A stretch of DNA of 64,000 bases from Nymphaea colorata (lineage: Eukaryota): positions 6,386,001 through 6,450,000 of the forward strand of contig NC_045138.2 in the NCBI RefSeq assembly GCF_008831285.2. Direction: 5' to 3'. The position numbers were made by a program, and so were the translations under genes. Under the pieces are notes generated by a model. The model did not search any database and was not told the DNA's origin. It saw only the letters and a list, made by a program, of their open reading frames with translations. The first letter of the stretch is position 1. Each line of letters opens with the position of its first letter. Positions 1 to 64,000 of this stretch are shown here, piece by piece.

Positions 1-1900
1 AATAAGCCTTGATTTCGATATGCTTTCTGAGATGGTTGGTCGTTCAGGAAAATCTACTATTAATTAGAACAAAGTGTTTTGAACTTGGTGTTGACTTTTC
101 TTTTATGGAAATTATTATGATGTCCTATCCCTGGGGATTGGGACTAGAAGGCAGCTAGTTCTATTTGGAACTCATGAGGAACTGATGTACAAGTTGAAGC
201 ACAATAGGGCCTGCAGTAAAATCAGGTCTGGTACCCTGGGTAGATGATGCTTTCAGCTATCTTGTTGGGTGGCAGGATAAAAACCTCCTCCAACTCTTTG
301 AACAAATCACAGTGACATTTTATTATGCCAGAGGCAGTTGCTCTTTTCAGTTTTCTTAAACATATCCTTAATAAGGTGATGCAAACTCCTCTGTTGACCA
401 TCACCGTGCCTTCTTAATTAATAGGTTCACCACTCTGCGTAACATGCAAAACAGAAGGCCTTATGCATAAGACAAATCATGGAGCAAACTTTATGAAAGA
501 AGGCTTCAGGCATCAGCTTCTTGTGCTGTAGAAAGAGAGACAATGATATATAAGTTGAAGCGTAGTGAGACTGTTCGCTAAAATCAGGTCTAGTACCCTA
601 GAAAGATGATGCCTTCAACTATCTTGTTTGGTGGCAGGATAAAATACTCCTCTTACTCATTGAACATATCACTGTGATGTCTTATTATGCCCGAGGCAGT
701 TGCTCTCTTTCCATTGGTTGATCCCATACCATGTGCACCACATCATTTTCAGCTTCCTGAAACACAAACTTAATAAGTGATGCAAACTCCTTTGTTGACC
801 CTCCCCACACCTTCTTAATTAATAGGTTCACCACTCCAAGTAACATGCAAGACAAAAGGCCTTATGTACAAGACAAATCATGGAGCAAACTTTATGAAAG
901 AATGTGTCAGGACTGCAGAACATTCTAAATGGGATGCTGATGACCTTATAGATTTCTTTTATAGTAAAGCATGGTGTAATGTGCATGAATGTTATATGAT
1001 TGGTGCCCCCTCCCAAGGTCAAGGAGGAAAAATGTGTGGAGTGTGGTTAGAGGGAAACCAGTGAAGGCTCAACTACTTTGATAAAATTGGAGAAGTGGAA
1101 AGTGGGGTTTTATGATATATAATATTATATGTTATGTTCCATGGCATAGTATATGTCATATAGTTGAATTATAGATAAATATATGTAATGTGTCTTTCAA
1201 ATAAATTCATGTAAGTGATTCATATAAAATCATGTTGTAAGCATGATATATACTCAGATCTAATAGCATGAAAGTACATAGGCAAAATCGCAAAATATGT
1301 ATGTACATATATATATATATATATCATGCAAAAGGCATGAACCATATGTCAAATAAAATAAAATTATTTAAGAAAACAAGTGCAAAAGTAACTTCATCAT
1401 CTGGCACACATTCACAAGCCTAGGATTCATAGAACTTGAGATCACCCTCAACAAGGTCAGTAGGATACTAGGATTTGTCCTCCAAGAATAGAATTTAAAG
1501 AAAAAAATATCTATATGCAGGAAAGGCATTGAAAATTAACATTTTAGGAAACAATACATGTATAAGTAAGAAAGCTCATGCCTCAACGTTGGGATTAACA
1601 AAGATGGCACTTTTAGATTCTAATCTTATTATTGACATCGGATGTTGCCTAATATTTAGCACAACCAACTGTACATTCCAAAGTTCGATTATTCATATCT
1701 ATATTTTCCAAACTTATGCTTTTGCTTCGTTTGAGAGAATAATGTTGGTGGGAAGACCTCATATCCACCGTTGTTTGAATGCTTGGATGTCATAATCTTA
1801 TAAAATGGAAAATATAGTGATAGTTTTCTGTCTGCATTATTCCAACCTTTCATGCAACAAGAAAGTAAAACCACATTGTTCTAAGGACAACATTGGGAAT
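1..1900. repeat. Array core repeat, copy 1 (two diverged sub-variants in tandem at ~181-503 and ~509-902)
   Basis: The motif gttgcaataagcctt...aatctactattaattagaacaaagtgttttg and its downstream sequence recur at ~15084, 27680, 29515, 34830, 40375, 41915, 50125 and 63838. Confidence 0.9.
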
Positions 1901-2104
1901 TTTTTATTCTTTTACACCAACTCTCCACCGTATATTGTTTCCTCATGAGATCCCAAATGTCCCTACCGTGACCTATTGTACAAGTTTGCCATGATGACGT
2001 AGTTTGTTAGGAGTTCCCCTAATAGTAGGGATAGTTTTCCCTATCCCCTTCAAAAGACTCCAAACTGAGTTTTGGCATATACGGTCAAAATGCAGCATTT
2101 GATT

Positions 2105-4304
2105 AACTGAGAAATGAGAGTTGGAATGAGAAATGCTATATTCTTCAATTAGAGCACAATTTTTAAGGAGACAAGTTAGCCATTTATGATTCCAAAACTT
2201 TGTCGAGCCTTCTTCAATCCTCCTTTTAATGCTATTGGCAATTCCTTTCGAGCTATTGGAGAGACCTTTAAAGAACCAGAGCCAAGAGGAGTTCTTGAAT
2301 ATCTCATGAGGCCAGAAAGTGTCATTTCAGACGTAATTCTTATGAACAAATTTGGCCCGGGCTTAACTTGAAGCAAACCTGCAAAGCAAGAAGAGCAATT
2401 TGACTTTGACCCACTTCACAAACATCATTAATGTCTTCCCTACCTTCCTTAATCAAGTGACTGATCACATTCCAAGAAATGAGATATCTGAATCCAGTCT
2501 GAGAAGAAGAGTCCCAAAGGAAGGAAGCTATGAGAGATTGGATTTCTTTAATGACCCTCACAAGAAGATGGAATACAACTGTCTAATATTGAATAATGTA
2601 AATTATTACATGATTTATAAGGCACAACCTGCCAAAAAACAAGATGAACCTTCACTTCCAACTGGCATGCTGCTTGTTGACTTTGAGAATTATGCACTCT
2701 CCTCTCTCAACCGGTCTTGGAACAGTGTGACTCCAAGGTAACAAATGGAGAAACTCCTGACCAACCAACCAAGCACAGAGCTAATCCAATGGACCATCAA
2801 ATCCTCCACATGAAATGGGATGAAGACATACTTACTGGAGTTAATCCTAAGCCCCACGCAATTGGACAACTTCTCCAACATAGATTCCATCATTTTCAAG
2901 GGATTGACCTTTGCCTGAAAAAATAGCAGTACATCACACATGAAGGAGGGGATCACTGAACACATACCCTCACGGGGGAAGGGTGTGCGAAGAAAACTCT
3001 TATCTCTAGCATATTTATTGACAAGCCTAAAAAAGGCCTCTATGACAATAATAAAAAGACTAAGGGACAGTGGTCACCCTGCCTCATACCCCGTTTAAGG
3101 TTAAAAAAACTTACCTGGGCTACCATTTACCAAAACTGTTGCCGAAGCAATAGAGACATAGCTGAAAACTCTATCGCAACATTCTTAATTAAACTCTACA
3201 TGTAATAAGGTAAATATAAGGAACAACCAATTCACCCTGTCATAAGACTTTGAGAGATCAGGTTTGAGACAAAGTGTTGGTTTCTTATCCCTATTCATGC
3301 TATGAATGAACTTATGTGCAAGGATGATGTTGTCAAGTATGACTTTATTGGCAGCAAAAACTACTTGGTCATCTAATACAATTGTCTTGAGAACATTCTT
3401 CATTTTGTTGACCATAATTTTTATGATCAATTTGTAGATACTGTTAAATAAAGAAATGGGTTGGAACTTTTGAAGAGTTCTTACACCTTCCTTCTTAGGA
3501 ATAAGAGCGATTGGTGTGCGATTGACCTTTTGAACAAGCCTTCTTATGTAAAAGAACAGTTGTACCACTTTACTCACATCCAGGCCTACAATATGCCAAT
3601 TGGCCTAATAAAAAGAGGCAGGAAACCCATCTAGTCTGGGTTGATATCCCAAAAAGATCGAAAGATTGTACTCTTGTGCTCCTCCAATGTGACGAGCTGG
3701 TTCAGCTCCTCATTTTCACTGCAAGAGACACATGGACATCCACTGTTAGAAAGAGCATGTACCCATCACCCTCTTCGATTCGAAGGAGCTGTTGTAAGTA
3801 CCCTCAGTAAGCTGCTAGGATGGCATGTTGATCCCTAGCCATGGAGCCTTCCACCTCCGGCTCAGTGATGGAACTTCTTTTTCTTCTACATCTGTTAATC
3901 GTCTGGAAATTAGTGGTATTACAATCACCTTCCAACATCCATCTCACCCTAGCCACTGTCTCCAACTGCTATTTTCCTCATCGAGGAACTTTCTTATTTA
4001 TCCCTCAGAATCCTCTCTTCATCTGCATCCACCTACCCTCCTAGATCATGAATCATTTGCAACATAATTAATTAGAACTTTATGGTGTTGATCATAAGTT
4101 CAAATGGTTCAAGCTGACCCTTCCTTTAATGAGCTAGAGGTGGAAGGCCAACTGGGTCGGTTTAAGCCTTCCCAAAAACTTGAGCATGGGCCATCCAAAA
4201 ATGTTCACAACCATTCCTGCGTGTTTACAAACTGGCAATCCAGCCTCTGCTGTAAACATCTAAAGTAATGAAATATCTGAGGCCTAAGAATGTCTCTCTT
4301 GTTG
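2105..4304 (-). mobile_element. Degenerate L1-type LINE ORF2 fragment (reverse transcriptase region), copy 1
   Basis: ORF 3185..3577 reads IALIPKK..FQPISLFNSIYKLIIKIM..DNIILAH..KPDLSKSYDRVNW, typical of plant L1 RT. A RQGD-like motif lies near 3075-3090 and a YLG motif near 2735. Many stops and frameshifts. Confidence 0.92.
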
Positions 4305-4694
4305 GGTTGGGTCCAGCCTCAAGTGAGGACCCGACCCAACCCACCTGCTCATTTGAGCAAGTGGGTGAGGAAAAGAAGAAGAGCACCCAGCAGTGCCCTA
4401 TTCACCACTGTTTTGAAAATGAGAAAAGGGAGAAAGAAGCCCCTTGTTGAATGCTCACCAAACCAGTAAGAAGGGCAGGGTGAGTGTGTGTCAACGGTGA
4501 AGAAAGGAGAAGGAAAGATAAAGAAAAACACAACTATGGGTTTGTGCTGCTATGTGGGTACATGAGCAGATAGAGAAAGTGAAGAAAACAATGGAAAGAA
4601 AAGAAGAACACATGGTGATTCCTTTCCTTATAGTTTTCTTATGCATTCATTTTTTTTATTGAAACTATGTTTGTTTGAAAAAACAATCATAACA
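4300..4694 (+). mobile_element. Putative 5' LTR of a Ty1/copia element
   Basis: Begins TGTTG at 4300, where LINE homology ends, and ends AACA at 4694, 3 nt before a PBS. Confidence 0.6.
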
Positions 4695-4697
4695 AAT

Positions 4698-4708
4698 TGG
4701 TATCAGAG
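4698..4708 (+). promoter_or_regulatory. Primer-binding site complementary to initiator tRNA-Met
   Basis: TGGTATCAGAG, the canonical plant LTR-retrotransposon PBS, between the putative LTR and the gag start. Confidence 0.85.
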
Positions 4709-4741
4709 TGCTTGGTTTGTAGTTTTCATTCTCATTGAAAT

Positions 4742-5318
4742 ATGGAATGGACCACCACTAGAATGATCTGCCTAAACAAAAACAATTGGACTATATAGAA
4801 ATCAAAAATAGAGAATTTTCTCTATTCTAAAGATGTGTATGCACCCATTGAGAACAAGAGGCCAACAAATAAGGCAGATAATAAATAAAAATATTAGATA
4901 AGAAAACCATCCATTGGCACCATTAGACAATGGTTAGACGATAGTGTCCTTCAATTGGTATCGGAAAAGACGAATGCAAAGTTATTGCGGCAGAAGTTGC
5001 ATGATCTTTACGAATAAGAAAACAATTGGAAACAAGGCTTTCTTGTTGAAGCAATTGGTAAATCTCAAACTTAGAGAGGGGAGTCCTGTGTCACAGTATT
5101 TGAAAAAAGTGCAGATCATAATTAATCAGTTGTTAGCCATGAAAATGATGTTAGATAATGAGTTACAGACACTTTTATGGCTAAGTTCTCTTCCAAATAG
5201 TTGGGAGACCCTAATTGTTTCTTTGAGCAACTCTACTCCAGATAGTGTGCTAACAATGAAGCATGTAACCAACAACATTTTAAATTAAAAGACTAGGAGA
5301 AATACTCTTGGTACTTGG
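4742..5318 (+). pseudogene. Ty1/copia gag fragment (Tnt1-like, UBN2/Retrotran_gag_2 type), 3'-truncated
   Basis: ATG at 4742 (MEWTTTRMICLNKNNW...) and ORF 4944..5288 NKAFLLKQLVNLKLREG...LLWLSSLPNSWETLIVSLSNS. Contains internal stops and frameshifts. Confidence 0.88.
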
Positions 5319-5885
5319 TGAGAACCTAGACCCGAATAGCGATTTCTACGCCCAAGAATAGATCCCAAGTCCAGGATCAACTTGCGGGAGCCTAAAGTCC
5401 AAACTTAAGCAAATTATATTTACAAAGCTTTTCCCGCCGGACAGCAACCGCGGCTTAACAGTACCCTGGGTATAAGATACAAGTATGTTTTCCCTGACCC
5501 AAGTCTTCAATCCTATTACAAAACTGAGGGGACTAAGGCTTGTACAAACACGAGCGATACAGATTTAACTCTCACAACTCACTCATCATTCATTCACAAA
5601 CCATTCATACAATCCCAAAGAATGGCCAAACCATGTCCTTTCCCTTTGGTGGTCTAGCTACTCGCAGTTGTGTCTTTGGCAAGGAGCCTTGGAGGGACTA
5701 CCGACAGTAGCAAATGGCTAGAGCCTGGCTCAGAAAGCAAATGCACCCAATAACCCCGTTCTATAGGATGTTTAGAAGTTACCTAGCCGATGAGAGATCG
5801 ACTTAAACAGCAATAGGATCCGAGAGAAAACCAGTGGCTCAGCCACTCTCGGATATAACAGCAAGGAGGTGGAGTGGAGGCCAAA
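5319..5885. mobile_element. Possible LTR-derived non-coding segment truncating the copia gag
   Basis: Starts TG at an abrupt end of gag homology and abuts gypsy pol. No partner LTR seen. Confidence 0.3.
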
Positions 5886-5889
5886 GCTG

Positions 5890-7235
5890 TTTGTTGTGTT
5901 GGTGTTGAAACTCGTTGTTTGAGCATGTATTTAAGGCTGTTCTGATCTGTCTTCACGATGAATCTTCAGCCTATGAGGTAAGGCCTCCATTTCTCAACTG
6001 ACAACACTATGGCAAGAAGTTCTTCCTCATATGTCGATAACGGTTTGGCTCGATTGGTGAGAGCCTTTGACATATATGCTATAAGGTGATTTTCTTGGCT
6101 GAGGACAACTCCTATGCCAATGTCACAAGCATCTGTTTCAATAGTGAAAGGCTTGCTAAAATCGGGCAAGGTGAGAACAGGTGCTGTCATGAGTGCTGAT
6201 TTCAATTTCTCAAATGCTTCTCTTGCTTTGTCTGACCAAGCGAATGATCCTTTCTTAGTCATTTGGGTTAATGGGGCAGCTATGAGCCCCATTAACCCAA
6301 ATGACTAATGGAGCCTTTGTTGTGTTGGTGTTGAAACTCGTTGTTTGAGCATGTATTTAAGGCTGTTCTGATCTGTCTTCATGATGAATCTTCAGCCTAT
6401 GAGGTAAGGCCTCCATTTCTCAACTGACAACACTATGGCAAGAAGTTCTTTCTCATATGTCGATAACGGTTTGGCTCAATTGGTGAGAGACTTTGACATA
6501 TAGGGTGATTTTCTTGGTTGAGGACAACTCCTATGCCAATGTCACAAGCATCTGTTTCAATAGTGAAAGGCTTGCTAAAATCTGGCAAGGTGAGAACAGG
6601 TGCTGTCATGAGTGCCGATTTCAATTTTTCAAATGCTTCTCTTGCTTTGTCTGACCAAGCGAATGCTTATTTCTTAGTCATTCGGGTTAGTGGGGCAGCT
6701 ATGAGCCCGTAGCCTTCAATGAATCTTCTATAATAGCCGGTTAACCCAAGAAATCCACGGAGGCTTTTCAAGTCTTTAGGCAAAGGCCAGTTGTTCATTG
6801 CCTCTAATTTTTCAGGGTCTGCTTTTACCCCTTCTTTGGATACTATGTGCCCAAGATATCCGATTGAGGGTTGGCCAAAGCTGCATTTTGACCCCTTAGC
6901 ATAAAGACGATGTTCCCTCAAAATTTGTAAGGCCATGGTCAAGTGGGCAGCATGTTGCTCTACTGACTGGCTATATACGAGAATGCGATCAAAGAATACC
7001 AAGATGAAGTTTCTAAGATACCTCCTAAACACATCATTCATGCACCTCTGGAATGTGGCGGGTGCATTGGTTAAGCCAAAATGCATCACCAAGAACTCAT
7101 AGTGTCCATCATGAGTTCTAAAAGTTGTTTTTGGAATGTCTTCATCGTGCATTCTAATCTGGTGGTAGAGGAACCGGTTAACACATCTAGAAGTTCGTCG
7201 ATTACCGGTATTGGATGCCGGTCCTTCACGGTTGC
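5890..7235 (-). pseudogene. Ty3/gypsy pol fragment: RT plus tandemly duplicated RNase H region
   Basis: TVKDRHPIPVIDELLD, KTTFRTHDGHYEFLVMHFGLTNAPATFQ, VFFDRILVYS (catalytic DD changed to DR), LRGFLGLTGYYRRF and ETDACDIGIG. RNase H units at ~5890-6289 and ~6316-6708. Confidence 0.95.
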
Positions 7236-8651
7236 CCCATCTGGTGTTACACCAAGAGAAGAAGCCAAGGGCTATGCGATTTGCATTGGGAGGTTGTGAA
7301 CGTATGGCTTAGGTAATGATGGAGTAGGGAGGTATTAAAATGGTCTAATGATGAAGGGGAGAGGTGGCAAGCTTGGAGTTAATCTCTTGAGCTCATGGGT
7401 TGGCTTTAGGGACGGTTACAAGAAGAAAGGGAGGCCAACGGGTAGAGGAGGTGAAGGATGCGAGTGAAGGGGGTGAACCATTGTGGCTGGAGTGTAATGA
7501 TGAGGAGGACACCTGGCTAGGGATGAAATTAACTTACCTTTATGCGTGGCCAAGTGTGGAGCTCTTTAAAATGAGAAGCGTTATATAACGCTTGAACTAA
7601 TGAAGGGAAGCCGAAGGGAAAGAAGAGGAGTGAGCGCCCACAGGTTTGGACTCTTTAACGCTATTCCCTTGAGTTTACCAAACTGCCCTTTTCAAATAAG
7701 CCAGTAATCAATTAGTCAATTAATGACCATGGGCAAACTTGGAATTGGCGGAAAAGATTGGACGCCGATTGGGTTTCGCCGGAGTTAGTGCAGCGTTGAG
7801 TATTTTCGGTGGCAGAAAAGTACGATGCAGGATTGATTGCTGCTGTCGTGGACGAGTTTTCAAGGGGATTAACCAGTCAATTTCGCTGAAATCCTATTGG
7901 TCGTCTACCAATGGAATTCCGACGAGCTCTCTCGGTTTCTCACCTTGAAAATCAGTCCTCTAAGAGCTAGCGTCGATCATCCTTTCCGGCGCTCTTTGTC
8001 TCTGTTTTTAGCAGAGATCAAGGGGCCCACTAGGGACGATTTCAACTAGTCCTCTGCTCCGCTCAAGTAGGGAAGGAGCCGGGAGATTAACGACACCTAC
8101 CTCTTCTCTTGCAGCCGGAGTCTTGTGCTTGGGTACTAGGCGACTAGAGCCACGAGTCGCTCTCCTCCAAGCCTTCCCGATTATCTTCTCCAGCCTCTAA
8201 CTCCTTTCGGGAATGAAGAAGTTGCACAGCGAGAAGATGGCGATTCAGTTGGGGAATTTGTGCGTAGGAAGAAGGTGCTCCAAGAGGATTTCCGATGGCC
8301 TCAAGGAACGTCCTCAAACCTGTTTTACTTCAACCAGAGCCATGGGTTGGAGCCTTTGGATTCCAATCACCGGCGGTAAGACGATGAAGGAAAGAGAGAG
8401 GCGAGAGCCAATGCACACGAAAAAACTCAACTTCTAATTCTTAATTGCATAATGAAAAAAGACTTACAAAAGAGTTTAAGTACTTGAAATAAAACTGGTT
8501 CTTAACATGTGAACCGAGACACTTGCTGAAATGAAATGACTCAACTATAAAGCAAAAGCATAAAAGGAGACCGAGACGAGACGTCTCCAATGTTTAGTGA
8601 GTTTGGCCTCTCCCTCACGGGTTCAGCCATATAACTTGCCTAAGTTCGGCC

Positions 8652-10882
<2,231 letters not shown>

Positions 10883-12729
10883 AAAGTTGAGAGATAGAGA
10901 TGAATAAGGAATAATAAAAGAAATAGAAAAGGTGGCCAATAAAGAGAGAAAAGATCTTAGGGTCGTCATTTGCACCATGCATAACATGAGTCTCTTTGAA
11001 ACCATTGCTCATTGTCTCCTTAAGCAAGGTTTGAGAAGAGCGAGAAGGTGAGAAAGGTAAAAATGAAATATGAAGGAAAAAGAACAAGAAAAATATATAT
11101 GAAAAAGAAAAATGGAGGAAAGAAAACAGAAAGTAGAGGACGTTCCGTTCTCTCTCAACTGTGGCAAGCAAAGGGTGTTCTTATCACAAATGCACATCAA
11201 AAGAAACAAAACTACAAAATTATTCAATATGACATCCAAGCTTTCAAAGAACGGTGGATATGGTTATAGCTTGCCCACTACATGATAAATTATTAGAATA
11301 GATTATCAAAATGCTTTTTGTAGTCCAACGTTAATTATTGATATAATTTTCGGAGTGATTTGAGTTTAGATGCATTTTTCTTTATCAATCAATGCAATGA
11401 GGTGAGGCGAATCATTAAGCCTGTCATGAGGTGAGCGTAAGCATCTAGGAATTGAAGCATAAACATCAGGATCGACATGTTAAAATATATAATATGCACA
11501 AAATTAATGAAAAAATTGAAAGAGAAAAACTAAAATAACAAATATATAAGTAAAAAACTATAAAAAAAACGAATTTGAATCGTGTTAATCATCTTTCATG
11601 CATGCTCACGTAACAATTCTTGTAAAATCCATCTGTCTTAACAATATCTTCCATGTGGAAATTAAAAAATCTCATCTTAACATAATTCACTTGCGTAATA
11701 AAAATAAAATAAACAAAATCGATCCTTAAACTTGAAAAATTAACTGCACATGTATTTCGGTAATAATCAAGAAAACATCATTTCACAACTCAAATATAAT
11801 AGTCACATTGACACATTGATGACAAACCAAAAACAAGGAACTAATATGAGATGCGAAGCGTGAGAACATGCATGTTTCTTTTAGAGAAAATATAATTTAA
11901 CAATTTTAATTAGTATTACATGATTATTTCTGTAAAGAATCTAAGCCATTTGACTCATTCAAAAAATAAGCCCACCCTTACAACATCATTACAGTAGAAA
12001 CTCAAAAGTAAATTTTTATGGAAACAACAATAAAATCACCGACCAATTAATCAGTTCCATTTTAGTGGACAGGTTTTGAAACAAACATAATTAAGCCTAG
12101 AGTCGCACTTGAAACAGACACTTACTATGGCGTCAGAATGTGACCCATATGATTTGTTTGACTATGCTACTTATAATGGTATTCACAAATTCACATAATT
12201 CTACTGGATAATTTGAAGATTCTAAAATCTGAGTCTATTTTTGTAATATAGGAAAAATAACTAAAGTTACAGAAATTTTATGAAGAAGTACATGTTTTAA
12301 AGGGTCGACTCCAAGTGGACTCAATGACCTTTAACACCAGCCATCTCTCTTTCTCTCTCTCTCTCTCTTTGCCACCATCGACAGATCTACTGAGGGCACC
12401 AAAAGGATGGTGCCGTCAGCTGACTAAAGGCATCACCTCTCCACAAAGGGTGGCTGGGAGAAGACATAACCTACCTTCTCAGTGGAGAGTGAGCTGCGTG
12501 CACCACCTTGTGCAAGCAGCAAATGTGCACCCAAAGGTGGATTAAAGTAGTTTGGTAATTTTTAAAAAACCATAATTTTTTCTCCTTTCTACCGACCAAG
12601 ACATTTTGGTCATTATGCACGCTGGTGCACAAGGGTATATATGACCACTTTTGTTTCCAAGACGTAGAATGTTGAATATTCCAAACGCCACCTAAATTAA
12701 AACAAATAGGCTGTGCTTCAATACTTAAC

Positions 12730-12801
<72 letters not shown>

Positions 12802-12867
12802 ACTAGTGAGGCATAAAAAAGACATAGTACCAAAAAGGGCAAAGCTGATTGCAAACGCAAACCTCTG

Positions 12868-12990
12868 CATTGTGCATAGGACCATGTGCATGACATGTAC
12901 CCTCAATAGTGGGCCAAGGAACATTGTGCATAGGACTATGTGCATGACACGTACCCTCAAGAGTGGTCCAGAAAGACACATGTCATGCAC
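12868..12990. repeat. 54-bp tandem repeat, about 2.3 copies
   Basis: cattgtgcataggac(c/t)atgtgcatgaca(t/c)gtaccctcaa(t/g)agtgg repeated head to tail. Also present at ~61620-61742. Confidence 0.85.
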
Positions 12991-13396
12991 CGTATAATCA
13001 CCTCTCCACAAAGGGTGGATGGGAGAAGATGTAACCTACCATCCTATGGGAGAAGATGCACCGTATAATCCTGTTAAATGTCATTTTAGGGGAGAGATGG
13101 TGACAAACACATTAGTATTAGATTAAAATTGAGGTTCTCATGTTGAAGTGGTTGTTAATTATTAAATGAGAATGGATTTCATAGAATTCATTTTTGAGGT
13201 GGAGATTCTTAAAGAATGCAATGCAAGGTGATAAATTGCTCTTTCCTATGTTGTGATTTAGAACAATTGTTATTCTCATGACAAGTTTAAGTGGACCTAT
13301 CAAATCATGCTAGTATATTTATTAATGGTTACTAGTTGGAGTTGGGCCTATGGTTTAAGAAATGGGCATAGTTTTGTTTTTGTTTCATGCATACTT

Positions 13397-13789
13397 GTTC
13401 CACCCTGCCGATTGTATAATTCTTTATGTTTTGATTCTTCAACTTTCATAGAACTGTGATCAAGCTCAGGACTCTTTTCTCAAAGGTAAATTATTCAAGT
13501 TGGTCACGCTTCCATCTAGATCTCCAGTAGGAAACTGTCGCACTTGAGGAGATGTGTCGATTTTGTTATTGCCAAATCTTGCAGTCTCCGTTTCCTCATT
13601 TAGTGGCAATAAGAAAATCGACACATCTCCTCAAGTGCAATGGTTTTCTACTGGAGATCTAGATGAAAGCGTGACCAACTTGAATAATTTACCTTTGAGA
13701 AAGAGTCCTGAGCTTGATCACAGTTCTATGAAAGTTAAGAATCAAAACATAAAGAATCACCATTCCAGATACAATTGGCAGGGTGGAAC
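13397..13789. repeat. Long inverted repeat (arms ~180 bp, 29-nt loop)
   Basis: 13397-13574 is the near-perfect reverse complement of 13604-13789. Confidence 0.97.
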
Positions 13790-15005
13790 TTTATGACAGG
13801 AATGCAACAGGTCGAGAGGAGATGTACACTAAGATCGTGCATACTAATGAATGTGAAACAGGTCAAGACTCACATGGTAGCAACAGCAACAGGCACTTCC
13901 AATCCATTGTTGGCAGAAATATACCACCAACAGCAACTGATGATGAGAATTTGCTCTACTTTTCCGTAATTTTCTTCCAAAATTTGACCGCACTCAGGCT
14001 GTTAATCAAATTGGATCAAGTCTAGAGTGTGCTGCTCCAGCAGATGAGTTTGTGAACAGATAAAAAAAGCTGTTTTGAGCAATGATCATTCTCAGAACTT
14101 TTGTGCATGGCAGAATCATCAATGTTCAAAGGTCTATATGCAAACATGAGTCACTGTGGGTCACATGGAGAGCACGTTCGAAACGCTTCTGACCAGTTGC
14201 TGCATGAAAAGCGAAAAACAAACTTGGATAAGGTAAAAGTTAATAACCTATTTTTTATTGCAATATCAAGCAGTCATGGTATTATGTGAACTGGAAGTCT
14301 TCATACAAATTTGTCGATCTGCTCTTAGAACCTCTGAATAACTAATTCCATAGAATGACAATGAAATATTTCAAAAGCTATAGTGCCCTTCAAAAAGAAA
14401 AAAATTATTCAAAACAATGGGAGAATGTTTTGCAGACAGAAAAGAGATAATTGATTTGGCAATTATGAAAACGCAGCTGCGAATATGCAACAACTTTTAA
14501 CAATTTTCTGATTTTAAAAACTCATATTCACTTGTTGGATTTTATGGTCACTTTCTTTACACGCACCTAAAGGTCCTCTTTCCTGCTTCCATTTACATTA
14601 ATACCTTTAGATTCCTCGCTCATCACACTCAGCAGCCTTTATATTTTTTCCTTCAGTCTAGCTGCCACTAATTCCTACTAGTGCAAGATAATCTCTGAAA
14701 AGTGATTAGAATAAAGCATAGGGTGCCACCATCCTGCCTCATGTGTCGGAGAAGAAATACGAACACTAACAGATGAACAACTGAAATCCTTGCAAGTTTT
14801 AGGAGCAGGGCCTTCACTTGAAATAGACAATTTCCCTAAGGTAAATGGTGAGAGCAAGACTTCATCAGTGGAAGACACATCCTCCATCATAATCTTTGCA
14901 CAGGAGGCAGATAGAATCAGTTCTGTAAACAAAGCAACAGACCCAGATGGGCTTCTTGGCAAGTTTGGGGACTGCAAGCAATGTCATCTCTTCTCTTTCC
15001 TGTAG
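13604..15005 (+). pseudogene. Unidentified two-exon protein-coding gene fragment (disrupted)
   Basis: Consecutive protein-like ORF pieces end at AAG|GTAAAA (14232/14233). An AT-rich intron ends TTTTTTCCTTCAG (14656), followed by coding-like sequence (..EEIRTLTDEQLKSLQVLGAGPSLEIDNFPKVNGE..) to TAG at 15005. No family recognised. Confidence 0.5.
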
Positions 15006-15083
15006 AACTTTGTGGCATGAAACCATGGTTCACTTGGGAAGTTTCATTCAGAGAACACGTATTTTTTTCTTCGATGAAGTTGC

Positions 15084-18000
15084 AATAAGCCTTGATTTCG
15101 ATATGCTTTCTGAGATGGTTGGTCGTTCAGGAAAATCTACTATTAATTAGAACAAAGTGTTTTGAACTTGGTGTTGACTTTTCTTTTATGGAAATTATTA
15201 TGATGTCCTATCCCTGGGGATTGGGACTAGAAGGCAGCTAGTTCTATTTGGAACTCATGGGGCACTGATGTACAAGTTGAAGCACAATAGGGCCTGCAGT
15301 AAAATCAGGTCTGGTACCCTGGGTAGATGATGCTTTCAGCTATCTTGTTGGGTGGCAGGATAAAAACCTCCTCCAATTCTTTGAACAAATCACAGTGACA
15401 TTTTATTATGCCAGAGGCAGTTGCTCTTTTCAGTTTCCTTAAACATATCCTTAATAAGGTGATGCAAACTCCTCTGTTGACCATCACCGTGCCTTCTTAA
15501 TTAATAGGTTCACCACTCTGCGTAACATGCAAAACCGAAGGCCTTATGCATAAGACAAATCATGGAGCAAACTTTATGAAAGAAGGCTTCAGGCATCAGC
15601 TTCTTGTGCTGTAGAAAGAGAGACAATGATATATAAGTTGAAGCGTAGTGAGACTGTTCGCTAAAATCAGGTCTAGTACCCTAGAAAGATGATGCCTTCA
15701 ACTATCTTGTTTGGTGGCAGGATAAAATACTCCTCTTACTCATTGAACATATCACTGTGATGTCTTATTATGCCCGAGGCAGTTGCTCTCATACCATGTG
15801 CACCACATCATTTTCAGCTTCCTGAAACACAAACTTAATAAGTGATGCAAACTCCTTTGTTGACCCTCCCCACACCTTCTTAATTAATAGGTTCACCACT
15901 CCAAGTAACATGCAAGACAAAAGGCCTTATGTACAAGACAAATCATGGAGCAAACTTTATGAAAGAATGTGTCAGGACTGCAGAACATTCTAAATGGGAT
16001 GCTGATGACCTTATAGATTTCTTTTATAGTAAAGCATGGTGTAATGTGCATGAATGTTATATGATTGGTGCCCCCTCCCAAGGTCAAGGAGGAAAAATGT
16101 GTGGAGTGGTTAGAGGGAAACCAGTGAAGGCTCAACTAGTTTGATAAAATTGGAGAAGTGGAAAGTGGGGTTTTATGATATATAATATTATATGTTATGT
16201 TCCATGGCATAGTATATGTCATATAGTTGAATTATAGATAAATATATGTAATGTTTCTTTCAAATAAATTCATGTAAGTGATTCATATAAAATCATGTTG
16301 TAAGCATGATATATACTCAGATCTAATAGCATGAAAGTACTTAGGCAAAATCGCAAAATATGTATGAACATATATATATATATATATCATGCAAAAGGCA
16401 TGAACCATATGTCAAATAAAATAAAATTATTTAAGAAAACAAGTGCAAAAGTAACTTCATCATCTGGCACACATTCACAAGCCTAAGATTCATAGAACTT
16501 GAGATCACCCTCAACAAGGTCAGTAGGATACTAGGATTTGTCCTCCAAGAATAGAATTTAAAGAAAAAAATATCTATATGCAGGAAAGGCATTGAAAATT
16601 AACATTTTAGGAAACAATACATGTATAAGTAAGAAAGCTCATGCCTCAACGTTGGGATTAACAAAGATGGCACTTTTAGATTCTAATCTTATTATTGACA
16701 TCGGATGTTGCCTAATATTTAGCACAACCAACTGTACATTCCAAAGTTCGATTATTCATATCTATATTTTCCAAACTTATGCTTTTGCTTCGTTTGAGAG
16801 AATAATGTTGGTGGGAAGACCTCATATCCACCGTTGTTTGAATGCTTGGATGTCATAATCTCATAAAATGGAAAATATAGTGATAGTTTTCTGTCTGCAT
16901 TATTCCAACCTTTCATGCAACAAGAAAGTAAAACCACATTGTTCTAAGGACAACATTGGGAATTTTTTATTCTTTTACACCAACTCTCCACCGTATATTG
17001 TTTCCTCATGAGATCCCAAATGTCCCTACCGTGACCTATTTTACAAGTTTGCCATGATGACGTAGTTTGTTAGGAGTTCCCCTAATAGTAGGGATAGTTT
17101 TCCCTATCCCCTTCAAAAGACTCCAAACTGAGTTTTGGCATATAAGGTCAAAATGCAGCATTTGATTAACTGAGAAATGAGAGTTGGAATGAGAAATGCT
17201 ATATTCTTCAATTAGAGCACAATTTTTAAGGAGACAAGTTAGCCATTTATGATTCCAAAACTTTGTCGAGCCTTCTTCAATCCTCCATTTAATGCTATTG
17301 GCAATTCCTTTCGAGCTATTGGAGAGACCTTTAAAGAACCAGAGCCAAGAGGAGTTCTTGAATATCTCATGAGGCCAGAAAGTGTCATTTCAGACGTAAT
17401 TCTCATGACAGCACCTGTTCTCACCTAGCCAATGAGAGATCGGCTTAAACAGCAATAGGATCCGAGAGAAAATCAGTGGCTCAGCCACTCTCGGATATAA
17501 CAGCAAGGAGGTGGAGTGGAGGCTAAAGCTGTTTGTTGTGTTGGTGTTGAAACTCGTTGTTTGAGCATGTATTTAAGGCTGTTCTGATCTGTCTTCACGA
17601 TGAATATTCAGCCTATGAGGTAAGGCCTCCATTTCTCAACTGACAACACTATGGCAAGAAGTTCTTCCTCATATGTCGATAACGGTTTGGCTCGATTTGT
17701 GAGAGCCTTTGAAATATATGCTATAGGGTGATTTTCTTGGCTGAGGAAAACTCCTATGCCAATGTCACAAGCATCTGTTTCAATAGTGAAAGGCTTGCTA
17801 AAATCGGGCAAGGTGAGAACAGGTGCTGTCATGAGTGCTGATTTCAATTTCTCAAATGCTTCTCTTGCTTTGTCTGACCAAGCGAATGATCCTTTCTTAG
17901 TCATTTGGGTTAATGGGGCAGCTATGAGCCCCATTAACCCAAATGACTAATGGAGCCTTCGTTGTGTTGGTGTTGAAACTCGTTGTTTGAGCATGTATTT

Positions 18001-18756
18001 AAGGCTGTTCTGATCTGTCTTCATGATGAATCTTCAGCCTATGAGGTAAGGCCTCCATTTCTCAACTGACAACACTATGGCAAGAAGTTCTTTCTCATAT
18101 GTCGATAACGGTTTGGCTCGATTGGTGAGAGACTTTGACATATAGGGTGATTTTCTTGGTTGAGGACAACTCATATGCCAATGTCACAAGCATCTGTTTC
18201 AATAGTGAAAGGCTTGCTAAAATCGGGCAAGGTGAGAACAGGTGCTGTCATGAGTGCCGATTTCAATTTTTCAAATGCTTCTCTTGCTTTGTCTGACCAA
18301 GCAAATGCTTCTTTCTTAGTCATTTGGGTTAGTGGGGCAGCTATGAGCCCGTAGCCTTCAATGAATCTTCTATAATAGCCGGTTAACCAAAGAAATCCAC
18401 GGAGGCTTTTCAAGTCTTTAGGCAATGTTCATTGCCTCTAATTTTTCAGGGTCTGCTTTTACCCCTTCTTTGGATACTATGTGCCCAAGATATCCGATTG
18501 AGGGTTGGCCAAAGCTGCATTTTGACCTCTTAGCATAAAGACGATGTTCCCTCAAAATTTGTAAGGCCATGGTCAAGTGGGCAGCATGTTGCTCTACTGA
18601 CTGGCTATATACGAGAATGCGATCAAAGAATACCAAGATGAAGTTTCTAAGATACCTCCTAAAAACATCATTCATGCACCTCTGGAATGTGGCGGGTGCA
18701 TTGGTTAAGCCAAAAGGCATCACCAAGAACTCATAGTGTCCATCATGAGTTCTAAA
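15084..18756. repeat. Near-identical second copy of 1-7122 with a 3.44-kb internal deletion
   Basis: 15084-17403 matches 1-2340 (offset 15083, then 15063 after a 20-bp deletion). 17423-18756 matches 5781-7122. Confidence 0.97.
17532..18756 (-). pseudogene. Duplicated Ty3/gypsy RT-RNase H fragment
   Basis: ORFs 17608..17934, 18171..18425 and 18418..18807 are nearly identical to those at 5966-7152. An extra small frameshifting deletion lies near 18425. Confidence 0.95.
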
Positions 18757-19099
18757 CTGTGGTTGCAAACTATCAAAAAAAAAATTGAAAGTAAAATGTG
18801 GTTGCAAACTATCAAAAATAATTTCAATATTGAGTTATTACTTGAGTTTTGGTCTTAGTGAAGTCAATAAATGAAAATTAAAATTTAGATCTTAAGAAAG
18901 AGATATTTGAAACAATGAAAAAAAGGAAAAAAAGGAAAACATTTTAAGTCAAGAGGAATAACAAGAAAGAAAGAGATTTTGAAAAGAAAAAAAGAAAAAT
19001 TTTAAAGAGAGAGAGAAGAGGATGTACATGTGTGTGTGTGTAAAGTTGTATATATATGCGTATATGAAAGTTTATAAAAGGAAGATCTTAAATTTAAGA

Positions 19100-19144
<45 letters not shown>

Positions 19145-22100
19145 TTTGTAAAAAGAAGGTGTTAACTCAAAGAGAGAGACATATAGATTCTAGAAAGAGA
19201 AAGTGGGATACACACACAGACATATATATATGATCTATAAAAGAATATGTTAAATCAAAGAGAGAGAAAAGAGAAAGAGAGATATTTATGTACATGTATA
19301 TATATATATAACATGTATATACACATATACACAAATGAAAACTAAAATTAAGAAATATCTTGGAGTATTTTCGACTTCGATTTTTCTATTTTCGCGGAGA
19401 GGAACTTGAGCACATGTAAGAGTTTAGGCTAACTCTCCAAAACCTCATTAAAGAGCGTTCTTATTTTGAATTTCATTTAAAAACATGATTCCAAATATTT
19501 TCATATAAGCATAAAACAATAATCATTTCATCTACTAAAAGAAAATTTATTTCTCCCACCATTAGGTATGGAAGAAAATCAAGCACACACGAAATGAAAA
19601 GTTAATAACATAAGAAAACACTCATTGGGGTCCCTAATCGGGTGATTAAAAGAAATGCTAAACGTAAGGATGCCATGAAGACACATTTGTAAGGGGTTTT
19701 TTGGATTGGACAAATTCCAATATAAAAAATCAACATAATAACAAAGAAATCTCAATCCAAGCACTCATTGTTATCATTCGTTCGCATATTAATTAAGGAA
19801 TCAATAAACTTTGTATGAACCTTTAAAAGCAAAGTATACATTTAAGAGAAGAGAGAAGCATATTTCAATCCTAGATGAAATTTCGTTTCACCTTGCTCAT
19901 GTTTTCGGTTCACTCAAGAATAGCTCTTGACTCTAGAGAGGAGATTTGAGAGTTATCTAACATGGCCATGGGAAGATGAAAAAGGAAAAAAAAAAAAAAA
20001 AGGAAAAGGATTGGGATATTGACTACAGCTAATGAGAATGATTTTAGAAAATTAGTCTCTTTATCCGGATAATCCTAAAGCTTCCTCGAATGAAGCTGCA
20101 AGGTGTTGAAAATGTCTCTCCGAGAGGCCTCCTCATGCTTCCTTGTAGAGTGGAAGTTGGTGAAGCTTTCTCCCAAAGTTGGAGAAGAAGAAGATAAAAG
20201 GAGAGAAATAGAGAGAGAGTTAGGGGAAAGACTCTAAGTCTTCAAATGAGAAAGTATTATAGGTTTTCCAAGAGTTAGCTCACGCATAAGAGAGAAGATT
20301 TTGAAGACATTGATAGAGAGTTTTGGAGTCAAAACTCAAAATTTGAATTTAACAATATTTTCATGCGAATTTCAAGTATTTTTGAATTTATTTTAAATTT
20401 TATTTTTAATAGGTTTTGACCAAATGAGATTGGCTCTCAGACCTGCAAACACCCCTTTGGGAGTGTGGGCAGGGCTAGTGCTCACTTAGCAGACCAAAAC
20501 AGCCCTCAAGGGGTGTTTTTTAGCCAAAAAAGGGCCTGCGTGGTCGTAATTAGGTGCACGTGTGCCGTGGCCAGCAACTGCATCTGGCGTGACAGTGCCA
20601 GGTCGCTGTCGCGGTCGCATTACTCGTGGCAGTGCGTGGCGCGGCTGTGCGCCTTGGTCAGAGCGTATGGCCTAGCCATGTCGGCCAGGACGTTTGGAGT
20701 GTGCAGCCCACTTATTGGTTTGCTTTGGACCAATAAGGGGTGGCTTTTGCCCCAGGCTTCCAAGGTGGTCCCACACATAAAACAACATAAAAATGATTTT
20801 TAAAACACACATTTTAAAGGGAAAAGTGATCTTTTGTTACAGACAGCACCAACTACATTTTGTGTGGTTTCGAGCTCATTTTTAGATCTAGATCGGGTTC
20901 GCTTGGTCGCCAATGTGTTCTAGTTGATGCACGAGGATTCGACCAAGGTTTAGGCTCAAAACATATTTTTAAAGTTTTTTTTTTTGGCACGAGATTGAGA
21001 CGCAAAACGAAAGCATGGTATGTGCATGCGCACATGTCGCTCAGTAGTATCAAAATTTGTTATTTTGGCCTCGACTTTGGATTTTGAGTTGGAATTCTTG
21101 ATTTGAATCCAAACTTCGGTTTTGGATCTAATTTGGATATAAGAGCGGCTTTATGAGTCCGTTTTCCTAGTTTAGACTTAAGTCATTTGTTGGCTCAATT
21201 ACAGACTTTGGCTTCGTATTTCGTATCAAGGTATGTATTTTAGATCTAGGACTTGGATTTGGATCCAAATATTCATCTAAAGTTGAATTTTGGAATTAAA
21301 TCTTACATTTGGATTCAAATATGGGTCTAGAGATTTGGATCGAGTATCGAGAATTGGACTTGGATATGGCTATAGAAGTTTGTCTTGGATCTAGGATCGA
21401 AATTTGAACTTGGATACAAATTTAGAAGTCTGTTTTGGGTTGAGCTTGGACTCAGGGTCCAAAATTAAACCCAAATCACTGTAAAGATGGTTGAAATAAC
21501 CGAGAATCTTGTTTGAATGAAATACAGTCTTCTGAAAAAAATTTGGGGTGATAATAGATGTAGTACTAAAACAGCTGTAATTAAATAAACTTTGGGATCT
21601 CCAGGTATAGATAAAAGAAAAAAACATATCTTGATGTATTCTGGAACGTGGATGTCACTTTTTAGTGTTATTATTGACATTGTATGTTGCTTAACATTTA
21701 GTACTACCAATTGTACATTCAAGAGTTCAGAGTCTTTGGATCTAACTTTCCTACCTATGCTTGTACTTTATTTGAGACAATAAAGTAGGAAAAAAGACCT
21801 CTCATATGCATCATTGTTCAAAAGCTTTCATGCTGTAGATGCATATATAAAATGGGAGATATAGTGCCAACACTAGGGCAACAAATGATTTAAATTTGAG
21901 AGTTATAGTTGAAAAAGCTCATGTGTCAATGCATTCAATAACAAGGACAAGAATTTTATGTTTTAATATTGCAATCATTGAATCCCACCTAAATGTAGCA
22001 TTAACAATTGTATTTTCCAAAGTCATGAGATCCTTTATATTCAAGTTTTTTCCTAATTTAAACTTGTTATTTACTTGAGAGAGTATAGTTGGTGGAAAGA

Positions 22101-22773
22101 CACCTCATATCCACAATTGTCTAAAACTTACATATAAAGTAGGAGATATGGTGCAAAAGCTACTCACAATTGATTCAAATTTACGAGTCATATGTACAAG
22201 TAAAAATGCTCGTCTCCTAATGTATTCAATAACAAGGATGGGAATTTTAGATTTAATGTTAATGTTGTCACTGGATGCTGCCTAAATTTAATGCTAGCAT
22301 TTATACTTTTGAATGTGTGAGTCTCAGTATTTAAATTTCTAATTTAAGCTTATGTGTTATTTGGGAGAGTATAGTTGATGGAATTAAAGACCCCTCATGG
22401 CTTCAAGGCCTCATCGGCTTTGCCTTGCATGCCTTCATGGCTTCACAGCATGGTCAGGTCTTTGTATTTCAAAACAAGGCAGGATTGAAATCTAGGCAGA
22501 ACATAAGAGATGACAAGAGCCACAAGTTGGCTTTCCGAGAGCAAGCAGTTATATGTGGTGGGCTTCATTGTAACAAAATTCTGAAAGCTTGTCTGAGCTG
22601 GCACAAAGGACAGCAATGCTAAGCTAATTTCCTACTTTGTTTCCCTGCTCATCACCTTCTTGGTTTACCTTGCTTATGTCTATGCTTGTTTCCCTTTCTA
22701 GTTCATCAGTCTCCCTGACACACTCGTACGAACTTGACTTGCTGCTTGTACCAATACAACTCTTCTTTACAAT

Positions 22774-23080
22774 TAGGGTTGTACATGAACTGAGTCAAGC
22801 TCGAGCTTGGTCAGCTCGACACTAGTCAGCACATACTTAATTTGCTTGCCTGGACCTTGAGCAGTGAGTCAAGTTGTATAAGGTCAGGTGGAGCTGGACT
22901 TGATAGAGTGGGTCCCAGCTAGAGCTGGGCTTGTTTAAGCTCGTTTACCAACTGACAACTGTCATTTGACTTGATCTGTTTCCTTTGTTTTACGAGTTTA
23001 TGTAGTTTGAATTTGACTCATTTAGAAGCTGAGTTTACTGAGTGAGTTCAAGTCAAGCTCGAGTTGGCTCGACTCATTAT
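22774..23080. mobile_element. Probable non-autonomous hAT-like element remnant
   Basis: Starts TAGGGTTGTAC and is rich in GCTCG/CGAGC-type subterminal motifs. Related starts at 37233 and ~55357. No second terminus or TSD found. Confidence 0.45.
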
Positions 23081-24633
23081 ATATCACGACTCAATGCCAA
23101 TGATACGTGTGGGAACATGGTGAAATCAACCGAATATCTGAATGATATTCAGCTCCTCGACAATGGAAACAGAGTTTCTCTGGTTGAGAATGTCTACTGG
23201 AGAATGTCACCCATCAATTCAGTTAGGAGATTTCTTTACAAGCTAGAAGGTAGTTCCTATTCCAATTCATTATAAAACATAGAGAAAAATACTCATTTTC
23301 CTTAATTTACATAACCTTACTTCCATTGAGTATTGTTTCAAGACATGGAACCAATGCCCTTTACAAAAACTATTTATCCTCGTTGGCACAAAGGCAGTAA
23401 CAAAAGAAAGCCTAAATTTTAGGGCGCTGATTATGTAACAAATTAATTTATGTGGGGGAACCACTATGCAAATAAAATAAATTGTGTGGTTCTAGATGGG
23501 CACACCACACCCAGCTCTACCATTAAGCTAACTGATAATAAGTTGGTGCACATCATAATATATTACACTTAACTTATGGATTTATAGAAGAACGTAAGAC
23601 TTAGTTGTTAAAGTATATATACTCAACAGGAAGGTTATTCGGATTATCTCACATTTTCTTCAGTAGCCAAATTAATTAAATATTGGGAAATATTTTCTCT
23701 CTATTGAAGGAACTAAGAGTTGGTGACTTCAAATGGATATTCACAATGTCTTTCTTCATAACGTATCTTCAGTGAGGTAGAGATTGATATGCAAATTGAA
23801 TATACTGTTGTACGGACTTAAATAATGTCCTTGGAATTGTTGGGTGAGCAACAAGAATATAATATCATACAGCGGCAAACAAGAGAAACGAAACCCCCAC
23901 CCTTCACCCATCCCCCAGGTACCAGGTCTGCTTGAGTGCTTTCGGTGGTGAATTAATACACAATTTAGTGATGCTTAGAAGGTAATATTAAGAACAGTAT
24001 GATTACCTAGTTAAGAAGTGTTCACCTCAAGTATTTATTCAACAACATAAGAGTGACCCTTATTAATATTTCCCTTCTTAAGTTATAAACAAAAAGTAAC
24101 CCCAGAAAAACAGAAAATTTGTTCTAATGATTTTCATATATAATTAAAGTAATAGCCATATTTATTCAAATATGTGTGGTATAGATTCTCTGTCACTAAA
24201 TAAGAAAGAGAGTTGATCATGATATAGATTCTCTTATCCAAATCCGATTCGATAGCATTTATGTTCTACAGCACCTCATGAATTTGAAAATCTCATATTC
24301 TCGAGTTGTTCCAGTCCAACTTGGTTATAAATATGTAATTCATATTGTTAATTCGATGAGAATCAATCTACAAATTCTGAAATATGAGATCTATATAAAG
24401 CTAAAAAATATTAAATAAGACGTTTTCTCAATGCAAAAAGGAAAATTAAGTATTTCAAGTGTAGATTTTAAATCGAATCTAAAATAGATTCTTTCAAGAA
24501 CTATGGATTTTACCGGGATCTTTTGCTATAGCCTATTGTTTACTTGGCGAGGCTAGTTTTATGCCTTGAACAACTTTTGTAGGGCAGTAGATCATACCAT
24601 AAAAAGCGGGCAGGTAAATAGGAAAATGAATAC

Positions 24634-25037
24634 CTGCTCTGCTGCCATGGTGTAAACCGGTGATGTTTTTCCCGCTGCATGATAGAATAACTGCTTTGCT
24701 GCCTCCTTTTCCAGCTTTGGCAATGGATAAATTTCATCCACTATATTCTTTTTCATCTTTTCTCTAGAGATGACGATGGTTTTTAGACGCTCTGTCCTAA
24801 ACAAGAGATTCTTCAGATCCTTCTCAGACCAAACATCATCTAAGACAATCAAACGATTCCCAGAGCACTTAATTTGCTGCTCACTCAGCCCATGCGCTAT
24901 CTGCCTCACAGCATCTTTTACGTCTTCAAACCTGGGCACCTCTCCACCAAGCAACTGAGACCATATTCTTTTGAGAATGTCCAGTGTATCTGGCGATCTC
25001 GAAACCGTGAAATAGAAGATATTCTTACCGAACGAGC
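24634..25037 (-). pseudogene. Isolated NB-ARC exon of an RPW8-type helper NLR (NRG1/ADR1-like)
   Basis: NIFYFTVSRSP (RNBS-A), VPRFED..DAVRQ, LIVLDDVW (kinase-2), KTIVISR (RNBS-B) and YPLPKL..EAAKQLFYHAA (RNBS-C). Stop-free and bounded by CAG| and |GTATTC. No P-loop, RPW8 or LRR exons nearby. Confidence 0.88.
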
Positions 25038-25051
25038 CTGACAACAGCCGA

Positions 25052-26619
25052 CCCAGATTTTCAGGCAGACCCCTAAACGTGTGACTAAAATAAAAAAAAG
25101 CTGTTCACTTCCATTTTAAAAAGAGTGACCATGTAGGAAAAGAATAACCTTCATAGAATCAAACAACAAGACAGTAAATGTCATTTTTTGTGAATAATTA
25201 GGAAAACTTATTTTACATCAAAAAATAGAAATAAAAATGTTCTATTTTTATCAAACGAAGCTTATAATTAATCATATTTAAATTTGATAAAATAACTTAA
25301 AGTTCAAAGATAAAAAAGTAGTTGCACTTTAGATTTAGTTATCTAATTTATCTCCTGGAGGTAACATATGACATTAGCAAGGACACAATTCTGAGTATTG
25401 CAAATGGGCCAAATCTGGGTCACGAGCTATTTGAGACCACCATACATAAACCAACATAATCAGATCTAGATCTGGTATGGAAACTATCTGAGGATTCAGA
25501 TCTAATACCTCTTTAGCACGAACACGCAACCCATTTGGCTGGTCAATGGTCACCCTCATAAAGTCTCAAAAGTAGGGATATAAACGGGCCAGGCATATCA
25601 GATTATCAAACAAATACCGAATCCATGGACGTGGTAAAAAAAAATTAGATCCATTCAAATTTAAATTCAAATACGGTTTGCTGTTTCACCACTAAACATA
25701 AATTAGAATAACGTACCCACCAGTATCCGATAAAGATCCTATCTACATAATGAAGCTGGATCTTACATTAGTCGGATCCGAATTAGGTTTTCCAAAAAAT
25801 CAGCTCAGGATTCAAATTTGAATTATTCAAATATGCGTAGTTAAGTTAGTTAAAAATTAAACCCAACACGAAACCAAAACTATATTGCAACCTAAAAGTC
25901 AAGACACAAGACAACTGGTGTAGAATTTTTCTGTTTTAAATTATTTCTCTTTGTTTAATTAGAAGTAACATAGTCTTTTTAAGTATGTCTTGACATTTTT
26001 TATTTACAATTTTTTCCGTAAACTTATGTGCAAATTTTCAAATATTAGTCAGTCTTTTGTGACAGATCAAAGTTGAGCAGTTTGCTGTAAAGGCCTCACA
26101 CATAAATGAATGAATTAGATCAATAATAAACAAATAAATGGATCACTTGATTTACTAGGCAAAGGTCTAAGCATAATGTTCTTGTTGTCTACCTACCTGT
26201 AAACTTCATCATGAAAGTTCCACAGTCAAAAAATTCCAGAGCATGTTATAAAAACTTTACAGCATCAACTGAATAAATTTTTTGATATATATTTTTCCAT
26301 AGATGCTGCTATATTTTTTGAAGTAAGAAGACATAACTTTAGTCTCTAAGCAGTGGCACATTCAAGAGGATGGCATAACTTTATCAGCTGCAATTCCTAC
26401 ATGTTAATGTGAGAGGAAAGACTCAAAGACCAGAGCAAGTTAAAACGAAATGACCCACAACATTGGCATGCTCGTCCAAAACCTTTTTGAAAACTTTTTA
26501 ACCTATTTGTAAAGCATTGTAAATGGGCCAATCGTATTAGCTTCAATAATGACACATTCCATCTACTTCATGGGAGAGAGAAAGGCATCTCCTCTGCTTT
26601 CCATTCTCTTTCTTCTTTC

Positions 26620-26657
<38 letters not shown>

Positions 26658-26799
26658 GTCCAAAACCTTTTTGAAAACTTTTTAACCTATTTGTAAAGCA
26701 TTGTAAATGGGCCAATCGTATTAGCTTAATGACACATTCCATCAACTTCGTGGGAGAGAGAAAGGCATCTCCTCTGCTTTCCATTGTCTTTCTTCTTTC

Positions 26800-26862
<63 letters not shown>

Positions 26863-28800
26863 CTGTTCTCTTTCATCCGTATTTTTTTCTCTTATTCATT
26901 TCTCTCTCTCTATCCCCCTCTCTCTTCTCTCTAGTTCTTCAAGGGGATAAAGAGAAATGGTGCCATAAGAAACACCTCAAATTAAACATGGGAGGAGGAC
27001 CACCTTAAAACTTTTATTTTCTTTTTGATCCCCTTTCTCTATTTATTTTCTTCTATTTCATTATTCTGTTTCTCTCTCCCTCTTTCACACACACACACAG
27101 ATTCTCTCTCTATCTCTCACACACACTTTATATATACATTGAGAGATAGAGATGTGTAAGGAATAAGAAAAGAAATAGAAAAGGTGGCCAATAAAGAGAG
27201 AAAAGGCCTTAGGGTTGTCATTTGCACAATTCATAACATGTGTCCCTATGACACCATTGCTCATTGTCTCCTTAAGCAAGGAGAGAGAAGAGGGAGAAGG
27301 TGAGAAAGGAATTAAAGAAGAAATATGAAGGAAAAAAGAATGAGAAAAATATATATAAAAAAGAAAAATAGAAGAAGGAGAACAGAAAGCATAGGACGTT
27401 CCCTTCTCTCTCAACTGTGGCCAGCAAAGGGTGATCTTATCACACAAATGTACAAGCACACAAATGTACAAGCACTAGGGGAGAGAATAGCAGAAATGCT
27501 GAGAGTCATTCTCTCTCCTTGCTGTTGCAGTTGATGATCTGGTGCTACTTTTCTCCAGTTATCCACTCCACCTCCTCCTTCTCTCTCTCTCTCACTGTGT
27601 GCCTCTCTCATTAGGAAAAAACTGGAGTTATTGGGAAGTTCCATTCAGAGAACGTGTATTTTTTTCTTTGATGAAGTTGCAATAAGCCTTAATTTCGATA
27701 TGTTTTTTGAGATGGTTGGTCCTTCAAGAAAATCTACTATTAATTAGAACAAAGTGTTTTGAACTTGGTGTTGAGTTTTCTTTTATGGAAATTATTATGA
27801 CGTCCTATCCTTGGGGATTGGGTCATGGGGCATCAGCTTCTTTTGCTTTAAAAGGAGAAACACAGATGTACAAGTTGAAACACAATAGAGCTTTGCAGTA
27901 AAATCATGTCCGATACCCTGAGAAGATGATGCTTTCAAGTATCTTGTTGGGTGACATGATAAAAGCCTCCTCCAACTCTTTGAACAAATCACAATGACGT
28001 TTCATTATGCCAGAGGCAGTTGCTTTCTTTCCATTGGTTTTGAAGTTTCAGCTAAACACAAAACCAATTTGAAAACGCTCTGGTCTGGTTAGAAAGAGAC
28101 GTTTGAGGACAAAAACATCTGCGAAATAGTTACAATACAGTTGTGGCAGTTTTGTTTTCTTTTTGGATACGTAACATTTTGGAGAGAATAATATTAGTTG
28201 CTTCCAATCGTATCATAAACACTATTTGGCTACATCTCAAAGTTTAGATCCGAAAGCAGTTAACAGAACGTCCGTTTTCCTCAATAAATTCCTGGCAAGC
28301 TCAAGCAACAAATTCCTTTGGACAAATTCATTAAAAGGGTTGTTGTGCCTAAAACTTGTATTCGTGGTCGACCCCCACTTTCCCCTTTTGCTTTCATCAC
28401 CATACAAGGTTCGCTGTATGATGAAAAGATAAACCTCTTAGGTTCAGTGCATTTTCTATCTTGTTCCGAGAAGAAAATTAACTGAGTCATGTCAGTTTTG
28501 TCCAGCCTACCTAGCAGCCTCCTAAGCTAGGAGACTTTAATTTAAGTTATATATTTTGATTCGTTGATGGTGTATATATACAAGCAGTTACATATATATC
28601 GTACGACATTCTAGAGTATATCTCCAGACTTGGTAATAGATTAATAAAGAAGAGAATCAATTGGTTACAAGATAACTTACAAGAAAAGCGTTATTAACAG
28701 GCCCCTTCTTCACTCCTTGCCATATTGAATGATATATCTCAAAATATGGATCTGGCAGACATAAATGAAGAAGAGAATGATCGATTGGTTATAGCAGTTA
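25052..28800. repeat. Duplication block homologous to ~32597-36500
   Basis: Colinear matches, e.g. ORFs 27707 vs 34859 and 28226 vs 35907. 28440-28790 is almost identical to 36140-36500. Confidence 0.9.
26470..26860. repeat. Local tandem duplication (~185 bp), each unit ending in (AT)n
   Basis: ctcgtccaaaacctttttgaaaac...ctttcttctttctgcatatata occurs twice. Single copy at ~33785 and ~59187. Confidence 0.9.
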
Positions 28801-28927
28801 GTGAAGAGAAATTACAAAAAAAACAATATCAAGCGGATCTGGCTGCAGAGATTATAAATAAAGAAGAGAACGATCTATTGGTTATAGCCGTTACTGAAGA
28901 GAAATTACAAGAAAAGCAATATCAACC
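28640..28927 (+). repeat. Degenerate ~87-bp tandem repeats (2 clear units plus 1 partial)
   Basis: ORF 28725..28991 repeats DLA..IN.EEND.LVIAV.EEKLQ.KQYQ twice. Confidence 0.75.
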
Positions 28928-29279
28928 CTATTCAATATGGAGAGAATATCTCAACACCTTCCTTTTTCTGCTAATTCGATTTTTTAGATGAATGAGGATC
29001 AGCTAAAATTTGATGTGGTAGACAGTCATATATCGGTTGAAAGAGGTGGGCACGCCCTCTGCTTTCTGTTCTCTTTCTTCTGTTTCTTTTTTCACATATT
29101 TTTTCTGCTCTCTTTCCTTCGTATTTCTTCTCTAATTCCATTCTCACCCTCTTTCTCTTCTCTCTCCAGGTAAATCAAGTCGATCACTGTACATATCGGC
29201 CTTGAGTCATCGAAGCCCATTCTTGCGATCAGATCAAGAAACTTGAATCCGGTCGACGCAACACATGCACATGCACACA

Positions 29280-32200
29280 CATGCACATGCACAAAGAGGA
29301 TCAGGGCCACCACAACAAGGGAGAGAATAGTTCCAATGCTGAGGAGTCACCCTCTCTCCTTGCTGTGTCTATTGACGAGCTGGCGCCCCCCTTCTTTAGG
29401 TATCCACCTCCACCTTCTCCTTCTCTCACTTTTTGCCTTTTTCATCAAGGAAAAACTGGGGTTATTGGGTTGTTTCATTCAAAGAACACATATTGTTTTT
29501 CTTCAATGAAGTTGCAATAAGCCTTGTTTTGATCCGTTTTTGAGATGTTTGGTCCTCCATTCTCTTTGGAAATCTAGTATTAATTAGAACAAAGTGTTTT
29601 GAGTTTTATTTTATAGAAATTATTGTGATGTCATATGCCTGGCAGTGGGTCGCTAGTTTACATATGGAACTCATGAGACATCAACTTTCTTGTGCTGCAA
29701 AAAGAGACACTGATATATAAGTTGAAACATAGTGAGACAGTTTACTAGAATCAGGTCTGCTACCCTGGGAAGATGATGCCTTCAACTATCGTGTTTGGTG
29801 GCAGGATAAAATACTCCTCCTACTCACTGAACCTCCTACTCACTGAACGTATCACTGTGATGAGTTATTATGCCCAAGGCAGTTGCTCTCTTTCCATTGG
29901 TTGATTCCATATCATGTGCACCACATCATTTTCAGCTTCCTGAAACATAAACTTAATAAGTGATACAAACTCCTACGTTGACCATCCCCACCCCTTCTTA
30001 ATTAATAGGTTCACCACTCCATGTAACAAGCAAGACAAAAGGCCTTATGTACAAGACAAATGATGGAGCGAACATTATGAAAGAACGTGTCAGGACTGCA
30101 GAACATTCTAAATGGGATGCTGATGACCTTGTAGATTTCTTTTATAGTAAAGCATGGTGTAATATGCATGAATGTTATATTATTGGTTCCCTCCCCCCCA
30201 CCTCCCGAAAGTCAAAGAGGAAAAAGGTGAAGAGTGTGTTTAGAAGGAAACAGGTGAAGGGTCAACTACTTTGATAAAATTGGAGAAGTGTAAAGTGGGG
30301 TTTTTGGTTACGTAGGCATATCTGATTATATGATATTATATGTTCTGTTCCATAGCATAGTATATGTCATATAGTTGATTTATAGATAAATATATGTAAT
30401 GTGTCTTTTAAAGAAATTCATGTAAGTGATACATAAAAAACTCATGTTGTAAGCAGGATATATACTCATATCAAATAGCAAGAAAGTACATAGCCAAAAT
30501 CACAATATATATATATATGTATATATATAAAGCAAAAGGCATGAACCATATATCAAATAAAATAAAATTATTAAGAAAACAAGTGGAAAAGTAACTTCAT
30601 CATTTGGCACACATTTGCAAGCATGTGATTCGTCGAACTTGAGATCACCCTCAACAAGCTCAGTAGGATACTAGGATTTGTTCTCCAAGAATCGAACTTA
30701 AAGAAAAAAATATCTATATGCAGAAAAGGCACTAAAAATTAACGTTTTAGGCAATAATACATGTATAAGTAAAAAAGGTCAAGCCTCGACGTAGGGATTA
30801 ACAAAGATGACACTTTAGATTCTAACCTTATTATTGACATTGGATGTTTGCAAATATTTAGCACTACCAATTGTACATTCCAAATTTCGATTATTCATAT
30901 CTATATTCTCCAAACTTATGCTTTTGCTTCATTTGAGAGAATAGAGTTGGCGGGAAGACCTCATATCCGTCGTTGTTTGAAAACATGGATGTCACAATCT
31001 TATAAAAAGGAAAGTGTAGTGGCAGGACTAGAGTAGCAAACGGTTCAAGTTTGGAAGCTGTACATATAAAGAAAAAAATCCATGCATTTAAGTATTCAAT
31101 AATAAGGATGGAAATTTTAGGTTTCATTATTAATAATGGTCCCAAATACTGACATATAAAGTAGCAAACGGTTCAAGTTTGGAAGCTGTACATATAAAGA
31201 AAAAAATCCATGCATTTAAGTATTCAATAATAAGGATGGAAATTTTAGGTTTCATTATTAATAATGGTCCCAAATACTGATGGTCCAACCTTTTGTTTAG
31301 CAAAACTAGCTATACAACAGAAGCAGTTACTCATACTTTACATGAAGATGGTTAAACATAGCTACAATATCAAAAGAGGTGTCAATATGGAGCATAACAA
31401 ACATGTGACTGAACCTATTAAGCGAGAAATGAGAGTTGGAACACGAAATGCTATATCCTTCAATTAGAATACAATTGCTAAGGACACAAGTTAGCCATTT
31501 ATGATTCCAAAACTTTATCAAGCCTTCTTCAATCCTCCATTTAACGGTATTGGCAATTCCTTTCCAGCTATTGGAGAGGCCTTTAAAGAACCATAACCAA
31601 GAGGAGTTCTTGAATATCTCATGAGACCAGAAAGTGTCATTTCAGAGGTAATACCTGCAGAGCAAGAAGAGCAATTTGACTTTGACTAATTTCACAAACA
31701 TCATTAATGTCTACCTTACCTTCCTTAATCAAATGACTCATCACATTCCAAGAAATGAGATGTCTGAATCCAGTCTGAGAAGAGGAGTCCCAAAGGAAGG
31801 AAGATATGGGAGATTAGATTTCTTTAATGACCCTCACAAGAAGACGGAATACTACTGCCCAATATTGAATAATGTAAATTATTACATGATTTATAAGGCA
31901 CAACCTGCCAAAAAACAAGACGAGCCTTCACTTCCGACTGCCATGCTGCTTGTTAACTTTGAGAATTATGCACTCACACCATTCCTCTCTCAACCGGTCA
32001 TGGAACAGTGAGACTCGAAGTTAACGAATGGAAAAACTCCTGACCAACCAATCTTGCACAGAGCTAATCCAAAGGACCATCAAATCGTCCACATGAAATG
32101 GACATACTGACTGGAGTTAATCCTAAGCCCCACGCAATTGGACAACTTCTCCAACATAGATTCCACCATTTTCAAGGGATTGACCTTTGCCAAAAAAAAT

Positions 32201-32575
32201 AGCAGCACATCACACATGAAGAAGACTATCACTGAACACTTACCCTCACAGGGGAAGGATGTGCGAAGAAAACTCTTTATCTCTAGCATATTCATAGACA
32301 AAACTAAAGAAGGCCTCTATGACAATAATAAAAAGATAAGGGGAAAATGGTCACCCAGCCTCATACCTCGTTTTAGGTTAAAAAACCTACCTGGGCTACC
32401 ATTCGCCAAAACTGCTGCCAAAGCAATAGAGACATAGGTGAAAACTCTATTTCAACATTCTTAATTAAACTCTAGATGTAATTGGGTAGATATAAGGAAC
32501 AACCAATTCACCCTGTCATAAGACTGAGAGATCAAGTTTGAGATAAACCTTTTGAGAACATTCTTCATTTTGTTC
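29280..32575. repeat. Duplication block (core repeat plus LINE) homologous to ~41680-45460
   Basis: ORF pairs 29281/41651, 31264/43435, 31676/44507. A 128-bp local tandem duplication lies at ~31033-31280. Confidence 0.9.
31270..32575 (-). mobile_element. Degenerate L1-type LINE fragment, copy 2 (truncated within RT)
   Basis: Colinear with 2105-3400 and 44123-45460. Confidence 0.88.
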
Positions 32576-34225
32576 TCCCTAGGTAACTTTTGCCCAGATT
32601 TTCAGGCAGACCCCTAAACGTGTGACTCAAATCAATAAAAACTGTTCACTTCCATTTTAAAAAGAGGAGTGACCATGTAGGAAAAGAATAAGCTTCATAG
32701 AATCAAACAACAAGACAATAAATGTCATTTTTTGTGAAGAATTAGGAAAACTTATTTACATAAAAGAATAGAAATAAAAATGTTCTATTTTTTATCAAAC
32801 GAAGCTTATAATTAATCATATTTAAATTTGATAAAAGCAACTTAAGTTCAAAGATCAAAAAGTAGTTGCACTTTACATTTAATTATCTAATTTATCTCCT
32901 GGAGGTAACATATGACATTAGCAAGGACACAATTCCGAGTATTGCAAATGGGCCAAATCTGGGTCACGAGCTATTTGAGACCACCATACATTAACCAACA
33001 TAATCAGATCTAGATCTGGTATGAAAACTATGTGAGGATTCAGATCTAATACCTCTTTAGCACTGACACGCGACCCATTTGGCTGGTCAAATGGTCACCC
33101 TCATAAAGTCTCAAAAGTAGGGATATAAACGGGTAAGACATATCAGATTATCGAACAAATACCGAATCCATTTAACTGGATGTGGTAAAAAAATTAGATC
33201 CATTCAAATTTAAATTCAAATACGGTTTGCTGTTTCACCACTAAACATAAATTCAAATAACGTACCCACCAGTATCTGATAAAGATCCTAACTACATAAT
33301 GAAGCTGGATCTTACATTAGTCGGATCTGAATTCGGTTTTCCAAAAAATCAGCTACCCAATGGCTCGGATAAATGTGATTAAATGCTCCATCTGATGTAA
33401 GTGGGAGGATTACTCCATCTAAACCCGGATGGAGAAATCCACAAGTCCATCATGAGCATGTCATTGCTTAAAGATTTCCACTGTGTTGTATACAAAGTAT
33501 GGACTTGATGTCTACCTACCTCTGAACTTCATCATGAAAGTTCCACAGTCAAAAAATTCGAGAGCAATTCTAAAAACTTTACAGCAGCAACTGAATAAAT
33601 TTTTTGATATATATTTTTCCATAGATGCTGCTATATTTTTTGAAGTAAGAAAACGTAACTTTAGTCTCTAAGCAGTGGCATGTTCAAGAGGATGGCATAA
33701 CTTTATCAGCTGCAATTCCTACTTGTTAATGTGAGAGGAAAGACCAGAGCAAGTTAAAACGAAAGGACCCACAACATTGGCATGCTCGTCCAAAACCTTT
33801 TTGAAAACTTTTTAACCTATTTGTAAAGCATTGTAAATGGGCCAATCTTATTAGCATCAATAATGACACATTCCATCTACTTCGTGGGAGGGAGAAAAGC
33901 ATCTCCTCTGCTTTCCATTCTCTTTCTTCTTTCTTCTTTCTTCATATATATATTTCCATTCTTTTTCCTTCGTATTTTTTTTCTCTTACTCATCTCTCTC
34001 TCTCTCTCTCTCTTTCTTCTATCTAGTTCTCAAGTGGATAAAGAGAAATGGTGCCATAAGAAACACCTCAAATTAAGCATGGTGAGGAGGACCACCTTAA
34101 AACCTTTTTTTTCTTTTTGATCCCCTTTCTCTATTTATTTTCTTCTATTTCATTATTCTGTTTCTCTCTCCCTCTTTCACACACACACACACACACACAC
34201 ATTCTATCTCTCTCTCTCTCTCACT

Positions 34226-34277
<52 letters not shown>

Positions 34278-37200
34278 TGAGAGATAGAAATGTGAAAGGA
34301 ATAAGAAAAGAAATAGAGAAGGTGGCCAATAAAGAGAGAAAAGGCCTTAGGGTTGTCATTTGCACCATTCATAACATGTGTCCCTATGACACCATTGCTC
34401 ATTGTCTCCTTAAGCAAGGAGAGAGAAGAGGGAGAAGGTGAGAAAGGAATTAAAGAAGAAATATGAAGGAAAAAAGAACGAGAAAAATATATATAAAAAT
34501 GAAAAATAGAAGAAAGAGAACAGAAAGCATAAGACGTTCCCTTCTCTCTCAACTGTGGCCAGCAAAGGGTGCTCTTATCACACAAATGTACAAGCACACA
34601 AAGAGGAGGAGGGCCAAAGCACCAGGGGAGAGAATAGCAGAAATGCTGAGGAGTCATTCTCTCTCCTTGCTGTTGCAGTTGATGATCTGGTGCTACTTTT
34701 CTCCAGTTATCCACTCCACCTCCTCCTTCTCTCTCTCTCTCTCTCACTGTGTGCCTCTCTCATTAGTAAAAAACTGGAGTTATTGGGAAGTTCCATTCAG
34801 AGAACGTGTATTTTTTTCTTCGATGAAGTTGCAATAAGCCTTAATTTCGACATGTTTATTGAGATGGTTGGTCCTTCAAGAAAATCTACTGTTAATTAGA
34901 ACAAAGTGTTTTGAACTTGGTGTTGAGTTTTCTTTTATGGAAATTATTATGACGTCCTATCCCTGTGGATTGGGACAAGAAGGTAGCGAGTTTCCATTTA
35001 GAACTCATGGGGCTTCAGCTACTTTTGCTTTAAAAGGAGAGACACTAATGTACAAGTTGAAGCACAATAGGGCTTTGCAGTAAAATCAGGTCGGGTACCC
35101 TGGGAACATGATGCTTTCAGCTATCTTGTTGGGTGGCAGGATAAAAACCTCCTCCAACTCACCGTGCCTTCTTAATTAGTAGGTTCACCACTCTGTGTAA
35201 CATGCAAAACAGAAGGCCTTATGCATAACACAAATCATGGAGCAAAATTTATGAAAGAAGGTATCAGGATTGCAGAAAATTTTAAATGGGATGCTGATAA
35301 CCTTACAGGTTTCATTTCTAGTAGAGCATGGTGTAATGTGCATGGATGTTGTCTGATTGGCATACATTCACAAGCCTGTGATTCATAGAACTTGAGATCA
35401 TTCAGCAAGCTTAGTAGGATACTATGATTTGTCCTCCAACAATCAAATTTAAAGAAAAAAATATTTATAAGCAGGAAAGGCACTAAAAATTAACAAAGAT
35501 GTCACTTTTAGATTCTAATATTGTTATTCACATTGGATGTTGCCTAACATTTAACAATACCAACTGCACATTCCAAAGTTTGGTTATTTATATCTAAGTT
35601 TTACAAACTTATGCTTTTGCTCTATCTGAGAGAATAGGGTTGGTAGGAATACCTCATATCTACCGTCATTTTAGAACTTGGATGTCATAAACTTATGTAA
35701 TGGAAAATATAGTAATTGCCTTAGACATTGTAATTGTTTATGATGTCAAAGTAATTTCCATAAAAAAAACAAAACCAATTCGAAAACGCTCTGGTCTGGT
35801 TAGAAAGAGACATTTGAGGACAAAAACATCTGCGAAATAGTTACAATACAGTTGTGGCAGTTTTGTTTTTTTTGGATACGTAACATTTTGGAAAGAATAA
35901 TATTGGTTGCACGTCCAATCGTATCATAAAAACTATTTGGCTACATCTCAAAGTTTAGATCCGAAAGCAGTTAACAGAACGTTCGTTTTCCTCAATAAAT
36001 TCCTTGCTCGCTCAAGCCACAAATTCCTTTCGACAAATTCATTAGAAGGATTGTTGTGCCTAAAACTTGTATTCGTGGTCGACCCCCCTTTCTCCTTTTG
36101 CTTTCGTCACCATACAAGGTTCGCTGTATGATGAAAAGATGAACCTCTTAGGTTCAGTGCATTTTCTATCTTGTTCCGAGAAGAAAATTAACTGAGTCAT
36201 GTCAGTTTTGTCCAGCCTACCTAGCAGCCTCCTAAGCTAGGAGACTTTAATTTAAGTTATATATTTTGATTCATTGATGGTGAATATATACAAGCAGTTA
36301 CATATATATCGTACGACATTCTAGAGTATATCTCCAGACTTGGTAATAGATTAATAAAGAAGAGAATCAATTGGTTACAAGATAACTTACAAGAAAAGCG
36401 TTATTAACAGGCCCCTTCTTCACTCCTTGCCATATTGAATGATATATCTCAAAATATGGATCTGGCAGACATAAATGAAGAAGAGAATGATCCATTGGTT
36501 ATCAACAGGACTTAAAGATATAGAAATCAATTATGAGTATGAAGAACTTATTAAGAAAATTGATGAGCTAAAAGTTAAAACATCTTAACCAACCACGTCA
36601 AAATTAAGTAATAAATATTTGTTCATCAAAAGAAGATATGAAAATCTAAAAGATAAAAATAAAATTATTTGTCCAAAATAGTTAAGAATAAAACTCGACA
36701 AAACTATAGGAAATCACATGTATAAAGCAATAATCTGACTTTTACTGAAGTATTTATGAAGGAAAAAGATTATGGTTATCCTCCAGGACAACCATATTAT
36801 GAAATGAAAGATAGGTTTTAGATAAACATTTAAAAAAAAGAATTGATCAGAAAAAAGTAGGTGAAAATAATACAAAACTTCAGAATCAAGAATTAAACTC
36901 AAGTTTTATTCAATGAGTTTATTTATTTTATTGATTAATAAATCAATGCAACATTTTTTATAATTTCACAAAAAACAACTATTTAACAAGTAAATAAAAA
37001 TAAGTAAAAAATTAAAAAGTGGTCTATTATAACTATTTAATTAAAACTATCTTATGTAATCAATGTGTGCATTTTTATTAATTAACATTCAGTAAGTAAA
37101 TAAAACATAACACAATAAAGATTTTTAAGAGATGATGGGCTTAGATTAGGGTTGAGGACAACTAGATGGATGAAACAATTTAAAACATCAACTTATTTTC

Positions 37201-37359
37201 GTCCTTCAAGGCTGGAGATTTTGCCGTTTTTTTAGGGTTGCACAATGAGTCGAGCCAACTCGTACTCGATTCGAACTTCCTCGAAAAATCTCGGCTCGAA
37301 GCTCGAACTTACAAAGATACTCGAAACAATAAACAAGATGGTTAAGTCTATTTGAATAG

Positions 37360-38229
37360 CGGAGGATTCTCAACTCTCCATCCATTCACTACCCATGGAG
37401 CACTCCTGAGGCACATTCATAAAAAAATCTGGAAATGAGGAAAATGGGTTTCTTCTCAACCTGTTAGCTTTTTGGATATTCTGTTACTAAAGAAGGCGCT
37501 GATATAATAAAATTTGTTAGGGTTCATGTAGATGTGGCCTGATCTGATACAGAAAGCCAAGGAATGAGGCTTGGATGTTATCCAAACTTATGTTTCTGGA
37601 ACGGCCATGAGCCCTCTCCTGGGAAGGTAACATTTCGTTTCCTTCTACTTCCAGATTCTCTTTTAGTGGTACTTGTTCTTTTCTTTTCTTGTTTTTTGGT
37701 GGATAGGTTCATAATGTTGTCCTATATATTTCTGTCATTTGCAGTGTTATTTTGTGGGCAGATATTCGGTTCAAAGCTGGTTCATCAAGCCGGCCTCTAT
37801 GTTCACTTGTGGATTGGTCCTTATATTTGTGCTGAATGGAATTTTGGGTCAGTCTTGATTTTATCTGCAAATTAGAATGTTCACATTCCGTTGCTTGGAT
37901 TTGGATTTAATGATTTGTGCATTAACTTCGTTTTGATATTACAGAGGATTACCGGTTTGGTTGAGGTATGTACATGGTATCAGCTTTAGAACTGACAATG
38001 ATTCTTTTAAGGTATTTTTTTGCTTTGTTGCCTCTAGCTGTTTAAGAATTTTCTGCTGGCGACATGTTTAGATCTAGTGAAATGAAAAAGTGGGCCGTGA
38101 TGAGTTTCTGTTTCATTTTTTTTTTGAATTATGAAGGCTGCAAGGAAGGGATTCACTCAAAAGATTGTTGAGATGATGAAAGCTGAAGGGCTGTTCGAGA
38201 CTCAAGGAGGACCAATCATCTTTTCACAA
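37360..38229 (+). pseudogene. BGAL: Beta-galactosidase (glycoside hydrolase family 35) 5' fragment, exons 1-5 with introns
   Basis: Exons 37360-37410 RRILNSPSIHYPWSTPE; 37532-37626 [30 protein letters not shown] (stop and frameshift); 37745-37847 ..[25 protein letters not shown]; 37945-38011 GLPVWLRYVHGISFRTDNDSFK; 38137-38229 [31 protein letters not shown]. Borders are AG/GT except a GC at the first donor. Confidence 0.95.
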
Positions 38230-38534
38230 GTATGGAAGCATTTCGTTTTGAGGATGAACTGACTATTAGCTGGAAATCTTCTTTTCCATTTTGTAGATTG
38301 CTGGAAATCGCTTCATACTTTGTTTTTAGTAGCTGGGAGAGAATTTTCCTGGTGTGTGCTTGAGAGAGAGATAGTTTTTGAAGTGTTCCGGAGATCTGAT
38401 AATCATGATCGACCTAGTTCTGTTGTGGCATATATGATTTTGTTGGATGGGAGAGAAATTTCGTTACTGTTAATCAGCTGCTTGTATTTGTTTATGGAAT
38501 TTTCTCTTGCATGTTGGTTGCTAAAGCAGGTTAG

Positions 38535-39526
38535 ATTAAAAGAATAAAAAAAAAAGTGATGGGTGTTTTTGTCATCTAATATTAGCTCACACGTTTTCTC
38601 ATTGTTTTTTTTCAACAGTCTAAAAGTGAATGATGAATGGCCCTGAATAGCATTCATTCACTCACTATATATGTGTATATATTTCTGTATTTGATGTTGT
38701 GGCACATTGTGTGGCGGACAGAAGCTACAGTAAGTGAATTTTGTTTTATTTATGCACATGTAACATCTCTCTCTCTCCCTCCCTCTCTCACGTGTGTGGT
38801 TTTTCTTTTTGTTTCTTTTTTTTTCTCTTTTTGTTCTTGAGAGATAGCTAACTAACCAGATATTTTTTTTTCCATATATAACTTAATGTATAATTTCATT
38901 TAAAAATTTTAAAGCCATAATTTGAAGAGCGGTTTGAAACCGTCAGCCTTTATAGAAATTTCCTTTTTCCCCCTATAAACCAACAAACGTTGGTTAAGTG
39001 TAACGCTCAGTTGCCGTGTTGCATAACATTTCCAGGAGAAACCAGTAACCTCTTTAAAAGGTGTTTAAACACCCTTTTTATCTTTTTCATGCTATGGCCA
39101 GTTGCACCTTTTGATTTATTTGTTATCTTCAATTTCAAATACCTCGGCTATCGTCTTTTGCAAGTTCATATAAAAATTTCAATGAGCACTGTTACGAATT
39201 CAATAAGGGAAAAAGTAAGGGTCGTCTTGGGTATTCGATTAGTTTTAGGACCTAGTTTCCTTTTATGTCCATACCATCCTTTTTTCCACGAAAAGTGTTG
39301 GAAACTTTGATGGTGTTTCTCCCTCGAACATTTTCGAGGGAGAAACACCATCAAAGTTTCCAACACTTTTCGTGGAAAAAAAGATGGTTACACTTAACCA
39401 ACATTTGTTCGTTTATAGGGGCAAAAAGGAAATGAAATTATACATTAAGTTATATATGAAAAAAAAATATCTGGTTACTTTGCTATCTCTCAAGAACAAA
39501 AAAGAAACAAAAAGAAAAACCACACA

Positions 39527-39562
<36 letters not shown>

Positions 39563-39801
39563 CGAGAGAGAGGGATGTTACATGTGTATAAATAAAATTA
39601 AATTCACTTACTATAGCTTCTGTCCGCCACACAATGTGCCACAACATCAAATGCAGATATATATACACATATATAGTGAGTAACTATTCAGGGCCATTCA
39701 TCATTCACTTTTAGACTGTTGAAAATAAAAATAATGAGAAAAGATGTGGACTAATATTAGATGACAAAAACACCCATCACTTTTTTTTTTATTCTTTTAA
39801 T
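38535..39801. repeat. Large nested inverted repeat (outer arms ~370-420 bp; inner hairpin with 56-bp arms)
   Basis: 38535-38900 pairs with 39430-39801, 38958-39004 pairs with 39388-39434, and 39273-39328 pairs with 39333-39388. Confidence 0.95.
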
Positions 39802-39831
39802 ATCGATCAAACCATTCACGATAAATCAGAA

Positions 39832-39878
<47 letters not shown>

Positions 39879-41382
39879 GTACTATTTACAGTAATAGAGC
39901 CGACTCACGTCGACCGGATTCAAGTTTCTTGATCTGATAGCAAGAATGGGCTTTGATGACTCAAGGCCGATATGTACAGTGATCGTCCCGATTTACCTGG
40001 AGAGAGAAGAGAAAGAGGGTGAGAATGGAATTAGAGAAGAAATACTAAGGAAAGAGAGCAAAAAAAATATATGAAAAAAAAAAGATTGCCCTTATCACAC
40101 ACATGCACATGCCAGGAAAGGTTGCCCTTATCACACACATGCACATGCTGGTTGAGGATCAGGGCCACAACAACAAGGGAGAGAATAGTTCCAAAGCTGA
40201 GGAGTCACCCTCTCTCCTTGCTGTGGCTATTGACGAGCTGGTGCTCATCTTCTCTAGGCATCCACCTCCACCTCCTTCTTCCTCTCTCTCACTTTGTGCC
40301 TTTTTCATCAGGGAAAAACTAGGGTTATTGGGGAGTTTCATTCAAAGAACACGTATTGTTTTTCTACAATGAAGTTGCAATAAGCCTTGTTTGTGATCCA
40401 TTTTCTAGATGTTTGGTCCTTCAATCCCTTTGAAAATCTACTATTAATTAGAACAAAGTGTTTTGAATTTGGTTTTGAGTTTTATTTTATAGAAACATCT
40501 ATGTTCATCATCCCCACAACTTCATAATTAATAGATTCACCACTCTATGTAACAAGCAAGACAAATGGCCTTATGTACAAGACAAATCATGGAGCAAACT
40601 TTATTAAAGAACGTGTCTGGACTGCGGAACATTCTAAATGGGATGCTGCTGACCTTATGCTTCTTTTATAGTAAAGCATGGTGTAATGTGCATGGTGTAA
40701 TCACTTACATGTTCTGTTCCAATGTCATATAGTTGATTTATAGATAAATATATGTAATGTGTCTGTTAAATAAATTCATGTAAGTGATACAAAAAAAATC
40801 ATGTTGTAAGCAGGATATATACTCAGATCTATTAGCAAGAAAGTACATAGCCAAAATCTATATGTATATATATATATATAAAGCAAAAGGCATGAACCAT
40901 ATATAAATTATTTAACAAAACAAGTGAAATCCTGTGATTCATAGAACTTGAGATCACCTTCAACAAGCTCAGTAGGATACTGGGATTTGTCCTCCAAGAA
41001 TCGAATTTAAAGAAAAAAAATATCTATATCCAGGAAAGACATTGAAAATTAACGTTTCAGGCAACAAAACATGTATAAGTAAAAAAGCTCATGCCTCGAT
41101 GTAGGGATTACCAAAGATGGCACTTTTAGATTATAATCTTATTATTGACATTGGATTTTGCCTAATATTTAGCACTACCAACTGTACATTCCAAAGTTCG
41201 ATTATTCATATCTATATTTTCCAAACTTATGCTTTTGCTTCATTTGAGAGAATAGAGTTGGCGGTATTAAGCATGGTGCAAGGACCTCCTTCAATTTTTT
41301 TCTCTTTTTGAGCTTCCTTTTTTCTCTATTTCTTTTGTGCTATTTCATTATTCTCTTTCCTTCTCTGTTTCTCTCTCTTCCT

Positions 41383-41422
<40 letters not shown>

Positions 41423-43439
41423 AATGTGTGTGATAGAGAGAGGTTCAAGGAATAAGAAAAGATGGCTCAGAAAGAGAGGAAAGGTCTTGGGGCGATCACG
41501 CCACTGCTTATTATCACCTTAGACAAGAATAGAGAAGGGAAAGAGGGTAGAGAAGAAATACGAGGGAAAAAGAGCAGAAAAAATATATGAAAAAAGAGAA
41601 ACAGAAGAAAGAGAACAGAAAGCAGAGGGCGTGCCCTTCTCTTTCAACAGTTGCCAGCAAAGGTTGCCCTTATCACACACATGCACATGCACAAAGAGGA
41701 TCAGGGCCACAACAACAAGGGAGAGAATAGTTCCAATGCTGAGGAGTCACCCTCTCTCCTTGCTGTGGCTATTGACGAGCTGGTGCTCCTCTTCTTTAGG
41801 TATCCACCTCCACCTTCTCCTTCCTCTCTCTCACTTTTTGCCTTTTTCATCAAGGAAAAACTGGGGTTATTGTGGAGTTTCATTCAAAGAACACACATTG
41901 TTTTTCTTCAATGAAGTTGCAATAAGCCTTGTTTTGATCCGTTTTTGAGATGTTTGGTCCTTCAATCTCTTTGAAAATCAACTATTAATTAGAAAAAAGT
42001 TGGTTTACATTTGGAACTCATGCGGCATCAGCTTCTTGTGCTGCAAAAAGAGAGACACTGATATATAAGTTGAAACATAGTGAGACAGTTCACTAAAATC
42101 AGGTCTGGTATCCTGGGAAAATGATGCCTTCAACTATCTTGTTTGGTGGCAGGAGCAAATACTCCTCCTACTCACTTAGCATATCATTGTGATGATTTAT
42201 TATGCCCGAGGCAGCTGCTCTCTTTCCATTGGTTGATCCCATACCATGTGCACCACATCATTTTCAGCTTCCTGAAACATAAACTTAGTAAGTGATATAA
42301 ACTCCTATGTTGACCATCCCCACGCCTTCTTAATTAATAGGTTCACCAGTGCACGTAACAAGCAAGACAAAAGGCCTTATATACAAGACAAATCATGGAA
42401 CAAACTTTATGAAAGAACATGTCAGGACTGCAGAACATTCTAAATGGGATGCTGATGACCTTATAGATTTCTTTTATAGTAAAGCATAGTGTAATGTGCA
42501 TGAATGTTATTTTATTGGTTCCCTCCCCCCCACCCCCCAAAAGTCAAGCAGGAAAAAGGTGAGGAGTGTGGTTAGATGGAAACAGGTGATGGGTCAACTA
42601 CTTTGATAAAATTGGGGAAGTGTAAAGTGGGGTTTTAGGTTACGTAGGCATATCTGATTATATGATATTATATGTTCTGTTCCATAGCATAGTATATGTC
42701 ATATAGTTGATTTATAGATAAATATATGTAATTTGCCTTTTGAATAAATTCATGTAAGTGATACATAAAAAAATAATGTTGTAAGCAGGATATATACTCA
42801 GATCTAATATCACGAAAGTACATAGCCAAAATCAGAATATATATATATATATATAATAAAATAAAATTATAAAGAAAACAAGTGGAAAAGTAACGTCATC
42901 ATCTGGCACACATTCGCAAACATGTGATTCGTAGAACTTGAGATCACCCTCAACAAGCTCAGTAGGATACTAGGATTTGTCCTCCAAGAATCGAACTTAA
43001 AGAAAAAAATATCTATATGCAGGAAAGGCACTAAAAATTAACGTTTTAGGCAATAATACATGTATAAGTGAAAAAGCTCAAGCCTCGACGTAGGAATTAA
43101 CAAAGATGAAACTTTAGATTCTAATCTTATTATTGACATTGGATGTTGCCAAATATTTAGCACTACAAACTGTACATTCCAAATTTCGATTATTCATATC
43201 TATATTTTCCAAACTTATGCTTTTGCTTCATTTCAGAGAATAGAGTTGGCGGGAAGACCTCATAGCCGTCGTTGTTTGAAAAGTTGGATGTCACAATCAT
43301 ATAAAATGGAAACTATAGTGATAGGACTAGAGTAGCAAACGGTTCAAGTTTGGAAGCTGTACATATAAATAAAAAAATCCATGCATTTAAGTATTCAATA
43401 ATAAGGATGGAAATTTTAGGTTTCATTATTAATAATGGT

Positions 43440-46300
43440 CCCAAATACTGATGGCCCCACCTTTTGTTTTGCAAAACTAGCTATACAGCAGACGCAGTCA
43501 CTCATACTTTACATGAAGATGGTTAAACATAGCTACAATATCAAAAGAGGTGTCACTCTCTATGCCATGTGGAGGTTCCAAAGCCTCCAGCAAACCCCTC
43601 TCTTCAGAAGCGCTATCCACTTTGTCATCCCCTTGCTCCTCGAAAATAAATCTCACCCCAATTAGCTCATGCTTCAAATTAAGCTCCACTTTCTTTGGAT
43701 CGATCACTTTCACCATTCCCCCACGCAGACCTTCAATTGATAATTCTCCCTTTAGTTTCTTCAAGTCTTTTAGTTCATTAATATTGCAACCTCTTGTCTT
43801 CCCTTTGTCATCGCATACCATAAACCTATGCAAGGTCCGTAAATTAGTAAGCTTCCCCAGACCTTCAGCTACGAATTTCAATTCCTTTGTATCTTTCAGC
43901 CCAAGATACCTCAAGTTGCACAGTTCGCCCATTTCCTTGGGCAACTCTTGAATGGCACCATGACTTAAATCCAATGTTTGCAAGTTACAGAGTCTGCCGA
44001 TTGAACTGGGCAACCGTCTCACTTTAGACTTGCTTAGATCAAGATATTTTACAAGTGCAAGGCATTGAATGCAATTTGGCAACTCATCCATTTCACATCC
44101 CCTCAATAACATAGTGCAAGGCATGGAGCATAACAAACATGTGACTCAACCTATTAAGCGAGAAATGAGAGTTGGAACACGAAATGCTATATCCTTCAAT
44201 TAGAATACAATTGCTAAGGACACAAGTTAGCCATTTATGATTCCAAAACTTTATCAAGCCTTCTTTAATCCTCCATTTAATGCTATTGGCAATTCCTTTC
44301 CAGCTATTGGAGAGGCCTTTAAAGAACCATAACCAAGAGGAGTTCTTGAATATCTCATGAGACCAGAAAGTGTCATTTCAGAGGTAATTCTTACGAACAA
44401 ATTTGGCCTGGGCTTAACTTGAAGCAAACCTGCAGAGCAAGAAGAGCAATTTGACTTTGACTAATTTCACAAACATCATTAATGTCTACCTACCTTCCTT
44501 AATCAAATGACTGATCACATTCCAAGAAATGAGATGTCTGAATCCAGTCTGAGAAGAGGAGTCCCAAAGGAAGGAAGATATGGGAGATTAGATTTCTTTA
44601 ATGACCCTCACAAGAAGATGGAATACTACTGGCCAATATTGAATAATGTAAATTATTACATGATTTATAAGGCACAACCTGCCAAAAAACAAGATGAGCC
44701 TTCACTTCCAACTGGCATGCTGCTTGTTAACTTTGAGAATTATGCACTCACACCATTTCTCTCTCAACCGGTCATGGAACAGTGAGACTCGAAGGTAACA
44801 AATGGAAAAACTCCTGACCAACCAATCTTGCACAGAGCTAATCCAAAGGACCATCAAATCCTCTACATGAAATGGACATACTGATTGGAGTTAATCCTAA
44901 GCCCCACGCAATTGGACAACTTCTCCAACATAGATTCCACCATTTTCAAGGGATTGACCTTTCCCCAAAAAAGTAGCAGCACATCACACATGAAAGAGAC
45001 TATCACTGAACACTTACCCTCACGGGCGAAGGATGGTGTGAAGAAAACTCTTATCTCTAGCATATTTATAGACAACCCTAAAGAAGGGCCTCTATGACAA
45101 TAATAAAAAGATAAGGGGAAAACGGTCACCCAGCCTCATACCTCGTTTAAGGTTAAAAAACTTACCTGGGATACCATTCACCAAAACTGCTGCCAAAGCA
45201 ATAGAGATATAGGTGAAAACTCTATTTCAACATTCTTAATTAAACTCTACATGTAATAGGGTAGATATAAGGAACAACCAATTCACCCTGTCATAAGACT
45301 TTGAGAGATCAAATTTGAGATAAACCATTGGTTTCTTATCCTTCTTCATGCTATGAATGATCTCATGTGCAAGGAAGATGTCGTCATGTATGACTTTATT
45401 GGTGGAAAAAACTGCTTGGTCATCTAATACAATCCTTTTGAGAACATTCTTCATTTTGTTGACCATAATTTTTATGATCAATTTATACATACTGTTAAAT
45501 AAAGGAATGGGTTGGAACTTTTGAAGAGTTGTTACACCTTCCGTCTTAGGAATAAGGGTGATTTGTGTGCGATTGACCTTTTGAACAAGCCTTCTTATTA
45601 AAAGAACAACTGTACCATTTTACTCCCATCTGCACCTACAATATGCCATTTGGCCTACAGTATCCCAAAAGGATCGAAAGACTATACACTTGTGCTCCTC
45701 CAATGTGATGAGCTGGTTCCGCTCCTCACTTTCACTGCAAGAGACACATGGACATCCACTGAGCATGTTCCCTTCACCTTTTTCGATTCCAAGGAGCTGT
45801 TGGAAGCAACCATAGTAAGCTGCTAGGATGGCATGTGGATCCCTAATCATGGAGCCTTCCACCTCCAGCTCAGTGATGGAACTTATTCTTCTCCTACTTC
45901 TGGTAATAGTCTGGAAATAAGTGGAATTACGATCACCTTCCAACATCCATCTCACCCTAGCCGGTGTCTCCAACTGCTCTGTTCCTCATCAAGGCACTTC
46001 CTTATTGATCCCTCAGAATCCTCTCTTCATCTGCATCCACCTACCCTCTAGATCATGGATCATTTGACATATTTAATTAGAACTTTATGGCTTTGATCAT
46101 AAGTTCAACTGGTTCAAGCTGACCCTTCCTTCAACGAGCTAGAGGCATGTGGGTTGCTTTAAGCTTTCCCAAAAACTTGAGCATGGGGTATCCAAAAATG
46201 TTCACCCCCATTCCTGAGCGATCACAAGCTGGCATTCCTTCCTCCGCTGCAAACATCTAAAGTAATGAAATATTTGAGGCCTAAGAATGTCGCTTTTGTT
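43440..46300 (-). mobile_element. Degenerate L1-type LINE, copy 3, interrupted by an NLR fragment
   Basis: ORF 45620..45973 ARVRWMLEGDRNSTYFQ and ORF 45236..45490 KFDLSKSYDRVNW. Colinear with copy 1. Confidence 0.92.
43556..44122 (-). pseudogene. LRR-region fragment of an RGA2/RGA3-like CC-NLR disease-resistance gene
   Basis: ELPNCIQCLALVKYLDLS, LPSSIGRLCNLQTLDLS, ELPKEMGELCNLRYL, GLGKLTNLRTL, INELKDLKKLKGELSIEGL and LLEALEPPHGIE. Stop-free over 567 bp. Confidence 0.93.
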
Positions 46301-46304
46301 GAAG

Positions 46305-48300
46305 TTGTTTAGAAAAGCATTTTCAACATCTACTTGAAAAATATGCCATTGTTTAGTAGAAGCAGCTGCAATAAGAGTTCTAATAGAGGTTATTCGAGCA
46401 AACAGAACAAAAGTTTCTTCATAGTCAATCCCATATTCTTGAGCATTGCCCTTAGCGACAAATCTAGCCTTATACCTTTCTAATTTACCTCCACCTCTAG
46501 TTTTGACCTTATAGATCCACCTATATCCTATGGTCTTTTTTCTTGTAGGTAAAGAAACAATTTCCCAAGTCTCATTACTTTCGATAGCTTTAAGCTCAAG
46601 ATTCATGGCTTCATTCCAATTTGGATCTTCCTTAGCCTCACAATAAGATGAAGGCTGACAAAAATAATGATGTGCCATAAAACAAGCTCGGTGTTTATGA
46701 GAAAAGCATTCATATGGAATAAATATTTGGTGTGGTCTAACATGCCTTTGAGACTTTCTAGGATTGGATTGGTTAGTTTCTTAAGCTGCATGACTCCTTT
46801 AAATATAAACAATAATATCCCCAAAGGATCATCATTTGTAGAACTTTCTTTTCCAATTTCTTCAACTTGATCCTCATCATTAGAATCATCATCATCACCA
46901 AAATCAGTCCATACAAAAACATAATCCTCTAGTTGCTTGGATTCATTCTTAATGCCATCTTCATCTTCCAAAAATATCACATTTCTAATAACATAAACTT
47001 TGTCCTTCTCAATATCATAGCATCTATAACCATTTTGTGTTTTTGAGTAACTAATGAACACACAATTAATGGCTTTAGAGGAAACTTTATCATTTTGGTC
47101 ACTGAAAACATAACATTACAGCAAAAGCCTTAAGTCTATTATAATTTGGCTTCATATTGTATAATCTTTCAAATGGAGAAATATGTTTCAAGATTATCGT
47201 AGACATTCTATTAATCGGCTAGGATGATTTAGAACAGTTTCAGCCCAAAAAGTTTTTAGGAACATTTTTGGATAAGAGAAGTGCTCTTACAGTTTGAATA
47301 ATGTGTCTATGCTTTCGTTCAGCCACTCCATTTTGTTGTGGAGTCTTTGGACAAGATTTTTTATGTAAGATGCCTTTGCCTTTTAGAAATTGTTCAAATT
47401 CATTGGAAATAAACTCACCTCCCGAATCATTTCTCAACTCATCATACAATTGTATAAATCAAACTTCCTAGGCTTGTCAGAATGTGCCTTATTTGTCAAA
47501 GCTATTTTTTCCCACCTTAAGGAGCACTTATACATGACACTATTTCCAATTCTGTGTTCTTTTATCTTTCCACACCTTAAGGAGCACTTATACATGACAC
47601 TTATACATGTGCCTTCTTTTATGAGAATAGAAGTTTTCTTGCATGTTTAAGTTTCCTCACCAAGTTGGACATATGATTCTCTCTTGTCCTCAGTGAACAT
47701 AAGAGTACCATATGAAAAGACGACTGACTTCTACAAGCTCAACAACAGGGACATCATAGAACAATATAATAGAGCTTAGGCCAGCTTTGCCAGAACTTCA
47801 TTAAGAGCAAAGATAGTCTAAAAGTAGTATTTCTCTACTTCTGGCAAGCTCCTTATCTTGACTGCATGATCAAGCTGACCAACAAAAGAAGTGATCATCA
47901 GAATCCTCAAAATAAACCAGACACATGTTTTAAGGAACAAGTGTTGCTGATGACAAAAAAAAGTGTCCTTCCTAGAAATGCCCCAGCTCATGGAATCTGA
48001 GCCTCGAAATAAAATGTTTCAACCCTCACTATCCATACTTGATGAAAATCAACTCACCCCTATGCATCTCTATTTCAATCCTCGTATTTTGCTTGACGCA
48101 ATAGATCCTCTCCACGTCAAATCTTTGCATCTTTGCCCCTCCACCATAGGTAACCATTGCTCTCTCCCTCTCCCATCAGTGTTTGTCTGTTGTTTAGAGA
48201 GGCCTTGCAAAGCAGCCATATTTTTGTGTAGGTTTGTGAAGGTGGAGGAGTGATTCTGGAAGAGTGAAGGCTTTTTGTGCAGGCCTGTGAGAGAAGGAGA
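46305..48300 (-). mobile_element. Degenerate Ty1/copia pol fragment (integrase, linker, RT N-terminus)
   Basis: DSGGEFIS..SCPKTPQQNGVAERKHRHI (integrase), FISYSKTQNGYRCYD, and WNEAM..E..AIESNETW..WIYKVK..RYKARFVAKG..Q..GIDYEETF..QVDVENAFL (RT). The right boundary is approximate. Confidence 0.92.
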
Positions 48301-49084
48301 GGTGGTTCTCTTTGTTGGTCACAGAACTATTTCAACATAAGGGTTTTGAAGCTCTATTAATGGTGAAGGTGTGCTTTAGGCCCTTTTCCTCCTCGTTTTC
48401 TTGTTTAGGATATGATATTCATCAAGGAAAATTCCTTTATTCTTATATGCTAAAAGTTCTTCCTCATCCTCATCACCATCGTCAGTTGCTGTGTTCAGGT
48501 AAACCCTAATTTTTCTATTTTGTGCTTGCACTCTGTGCAGCTGGGTCTTTTATGATTGCCTTCATTCTCTCGCACTGCCTTTCTCTTTCTTGGATCAAAC
48601 AGTTCCAGATTTTCCATCTCGATCTGAGTATTGTCGGGAGGGATTCTAGCCGTTGGTTGGTTGGATCGTACCTAGCTCATTCCCCTTTTCCCATATGTAC
48701 TGAGTAGAGGCAAAAAATGGAGAAATTAAGGTTTACTTGATTACAAAAACTGACGATGGTGACGATGATGAGGGAAAACTTGTAGTAGAGAAGGACATTT
48801 TATTTTGAGGCTCGTGTTCCAGGGGTTGGGGCATTTCCCGGATGGATGACTTTTTGTTCTTCTTGGACAGAATGATGCTTTGTCGTCATTTGTCTTCTAG
48901 CCAGACATGTTTAACTGTTAAAGATGTGAAAGTAATTTCCATCAGAAAATGAAAAAAGAGTAATTGCCTCAGACATTCTAATTGTTAAAGATGTGAAAGT
49001 AATTTCCATCAAAAAATGCAAAACCAAATTAAAAACCGCTCTGTTCTGATTAGCAGAAGACATTCAGGTGTGTGTGTGTGAGAG

Positions 49085-50047
49085 AGAGAGAGAGACAGAG
49101 AAATGAGGTGGAGGTGGCCACCGCGAGAGAACGAGCATCAGATCATCAATGGCCATGGTGGGGAGACAGATTGACTTCTTGTCATTTTCAGTGTTATCTC
49201 CTTCGTTATTCAAACTCTCCTCCTCTTTTTGTGTGCATGTGATTGTCTATTTGATAAGAGCGGCCCCTGCCAACAACATTTGGGAGAGAAAAGGACATGT
49301 CTTCTGCTTTCTGTTTTCATTCTTATTTCTTCATATATATATTTTTCCATTCTGTTTCCTTCGTACTTTTTCTCTTATTCCTTTCTCCCTCCCTCTCTCT
49401 TGCTTCTTGTTGTTCAAGGGGATAATAAGCAATGGCATCATAGGAAACACCTTATATTAAACATGGTGTTGAGCCCCTCCTAAAATCTTTTTTTTTCCCT
49501 TTTTCAGCTCCCCTTTTTCTCTAATTCTTTTTTGCTATTTCATTATTCCTTCTCTCTCTAACGCACATGATATATATACATAGTGAGAGAGAAATAGGTA
49601 TAAGGAATACAAAAAGAAATAGAAAAGGTGGCTCAAAAAGATAGAAAAGTTCATAAGGTGGTCACCGCAGCATGCATAACATGAGGTCCCTATGAGACCA
49701 TTGCTCATTATCTCCTTAAGCAAAGAGAGAGAAGAGAGAGAGGGTGAGAAAGGAATTAGAGAAAAAATACGAAGGAAAGAGAACACAAAAAAATATGAAG
49801 ACAGAAAAGCAGAAGAATGAGAACAAAAAGAAGAGGTCGTGACCTTCTCTCTCAACTGCTTTCAACAAGTGGCACTCTTCTCACACAAACGCACATAAAC
49901 AGAAACAGGAGGAGGGCCAAAGTAATGGGGGAGAGAATAGTGCAAATGCTGAGGAATCATCCTCTTTCCCTGTTGTGGCTGTTGATGATCTGGCAATCCT
50001 TCTCTCTAGGTACCCACTTCCACCTCCTCATGTCTTTCTCTCACTCT
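49085..50047. mobile_element. Microsatellite-centred foldback element (imperfect palindrome, ~480-bp arms); most complete copy
   Basis: The CT-rich left half is the degenerate reverse complement of the GA-rich right half about a centre near 49570. Partial copies at ~10742-11200, 26757-27600, 33890-34750, 41270-41835 and 59290-59970. Confidence 0.75.
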
Positions 50048-50753
50048 ATGTCACTATCATTAAGGAAAAAATGGGGTTATTTGGGAGTTTTATTCAAAGA
50101 ACTCCTATTGTTTTCCTTCGACAAAGTTGCAATAAGCCTTGTTTTCGACCCATTTTCGAGTTGTTTGATCCTTCAATGTTTTTTAAAATCTGTTAGTAAT
50201 TAGAGTAGAGTATTTTTAATTTGGTTTTGAGTTTTCCTCTACAGAAATTGTTGTGACATTGTATCCCTAAGGGAGTTGGCACAATAGAAGGGGTAGATGT
50301 TGGTAGATTACTCCATTGGTTATTCATGGGGCATCAACTTTTTGTGTTGCAAAAAGTGGATACTGATATCCAAGTTGAAGCATAACATACGTGTATGTGC
50401 ATCAAAAGTAGGTCTGGTACCTGGGGAAGATGGTGGCTTGTCTCTCTTGTTAAGCGGCATGATAAACTACTCCTCCTACTACTCAACAAATTACTGTGAA
50501 GTTTTACTCTGCCCAAGGCAGTTGCTCTCTTTCCATTCATTGAACCCATACCACGTGCACCACATCATTTTCAGCTCATTTGAACATAACCTTAATAAGT
50601 GATGCAAACTCCTATGTTGACCATCTCCGTGCCTTCTTAATTAAAATGTTCACCACTACATTCTATCATGCAAGACTGAAGGCCTTATGCATATGACAAA
50701 TCATGGAGCAAGCTTTATGAAAGAAGGTGCCAGGATTGCAGAAAATTTTAAAT

Positions 50754-51094
50754 AAGAAAAGACGATGTCCTCACTACTGGACGAAAGGGACCACAAACCC
50801 ATTCTTCATATAATAAACCTCCTCTCCAAGAATAGAAGCCAGTGGTACGTTTTTGTTTCTATACGCAACATGTTGGTGATTTCTGATGGGAATGAAGCGG
50901 GTCGTCCCCCCGGGTTCCCCCACCAAACAACTGAGAAGCGGGTCGTCCCCTTCCCTTCCTCTGATCATCAAGCCCCCTGATCTCTTTATTTTTCTTTCAT
51001 CTTTCCATCCAATTCTTTCTAATTCAACAAAAAAAAGAGGCTCGGGATGTTTGTTTGAAGTGGCGAAGGCAGAGAAAGTACGAAAAAAGTAAGT
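50754..51094 (-). other. Probable nuclear insertion of mitochondrial DNA (NUMT) within a core-repeat copy
   Basis: Absent from all other core copies, GC-richer than its flanks, and contains the 5' half of a mitochondrial-type trnE. Confidence 0.7.
50756..50791 (-). pseudogene. trnE: 5' half of a plant-mitochondrial-type tRNA-Glu(UUC), truncated at the anticodon
   Basis: Minus strand GTCCCTTTCGTCCAGTAGTGAGGACATCGTCTTTTC matches the plant mitochondrial trnE 5' half as I recall it (GTCCCTTTCGTCCAGTGGTTAGGACATCGTCTTTTC) with two differences. Confidence 0.8.
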
Positions 51095-52836
51095 ATGTTG
51101 ATTGATTGGTGCCCCCACTATGGAAGAGGAAGTTGAGGAGTGTGGCTAGAAAGAAACAACTGAAGGGTCATCAAATGGAGAAGTGTGAAGTGGGTTTTAG
51201 GCTATCGAGGCATATCTGATATATAATATTATATTGTTCTATTGCATAGCATAGTATATGTCATATAGTTAATTTGTACATAAATACATGTAATGTGTCC
51301 CTTAAATAAATACATGTAACTTATACATAAAAAATCATGTTCTAAGCAAGATGTATACTCAAATCTAATAGAAAGAAAGTATAAAGCTAAAATAACAAAA
51401 AAAAAACACTTCATGCAAAACGCATGAACCATATATCGTATAAAATAAAATTACTTAAGAAAACAAGTGAAAAAGTAACTTCTCATCTGGCACACGTTCA
51501 CAAGCCTGTCATTCATAGAACTTGAGAACACCCTCAGCACTATGGTGAGAAAAGATTACAGTTTGGAAGTTATACACGAGTAAAAAGGCTCATGCGTTGA
51601 AGTATTCGATAATAAAGATGAAAATTTTACGTTTTAATATTAATCATAGCCTTGAATGGTACCTAAATTATCACTAACAACTGTACCTTCCAAGTTTTAC
51701 AAGTTCGTTTTGCTTGAGAACTATAATTAATGGAATGAAATCTCTACCATCAATCGAAAACTTGGATTAAAAAAGAGATATGTTGTTTTGCATCCCAAAA
51801 TTTATTTTGAATTTGAAGTGTTCAGAAATATAAAGTTTTATTTTTGAAAAAAGAGAGAATAAGGACTCGCTTGTTGGTACGACGATTGGTCATTCTTGTT
51901 GCCTTTACCGGCGGTAACCAACCCAAGGGCTATGCTTATTCTTGATGTGTTCATTTGTACATAAATATCTTCTCCATTCTAAATGTGGGCGGTGCTTGAA
52001 AAATTTGAAGATTTAATGTTTCAAACTTTTGGATGAGAAAATTTTGAAGAGTCATCTGAAAATATAAGTCATTTTGATTTGAGAGATTTTTGTATAAAGA
52101 AACATTAGCAAATATATTTGAAAATCTTTGGAAGATAATAGGGGTATTTTAAAGACCGCTTTTCAAAATAGATTTAGTGTTTTCTAAAGAACTGAAGTAG
52201 GTTTAAGATTTTGCTCTAATTCGGGTACTACCTAGCTTGAGCTCCATGTTATCTTGCTTATGTTTTTTTTATAAGGGTGCTTGTGATCATTCGTGAATTT
52301 CACAAGTAAATGTGAATGCATGAATGCTTTGGTTCTATATGATTGAAAGAAAATTATTCATTCATACAATATCATTCATCTAAGAATCTCCCTATCATCA
52401 CATCCAGAATTATTTACATATTTGTCCTAAACATTCTCATGAAAAGAAAACAAAATGATTTGACAGTAAAGTGTGGTTGTAAACCATCAAACATGATTAT
52501 AATATTGGGTATGCACTTGAGTTTTTGTTTTAATGAAATCGATAAATGAAAATTAAAATCTTAGAATCATGTATATGTGTGTATAAAATTGAATAGTTAA
52601 CAGAATGAAAAAAGAAATAGAAAAGATTTTGAGCCAAGAGGAATAGAGAAAAGGAGAAAAAAATTTTGAAAAGAAAGAAAGAAAAATTTTAAAGAGAGAG
52701 CAAGGGATGTATGTGTGTGTGTATAAAATTGTATATATATATATATATATATAGACATACGAAATTTATAGAAGGAAGATTTTAAATCTAAGAGAAAGAG
52801 AGAGAATAAGACTTTAGATAGAGAGACAGAGAAATA

Positions 52837-52897
<61 letters not shown>

Positions 52898-55593
52898 GTT
52901 TGTAAAAAGATTGTGTTAACTCGAAGGAATGGAGAGAGAGATTCTAGAGTGAGAAAGTGGGATACACATATATATTTGTTTATATGTACATATATATATG
53001 AGAATCTACAAAAGAATATGTCAAATCAAAGAGAGAGAAGGATAAACATAGATATTCAATTTTCATGTATACGTTTATAACATGTATATACGCAAATACA
53101 TATCTGAAAACAAAATTCAAGAGATAACTTAGAGCATTTATGAGTTCGATTTTTCTATATAGGCGGAGAGGAACTTGGGCTCATGCAAAAGCTTAGGCTA
53201 AGTCTCTAAGGCCTCATTGAAGGGGGTTCTTATTTTTCAAATTCTTTTGAAAACACGATTCCAAATATTTTCATACAAGTATAAAACAGTAGTCATTTCA
53301 TAAACTACAAGGAAATTTATTTCTTCCACCATTAGATAGGTAAGAAAATCAAGCACACAAGAAATAAAAAGTTAATAACCTATGATTTCTAATCGGGTGA
53401 TTAAAAGAAATGCTAAACGTAAGAATGTCATGTAGATGCACTTTAACATGTGTGCATTTGTAAGGGGTTTTCCTGGGTTAGACAAATCCTAATCTCAAAA
53501 ATCAACATAATAACAAAAAAATCTCAATCCAAGCACTCATGCTTTTTATTCATTCGCATAATAATTGAAAAATCAATAAACTATGCATGAACCTCTTAGC
53601 ACAACACATATCCAAGAGAAGAGAAAAACATATTTCGATCCTAGAATGAAATTTTATTTCACCTTACTCATGCTCTCTGTGTATTCAAGAATAGTTCTTG
53701 ACTCCGGAGAGGAGATTTGAGAGTCATCTAATATGACCATGGGGAGAAAGATGGGGGAAAGAAAGATAAAGAAAAGGATTGGGATATTAAATACTTATTT
53801 CTAATGAGAATGATTTTAGAAAATGAGTCTCCTTCTTTGGACTTTGGCTTTGTATTTTGGATCAAGGTATGTTATTTAAATCTAGGACTTGGATTTGGAT
53901 CCTAATCTTGATCTAAAGTTGAATTTTGGATTTAAATCATACATTTGGATTCAGATATGGGTCTAGAGGTCCATTTTGGATCAAATCGTCGAGAATTGGA
54001 CTTGGATATGGCTATAGAAGTCTGTCTTGGATCTAGGATCAAAATTTGAATTTGGATACAAATTTAGAAGTCTGTTTTGGGTTGAGCTTGGACTCGGCGT
54101 CCAAAATTAGATCCAAATCATTGTAAAGATGGTTACCAAGAATCTTGTTTGAATGAAACAAAGTCTTTTTTTGGGTTGAGCTTGGACTCGGCATCCAAAA
54201 TTAAACACAAATCATTGTAAAGATGGTTGAAATAACCAAGAATCTTGTTTGAATGAAATAAAGTCTTTTGAAAAAAAATGGGGTGATAATAGATGCAGTA
54301 CTAAAGCAACTGTAATTAAATCAACTTTGGGATCTCTAGGTATAGATAAAAAAAAACATATCTTGACGTATTCTGGAACGTGGATGTCAATTTTTTGTGT
54401 TATTATTGACATTGTATGTTGCTTAACATTTAGTACTACCAATTGCACATTCAAGAGTTCAGAGTGTTTGAATCTAAGTTTCATACCTATTCTTGGACTT
54501 TATTTGAGACAGTAGACTAGGAAAAAGACCTCTCATATACATCATTGTTCCAAACCTTTCATGCCATAGATGTATATATAAAATGGGAGATATAGTGCTA
54601 ACACTAGGGCAAAAAATGATTTAGAGTTAAGAGTTATAGGTGAAAAAGCTCATGAGTTAATGTATTCAATAACAAGGATGAGAATTTTATGTTTTAACAT
54701 TAATGCAATCGTTGAATCCCACCTACATGTAGCATTAACAATTGTATGTTCCAAAGTCATGAAAGACCTTACGTCAAGTTTTTTCCTAATTTAAACTTGT
54801 GATTTACTTGAGAGAGTATAGTTGGTGGAAAGACCCCTTATACCCAAAATTGTCTAAAACTTACATATAAAGTAGGAGATATAGCGAGAAAGATACTCAC
54901 AATTGTTCAAATTTAGGAGTCATATGTACAAGTAAAAATTCTCGTCTCCTAATGTATCCAATAACAAGGATAGGAATTCTAGATTTAATATTAATGTTGT
55001 CACTGGATGCTGCCTAAATTTAATGCTAGCAGTGATACTTTTCAAAGTGTGTCTTAGTATTTAAATTTCTAATTTAAGCTTATGTTTTACTTGGGAGAGT
55101 ATAGTTGATGGAAATAAAGACCCCTCATGGCTTCATGGAGTCATCCACATTGCCTTGCATGCCTTCATGGCTTCAAAACATGGTCAGGTCTTTCTATTTC
55201 ATAACAAGGCAGAATTGAAATCTAGGCGGATCATAAGAAATCTTGGTTTACCTTGCTTATGTCTATGCTTGTTTCCCTTTCTAGTTCATCAATCTCCCTG
55301 ACACACTTGCATGAACTTCACTTCCTGCTTGTACCAATAGAACTCTTCTTTACTATTAGGGTTGCACATGAGCCAAGTCAAGGTTGATCTCGGTCAGCTC
55401 GACACTACTCAACACATACTTAATTTGCTTGGCTTCACCTTGAGCAGTGAGTCAAGTTGTATAAGGTCAGGTAGAGCTGGACTTGATAGACTGGGTCCCA
55501 GCTAAAGCTCGGCTTGTTTAAGCTCGTTTACCAACTCGACAACTGTCATTTGACTTGATCTCTTTCCTTTGTTTTAAGTTTAGAGACTGTAGA

Positions 55594-55629
<36 letters not shown>

Positions 55630-58550
55630 GTATGTATATGTATCTATATATATATATGTATGTATATGTATCTATATATATATATGTATGTATGTATGTA
55701 CTCAAGTTCATGTAGTTTGAGTTTGACTCATTTAGAAGTTCAAGTTGGCTCGATTCATTATATATCAGGACTCAATGCCAATGATACGTGTGGGAACATG
55801 GTGAAATCAACCAAATATCTGAATGACATTCAGCTCCTCAACAAGGGAAAGAGAGTTACTCTGGTTGAGAATGTCTACTGGTGAATGTCACCCATCAATT
55901 CAATTAAGAGATTTCTTTACATGCTAGATCCTTTCCCAATTCATTACCCAAGATAAAGAAAAATACTCATTTTCCCTTATTTACATAACCTTACTTCTAT
56001 TGAGTATTGTTTTGCATCTCATAAATCCTTTCTTAAAACATGGAACCGATGCCCTTTCCAAAAACTATTTATCCTCCTTGGCACAAAGGCAGTAACTAAA
56101 GAAATCCTAGATTTTAGGGCACCGATTATGTAACAAATCAATTTATGTGGAGGAACCATTATGCACATAAAATAAATTGTGTGGTTTCTACACGGGCAAG
56201 CCACACCAAGCTCTGCCATTAAGCTAATTGATAATAAGTTGGTGCACAGCATAATATATGACACTTAAATTATGGATTTATAGAAGAACGTAAAATTTAG
56301 TTGTTAAAGCATATATACTCAACAGGAAGGTTATTCGGATTATCTCACATTCGCTTCAGCAGCCAAATTCATTAAATATTGGGAAATATTTTTTCTCTAT
56401 TGAAGGAAGGAACTAAGAGTGGTGACTTCAAATGGATAGTCGCAATGTCTTTCTTCATAGGGCATCTTCAATGGGGTAGAGATTGATATGCAAATTGAAT
56501 AAGCTGTTGCACGGACTTAAATAAGGTCCTCGGAATTGTTGGGTGAGCAAGAAGAATATTATATCATACCGCACCAAACAAGAGAAACGATACCCCCACC
56601 CTTCCCCCCAGAGTACCAAGTCTGCTTTCGGTGGTGAATTAATATACAATTTAGTGATACATAAAGGGTAATATTAAGAACAGTATAATTACCTAGTTAA
56701 AAAGTGTTCAAGTATTTATTCAACCATTTTCATGAAAGGAGTGACCCTTATTAATATTTCCATTCTTAAGTTATAATAAAAAAGTAATCCAACAAAAACA
56801 GAAATTTTCTTGTAACGAATTTATATCTGATTAAAGTAATAACCACATTTATTCAAGTGTATGTGGTATAGATTATCTGTCACTAAATAAGAAAGACAGT
56901 TGATCATGATATTCTAGTATATGCGGTATAGATTCTCTGACCCAAATCCGATTCGTTAGCATTCTGGTACTACAGCACCTCATGAATTTTAAAATCACAT
57001 ATTCTTGAGTTGTTCTAGTCCAACTTGGTTATAAACATGTAATCCATATTCTTAATTCGATCAGAATCAACATACAAATTCTGAAATATATCTATATAAG
57101 GCTAAACAATATTAAATAACACATTTTCTCAATGCAAAAAGGATATTAAGTATTTCAAATGTAGATTTTAAATCGAATCTACAATAGATTCTTTCATGAA
57201 GTATGGATTTTACCGGGATCTTTTGTCATATCAGCAAAAATATGTCAGATTAAATCAAGGGCAGATCGATATATGTTAAATTTGAAGTAATCAAACTCCT
57301 CTTAGCCTAGTGTTTACTTCTCGAGGCATGTTTTATGCCTTGAACAACTTTTTGTAGGGATGACTTTCACCCTAGGTAACTTTTGCACAGATTTTCAGGT
57401 AGACATCTAAACGTGTGACTAAAATCCATAAAAATTGTTCACTTCCATTTTAAAAAGAGGAGTGACCACGTAGGAAAAGAATAACCTTCATAGAATCAAA
57501 CAACAAGAAAATAAATGTCATTTTTTTGTGAGAAATTAGGAAAACTTATTTTACATCAAAAAATACAAATAAAAATGTTCTATGTTTTATCAAACGAAGC
57601 TTATAGTTAATCATATTTAAATTTGATAAAAACAACTTAAAGTTCAAAGATCAAAAAGTAGTTGCACTTTAGATTTAGTTATCTAATTTATCTCCTACAT
57701 ATGGCATTAGCAAGGACACAATTCCAAGTATTGCAAATGCGCCAAATCTGGGTCACGAGCTATTTGGGACCGCAATACTTATACCATCATAATCAGATCT
57801 AGATCTGCTATGGAAACTATGTGAGGATTCAGATCTAATACCCCTTTAGCACAAACCGGACACCCATTTGGCTGGTCAATGGTCACCTTCATAAAATCTC
57901 AAAAGTAAGGGATTTAAACGGGCCAGACATATCACAGATTAACAAACAAATACCGAATCGATTTAACTGGATGTGGTAAAAAAATTTTAGGTTCATTCAA
58001 ATTTAAATTGACATACGGTATGCAGCTTCACCACTAAACATAAATTCGAATAAAGTACCCACCAGTATCTGATAAAGATCCTATCTACATAATGAAGCTG
58101 GATCTTACATTAGTCGGATCCGAATTCAGTTTTCCAGAAAATCAGCTCCAGATTCAAATTGAAATTATTCAAATATGATTAGTTAAATTTGTTAAAAATT
58201 AAACCCAACCTGAAACCAAAACTATATTCCAACCTAAAATGTCAAGACACAAGACAACTGGTGTATAATTTTTCTGTTTTAAATTATTTCTCTTTGTTTA
58301 ATTAAAAGTATCATAGTTCTTTTAAGTATGTCTTGACATTTTTTATTCACAATTTTTTTGTAAAATTATGTGCAAATTTTCAAATATTAGTCAGTCTTTT
58401 GTGACAGATCAAAGTTGAGCAGTTAGCTGCAAAGGTCTCACACATAAATGAATGAACTAGATCAATAATAAACAAATAAATGGATCACTTGATTTACTAG
58501 GCAAAGGTCTAAGCATAATGTTCTTGGACTTCTGAGCAAATAGTGCATGA

Positions 58551-59229
58551 TTTACAAATAGGTCAAAAAGTTTTCAAAAGGGTTTTGGATGGGCAAATGA
58601 TCATGCAAATGTTGAGCTTGGGCATTTCATTTCAACTTGTTCTTGTCTTTCCTGTTACATTGGCAAGTAGGCACTGCCGGTAAAGCTATGTCATCCTTAT
58701 GACCACACAAGAGCTCAAATCCTTTGACCATCTTGAGTTCCATCCAACCACGGCTACCCAATATATTGGATGAATGTGATTAAATGCACCATCCGATGTA
58801 AGTCGGATGATTACTCCATCTAAACCTGGATGGAGAAATCCACAAGTCCATCATGAGCATGTTATTGCTTAAAGTTTACCACTGTGCTGTATGCAAAGTA
58901 TGCACTTGTTGTATTCCTACCTGTAAACTTCATCATGAAAGTACAACAATCAAAAAATTTGAGAGCAAGTTCTAAAAACTTTACAGCATCAACTGATTAA
59001 ATTTTTTGATATATAATTTTCCGTAGATGCTGCTATATTTTTTGAAGTAAGAAGACACAACTTTAATCTCTAAGCAATGGCATGTTCATGAGGATGGCAT
59101 AACTTTATCAGCTGCAATTCCTACTTGTTAATGTGAGAGGAAAGACCAGAGCAAGTTAAAACGAAATGACCCCCAACATTGGCATGCTCGTCCAAAACCT
59201 TTTTGAAAACGTTTTAACCTATTTGTAAA
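58551..59229. mobile_element. Putative non-autonomous long-TIR (MULE-like) element
   Basis: 58551-58698 is a degenerate reverse complement of 59091-59229, enclosing ~390 bp. No TSD identified. Confidence 0.55.
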
Positions 59230-59586
59230 GCATTGTAAATGGGCCAATATTTGCTTCAATAATGACACATTCCATCTACTTCATGGGAGAAAGAAAGGCA
59301 TGTCCTCTGCTTCCCATTCACTTTCTTCTTTCTTCATATATATATATTTTTTCATTCTCTTTCCTTAGTATTTTTTTCTCTTATTCATCTCTCTCTCTCT
59401 CTTTTTCTTCTCTCTAGTTCTTCAAGGGGATAAAGAGAAATGCACCATTTGAAACACCTCAAATTAAGCATGGTGAGGAGGACCACCTTAAAACTTTTAT
59501 TTTCTTTTGGATCTTTTTCTCTATTTATTTTCTTCTATTTCATTATTCTGTTTTTCTCTCTCTTTCACACACACACACACACACAC

Positions 59587-59661
<75 letters not shown>

Positions 59662-61122
59662 TGAGAGACAGAGATGAATAAGGAATAATAAAAGAAATAG
59701 AAAAGGTGGCCAATAAAGAGAGAAAAGATCTTAGGGTCGTCATTTGCACCATGCATAACATGAGTCTCTATGAAACCATTGCTCATTGTCTCCTTAAGCA
59801 AGGTGTGAGAAGAGCGAGAAGGTGAGAAAGGTAAAGATGAAATATGAAGGAAAAGAACAAGAAAAATATATATGAAAAAGAAAAATAGAGGAAAGAAAAC
59901 AGAAAGTAGAGGACGTTCCATTCTCTCTCAACTGTGACAAGCAAAGGGTGTTCTTATCACAAATGCACATCAAAAGAAACAAAACTACAAAATTATTCAA
60001 TATGACATCCAAGCTTTCAAAGAACGGTGGATATAGTCATAGCTTGCCCACTACATGAAAAATTATTAGAATAGATTATCAAAATACTTTTTGTAGTCCA
60101 ACGTGAATTATTGATATAATTTTGCGAGTGATTTAAGTTTACATGCATTTTTCTTTATCAATCAATGCAATGAGGTGAGGCGAATCATTAAGCCTGTCAT
60201 GAGGTGAGCGTAAGCATCTAGGAATTTAAGCATAAACATCAGGATCGACATGTTAAAAAAATAATATGCACAAAATTAATGAAAAAATTGAAAGAGAAAA
60301 ACTAAAATAACAAATATATAAGTAAAAAACTATAAAAAAAAAACGAATTTGAATCGTGTTAATCATGTTTCATGCATGCTCACGTAACAATTCTTGTAAA
60401 ATCCATCTGTCTTAACAATATCTTCCATGTGGAAATTAAAAAATCTCATCTTAACATAATTCAATTGCGTAATAAAAATAAAATAAACAAAATCGATCCT
60501 TAAACTTGAAAAATTAACTGCACATGTATTTCGGTAATAATCAAGAAAACATCATTTCACAACTCAAATATAATAGTCACATTGACACATTGATGACAAA
60601 CCAAAAACAAGGAACTAATATGAGATGCGAAGCGTGAGAACATGCATGTTTCTTTTAGAGAAAAAATAATTTAACAATTTTAATTAGTATTACATGATTA
60701 TTTCTGTAAACAATCTAAGCCATTTGACTCATTCAAAAAATAAGCCCACCCTTACAACATCAAATTTTTACAGTAGAAACTCAAAAGTAAATTTTTATGG
60801 AAACAACAATAAAATCACCGACCAATTAATCAGTTCCATTTTAGTGGACAGGTTTTGAAACAAACATAATTAAGCCTAGAGTCGCACTTGAAACAGACAC
60901 TTACTATGGCGTCAGAATGTGACCCATATGATTTGTTTGACTATGCTACTTATAATGGTATTCACAAATTCACATAATTCTACTGGATAATTTGAAGATT
61001 TCTAAAATCTGAGTCTAGTTTTGTAATATAGGAAAAATAACTAAAGTTACAGAAATTTTATGAAGAAGTACATGTTTTAAAGGGTCGACTCCAAGTGGAC
61101 TCAATGACCTTAACACCAGCCA

Positions 61123-61178
<56 letters not shown>

Positions 61179-62148
61179 ACCATCGACAGATCTACTGAGG
61201 GCACCAAAAGGATGGTGCCCTCAGCTGACTAAAGGCATCACCTCTCCACAAAGGGTGGCAGGGAGAAGACGTAACCTACCTTCTCAGTGGAGAGTGAGCT
61301 GCGTGCACCACCTTGTGCAGGCAGCAAATGTGCACCCAAAGGTGGGATTAAAGTAGTTTGGTAATTTTTAAAAAACCATAATTTTTTCTCCTTTCTACCG
61401 ACCAAGACATTTTGGTCATTATGCACGCTGGTGCACAAGGGTATATATGACCACTTTTGTTTCCAAGACGTAGAATGTTGAATATTCCAAACGCCACCTA
61501 AATTAAAACAAATAGGCTGCGCTTCAATACTTAACAAATATATATATATTTTGACTAGTGAGGCATAAAAAAGACATAGTACCAAAAAGGGCAAAGCTGA
61601 TTGCAAACACAAACCTCTGCATTGTGCATAGGACCATGTGCATGACATGTACCCTCAATAGTGGGCCAAGGAACATTGTGCATAGGACTATGTGCATGAC
61701 ACGTACCCTCAAGAGTGGTCCAGAAAGACACATGTCATGCACCGTATAATCACCTCTCCACAAAGGGTGGATGGGAGAAGATGTAACCTACCATCCTATG
61801 GGAGAAGATGCACCATATAATCCTGTTAAATGTCATTTTAGGGGAGAGATGGTGACAAACACATTAGTATTAGATTAAAATTGAGGTTCTCATGTTGAAG
61901 TGGTTGTTAATTATTAAATGAGAATGGATTTCATAGAATTCATTTTTGAGGTGGAGATTCTTAAAGAATGCAATGCAAGGTGATAAATTGCTCTTTCCTA
62001 TGTTGTGATTTAGAACAATTGTTATTCTCATGACAAGTTTAAGTGGACCTATCAAATCATGCTAGTATATTTATTAATGGTTACTAGTTGGAGTTGGGCC
62101 TATGGTTTAAGAAATGGACATAGCTTTGTTTTTGTTTCATGCATACTT

Positions 62149-62541
62149 GTTCCACCCTGCCGATTGTATAATTCTTTATGTTTTGATTCTTCAACTTTCA
62201 TAGAACTGTGATCAAGCTCAGGACTCTTTTCTCAAAGGTAAATTATTCAAGTTGGTCACGCTTTCATCTAGATCTCCAGTAGGAAACTGTCGCACTTGAG
62301 GAGATGTGTCGATTTTGTTATTGCCAAATCTTGCAGTCTCCGTTTCCTCATTTAGTGGCAGTAAGAAAATCGACACATCTCCTCAAGTGCAACGCTTTTC
62401 TACTGGAGATCTAGATGAAAGCGTGACCAACTTGAATAATTTACCTTTGAGAAAGAGTTCTGAGCTTGATCACAGTTCTATGAAAGTTGAAGAATCAAAA
62501 CATAAAGAATCACCTTTCCAGATACAATTGGCAGGGTGGAA
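62149..62541. repeat. Second copy of the ~180-bp-arm hairpin
   Basis: Homologous to 13397-13789 at offset 48752. Confidence 0.97.
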
Positions 62542-64000
62542 TTTTATGACAGGAATGCAACAGGTCGAGAGGTGATGTACACTAAGATCGTGCATACTAA
62601 TGAATGTGAAACAGGTCAAGACTCACATGGTAGCAACAGCAACAAGCACTTCCAATCCATTGTTGGCAGCAATATACCACCAACAGCAACTGATGATGAG
62701 AATTTGCTTTACTTTTCCGTAATTTTCTTCCAAAATTTTACCGCACTCAGGCTGTTAATCAAATTGGATCAAGTCCAGAGTGTGCTGCTCCAGCAGATGA
62801 GTTTGTGAACAGATAAAAAAAAAGCTGTTATGAGCAACGATCATTCTCAGAGCTTTTGTGCATGGCAGAATCATCAATGTTCAAAGGTCTATATGCAAAC
62901 ATTAGTCACTGTGGGTCACATGGAGAGCAAGTGCGAAACGCTTCTGACCAGTTGCTGCATGAAAAGCGAAAAACAAACTTGGATAAGGTAAAAGTTAATA
63001 ACCTATTTTTTATTGCAATATCAGGCAGTCATGGTATTCTGTGAACTGGAAATCTTCATACAAATTTGTCGATCTGCTCTTAGAACCTCTGAATAACTAA
63101 TTCCATAAAAAGACAATGAAATATTTCAAAAGCTATAGTGCCCTTCAAAAAGAAAAAAATTATTCAAAACAATGGGAAAATGTTTTGCAGACAGAAAAGA
63201 GATAATTGATTTGGCAATTATGAAAACGCAGCTGCGAATATGCAACAACTTTTAACAATTTTCTGATTTTAAAAACTCATATTCACTTGTTGGATTTTAT
63301 GGTCACTTTCTTTACACGCACCTAAAGGTCCTCTTTCCTGCTTCCATTTACATTAATACCTTTAGATTCCTCGCTCATCATACTCAGTAGCCTTTATATT
63401 TTTTCCTTCAGTCTAGCTGCCACTAATTCCTACTTGTGCAAGATAATCTCTGAAAAGTGAATTAGAATAAAGCATAGGGTGGCACCATCCTGCCTCATGT
63501 GTCGGAGAAGAAATACGAACACTAACAGATGAACAACTGAAATCCTCGCAAGTTTTAGGAGCAGGGCCTTCACTTGAAATAGACACTTGCCCTAAGGTAA
63601 ATGGTGAGAGCAAGCCTTCATCAGCGGAAGACACATCCTCGGTCATAATATTTGCACAGGAGGCAGATAGAATCAGTTCTGTAAACAAAGCAACCAATAC
63701 AGATGGACTTCTTGGCAAGTTTGGGGACCGCAGGCAATGTCATATTCTCTTTCCTGTAGAACTTTGTGGCATGAAACCGTGGTTTACTTGGGAAGTTTCA
63801 TTGAGAGAACTCATATTTTTTTCTTCGATGAAGTTGCAATAAGCCTTGATTTCGATATGCTTTCTGAGATGGTTGGTCGTTCAGGAAAATCTACTATTAA
63901 TTAGAACAAAGTGTTTTGAACTTGGTGTTGACTTTTCTTTTATGGAAATTATTATGATGTCCTATCCCTGGGGATTGGGACTAGAAGGCAGCTAGTTCTA

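Follow-up and report, generated by a model that had tools for sequence, protein, structure and literature searches.

The 64,000-nt stretch of Nymphaea colorata DNA analysed here (the window), for which the nearest proteins with a named source come from Nymphaea, carries pieces of nuclear genes and of mitochondrial DNA within a repeat array, which raises the question of how these pieces were gathered and multiplied. We consider it probable, at roughly 0.6, that the pieces were pasted into a tandem array by break or fork repair, and then multiplied by local duplication rather than by transposition.

Array structure and transposon termini

Self-comparison of the window, a check proposed in the original prediction, found self-matches for 78.6% of bases, and 22 stretches of at least 40 bp without any. 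As predicted, a few modules are repeated at several ages: the window is a same-strand, head-to-tail tandem array with copies 0.6–20% apart. Collinear copies differ by 0.6% (15/2325), 2.0% (85/4298), 4.9%, 8.2%, 8.9% and 19.5%. All nine core-repeat starts in the 64-kb window lie on the plus strand, mostly preceded by a degenerate palindrome of ~1 kb (module F). The modules and one further gene fragment are:

1825–4304, minus strand: LINE fragment (RT), with other copies at 16888, 31417 and 44153
5781–10747, minus strand: rearranged Ty3/Gypsy-type pol fragment, labelled Gypsy from our own reading of its ORFs
17423–18756: partial copy of the Gypsy-type pol fragment, joined via an inverted templated filler
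21500–26640, plus strand: blocks B and C, with sister copies at 54236–59347 and 32593–33953
29440–31152, plus strand: core repeat, reference copy, with a tail 66–72% like block B
37520–38230, plus strand: degenerate beta-galactosidase (GH35) fragment that keeps introns between its four exons and lacks a sister copy
49078–50054, unstranded: module F, the degenerate palindrome (69%) of ~1 kb that precedes most core repeats in truncated form

Pfam searches of 347 short frames matched GH35 alone, with two further matches below cut-off. Comparison of 28698–28988 with viral contigs gave no match, atlas searches gave no usable match, and a match to P0127 was dismissed as chance. For 21500–26400, no RNA data set was listed as a match, and RNA runs X20 and X21 gave 0 reads, a count that speaks neither for nor against transcription.

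An array of this kind could arise if the repeat unit were internal sequence from a large non-autonomous element (a Helitron, non-TIR MULE or Pack-type element), or from several such elements in a tandem train, whose ends have decayed or fall beyond the window, and if transposition amplified captures made within the element. A repeat that combines intron-bearing fragments from several genes is the textbook pattern for Pack-MULEs and Helitrons, as given in the accessible part of PMC13317346. Module F has the form of a long inverted repeat, and the blocks are multi-copy genome-wide, with summed depths of about 60–560 in short-read contigs from run X2, compatible with a dispersed element. By contrast, copies of the repeat unit start and stop at differing points. 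Helitrons have a GC-rich 3' hairpin and CTRR before a T, and autonomous copies encode RepHel; the three Helitron-like 3' ends in the window (0–3 in 10 shuffles) are all in the Gypsy piece, with none in the repeat modules. Among 83 x 87 CACTA/CACTG sites in the window, no pair had the TIR and 3-bp TSD of a Pack-CACTA. All 36 matches to a TIR with an 8–10 bp TSD in the window are microsatellite, Gypsy-internal or hairpin-internal; no long TIR pair with such a TSD flanks cargo as in a Pack-MULE, and palindrome F does not bracket cargo. No transposase or RepHel domain was detected in 368 frames scanned. The scan for Helitron, CACTA and MULE termini called for by the original prediction agreed with it in finding none that is convincing within the window. 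The termini of the array could lie beyond the window; nevertheless, we consider a transposon origin unlikely.

Three single-copy inserts and their empty sites

Sister copies supply empty sites, which makes captures visible. Three predicted inserts were found in place, with sister copies that lack them:

24586–25051, minus strand: RNL (RPW8-NB) insert, with an exon (24634–25037) that retains its two splice sites and short stubs of the introns
43556–44122, minus strand: CNL LRR coding piece, with homology over 43556–44111, replacing 2 bp of a LINE copy
50754–51094, minus strand: NUMT with the 5' half of mitochondrial tRNA-Glu(TTC) (50756–50791) and ~300 bp upstream, replacing ~58 bp of core repeat

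All three inserts were gained, from genomic or organellar DNA; for the RNL and LRR inserts, the alternative of an ancestral piece deleted from sister copies is countered by further copies that match the empty site. As predicted, neither a TSD nor poly(A) can be seen where the junctions of the three inserts were aligned. Replacement of host DNA, predicted for two of them, is real and extends to all three, since host bases were lost at each site (~26 bp for RNL, 2 bp for LRR and ~58 bp for NUMT). Captured pieces lie in both orientations. The hallmarks of retroposed copies are missing, with introns kept in the ROS1 (see below) and GH35 pieces as well as the RNL intron stubs. Among the contigs listed, none bridges a filled host-insert junction.

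The RNL exon is identical to P0001 (RPW8 + NB-ARC) at 134/134 amino acids. When P0001–P0004 were compared with the window by tblastn, this single exon was matched and the other P0001 exons were absent, ruling out RPW8 or further RNL exons within the core repeat. The block C host copies are 4.7% and 7.7–7.8% apart, and the replaced bases are kept in a sister and an outgroup copy. Contigs from run X2 with zero differences cover 24590–24829 and 24816–25056, and end at the insert edges, not ~30 bases into the host. These contig ends suggest an identical RNL donor with other flanks, joined through a 5-nt microhomology on one side and a ~4-nt filler on the other. With no differences from donor-type sequence, the capture is apparently very recent. 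A partial artefact would instead involve mis-assembled repeats, or an RNL exon that functions in the annotated gene, set in very long introns and lost from sister copies. Two array copies are indeed identical over 474 bp, and the perfect match to P0001 fits a working exon; however, most copies are 2–20% apart, empty-site forms occur as contig joints in two runs, the P0001 introns would have to exceed 24 kb and 39 kb, and contigs ending at both RNL insert edges imply a second context. We regard such an artefact as extremely improbable. Ectopic RNL duplication has been reported in a related water lily (PMC9140740, accessible part), and break-repair capture offers a route for it.

At the LRR insert, contigs of the donor family diverge from the window sequence precisely at 43556 (four in run X2, eight in X1 and two in X19), and contigs diverge from it also at 44111. 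Runs X1 and X2 have a contig joint that corresponds to the empty site, with AT, and a third LINE copy matches across this site at 13/15 bases (4/5000 shuffles). At the left junction, 28/43 NLR queries end at 43555–43558, and 7/43 align weakly beyond it, to 43438–43486. The loose contig ends at 43556 and 44111, together with the third LINE copy, rule out that the flanks are NLR sequence and that the sister copy lost the piece. The right junction has a 12-nt templated filler (44113–44124) that copies 44054–44065 (expected 1.7e-5). CNL LRR DNA is extremely abundant in the genome, where contig depth in a single bin of one run exceeds 12,000, and is thus expected as a template. Given this abundance, and since neither the RNL nor the LRR piece folds into a hairpin, the emphasis that the original prediction placed on immune receptors is weak.

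Bases 3–341 of the 341-base NUMT align to one contig (71%, E 3e-50). That contig carries tRNA-Glu, cox1, six group II introns and a piece of the plastid ycf3 intron at 43–47% GC, suggesting that it is plant mitochondrial DNA within a bacterial assembly, and it is through this probable identity that mitochondrial homology spans the whole insert. A 55-bp host stretch is intact in five other core copies. The core copy that carries the NUMT shows the greatest divergence (18–19%), so its polarity rests on the organellar source and not on a tree. Run X1 has almost no cover over most of the insert (depth 3.4). Metagenome pattern scans for the insert gave 0 matches apart from one 21-mer (L001), dismissed as chance; Rfam gave 0 matches to the half tRNA, and phage blastn gave short chance matches only.

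Inverted templated fillers were predicted near junctions, and occur as 25 nt at 17402–17426 (source at 17835 or 18254 on the minus strand) and 26 nt at 6290–6315. Junction microhomology, also predicted, was seen as 1–7 nt at about 5/22 junctions, read by eye with no null model. The junctions thus bear the scars of end joining or template switching, as proposed, with no marks of retroposition or cut-and-paste transposition; by sequence alone, polymerase theta is inseparable from SDSA or MMBIR.

The original prediction saw palindromes as the cause of break-proneness. Such a fragile hotspot would have AT-centred palindromes that extrude or stall forks, break often, and capture ectopic DNA well above background. 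The 64-kb window holds at least five foreign pieces and many delins junctions with templated fillers, and 19 hand-picked junctions, a selection that is not unbiased, lie at a somewhat shorter median distance from palindromes (745 bp) than random points do (1751 bp). The five capture sites, however, are no closer than random points to palindromes (29–57% of random points as close or closer) or to (AT)n tracts (16–70%), and the presence of sister copies renders inserts more readily visible here than elsewhere. We therefore consider a hotspot quite unlikely, and palindromes a poor account of break-proneness.

The ROS1/DEMETER cassette and its probable local duplication

Each of the three inserts above is single-copy within the window and gives, by itself, no evidence of amplification. 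The prediction of capture followed by amplification is supported instead by a ROS1/DEMETER cassette that it had not named:

11200–13396, unstranded: U1 segment, which travels with the ROS1 cassette and has no Pfam match of note
13397–13789, unstranded: fold-back hairpin of ROS1/DEMETER coding sequence, 176 bp paired
13605–14948, plus strand: ROS1/DEMETER gene fragment, aa 838–1096, intron kept (GT at ~14233), frameshifted, with stops
14944–15033, minus strand: second inverted ROS1 piece, aa 555–584, joined to the core repeat through the shared letters TTGGGAAGTT
62149–63787, plus strand: second copy of ROS1 cassette and hairpin (first copy 13397–15033; U1 copy 59973–62148)

The ~3.8 kb cassette (U1 + ROS1) lies between a palindrome tail and the core repeat. 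Two near-identical units, with 50 differences in 1679 aligned bases (3%), each contain three pieces of a single gene whose orientation alternates; a third copy may lie upstream of base 1. In the hairpin, the inverted arm is ROS1 aa ~827–893 on the minus strand and the forward arm starts from aa 838. The 176 pairs include helices up to 37–59 bp, with an MFE of -289 kcal/mol (0/100 shuffles as stable).

Local duplication would copy whatever a unit carries, by unequal exchange or re-replication and not by transposition. Before that, repair of DNA breaks or stalled forks would have copied in the nuclear gene and mitochondrial pieces, by theta-mediated end joining, SDSA or microhomology-mediated template switching, which are inseparable here; no dedicated collecting machine would be required. 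The underlying mechanisms are already known.

A long fold-back derived from its putative target gene is the form expected of a hairpin-RNA or young MIRNA locus, and inverted duplication as an origin of such loci is described in the accessible part of PMC3237417. No known MIRNA family was matched by Rfam at gathering score (25 weak matches). If transcribed, the hairpin could make small RNAs against its own gene. Captured gene fragments in Pack/Helitron repeats may send siRNAs at donor genes (10.1101/777037; PMC13317346; both in part), and lineage-specific miRNA control of a DEMETER-like gene is described for Smi-miR7972 (PMC5940787, in part). A full-text literature search, with most subscription journals outside its scope, gave no paper on an siRNA-linked hairpin from an inverted ROS1 gene-fragment duplication. 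We consider very unlikely a self-silencing circuit in which the array captured part of ROS1/DEMETER, folded it into the 176-bp hairpin and amplifies it, with repeat copy number tuning small RNAs against the demethylase. Even so, the amplified hairpin offers a direct and inexpensive way to ask whether repeats can gain control, through small RNAs, of the machinery for demethylation, in a lineage used for studying the origin of endosperm imprinting.

Comparison with known capture systems

The hairpin resembles young MIRNA loci (PMC3237417, in part) in being a long near-perfect fold-back from a coding gene fragment; it differs in lying in an amplifying repeat and in deriving from ROS1 itself. The mitochondrial insert is an ordinary NUMT with no mechanistic difference, cut in the anticodon loop of trnE: like the short (<500 bp) simple inserts with host loss described for Oryza in the accessible part of PMC12129026, it is short and simple, with host loss. 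As in Pack-MULE, Pack-CACTA and Helitron capture, as far as the sources reach, intron-bearing fragments of several genes lie in a repeat; in contrast, no TIR, TSD or transposase and no convincing Helitron end was found in the window, and its copies are tandem with variable ends.

The window resembles the filler DNA of plant double-strand breaks (TMEJ, SDSA, FoSTeS/MMBIR), for which the accessible part of PMC10923293 describes loss of host bases without a TSD, junctions with microhomology or templated filler, and donors on other molecules; gene-fragment filler from SDSA is described in PMC3445842 (in part). Host bases are likewise lost here without TSD, with foreign donors, microhomology, and templated fillers of 12 and 25 nt at junctions. 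The window differs in holding at least five natural events in one tandem array, with inserts of 0.3–3.8 kb, one of which was later amplified. In this rare natural record, several ectopic captures, from an apparently very recent one to older ones, have their filled and empty sites next to each other, making break-repair capture datable and countable without a transposon vehicle.

Array architecture

The window is taken to be water-lily nuclear DNA, since its best matches among named proteins come from Nymphaea. Self-matches cover 78.6% of the window. The module map has nine core-repeat starts, every one on the + strand and mostly preceded by a truncated copy of the ~1 kb degenerate palindrome F; between the core repeats lie blocks B, C and D and pieces of LINEs and LTR retrotransposons. 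Divergence among copies ranges from 0.6% to 19.5%, indicating long-running duplication. In DNA sequencing run X2, contig depths on blocks B and C add up to ~60-560, a figure that is not a copy number but hints at further copies outside the window.

Block D is duplicated at 96.5% (28054-28990 and 35765-36950); its end is a disrupted, A-rich reading frame, judged by eye to resemble an endogenous pararetrovirus fragment, a reading for which Pfam, Atlas and viral-contig searches gave no support. The second copy of an LTR-like block (18777-21500 and 52452-54134) is without 1141 bp (20063-21203). Another 146 bp (22512-22657) are missing in the sister copy yet have an X2 depth of 343, probably reflecting either a deletion in the sister copy or an amplified insert. 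Single-copy Copia-type fragments at 4305-5780 and 46302-47502 (gag; RT and SH3) are nested beside LINE copies. A fold-back element at 38535-39801 (370-bp arms, 85%) contains a MITE-like piece (38958-39433) with a 47-bp TIR and a 116-bp inner palindrome; there is no clear TSD.

Captured gene and mitochondrial fragments

The original prediction described inserts unrelated to their host and lacking in sister copies, and we found empty sites in other copies for each of the first three pieces below.

24586-25051, RNL insert: 404-bp RPW8-NB exon, flanked by AG and GT splice sites and short stretches of intron
43556-44122, LRR insert: CNL piece; best protein matches are CNLs, 70-80%
50754-51094, mitochondrial insert: NUMT with half trnE
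37520-38230, GH35 fragment: four exons; no sister copy

The RNL exon is identical at 134/134 residues to P0001, an RNL protein of 451 aa (RPW8 and NB-ARC); only the exon (24634-25037) was matched, the rest of P0001 being absent from the window. The other two block-C copies differ from the insert-bearing copy by 4.7% and 7.7% and from each other by 7.8%, and both retain the bases that the insert replaced. A further empty-site form occurs in contigs of both DNA runs, X1 and X2. Among the matches listed, X2 contigs over the insert show 0 differences and stop at 24590 and 25056. Since a lone copy would be expected to extend ~30 bases into the host, we infer a second, identical copy with different flanks, and the insert would have been captured very recently, with genomic DNA as its source. 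P0001 is itself truncated, with RPW8 and NB but no LRR; the contigs carrying it and its full-length paralogue P0003 are equally long (27,693,492).

At the LRR insert, 28 of 43 NLR queries end at 43555-43558 and seven extend weakly into the flank. The latter raised the suspicion of a deletion in the sister copy, which was ruled out by DNA contigs and a third LINE copy: the empty site (AT) is a contig joint in both DNA runs, and the third LINE copy matches over it at 13/15 bases (4/5000 shuffles). Contigs of the donor family part from the window sequence at 43556 and 44111, and at the right junction the 12 nt of 44054-44065 appear a second time. Two runs presumed to be RNA contain, among the matches listed, near-identical pieces (139 bases with 2 differences, 119 with 1). 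CNL LRR DNA is so abundant (depth up to 12,899) that a donor of this class would be expected by chance.

A gapped motif from the left end of the mitochondrial insert hit tRNA-Glu(TTC) twice in the genome collection and nothing else, and to one of these two loci the insert aligned whole (bases 3-341 of 341, 71%, E 3.4e-50). The matched 127 kb contig, G001:C140 (loci L002, L004 and L006), belongs to a Frankia-labelled assembly. It carries cox1, six group II introns that exceed the cut-off and a piece of plastid intron, and its GC is 43-47% over the 20 kb read; it is thus most probably mitochondrial DNA of a plant within a bacterial assembly, a likely case of host-plant contamination. In the Nymphaea mitogenome, trnE(TTC) is described as adjoining nad7 (PMC6092842). 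The replaced host stretch is kept whole in five other core copies. Read cover of the insert is uneven, with divergent X2 contigs at depth 312-400 and almost none from X1.

Contigs of runs X14 and X19, guessed to be RNA, match 48244-48321 (depth 125-159) and then diverge. The surrounding 48235-48860 resembles a 5' UTR exon with GT at its end, has a 77% inverted copy (48442-48545 / 48690-48793) and may be a further captured gene fragment that includes a fold-back.

A duplicated ROS1/DEMETER cassette

A 393-bp palindrome at 13397, overlooked in the original prediction, codes for part of a ROS1/DEMETER DNA glycosylase.

13397-15033, ROS1 pieces (tblastn): aa 838-1046, intron, aa ~1047-1096, inverted aa ~827-893, inverted aa 555-584
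62149-63787, second copy (tblastn): the same pieces all present again

Of 1679 bases, 50 differ between the two copies; with the accompanying segment U1, the cassette is ~3.8 kb and has the F tail on one side and the core on the other. It alone here demonstrates the predicted capture followed by amplification. A matching core type points to a third copy upstream of base 1. That three pieces of a single gene alternate in direction suggests chained template switching. The hairpin has 176 paired bp, and ROS1 sequence that was not duplicated forms its loop, as expected of a fold-back. In an alignment of 255 residues, the window has 31 found in it alone, versus 7 and 3 unique to the proteins of two species, and the window copy carries stops and frameshifts. 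This copy thus appears to be decaying, and may have been taken around or before the split of the two species, or from another paralogue.

The hairpin is a candidate small-RNA source and the one sharp, testable lead that the array offers. Fragments captured by maize TEs are reported to send siRNAs at donor genes (10.1101/777037), inverted duplication is described as an accepted origin of hairpin loci (PMC3237417), and a Salvia DEMETER-like gene is reported as the target of a lineage-specific miRNA (PMC5940787). Full-text search, which covers subscription journals thinly, found no paper tying an inverted-duplication hairpin of a ROS1 gene fragment to siRNAs. RNA runs X20 and X21 gave 0 reads on 21500-26400 and are uninformative on transcription.

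Origin of the captures

The captures are gains from DNA templates, with host loss, templated fillers and mixed orientation. Searches within the window found no transposases and, in agreement with the prediction, no CACTA, MULE or Helitron ends; the ends of the array lie beyond view. Palindrome-driven breakage, also proposed, draws no support from the capture positions. The captures appear unusually concentrated in this array, and no paper listed by our literature search came close to describing one like it. Capture would have occurred by repair, through TMEJ, SDSA or MMBIR. The feature is real and probably made by known mechanisms. The same signatures are reported at CRISPR breaks in Arabidopsis (PMC10923293), in rice organelle inserts (PMC12129026) and in wheat gene-fragment movement (PMC3445842).

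Follow-up and report, generated by a model that had tools for sequence, protein, structure and literature searches.

A candidate template-switch inverted repeat of a ROS1/DEMETER DNA demethylase gene in Nymphaea colorata

The hairpin, its donor gene and the insert that carries it

The window, by which we mean the whole 64-kb stretch of Nymphaea colorata DNA analysed here, contains a hairpin inside a composite insert, and a second copy of the whole segment runs off the end of the window (Table 1). An earlier note, written from the sequence alone, had read this hairpin as an inverted duplication of a protein-coding gene fragment, with arms of about 180 bp differing by few mismatches and a 29-nt loop. 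The geometry was borne out, with arms of 178 and 186 nt and a loop of 29 nt, as was the proposed origin, since both arms correspond to ROS1/DME codons ~836–895.

Table 1. Features of the ROS1/DEMETER-derived insert and its second copy (positions in the window; ~, approximate).
Feature	Position	Strand	Remarks
Composite insert	~11197–15032		3.8 kb; ends approximate
Inverted piece of neighbouring repeat family, in insert	11228–11262	-	35 nt
Non-coding part of insert	11263–13396		microsatellites, short tandem repeats
ROS1 piece 1 (left arm and loop)	13397–13603	-	~codons 826–895
Left hairpin arm	13397–13574	-	178 nt; inverted ROS1/DME coding sequence, ~codons 836–895 of P0001 (tblastn)
Loop	13575–13603	-	29 nt; single-copy ROS1 coding sequence, ~codons 826–836
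ROS1 piece 2	13604–14948	+	codons 838–1096
Right hairpin arm	13604–13789	+	186 nt; forward ROS1/DME coding sequence from codon 838
Rest of ROS1 exon after right arm	13790–14232	+	up to codon 1046; frameshifts, stop
Retained ROS1 intron	14233–14795	+	GT donor intact; acceptor AA in both copies
Start of following ROS1 exon, truncated	14796–14948	+	codons 1047–1096
ROS1 piece 3 (second inverted piece)	14949–15030	-	~codons 555–584; tblastn E 1e-9
Second copy of whole segment	59566–64000	+	cut by window end; hairpin at 62149–62542

The earlier note had proposed naming the donor gene by sequence search, and this search led to ROS1/DEMETER. The reading frame of the right arm matches P0001, a Nymphaea colorata ROS1-like DNA glycosylase (E 1.8e-17), at 91% identity across 55% of the query, and this was the sole match among 99 candidates. 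The cluster of P0001 includes the N. thermarum DEMETER protein (P0003). Using tblastn, the right arm showed 93% amino-acid identity over 45 residues, and the best segments of the window pieces were 83–93% identical in amino acids to Nymphaea ROS1/DME proteins and 55–73% identical to the Victoria relative P0004. The window pieces also share a five-residue stretch with N. thermarum that the N. colorata protein does not have. Judged by these sequence matches, the fragment was derived from a Nymphaea gene for a 5-methylcytosine glycosylase of the ROS1/DEMETER type.

Only codons ~555–584 and ~826–1096 are represented in the window, i.e. the variable middle of the protein, and the tblastn and contig comparisons both revealed frameshifts and a stop in these pieces, so the enzyme cannot be made. 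A functional ROS1/DME glycosylase was rejected as an explanation of the locus, with the frame broken and the catalytic domains (HhH-GPD, permuted CXXC and RRM_DME, at residues 1179–1700 of P0001) absent. A protein search at near-equal length found no short annotated fragment, and Pfam gave nothing significant on the fragment ORFs (158 of 223 long frames were scanned overall).

The three ROS1 pieces alternate in orientation (inverted, forward, inverted; tblastn), with the fold-back point at 13603/13604. Intact-ROS1 reads and contigs of relatives depart from the window at 13603 (62355 in copy 2) in runs X21, X1, X2 and X6. Since they leave there and the tblastn frame is unbroken through the loop, the loop belongs with the left arm and is donor coding sequence continuous with it on the minus strand. 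Reads of relatives in X21 and X24 also depart near 14948 and at 15030 (loose ends 14953 and 15030), and six reads follow the intact gene as it goes on differently after the truncated exon. The splice donor that the earlier note had placed at 14232, after an exon-like extension of the right arm, is in use in the intact gene: RNA-like contigs from X1 and X6 splice out of the window copy after this position into the next exon. At the other end of the intron, all eight X21 reads covering position 14795 carry G in place of A, giving AG in expressed reads and AA in both window copies. Retention of this intron implies that the fragment was copied from DNA and not from mRNA, and a processed pseudogene or retrocopy was rejected on the same ground.

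The insert stands in place of ~200 bp of a local repeat unit across which six other repeat members run straight, and the ROS1 pieces make up its right half. Its 35-nt inverted piece matches 1760–1794 and 16823–16857 at 94% on the opposite strand. No Pfam match and no ROS1 match were found in the non-coding part. We detected no terminal inverted repeat (TIR) or target-site duplication (TSD) at the insert ends and no significant inverted match between 11150–11700 and 14500–15100, where the longest word shared by the ends is 7 nt.

The surroundings hold retroelement fragments, NB-ARC and LRR fragments and several segmental duplications. The retroelement fragments (2693–3604, 4938–5285, 5781–10747, 17423–18834 and 45239–47115) include copia-type gag, copia-type RT and SH3, as well as what look like a Gypsy-type pol, duplicated in part, and a LINE-like RT. 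An NB-ARC fragment (24595–25104) and an LRR fragment (43501–44145), both on the minus strand, belong to NLR resistance genes, and the region resembles an NLR cluster in decay. A short plus-strand match to glycosyl hydrolase 35 (beta-galactosidase) at 37543–37872 may represent a further captured gene fragment or a lone exon. The long inverted repeat at 38535–39801 (~370-bp arms, 85%) is probably a fold-back or Mutator-like element, and it encloses a 116-nt palindrome at 39273–39388 that is close to perfect, with a loop of 4 nt (-94 kcal/mol). Old inverted repeats (69–77%) lie at 49078–50054, 48442–48793 and 58547–59233, the first of them built from the repeat family that received the ROS1 insert.

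Folding, duplication and divergence of the hairpin

Folding of the 393-nt hairpin of copy 1 confirmed the structure suspected in the earlier note, with a minimum free energy of -289.1 kcal/mol (z -37.1) that was equalled by 0 of 100 shuffles. The hairpin folds on either strand (-280 to -293 kcal/mol) and its stem is kept within a 1.2 kb context, where 172 of the 178 bases of the left arm have their partners in the right arm. Over its ~175 bp the stem remains ~95% paired, with unbroken helices of 21–59 bp. Aligning the two arms of copy 1 gave 168 matches against 8 substitutions and 12 gap columns; one left-arm deletion accounts for 10 of these columns, and the left arm also carries a 1-nt insertion (tblastn and arm alignment). 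The left arm had been described as lacking ~10 bp and as the derived one of the pair; the 10-nt deletion is real, but both arms have changed. Rfam returned 0 matches at the gathering score across the whole 64-kb window.

The hairpin of copy 2 folds to -291.5 kcal/mol, and its arms differ from each other by 10 substitutions and 11 gap columns. The earlier note had seen some mismatches of copy 1 pair correctly in copy 2; this holds at 13512 and at the 13736 gap, but copy 2 adds mismatches of its own. The duplication itself, noted earlier at 62149–62541, is present, but the unit duplicated is ~4.5 kb and not the hairpin alone: 10772–15246 and 59566–64000 differ by 87 substitutions and 14 indels. 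The 10-nt deletion and 1-nt insertion of the left arm, together with several substitutions, are common to both copies, indicating that the fold-back came before the duplication and that neither library preparation nor assembly produced the palindrome. Additionally, window positions 1–163 match the flank downstream of both copies without a difference (other family members match in 72–94% of aligned columns), and 1–2345 differs from 15084–17408 at 15 of 2325 sites. This near-identity to the flank predicts a third hairpin copy, which probably lies ~1.3–1.7 kb before the window start.

Comparing copy 1 with copy 2 gave 6 differences in 186 sites for the right arm (3.2%) and 12 in 443 for the adjoining exon (2.7%); the left arm and loop have 1 in 207 and their upstream flank has 4 in 595. 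The contrast between the left arm plus loop and the right arm (p = 0.056) counts weakly against neutrality. Over a longer stretch, the ROS1 pieces at 13604–15030 diverge at 45 of 1425 sites (3.2%) as opposed to 26 of 2291 (1.1%) in the upstream insert at 11201–13603 (p 2e-5), with a peak of 6–7% at 14796–15030. Gene conversion or clustered mutation are possible causes of the faster divergence in 13604–15030. We rejected a shift in divergence placed precisely at the fold-back, as the best change-point falls near 14830.

No compensatory double change between the arms was seen among the ~10 changes available from two copies, and we found no arm-specific conservation and no conserved 21-nt island. 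Of the eight distinct arm transitions counted from the alignments, six still allow G-U pairing when the plus strand is folded, which is no significant sign of selection for such pairing on one strand (p = 0.29). Given the frameshifts, the stop, the dead acceptor, the lack of compensatory change and a right arm that diverges like exon, we predict from two copies and ~10 changes that the hairpin is probably a near-neutral relic.

Transcription and small-RNA potential

The transcript survey compared eight of 24 candidate runs, among which there was no small-RNA library. Four of the eight were of raw RNA and four of contigs, and sequence matching the window was found in six of them, with none in the raw RNA runs X22 and X23. 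No read and none of the contigs listed in these six runs bridges a hairpin junction, and none of the runs is shown to be of the same genotype. The reads that fall on the window (59 in X21 and 772 in X24) come from intact ROS1 genes, with none at 99% identity or above and none over 12800–13415. Contigs on the window numbered 25 in X1, 28 in X2 and 13 in X6, and those listed sit on the ROS1 pieces, except for one X6 contig on the upstream tandem repeat. Run X20, the kind of which is not recorded, contains a 493-nt contig at 61627–62117 with one difference from copy 2; it ends 32 nt before the left arm and is the sole near-identical outside support for the insert. Reads and contigs alike show the donor ROS1 to be expressed in relatives. 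In the 1.2 kb upstream of the hairpin there is a single TATA-like motif, which is not evidence of a promoter, and a sigma-70 scan, a model irrelevant for a plant, stayed at chance level.

The earlier note had put the hairpin forward as a proto-miRNA or hpRNA candidate. With its length of 393 nt and its long unbroken helices, it looks like an siRNA-type inverted repeat and not a miRNA precursor, and if transcribed it would be expected to yield a mixture of siRNAs that match ROS1, and not a miRNA. Long near-perfect hairpins, e.g. IR71 and Mu killer, are described as being cut by DCL2/3/4 into siRNA populations (PMC10827316). At most 78 of the 135 21-mers in the right arm of copy 2 are without a listed difference to an expressed ROS1 contig of X1; the arms are thus still close to the expressed gene, and siRNAs from them could reach ROS1. 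In maize, captured fragments are reported to send siRNAs to their donor genes, with syntenic donors keeping their expression (10.1101/777037), which tempers expectations for an effect on ROS1.

Origin of the hairpin and comparison with known systems

We think it fairly probable that the hairpin is a fold-back, template-switch inverted repeat of ROS1/DEMETER that was duplicated with its flanks, is probably near-neutral and would give at most mixed 21–24-nt siRNAs. Repair synthesis at a DNA break may have copied along the donor ROS1 gene and switched strand several times at short matches. One such switch, at a short imperfect inverted repeat 29 nt apart, would have left the intervening bases as the loop, and the product would then have been joined into the break in a repeat-rich, NLR-fragment-bearing region. 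A later segmental duplication could have copied the insert with its flanks. Read-through from either strand would produce the ~175-bp stem, and its processing by DCL2/3/4 a population of siRNAs matching the variable middle of the ROS1 mRNA and the gene body, with at most local methylation or a mild knock-down as the outcome.

A fold-back break insertion is supported by the alternating pieces, the retained intron, the loss of target sequence, the insert ends free of TIR and TSD, and the 35-nt piece of a neighbouring repeat. As in known break insertions, pieces of one locus, here three, occur with inverted orientation and a short gap, here 29 nt, and ~200 bp of target is missing relative to six family members, with no TSD. 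Junction overlaps, judged by eye against the transcripts of relatives, amount to four of six letters at the fold-back, 2 at 14947–14948 and ~3 at 15030, and are compatible with template switching and also short enough to be chance. In yeast, insertions at double-strand breaks have a comparable layout, in which two parts of a single locus lie inverted to each other, a small gap apart and sharing 2–11 nt of microhomology (PMC11724301). However, those described there are experimental mutants with smaller pieces, whereas the Nymphaea insert is natural and kilobase-sized, has at least three switches and was later duplicated.

Capture by a DNA transposon (Pack-MULE, Helitron or CACTA), with the fold-back arising meanwhile and any siRNAs being ordinary transposon cross-talk, is an unlikely alternative in our judgement. 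The insert does lie within a repeat family that forms the long inverted repeat at 49078–50054, and intron-containing fragments in repeat-rich DNA, with siRNA cross-talk to their donors, are well described for Pack-MULE and Helitron captures (10.1101/777037). On the other hand, the insert removes part of a repeat and is not located between the repeat's ends, no TIR or TSD marks the ends of the ROS1 insert, and kilobases of flanking sequence are common to the copies, as expected of segmental duplicates. A built-in hairpin also differs from such captures in that it would not need RDR2. Pack-MULEs have TIRs and an 8–11-bp TSD around the captured fragment, and Helitron captures have a 5' TC, a 3' hairpin with CTRR and insertion at AT. 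A Pack-MULE was rejected, as the insert ends carry neither TIR nor TSD; a larger transposon, its ends lying beyond those of the insert, may instead have captured the fragment. That the arms are instead the terminal repeats of a MITE, or a palindrome artefact of assembly or library, seems extremely unlikely. Nothing speaks for a MITE, and for an artefact just the lack of a bridging read and the chance that the tandem copies, ~2% apart, represent two haplotypes, but the arms are ROS1 coding sequence, are ~5% apart plus indels, and have their junction and derived differences in common between copies. A MITE in particular, which would have non-coding TIRs, a TSD and many dispersed copies, was rejected: the arms are ROS1 exon, and the two copies seen in the window are carried by the same duplicated segment.

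A rival reading is that the hairpin is transcribed as an endogenous inverted repeat and that its siRNAs have a measurable regulatory effect on ROS1/DME in trans, by cleavage or gene-body RdDM, as Mu killer has on MuDR; this we consider doubtful. The near-perfect stem with helices up to 59 bp, the right-arm 21-mers free of listed differences to expressed ROS1 (at most 78 of 135), the expression of the donor in relatives and the retention and multiplication of the locus into two, probably three, copies all fit such regulation, as does the targeting of ROS1/DML genes by small RNAs in other plants (PMC5940787). Against it stand the six runs, none shown to be of this genotype, in which no read or listed contig bridged a junction, the lack of compensatory evolution, and an upstream 1.2 kb in which the one TATA-like motif gives no promoter evidence. 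A young MIRNA gene, with one dominant miRNA/miRNA* duplex directed against ROS1, is very improbable. MIRNA genes are documented to arise through inverted duplication of their targets (10.1101/2024.07.25.605110), and many 21-nt windows of the stem satisfy the duplex rule (at most 5 mismatches and no asymmetric bulge above 3 nt), which is trivial for a long inverted repeat. However, at 393 nt the hairpin is longer than the 300-nt limit given at warning level for plant MIRNA precursors (PMC12594335), near-perfect long stems are DCL2/3/4 substrates (PMC10827316), and there is neither an Rfam match nor a conserved 21-nt island. The read criteria for plant MIRNA genes call for one miRNA/miRNA* duplex that has 2-nt overhangs and is backed by 10 or more reads, with a precision of at least 75% (PMC12594335).

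Among known systems, the hairpin has by its sequence the structural features of an endogenous inverted repeat (endoIR) that arose when a gene was duplicated in inverted orientation, and such repeats built from gene fragments are a kind already known. Like Arabidopsis IR71 and maize Mu killer, it is a long near-perfect fold-back from duplicated sequence that could yield 21/22/24-nt siRNA populations matching its donor (PMC10827316). These endoIRs are shown to be transcribed and processed, whereas the ROS1 hairpin is known here from its sequence; the stem of IR71 is ~3 kb (PMC10827316) and that of the ROS1 hairpin ~175 bp; and the duplicated sequence in Nymphaea comes from a host gene for a demethylase and not from a transposon.

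Our literature search, with subscription journals and supplements outside its scope, found no paper on this Nymphaea hairpin locus. Young MIRNA genes reportedly arise from inverted duplication of their target genes, a model associated with Allen (2004), and target-exon hairpins are the proposed first step in plant miRNA gene birth. Clear cases are rare, with two in A. halleri by the criteria of one study (10.1101/2024.07.25.605110). In such genes, of which Aha-miR217 is an example, both arms come from a single exon of a protein-coding gene and one of the two copies reaches further, as is seen here. The ROS1 hairpin differs from such genes in exceeding 300 nt, in having no known mature miRNA and in being part of a scrambled insert of several pieces. 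With its junctions kept, it shows how a fold-back could form in one step with donor sequence as the loop. ROS1/DML genes are reported as miRNA targets in Arabidopsis, Nicotiana and Salvia, and miR402 and miR7972/Nb_miRC1_3p are aimed at this same family (PMC5940787). These are validated 21-nt miRNAs of Arabidopsis and Lamiids for which no sequence relation to the hairpin is implied, and the origin of MIR7972 is described in that paper as unknown (PMC5940787).

What makes the locus interesting is the identity of the donor, a member of the enzyme family that erases DNA methylation. It is conceivable, but highly unlikely, that it represents a natural RNAi locus against a DNA demethylase in an early-diverging flowering plant, in which case a single repair accident would have given rise to a methylation rheostat with several copies that acts in trans. 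In such a rheostat, falling methylation or opening of the region by ROS1/DME would allow the hairpin to be transcribed, and its siRNAs would in turn lower ROS1/DME. Without expression, the hairpin would be ordinary, if tidy, repair debris; if siRNAs are made, its presence or absence among Nymphaea genotypes would amount to a natural knock-down experiment.

DME-type activity has been invoked for maternal CG hypomethylation in water-lily endosperm (PMC12619087), and four DME-like transcripts in one clade are described for N. thermarum (10.1101/2021.04.04.438399). In our survey, six X21 reads join 14062 to 14683, with the same continuation in X1 and X6 contigs, suggesting that a second ROS1-like gene or isoform uses part of the intron retained in the window as exon.

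Follow-up and report, generated by a model that had tools for sequence, protein, structure and literature searches.

The window analyzed here, a 64,000-nucleotide stretch of contig NC_045138.2 of Nymphaea colorata, is made up of recombined repeat units, arranged as an array and interspersed with pieces of retroelements. Inside one copy of a multi-copy repeat (copy 1 of block C; Table 1), 467 bp stand in place of 26 nt that are known from other copies. On the minus strand, this insert consists of 14 nt ending in AG, a stop-free exon of 404 nt (25037-24634), and GT followed by 47 nt. The exon leads from phase 1 to phase 0, two bases completing the phase-1 codon at its start, and matches the Pfam family NB-ARC with an E value of 6.5e-06, above the curated cut-off. 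The GC content of the insert is 43%, compared with 29% and 32% in the 500 bp on either side.

A first-pass annotation of the same DNA had reported a 467-bp insertion that holds a single stop-free exon with both splice sites. The insertion is real, as alignment with copies 2 and 3 and the empty-site contigs demonstrate, and the 404-nt exon, its phases, and its two splice sites are confirmed on the minus strand. Several dimensions needed adjustment. The replaced sequence, given as about 27 bp at ~57360-57386, is present but measures 26 nt; the right part of the empty site, placed at ~32577-32597, does occur in copy 3, as the last 16 nt of that site (Table 1). The intron flanks of 14 and 49 nt hold for the insert as such, but the intron shared with the donor comprises 19 nt on the acceptor side and 50 nt on the donor side, of which the outermost 5 nt and 1 nt, respectively, are microhomology.

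The exon contains neither the P-loop nor the GLPL motif nor any part of RPW8; in the donor protein the P-loop lies at 178 and GLPL at 340, both encoded in neighboring exons. A nucleotide-binding domain of the NB-ARC type needs a P-loop. The captured exon alone therefore cannot form such a domain.

Table 1. Position of the insert, its parts, and related features (window coordinates)
Feature	Position	Strand	Basis
Copy 1 (block C) of the multi-copy host repeat, bounded by microsatellites; limits approximate	18777..27086	.	Self-BLAST, arm comparison, Pfam scans, many family contigs in X1 and X2
RNL-derived insert, 467 bp, replacing 26 nt of host repeat; no target-site duplication	24585..25051	-	Alignment with copies 2 and 3; empty-site contigs in X1 and X2
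RNL NB-ARC exon, 404 nt, RNBS-A to RNBS-C region with kinase-2	24634..25037	-	134/134 aa identical to P0003 residues 200-333; both ends agree with spliced joints in X4
Donor intron, 19 nt, ending AG; outer 5 nt (25052-25056, CCCAG on +) are donor/host microhomology	25038..25056	-	X1 contig ends at 25056, loose end departs from 25056 elsewhere; CCCAG follows empty site in copy 3
Donor intron, 50 nt, beginning GT; 1-nt microhomology at 24584	24584..24633	-	In X1 and X2, a loose end of the donor type precedes 24584; the shared contig begins at 24590
Empty site, copy 2, 26 nt	57360..57385	+	Alignment with copy 1
Right part of empty site, copy 3 (last 16 nt), left side fused to LINE fragment	32577..32592	+	Self-comparison, alignment
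Second NLR fragment, CNL LRR, 567 bp stop-free, in place of 2 nt of a different repeat unit (31385-31386 is the empty site)	43556..44122	-	Alignment, Pfam; 19 kb from RNL exon

Host repeat array and other gene fragments

Runs of (TA)n/(CA)n delimit the repeat units of the window, which have degenerate inverted arms of about 280-460 bp with 67-71% identity. In the unit at 27131-34178, arms of about 285 bp are 71% alike (score 211 vs 53 for the best shuffle). Copy 1 of block C ends in an arm of about 280 bp, which corresponds, in inverted and degenerate form, to the arm that opens the neighboring units. The ends of the exon-bearing unit itself are 64% alike over 180 nt (102 vs 59 for shuffles) in one of the three end pairings, the other two being at the shuffle level, as is the arm pairing of copy 2. 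It should be noted that the unit ends lie in microsatellites, where a target-site duplication (8-11 bp in Pack-MULEs) cannot be read. A Pfam scan of 141 stop-free frames of the window found no transposase.

Degenerate palindromes, 67-71% alike and centered on (CA)n(TA)n runs, are located at 26866-27454, 33890-34592, 49105-50026, and 59284-59969; they likely represent abutting ends of microsatellite-targeted MULE-like units. Two segments of block C, 20063-21203 (1.1 kb) and 22511-22657 (147 bp), are present in copy 1 and absent from copy 2, with no evident target-site duplication. Large recent duplications (96-98.5% identity) relate 1-2345 to 15084-17408 and 10883-15246 to 59657-64000. The first 163 bases of the window are identical to the last (63838-64000), which suggests a higher-order period of about 63.8 kb. 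Further elements include a 1.27-kb element at 38535-39801 with inverted ends of about 370 bp (83% alike), two copies of a 393-bp palindromic MITE-like element (13397-13789 and 62149-62541), and fragments of gypsy-type, copia-type, and LINE elements (5781-10746, 17423-18756, 2693-3604, 45239-47115, and 4938-5285).

The RNL exon is not the only NLR sequence in the array. The CNL LRR fragment at 43556-44122 entered another unit with a loss of 2 nt, without a target-site duplication, and with no splice sites seen. Since this piece, too, replaced target nucleotides without duplicating the site, insertions of NLR fragments recur in the window. Its closest relatives among the best 120 of 697 matches are Nymphaea CNLs with up to 80% identity; no identical donor was found among those 120. 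Two other pieces resemble coding sequence. A short exon-like piece of beta-galactosidase (about 37763-37848, plus strand; Pfam GH35, E 3.2e-09), which apparently lies between AG and GT, has no second GH35 match among the scanned frames; it is possibly another captured exon or a part of a long-intron gene. About 100 protein-like codons in two copies of a unit (14715-15002 and 63471-63782, plus strand), which have no Pfam match, may be a further captured gene fragment.

Donor gene and its place among the RPW8-type NLRs

In a search of longer proteins, four of 335 candidates matched the exon, the best being P0003 (XP_031484125/6 of Nymphaea colorata, 451 aa, RPW8 and NB-ARC). All 134 residues encoded by the exon are identical to residues 200-333 of this protein. 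According to precomputed annotation, the donor model has an RPW8 domain at its N-terminus (PF05659) and no listed LRR family; it stops where its paralog P0005 goes on, and it may be incomplete. The annotation of P0005, for its part, appears to read through the intron preceding the captured exon.

Identity of the annotated protein across the exon would also be expected if the exon lay in its original place, either in a decayed RNL gene or in an annotated gene with giant repeat-filled introns. We give this explanation next to no credence. No other donor exon is present in the 64-kb window, i.e., within 24 kb downstream and 39 kb upstream of the insert; two 30-nt flanks of the donor type are matched nowhere in the window, even with 3 mismatches allowed; and other copies of the repeat have empty sites, and a second locus carries the exon with its ancestral intron flanks. 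A decayed gene in place is rejected on the first two of these grounds. The surrounding block C sequence is thus not homologous to donor introns; the match of the flanks to donor introns, which the first-pass annotation had proposed to check, is confined to the 19 and 50 nt at the edges of the insert.

The second locus is apparent in a set of short-read DNA contigs, X1. Two contigs cover the exon without a difference (24590-24829 and 24816-25056) and branch at both outer ends. One branch leads into the repeat, by way of junction contigs at 24555-24619 and 25027-25081 with 0 differences; the other leads to different sequence before 24584 and after 25056. A second set, X2, comes from a different study under a different organism label. 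Among the rows shown, which do not include its junction contigs, X2 contigs begin at 24590 and stop at 25056, just as in X1. X2 also contains a homolog that differs at 5 of 76 nt and has a flank resembling the donor-type flank, and because this homolog carries a similar right flank, the donor-type flanks are identified as ancestral intron. Over 24631-25057, X2 has an identical exon plus homologous pieces of about 90-94% identity, whose sequences are consistent with a second haplotype or subgenome.

The same contigs bear on the possibility that the insert is a chimera of the assembly, to which we assign a negligible probability. A repeat array invites such errors, and the junction contigs are short, with 30 and 25-30 letters on the shorter side, i.e., below the 31-letter bar for a bridge; moreover, X1 possibly stems from the same sample as the window. 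Nevertheless, both junctions are found in the short-read data with 0 differences and at depths of 29 and 17, and the branch points of X1 recur in X2.

A 53-row tree served to place the exon. Besides the exon itself, it comprised 12 CNLs and a hand-picked 40 of the 121 RNL-type matches, with no TNL rows and with clade labels taken from source names. The 41 RNL rows, including the exon, separate from the 12 CNL rows at 100/100. Nine ADR1 rows form a 100/100 clade that includes neither the exon nor the donor, and membership in ADR1 is rejected on this basis. The exon and the donor are instead sister to a 19-row group that holds At5g66900-like (NRG1) rows (94/89; branch 0.77). A quick tree agrees on the placement, and the best solved-structure matches are RPW8-type NLRs. 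The assignment to the RNL clade is therefore borne out, and a placement outside it, named beforehand as the alternative, did not occur. The fuller label proposed for the exon, "helper-NLR (NRG1/ADR1-like)," survives in part: the position is beside the NRG1 group and outside ADR1, and an LRR is missing from the donor model. "Helper" is a label that holds for the clade only; in this donor, such a function is putative. P0003, P0004, P0005, and P0006 make up a fast-evolving, Nymphaea-only lineage of RNLs on the branch of 0.77.

Junctions, relative age, and transcripts

The tract common to donor and insert spans 24584-25056 (473 bp) with at most one difference, which we infer to lie at 24589 from the contig branch point, the base itself not being read directly. 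A divergence of at most 1 in 473 bp corresponds to 0.2%, with an upper 95% bound of 1.2%. Copies of the host repeat, by comparison, differ by 4.1-15% substitutions in 9 comparisons; the capture is therefore far younger than the duplications of the repeat. Empty sites are not confined to the window: the DNA contigs of X1 and X2 include 5 distinct variants in 8 listed rows, and the exon-free state is consequently ancestral. The polarity that had been read from the window's own copies, an insertion, thus holds, and its support comes from these contigs beyond the window. In copy 3, the fusion of the empty site to a LINE fragment is a second breakpoint inside the same 26 nt. A single complex event producing both the insert and copy 3 is rejected, given that the right-hand copies differ by 4.1% and the exon by about 0.2%. 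In a listing that leaves off 45 pieces, one junction contig appears per side, with the above depths of 29 and 17 compared with 64 and 54 on the exon (depths are not copy numbers). A single copy without later spread is suggested.

At the junctions, 26 nt of the target were lost, and there is neither a target-site duplication nor polyA. The sequence common to donor and repeat is CCCAG (5 bp) at the right junction; at the left junction it is a single G. The chance of a microhomology of at least 5 bp at either junction is about 0.01, whereas the 1-bp overlap on the left is no more than expected by chance. A retrocopy is rejected in view of the intron stubs on both sides and the lack of polyA and of a target-site duplication. 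Capture by a Helitron is likewise rejected, no terminus having been identified at the junctions as judged by eye. The first-pass annotation had proposed a recent capture from an RNL gene at the DNA level and had suggested a search for the donor and its divergence. The donor locus, the retained intron stubs, and the divergence of about 0.2% bear this out.

It had also been proposed that the exon could be spliced into a chimeric transcript or seed siRNAs against the donor. Transcript evidence comes from X4 and X6, which are guessed to be RNA runs, no run listed as containing the sequence being on record as RNA; it is the exon-to-exon joints that reveal splicing. In about 6 of every 100 reads of the raw RNA runs X21 and X22, no match occurred, not even on the exon, and these runs thus speak neither for nor against a chimera. 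Five contigs (three of X4, two of X6) cover only 24627-25040 and run on into the donor's own exons, their loose ends being translated as the donor's neighboring sequences, NSLCRDPDI before the exon and RCDGLPLAL after it. Since these contigs join the exon to its neighbors in the donor, both splice phases are confirmed and the donor is expressed. None of the 5 contigs extends into the repeat, and depth is nil over 24520-24624 and 25045-25120. Rare forms are dropped from contigs, and the copy has the same exon sequence as the donor, so that a rare chimera could escape contig data. The chimeric transcript was thus not borne out, and we see very little chance that one is made.

A broader version of this proposal is that the exon has been recruited, either by splicing into a transcript of the repeat or of a neighbor, or by being kept for siRNAs with which the donor RNL is tuned. 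The open frame and both GT/AG ends are intact, and both exonization (PMC13317346) and, in maize, siRNA cross-talk (bioRxiv 10.1101/777037) are described for captured fragments. In our opinion, recruitment is nonetheless most improbable. Intactness is expected at 0.2% divergence, and retention of both splice sites is an outcome with a chance of about 10% for a 473-bp tract overlapping the exon. In addition, just 19 nt of the acceptor intron were captured, a stretch too short to include a branch-point-like motif (by a loose pattern) that the donor has at -31. Neither a partner exon nor a P-loop is found near the insert, and the three listed loose ends of the X4 and X6 contigs are donor exons. 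A detectable effect of siRNAs on the donor, taken by itself and judged by analogy with maize, would be unlikely but worth reckoning with. The insert is probably an inert, silent passenger.

Origin of the insert and comparison with known systems

We consider it likely that the insert, a near-identical genomic copy of an exon of a Nymphaea RPW8-type NLR, served as filler DNA when a double-strand break in an old repeat was repaired; it is probably inert. The model fits because microhomology is combined with a deletion, a target-site duplication is absent, and older, empty elements exist (PMC8277862, PMC2671141, PMC3445842); microhomology and deletion without a target-site duplication are the signature of gap filling as described in PMC8277862 and PMC2671141. 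A plausible course of events would begin with a double-strand break in the host repeat copy, followed by invasion of the RNL gene, or a template switch to it, at the 5-bp microhomology. About 470 bp would then have been synthesized on the RNL template, and the other side closed by end-joining with the 1-bp overlap, in a manner resembling SDSA. The insert would not have been transposed since and would have been silenced along with its host repeat. The data fit SDSA, templated insertion by polymerase theta, and replication template switching alike.

The break might instead have been made by a transposase, the exon being copied during repair of the gap in the manner of Ds filler. Positions 57355-57374 of copy 2 form a weak 20-nt hairpin between direct repeats, AACTTTT(T)G, of 8-9 nt. 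According to this explanation, the hairpin would represent fused ends of a hAT element of the Ac/Ds type, or else the host MULE-like unit would have been excised. The hairpin agrees with the first 9 of the 11 nt of the 5′ TIR of Ac/Ds and with 10 of the 11 nt of the 3′ TIR, as these are given in PMC3260210, and three rearrangements fall on the site: the insert, the LINE junction of copy 3, and a deletion variant in X1 and X2. However, all four non-deleted contig variants depart from the TIR-like form. In place of the ATGAC of copy 2, three of them show ACGGC or ATGGC; the TIR match may therefore be a product of methylation decay. The right direct repeat is offset from the hairpin by 3 nt, and a fold at least as good occurs in 7% of the 712 segments of 40 nt sampled from copy 2. 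The hallmarks of hAT/Ds filler, both 11-bp TIRs with an 8-bp target-site duplication, are not found around the insert, which retains just 5 nt of the left "end" (TAGGG) and nothing of the right, and none of the 141 scanned frames encodes a transposase family. A transposase-made break is, in our view, distinctly unlikely.

Bolder still is a scenario in which the hairpin, possibly a relic of fused hAT ends, is a recurrent break site, the microsatellite-bounded array is a sink repeatedly patched with NLR sequence (the RNL exon and, 19 kb away, the CNL LRR piece), and the silenced, 99.8%-identical exon feeds siRNAs onto the truncated RPW8-NB-ARC donor. It is a long shot; if true, an immune receptor of an early-diverging angiosperm would be held in check by a product of DNA repair. 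As it stands, the locus illustrates how plant repeats gain gene fragments without transposition, with the donor, the empty sites, the microhomology, and the relative age all visible, and it is a warning that near-identical orphan exons enter into NLR counts and read mapping for this genome. Its import would be greater if siRNAs from the copy acted on the expressed donor, or if NLR genes were over-represented as repair templates in this repeat family. No published account of the locus was found in the literature on Nymphaea RNLs and NLR exon capture, supplements and most subscription papers being outside the scope of that search.

Compared with known systems, the donor resembles the RNL receptors ADR1 and NRG1 in having RPW8 and NB-ARC and in its 100/100 separation from CNLs. 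Unlike the complete RPW8-NB-ARC-LRR receptors, the insert is one internal exon, and the donor model lacks an LRR and sits on a long, Nymphaea-only branch.

The host array is reminiscent of the MULE arrays SaTar, MuTAnT, and TAFT and of Pack-MULEs as portrayed in PMC5907723 and PMC4486113: it is a head-to-tail array with (TA)n/(CA)n boundaries and long, degenerate inverted arms, and it contains several gene fragments. It differs from them in that its units are 7-8 kb long, recombined, and interrupted, with arms only 67-71% alike. Furthermore, in the exon-bearing copy the left arm finds a weak match or none, no transposase was found in the window, and amplification of the exon is not seen.

Filler DNA and SDSA duplications, as described in PMC2671141 and PMC3445842, share with the insert microhomology, a target deletion, the lack of a target-site duplication and of polyA, and the retention of intron; its size also falls within the reported range of a few hundred bp. 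With 26 nt, the target deletion somewhat exceeds the 1-15 nt that PMC2671141 tabulates, and the donor, being outside the 64-kb window, is not of the proximal kind (<5 kb).

The single-copy Pack-TIRs that arise by transposition-independent gap filling (PMC8277862) were described in animals, and the status of the present host as a TIR element is only suggested; under gap filling, donors are also expected to be close by, with a bias toward the same chromosome. In other respects the likeness is extensive. In both cases a non-TE fragment lies in an older element with microhomology at the breakpoint, empty copies of the element exist, the capture postdates the spread of the element, and the fragment is apparently single-copy. 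Capture of gene fragments of this sort is already known, and the present locus is a clean, well-resolved, and ordinary instance of it.

Follow-up and report, generated by a model that had tools for sequence, protein, structure and literature searches.

The window analysed here, i.e., the whole stretch of 64,000 nucleotides of Nymphaea colorata DNA, is an array whose units arose by segmental duplication, and it contains remnants of LINE, Ty3 and Ty1 elements. Four copies of one LINE remnant (designated A, A', B and C) are found in it, and in copy C 567 bp lie between GAGGTGTCA, ending at 43555, and ATGGAGCAT, starting at 44123. An earlier note on this DNA had reported these 567 bp as opposed to AT alone in the sister copy, and this was confirmed, the sister AT being located at 31385-31386. 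The features of the locus and of its counterparts are the following:

42003..43452, array repeat unit, present in all LINE-bearing copies and in LINE-free ones; aligned to 21660-22021 and 54400-54712
43453..43551, approximately 100 bp found in copies B and C alone (alignment); possibly distal LINE after an older deletion
43552..43555, minus strand, last LINE bases common to copy A beyond the site (A/B alignment, 13/15)
43556..44111, minus strand, piece of the LRR region of a CNL, RGA/RPP13-like (Pfam, relatives, tree, RNA reads)
44051..44068, likely filler template within the insert (sequence, 12-mer match)
44112..44122, junction filler of 11 bp, one unmatched base plus 10 bases equal to 44054-44063
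43498..44145, minus strand, open frame of 215 aa from stop to stop, covering the insert and running into both flanks
44123..46301, minus strand, LINE remnant copy C, plant L1-type, reverse transcriptase (RT) and downstream region (RVT_1, E=4.3e-11)
A 2102-4304, A' 17165-17403, B 31387-32552 and C 44123-46301, LINE copies sharing the host flank (self-BLAST)
31376..31395, empty site in sister copy B (alignment; the same AT joint in runs X3 and X10)
2083..2098 and 17146-17161, empty sites in the outgroup copies A and A' (alignment)
24585..25051, minus strand, whole NB-ARC exon of an RNL, with acceptor and donor splice sites and short stretches of intron at its ends; it takes the place of 26 bp present in the sister site (57360-57385)
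approximately 37540-38240, plus strand, four pieces of beta-galactosidase (GH35) exons, introns included, broken (Pfam, E=3.2e-9)

The segment 43556-44111 is a copied piece of a Nymphaea coiled-coil NLR (CNL). It comprises 556 bp, or approximately 185 codons, with neither intron nor stop, and its frame matches the Pfam families LRR_14 (E=4.9e-19) and LRR_R13L1-DRL21 (E=6.7e-12). Among the best 120 of 700 matches, the top relatives are NLRs of Nymphaea thermarum and N. colorata, the closest Nymphaea CNLs having 77-80% amino acid identity to the insert, and the best annotated N. colorata protein among the matches listed reaches 77%. Rx_N (PF18052), NB-ARC and LRR are all present in the domain lists of the closest CNLs. 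The tree, which drew on 38 of the 120 best matches (700 in total), nests the insert in the Nymphaea clade as sister to P0004 (support 97/85). The collinearity with NLRs is confined to 43556-44111, because the reads and contigs of the relatives leave the window sequence at these two positions. Thus, the earlier description of an NLR LRR segment at 43556..44122 is correct in that the LRR of a CNL occupies 43556-44111, but the last 11 bp are filler. When 34 Nymphaeaceae CNLs were compared to the window with tblastn, the LRR piece and, at a distance of 19 kb, weak matches to the RNL exon were obtained and nothing else; the N-terminal signalling and NB-ARC domains of a functional NLR gene were not found by this search. 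None of the three versions of the frame that start at an ATG was present in the protein collection searched.

The LINE copies A, A' and B are without the LRR segment and keep the two bases that are missing from C, and across the site 13/15 bases agree between 2084-2098 of copy A and 31381-31395 of copy B. Two DNA runs with two other organism labels (X3 and X10) contain the empty joint 43555-44123 with AT. In addition, a 134-bp contig of X3 reaches across the right junction in its filled state, extending 79 bp to one side and 55 bp to the other, and has 2 differences; the left filled junction is spanned by no contig among those listed. As the site is empty in three sisters and in X3 and X10, and the filled right junction is found in X3, the segment is an insertion, not the product of a deletion in the sister or of an assembly error. 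The target lost 2 bp, and the absence of a target site duplication (TSD), already noted earlier, was confirmed at both ends of the insert. All four LINE copies share the host flank and therefore descend from one old insertion spread by segmental duplication. Copy C has many stops and frameshifts, is 88% identical to copy A and is collinear in tblastx with L001-L004; the RT search for LINE relatives gave one match among 278 candidates, and the metagenome scan four distant loci. Transduction by the LINE would have left the cargo in sister elements, a poly(A) tract or a TSD, and neither of the latter was seen, while 0/3 sister LINE copies in the window have the cargo. The scenario in which other members of the LINE family also carry the LRR thus failed on the three sister copies in the window. 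The LINE is thus passive and served as the landing site of the NLR piece.

Rightward of the insert the flank is LINE (RVT_1 match, tblastx), and leftward of the site there are 4-5 bp of LINE matching copy A, then approximately 100 bp shared by B and C only, then the array unit. The continuation of copy A and the left flank of copy B, when compared to L001 and L002, did not score above shuffles (best 63/1000; 12 tests and two whole-region tests). As a lead to the identity of the flank, the nearest named cluster in the Atlas is zf-RVT, in 25% of members, with a score of 0.90. The flanks had previously been read as the zinc-finger region of the LINE, based on the motifs CLLCS and NHLH. This reading is not supported: the two motifs lie in different frames of the empty copy, the second C and the H are 41 nt apart as compared to 24 nt in real CCHC zinc knuckles, and the knuckle is found 153-156 codons past FW..W in L001 and L002 but the site only 35-41 codons past it. 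Here we take the knuckle to be C-x2-C-x8-H-x4-C, and FW..W to be a LINE motif. Flanks derived from an NLR, the other refuting scenario, are contradicted by profiles of the CNL sequence beyond the insert, on which the flanks score no more than 3.6 bits and the members have medians of 100-117. The insertion point 43556 lies 4-5 bp from the older junction at which A differs from B and C (43551); a random break would rarely be expected so near to it.

At the left junction no base is common to the reads of the relatives and the target. The right junction reads in the order NLR ending in ACA, one unmatched base, 10 repeated bases, LINE. The 12-mer 44113-44124 has two occurrences in the window, the second at 44054, and 44113-44127 is identical to the template at 14/15 positions, running into the first LINE bases. 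The site matching the filler is thus 59 bp inside the insert. The template is preceded by ACA, as is the filler by the NLR end 44109-44111, and is followed by ATTGA, which agrees at 4/5 bases with the LINE end ATGGA. In 200,000 random trials over the insert and 300 bp on each side, random fillers gave 10 matches in 0.8% and 12 matches in 0.06% of the trials (P 0.0006-0.008). Neither terminal inverted repeats nor a TSD, as expected of a Pack-type DNA transposon, were detected next to the cargo when 43300-44400 was scanned.

The frame over the insert had been reported as staying open into both flanks. It is indeed open, with 215 aa from stop to stop; the 212 aa given previously is the length from a TTG, and the first ATG, at 44124, was created by the junction and gives 208 aa. 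The openness is, however, unremarkable, as the run-on into the flanks is at chance level (P 0.28 for 18 codons on the left, 0.61 for 7 codons on the right), and the frame is not the one of the LINE ORF2. The latter stops 9 codons into the insert, and no in-frame fusion with ORF2 was found, given this stop.

RNA signal was confined to the bins of the insert, where 255 reads of X21 (sampled at approximately 6% of the run) and 19 contigs of X1 were placed, with none on the flanks; runs X22 and X24 contributed 0 reads, a count that has no weight as a test. At an identity of at least 96%, a level at which paralogues may be mixed, 65 X21 reads tile the insert, and 21 and 10 of them continue as NLR past the two ends. 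The closest transcripts have 10 listed differences from the insert in 556 bp (1.8%, i.e., approximately 98% alike), five of which (43845-43879) rest on 5-7 reads each. Four of the differences are synonymous and six nonsynonymous, one of the latter being a nonsense codon of the X21 transcript at 43980 (8/8 reads) that the insert does not have; no protein relative retrieved ends at this codon. According to the alignment of the 34-protein family, 5/6 of the amino-acid-changing differences are derived on the transcript side. The closest transcribed NLR also has four other changes at conserved residues besides the nonsense codon, and the insert therefore keeps an older state than its transcribed relative.

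At 43652, 43741 and 43873 the insert has bases seen in none of the X1 and X21 sequences aligned at 85%, and the changes on the insert side number 3-5 (0.5-0.9%), two of them unpolarised. Just one of these 3-5 changes alters an amino acid, which may reflect constraint or, equally, changes that took place before the copying. The proportion of synonymous differences (4/10) is not above neutral (P 0.17-0.41). Copies B and C are 3.1-6.2% diverged, and A and C approximately 9%. The probability of no stop arising is 0.77-0.89 for 5 substitutions and 0.59-0.79 for 10. The stop-free state of the insert, which had been regarded as needing an explanation, is probably due merely to youth, being the expected outcome at 3-10 substitutions (P 0.6-0.9). 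The proposal of a recent capture from a CNL gene, on the other hand, stands, supported by the CNL relatives, the tree, the approximately 98% similar transcript and the few changes on the insert side.

The second immune-receptor fragment within 20 kb was also verified; it is a separate insert at 24585-25051, holding an RNL exon with 134/134 amino acids identical to N. colorata P0123. None of the other exons of P0123 was found in the window. The RNL insert has the same delins form as the CNL insert and lies in the same array. As it holds intron ends, the template for the RNL event was DNA or unspliced. The exon could be spliced into any minus-strand transcript crossing the locus. P0123 and a paralogue reside on the 27.7-Mb contig of N. 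colorata, whereas 15/17 of the N. colorata CNL relatives among the best 120 of 700 are on the 44.6-Mb contig and 0 on the 27.7-Mb one. The suggestion that both pieces came from a single NLR cluster nearby is thus not supported, the RNL match and most CNL relatives being on different chromosomes. As the exact CNL donor is absent among the listed relatives, these positions merely lower the probability of a local donor.

A third host-gene piece in the window is not immune-related, namely the beta-galactosidase one, so that 2/3 of the host-gene pieces found are NLRs. It was detected in a Pfam scan of 149 of the 232 frames of at least 60 aa, plus 12 more frames, and its exon structure beyond the Pfam match is presumed by us. 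The GH35 pieces have one frameshift and one stop and lie within a stretch that is unique in the window (36503-38534). Together with the differing contigs, this piece weakens the idea of a nearby cluster. By our own estimate, two NLR pieces in 20 kb exceed what gene counts suggest. NLRs have expanded in N. colorata (PMC7015852), and a single CNL lineage has 102 genes (PMC9140740). Owing to this expansion, NLRs make up a larger share of the possible templates.

The marks of break repair found at the locus are an empty ancestral site, a small target deletion, a templated filler and a near-identical NLR transcript continuing past both ends. We are fairly confident that the 556-bp CNL piece, which sits in one of the duplicated copies of a dead LINE, was copied in during double-strand-break repair and is probably neutral debris. 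A broken end would have been primed on an NLR via a short imperfect match (4/5 bases), 10 bases would have been synthesised and the end released, and re-priming would have followed on the same template, 59 bp away. Approximately 556 bases would then have been added, either by synthesis at the break or by capture of a fragment that was already free, and the other (left) side would have been closed by a blunt join. By analogy, the pattern fits the use of an ectopic template, either in end joining by polymerase theta or in SDSA-like repair. The event would have occurred after the B/C duplication, and too few changes would therefore have accumulated for a stop to be likely.

The absence of introns in the insert, its sense, which is the same as that of the LINE, and the transcription of the donor family might also be accounted for by an NLR mRNA that was reverse-transcribed in trans at the break by a LINE or LTR RT, or by capture of a cDNA, the product still being neutral debris. 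LTR-driven retroduplication of NLRs is indeed described as common in plants (PMC5664825). Nevertheless, the piece is internal to the coding region and has neither poly(A) nor TSD, the neighbouring RNL insert keeps its intron ends, and the LINE copy had inserted before the event, as seen from the shared flanks, which excludes template switching during the LINE's own insertion. We therefore consider an mRNA or cDNA origin unlikely. The possibility that the NLR piece filled the older deletion behind the left junction of B and C, and was later lost from B, is raised by the site being 4-5 bp from where A stops matching B and C. It is largely refuted already and very improbable, as B keeps two bases that C does not have and is collinear with A (13/15), and the insert differs from its relatives by 1.8%, less than B from C. 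An assembly chimera of the array with an NLR cluster is hardly credible: the region is repeat-rich and the left junction occurs in no listed contig, but the X3 contig runs across the right junction with only its 2 differences, and the filler is structured.

Of a different kind are the readings in which the inserts have a function, either because the array keeps NLR pieces for trans-acting small RNAs or because the 208-aa frame, which contains LRRs only, is expressed and under selection. NLRs being two of the three host-gene pieces, the open frames of both and the broken state of the closest donor-type transcript speak for this, and in Brassica siren loci with gene fragments are reported to act in trans (10.1101/2021.06.10.447945). 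The CNL piece and the RNL exon are both under approximately 1% diverged on their own side. They are, however, young enough for their openness to be due to chance, no RNA read falls on the flanks in either X21 (at approximately 6% of the run, and from a plant that may lack the filled allele) or X1, the ATG arose by chance where insert and LINE were joined, the frame of the LINE ends after 9 codons of the insert, and Rfam gave 0 matches in the window. Such a function is accordingly quite improbable. The same doubt attaches to its boldest form, in which the array would trap immune-receptor pieces from other chromosomes and make from them small RNAs by which the expanded NLR families are tuned or silenced in trans, the nonsense-bearing donor-type transcript being a casualty. 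A narrow open-access search found no literature on captured NLR fragments making trans-acting siRNA.

Repair of double-strand breaks with ectopic filler, our preferred reading, has several described counterparts. Fillers are marks of polymerase theta, and T-DNA capture with one filled and one blunt junction is known from Arabidopsis (PMC10923293). Filler accompanies 13% of barley indels (PMC3706897), and gene pieces from another chromosome fill breaks in tandem repeats (PMC3503983), while SDSA-like movement of gene fragments is a model that PMC3503983 credits to Wicker et al. 2010. The fillers at the maize p locus are 1-131 bp in length (PMC2686159). The water-lily insert resembles ectopic-filler repair in that a foreign gene piece entered tandemly duplicated DNA with a small deletion of the target and without a TSD, its donor possibly being on another chromosome; it differs in being longer than the maize fillers, NLR-derived and base-resolved at both junctions. 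With the Arabidopsis T-DNA capture it shares a filler templated from the captured DNA, a microhomology of a few bases and a blunt join at the other junction. The water-lily event, however, is natural and inherited, has host-gene cargo and is known from sequence alone, and continuous copying of 556 bp is not demonstrated for polymerase theta itself.

Intron-free NLR sequence inside a retroelement is also a feature of LTR-retroduplicated NLRs (PMC5664825). Here, in contrast, the host is a LINE, the sequence is a fragment rather than a gene, and it entered after the insertion and duplication of the element, without being mobilised by the LINE. Similarly, in Pack-MULE, CACTA and Helitron capture and in siren loci (10.1101/2021.06.10.447945), several gene pieces lie inside the repeats of one region, but the water-lily insert is without terminal inverted repeats or TSD. 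No matching paper on NLR fragments in LINEs was found in a narrow open-access search.

The insert is a tidy instance of an already described process, and not an unusual one. It provides a natural, base-resolved case, from an early-diverging lineage of flowering plants, in which a break was most likely patched with part of a gene and the filler records the template switch, and it illustrates the scattering of NLR parts. It also calls for caution, as such open frames should not be annotated as genes or as LINE capture. The case would gain greater weight if, across the genome, NLRs served as repair templates more often than expected, or if trans-acting small RNAs were produced from the array.

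Several other features of the array deserve mention. An exon-like frame (GENSSNAEESP-type) occurs in at least six diverged array copies, at 27400-27700, 29206-29520, 34510-34899, 40049-40372, 41591-41914 and 49843-50196, and another one is found at approximately 23118-23250 and 55790-55880. Neither gave a Pfam or Atlas identity, the frame 23042-23272 being without a usable Atlas match. The segmental duplications 1-2345/15084-17408 and 10770-15246/59566-64000 are very recent (95-99% alike), and recent duplications have doubled Ty3 fragments (5781-7122/17423-18756). Inverted repeats of approximately 370 bp, 85% alike, flank a 530-bp core at 38535-39801; the structure is MULE-like, with no TSD of 8-11 bp found. 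In copy B there is a 124-bp tandem duplication (31029-31152 and 31157-31280) with a few unmatched bases in between, possibly a repair scar. Finally, approximately 390 bp at 13398-13789 and 62149-62541, in two duplicated units, are self-complementary and may represent a fold-back element or a hairpin RNA.
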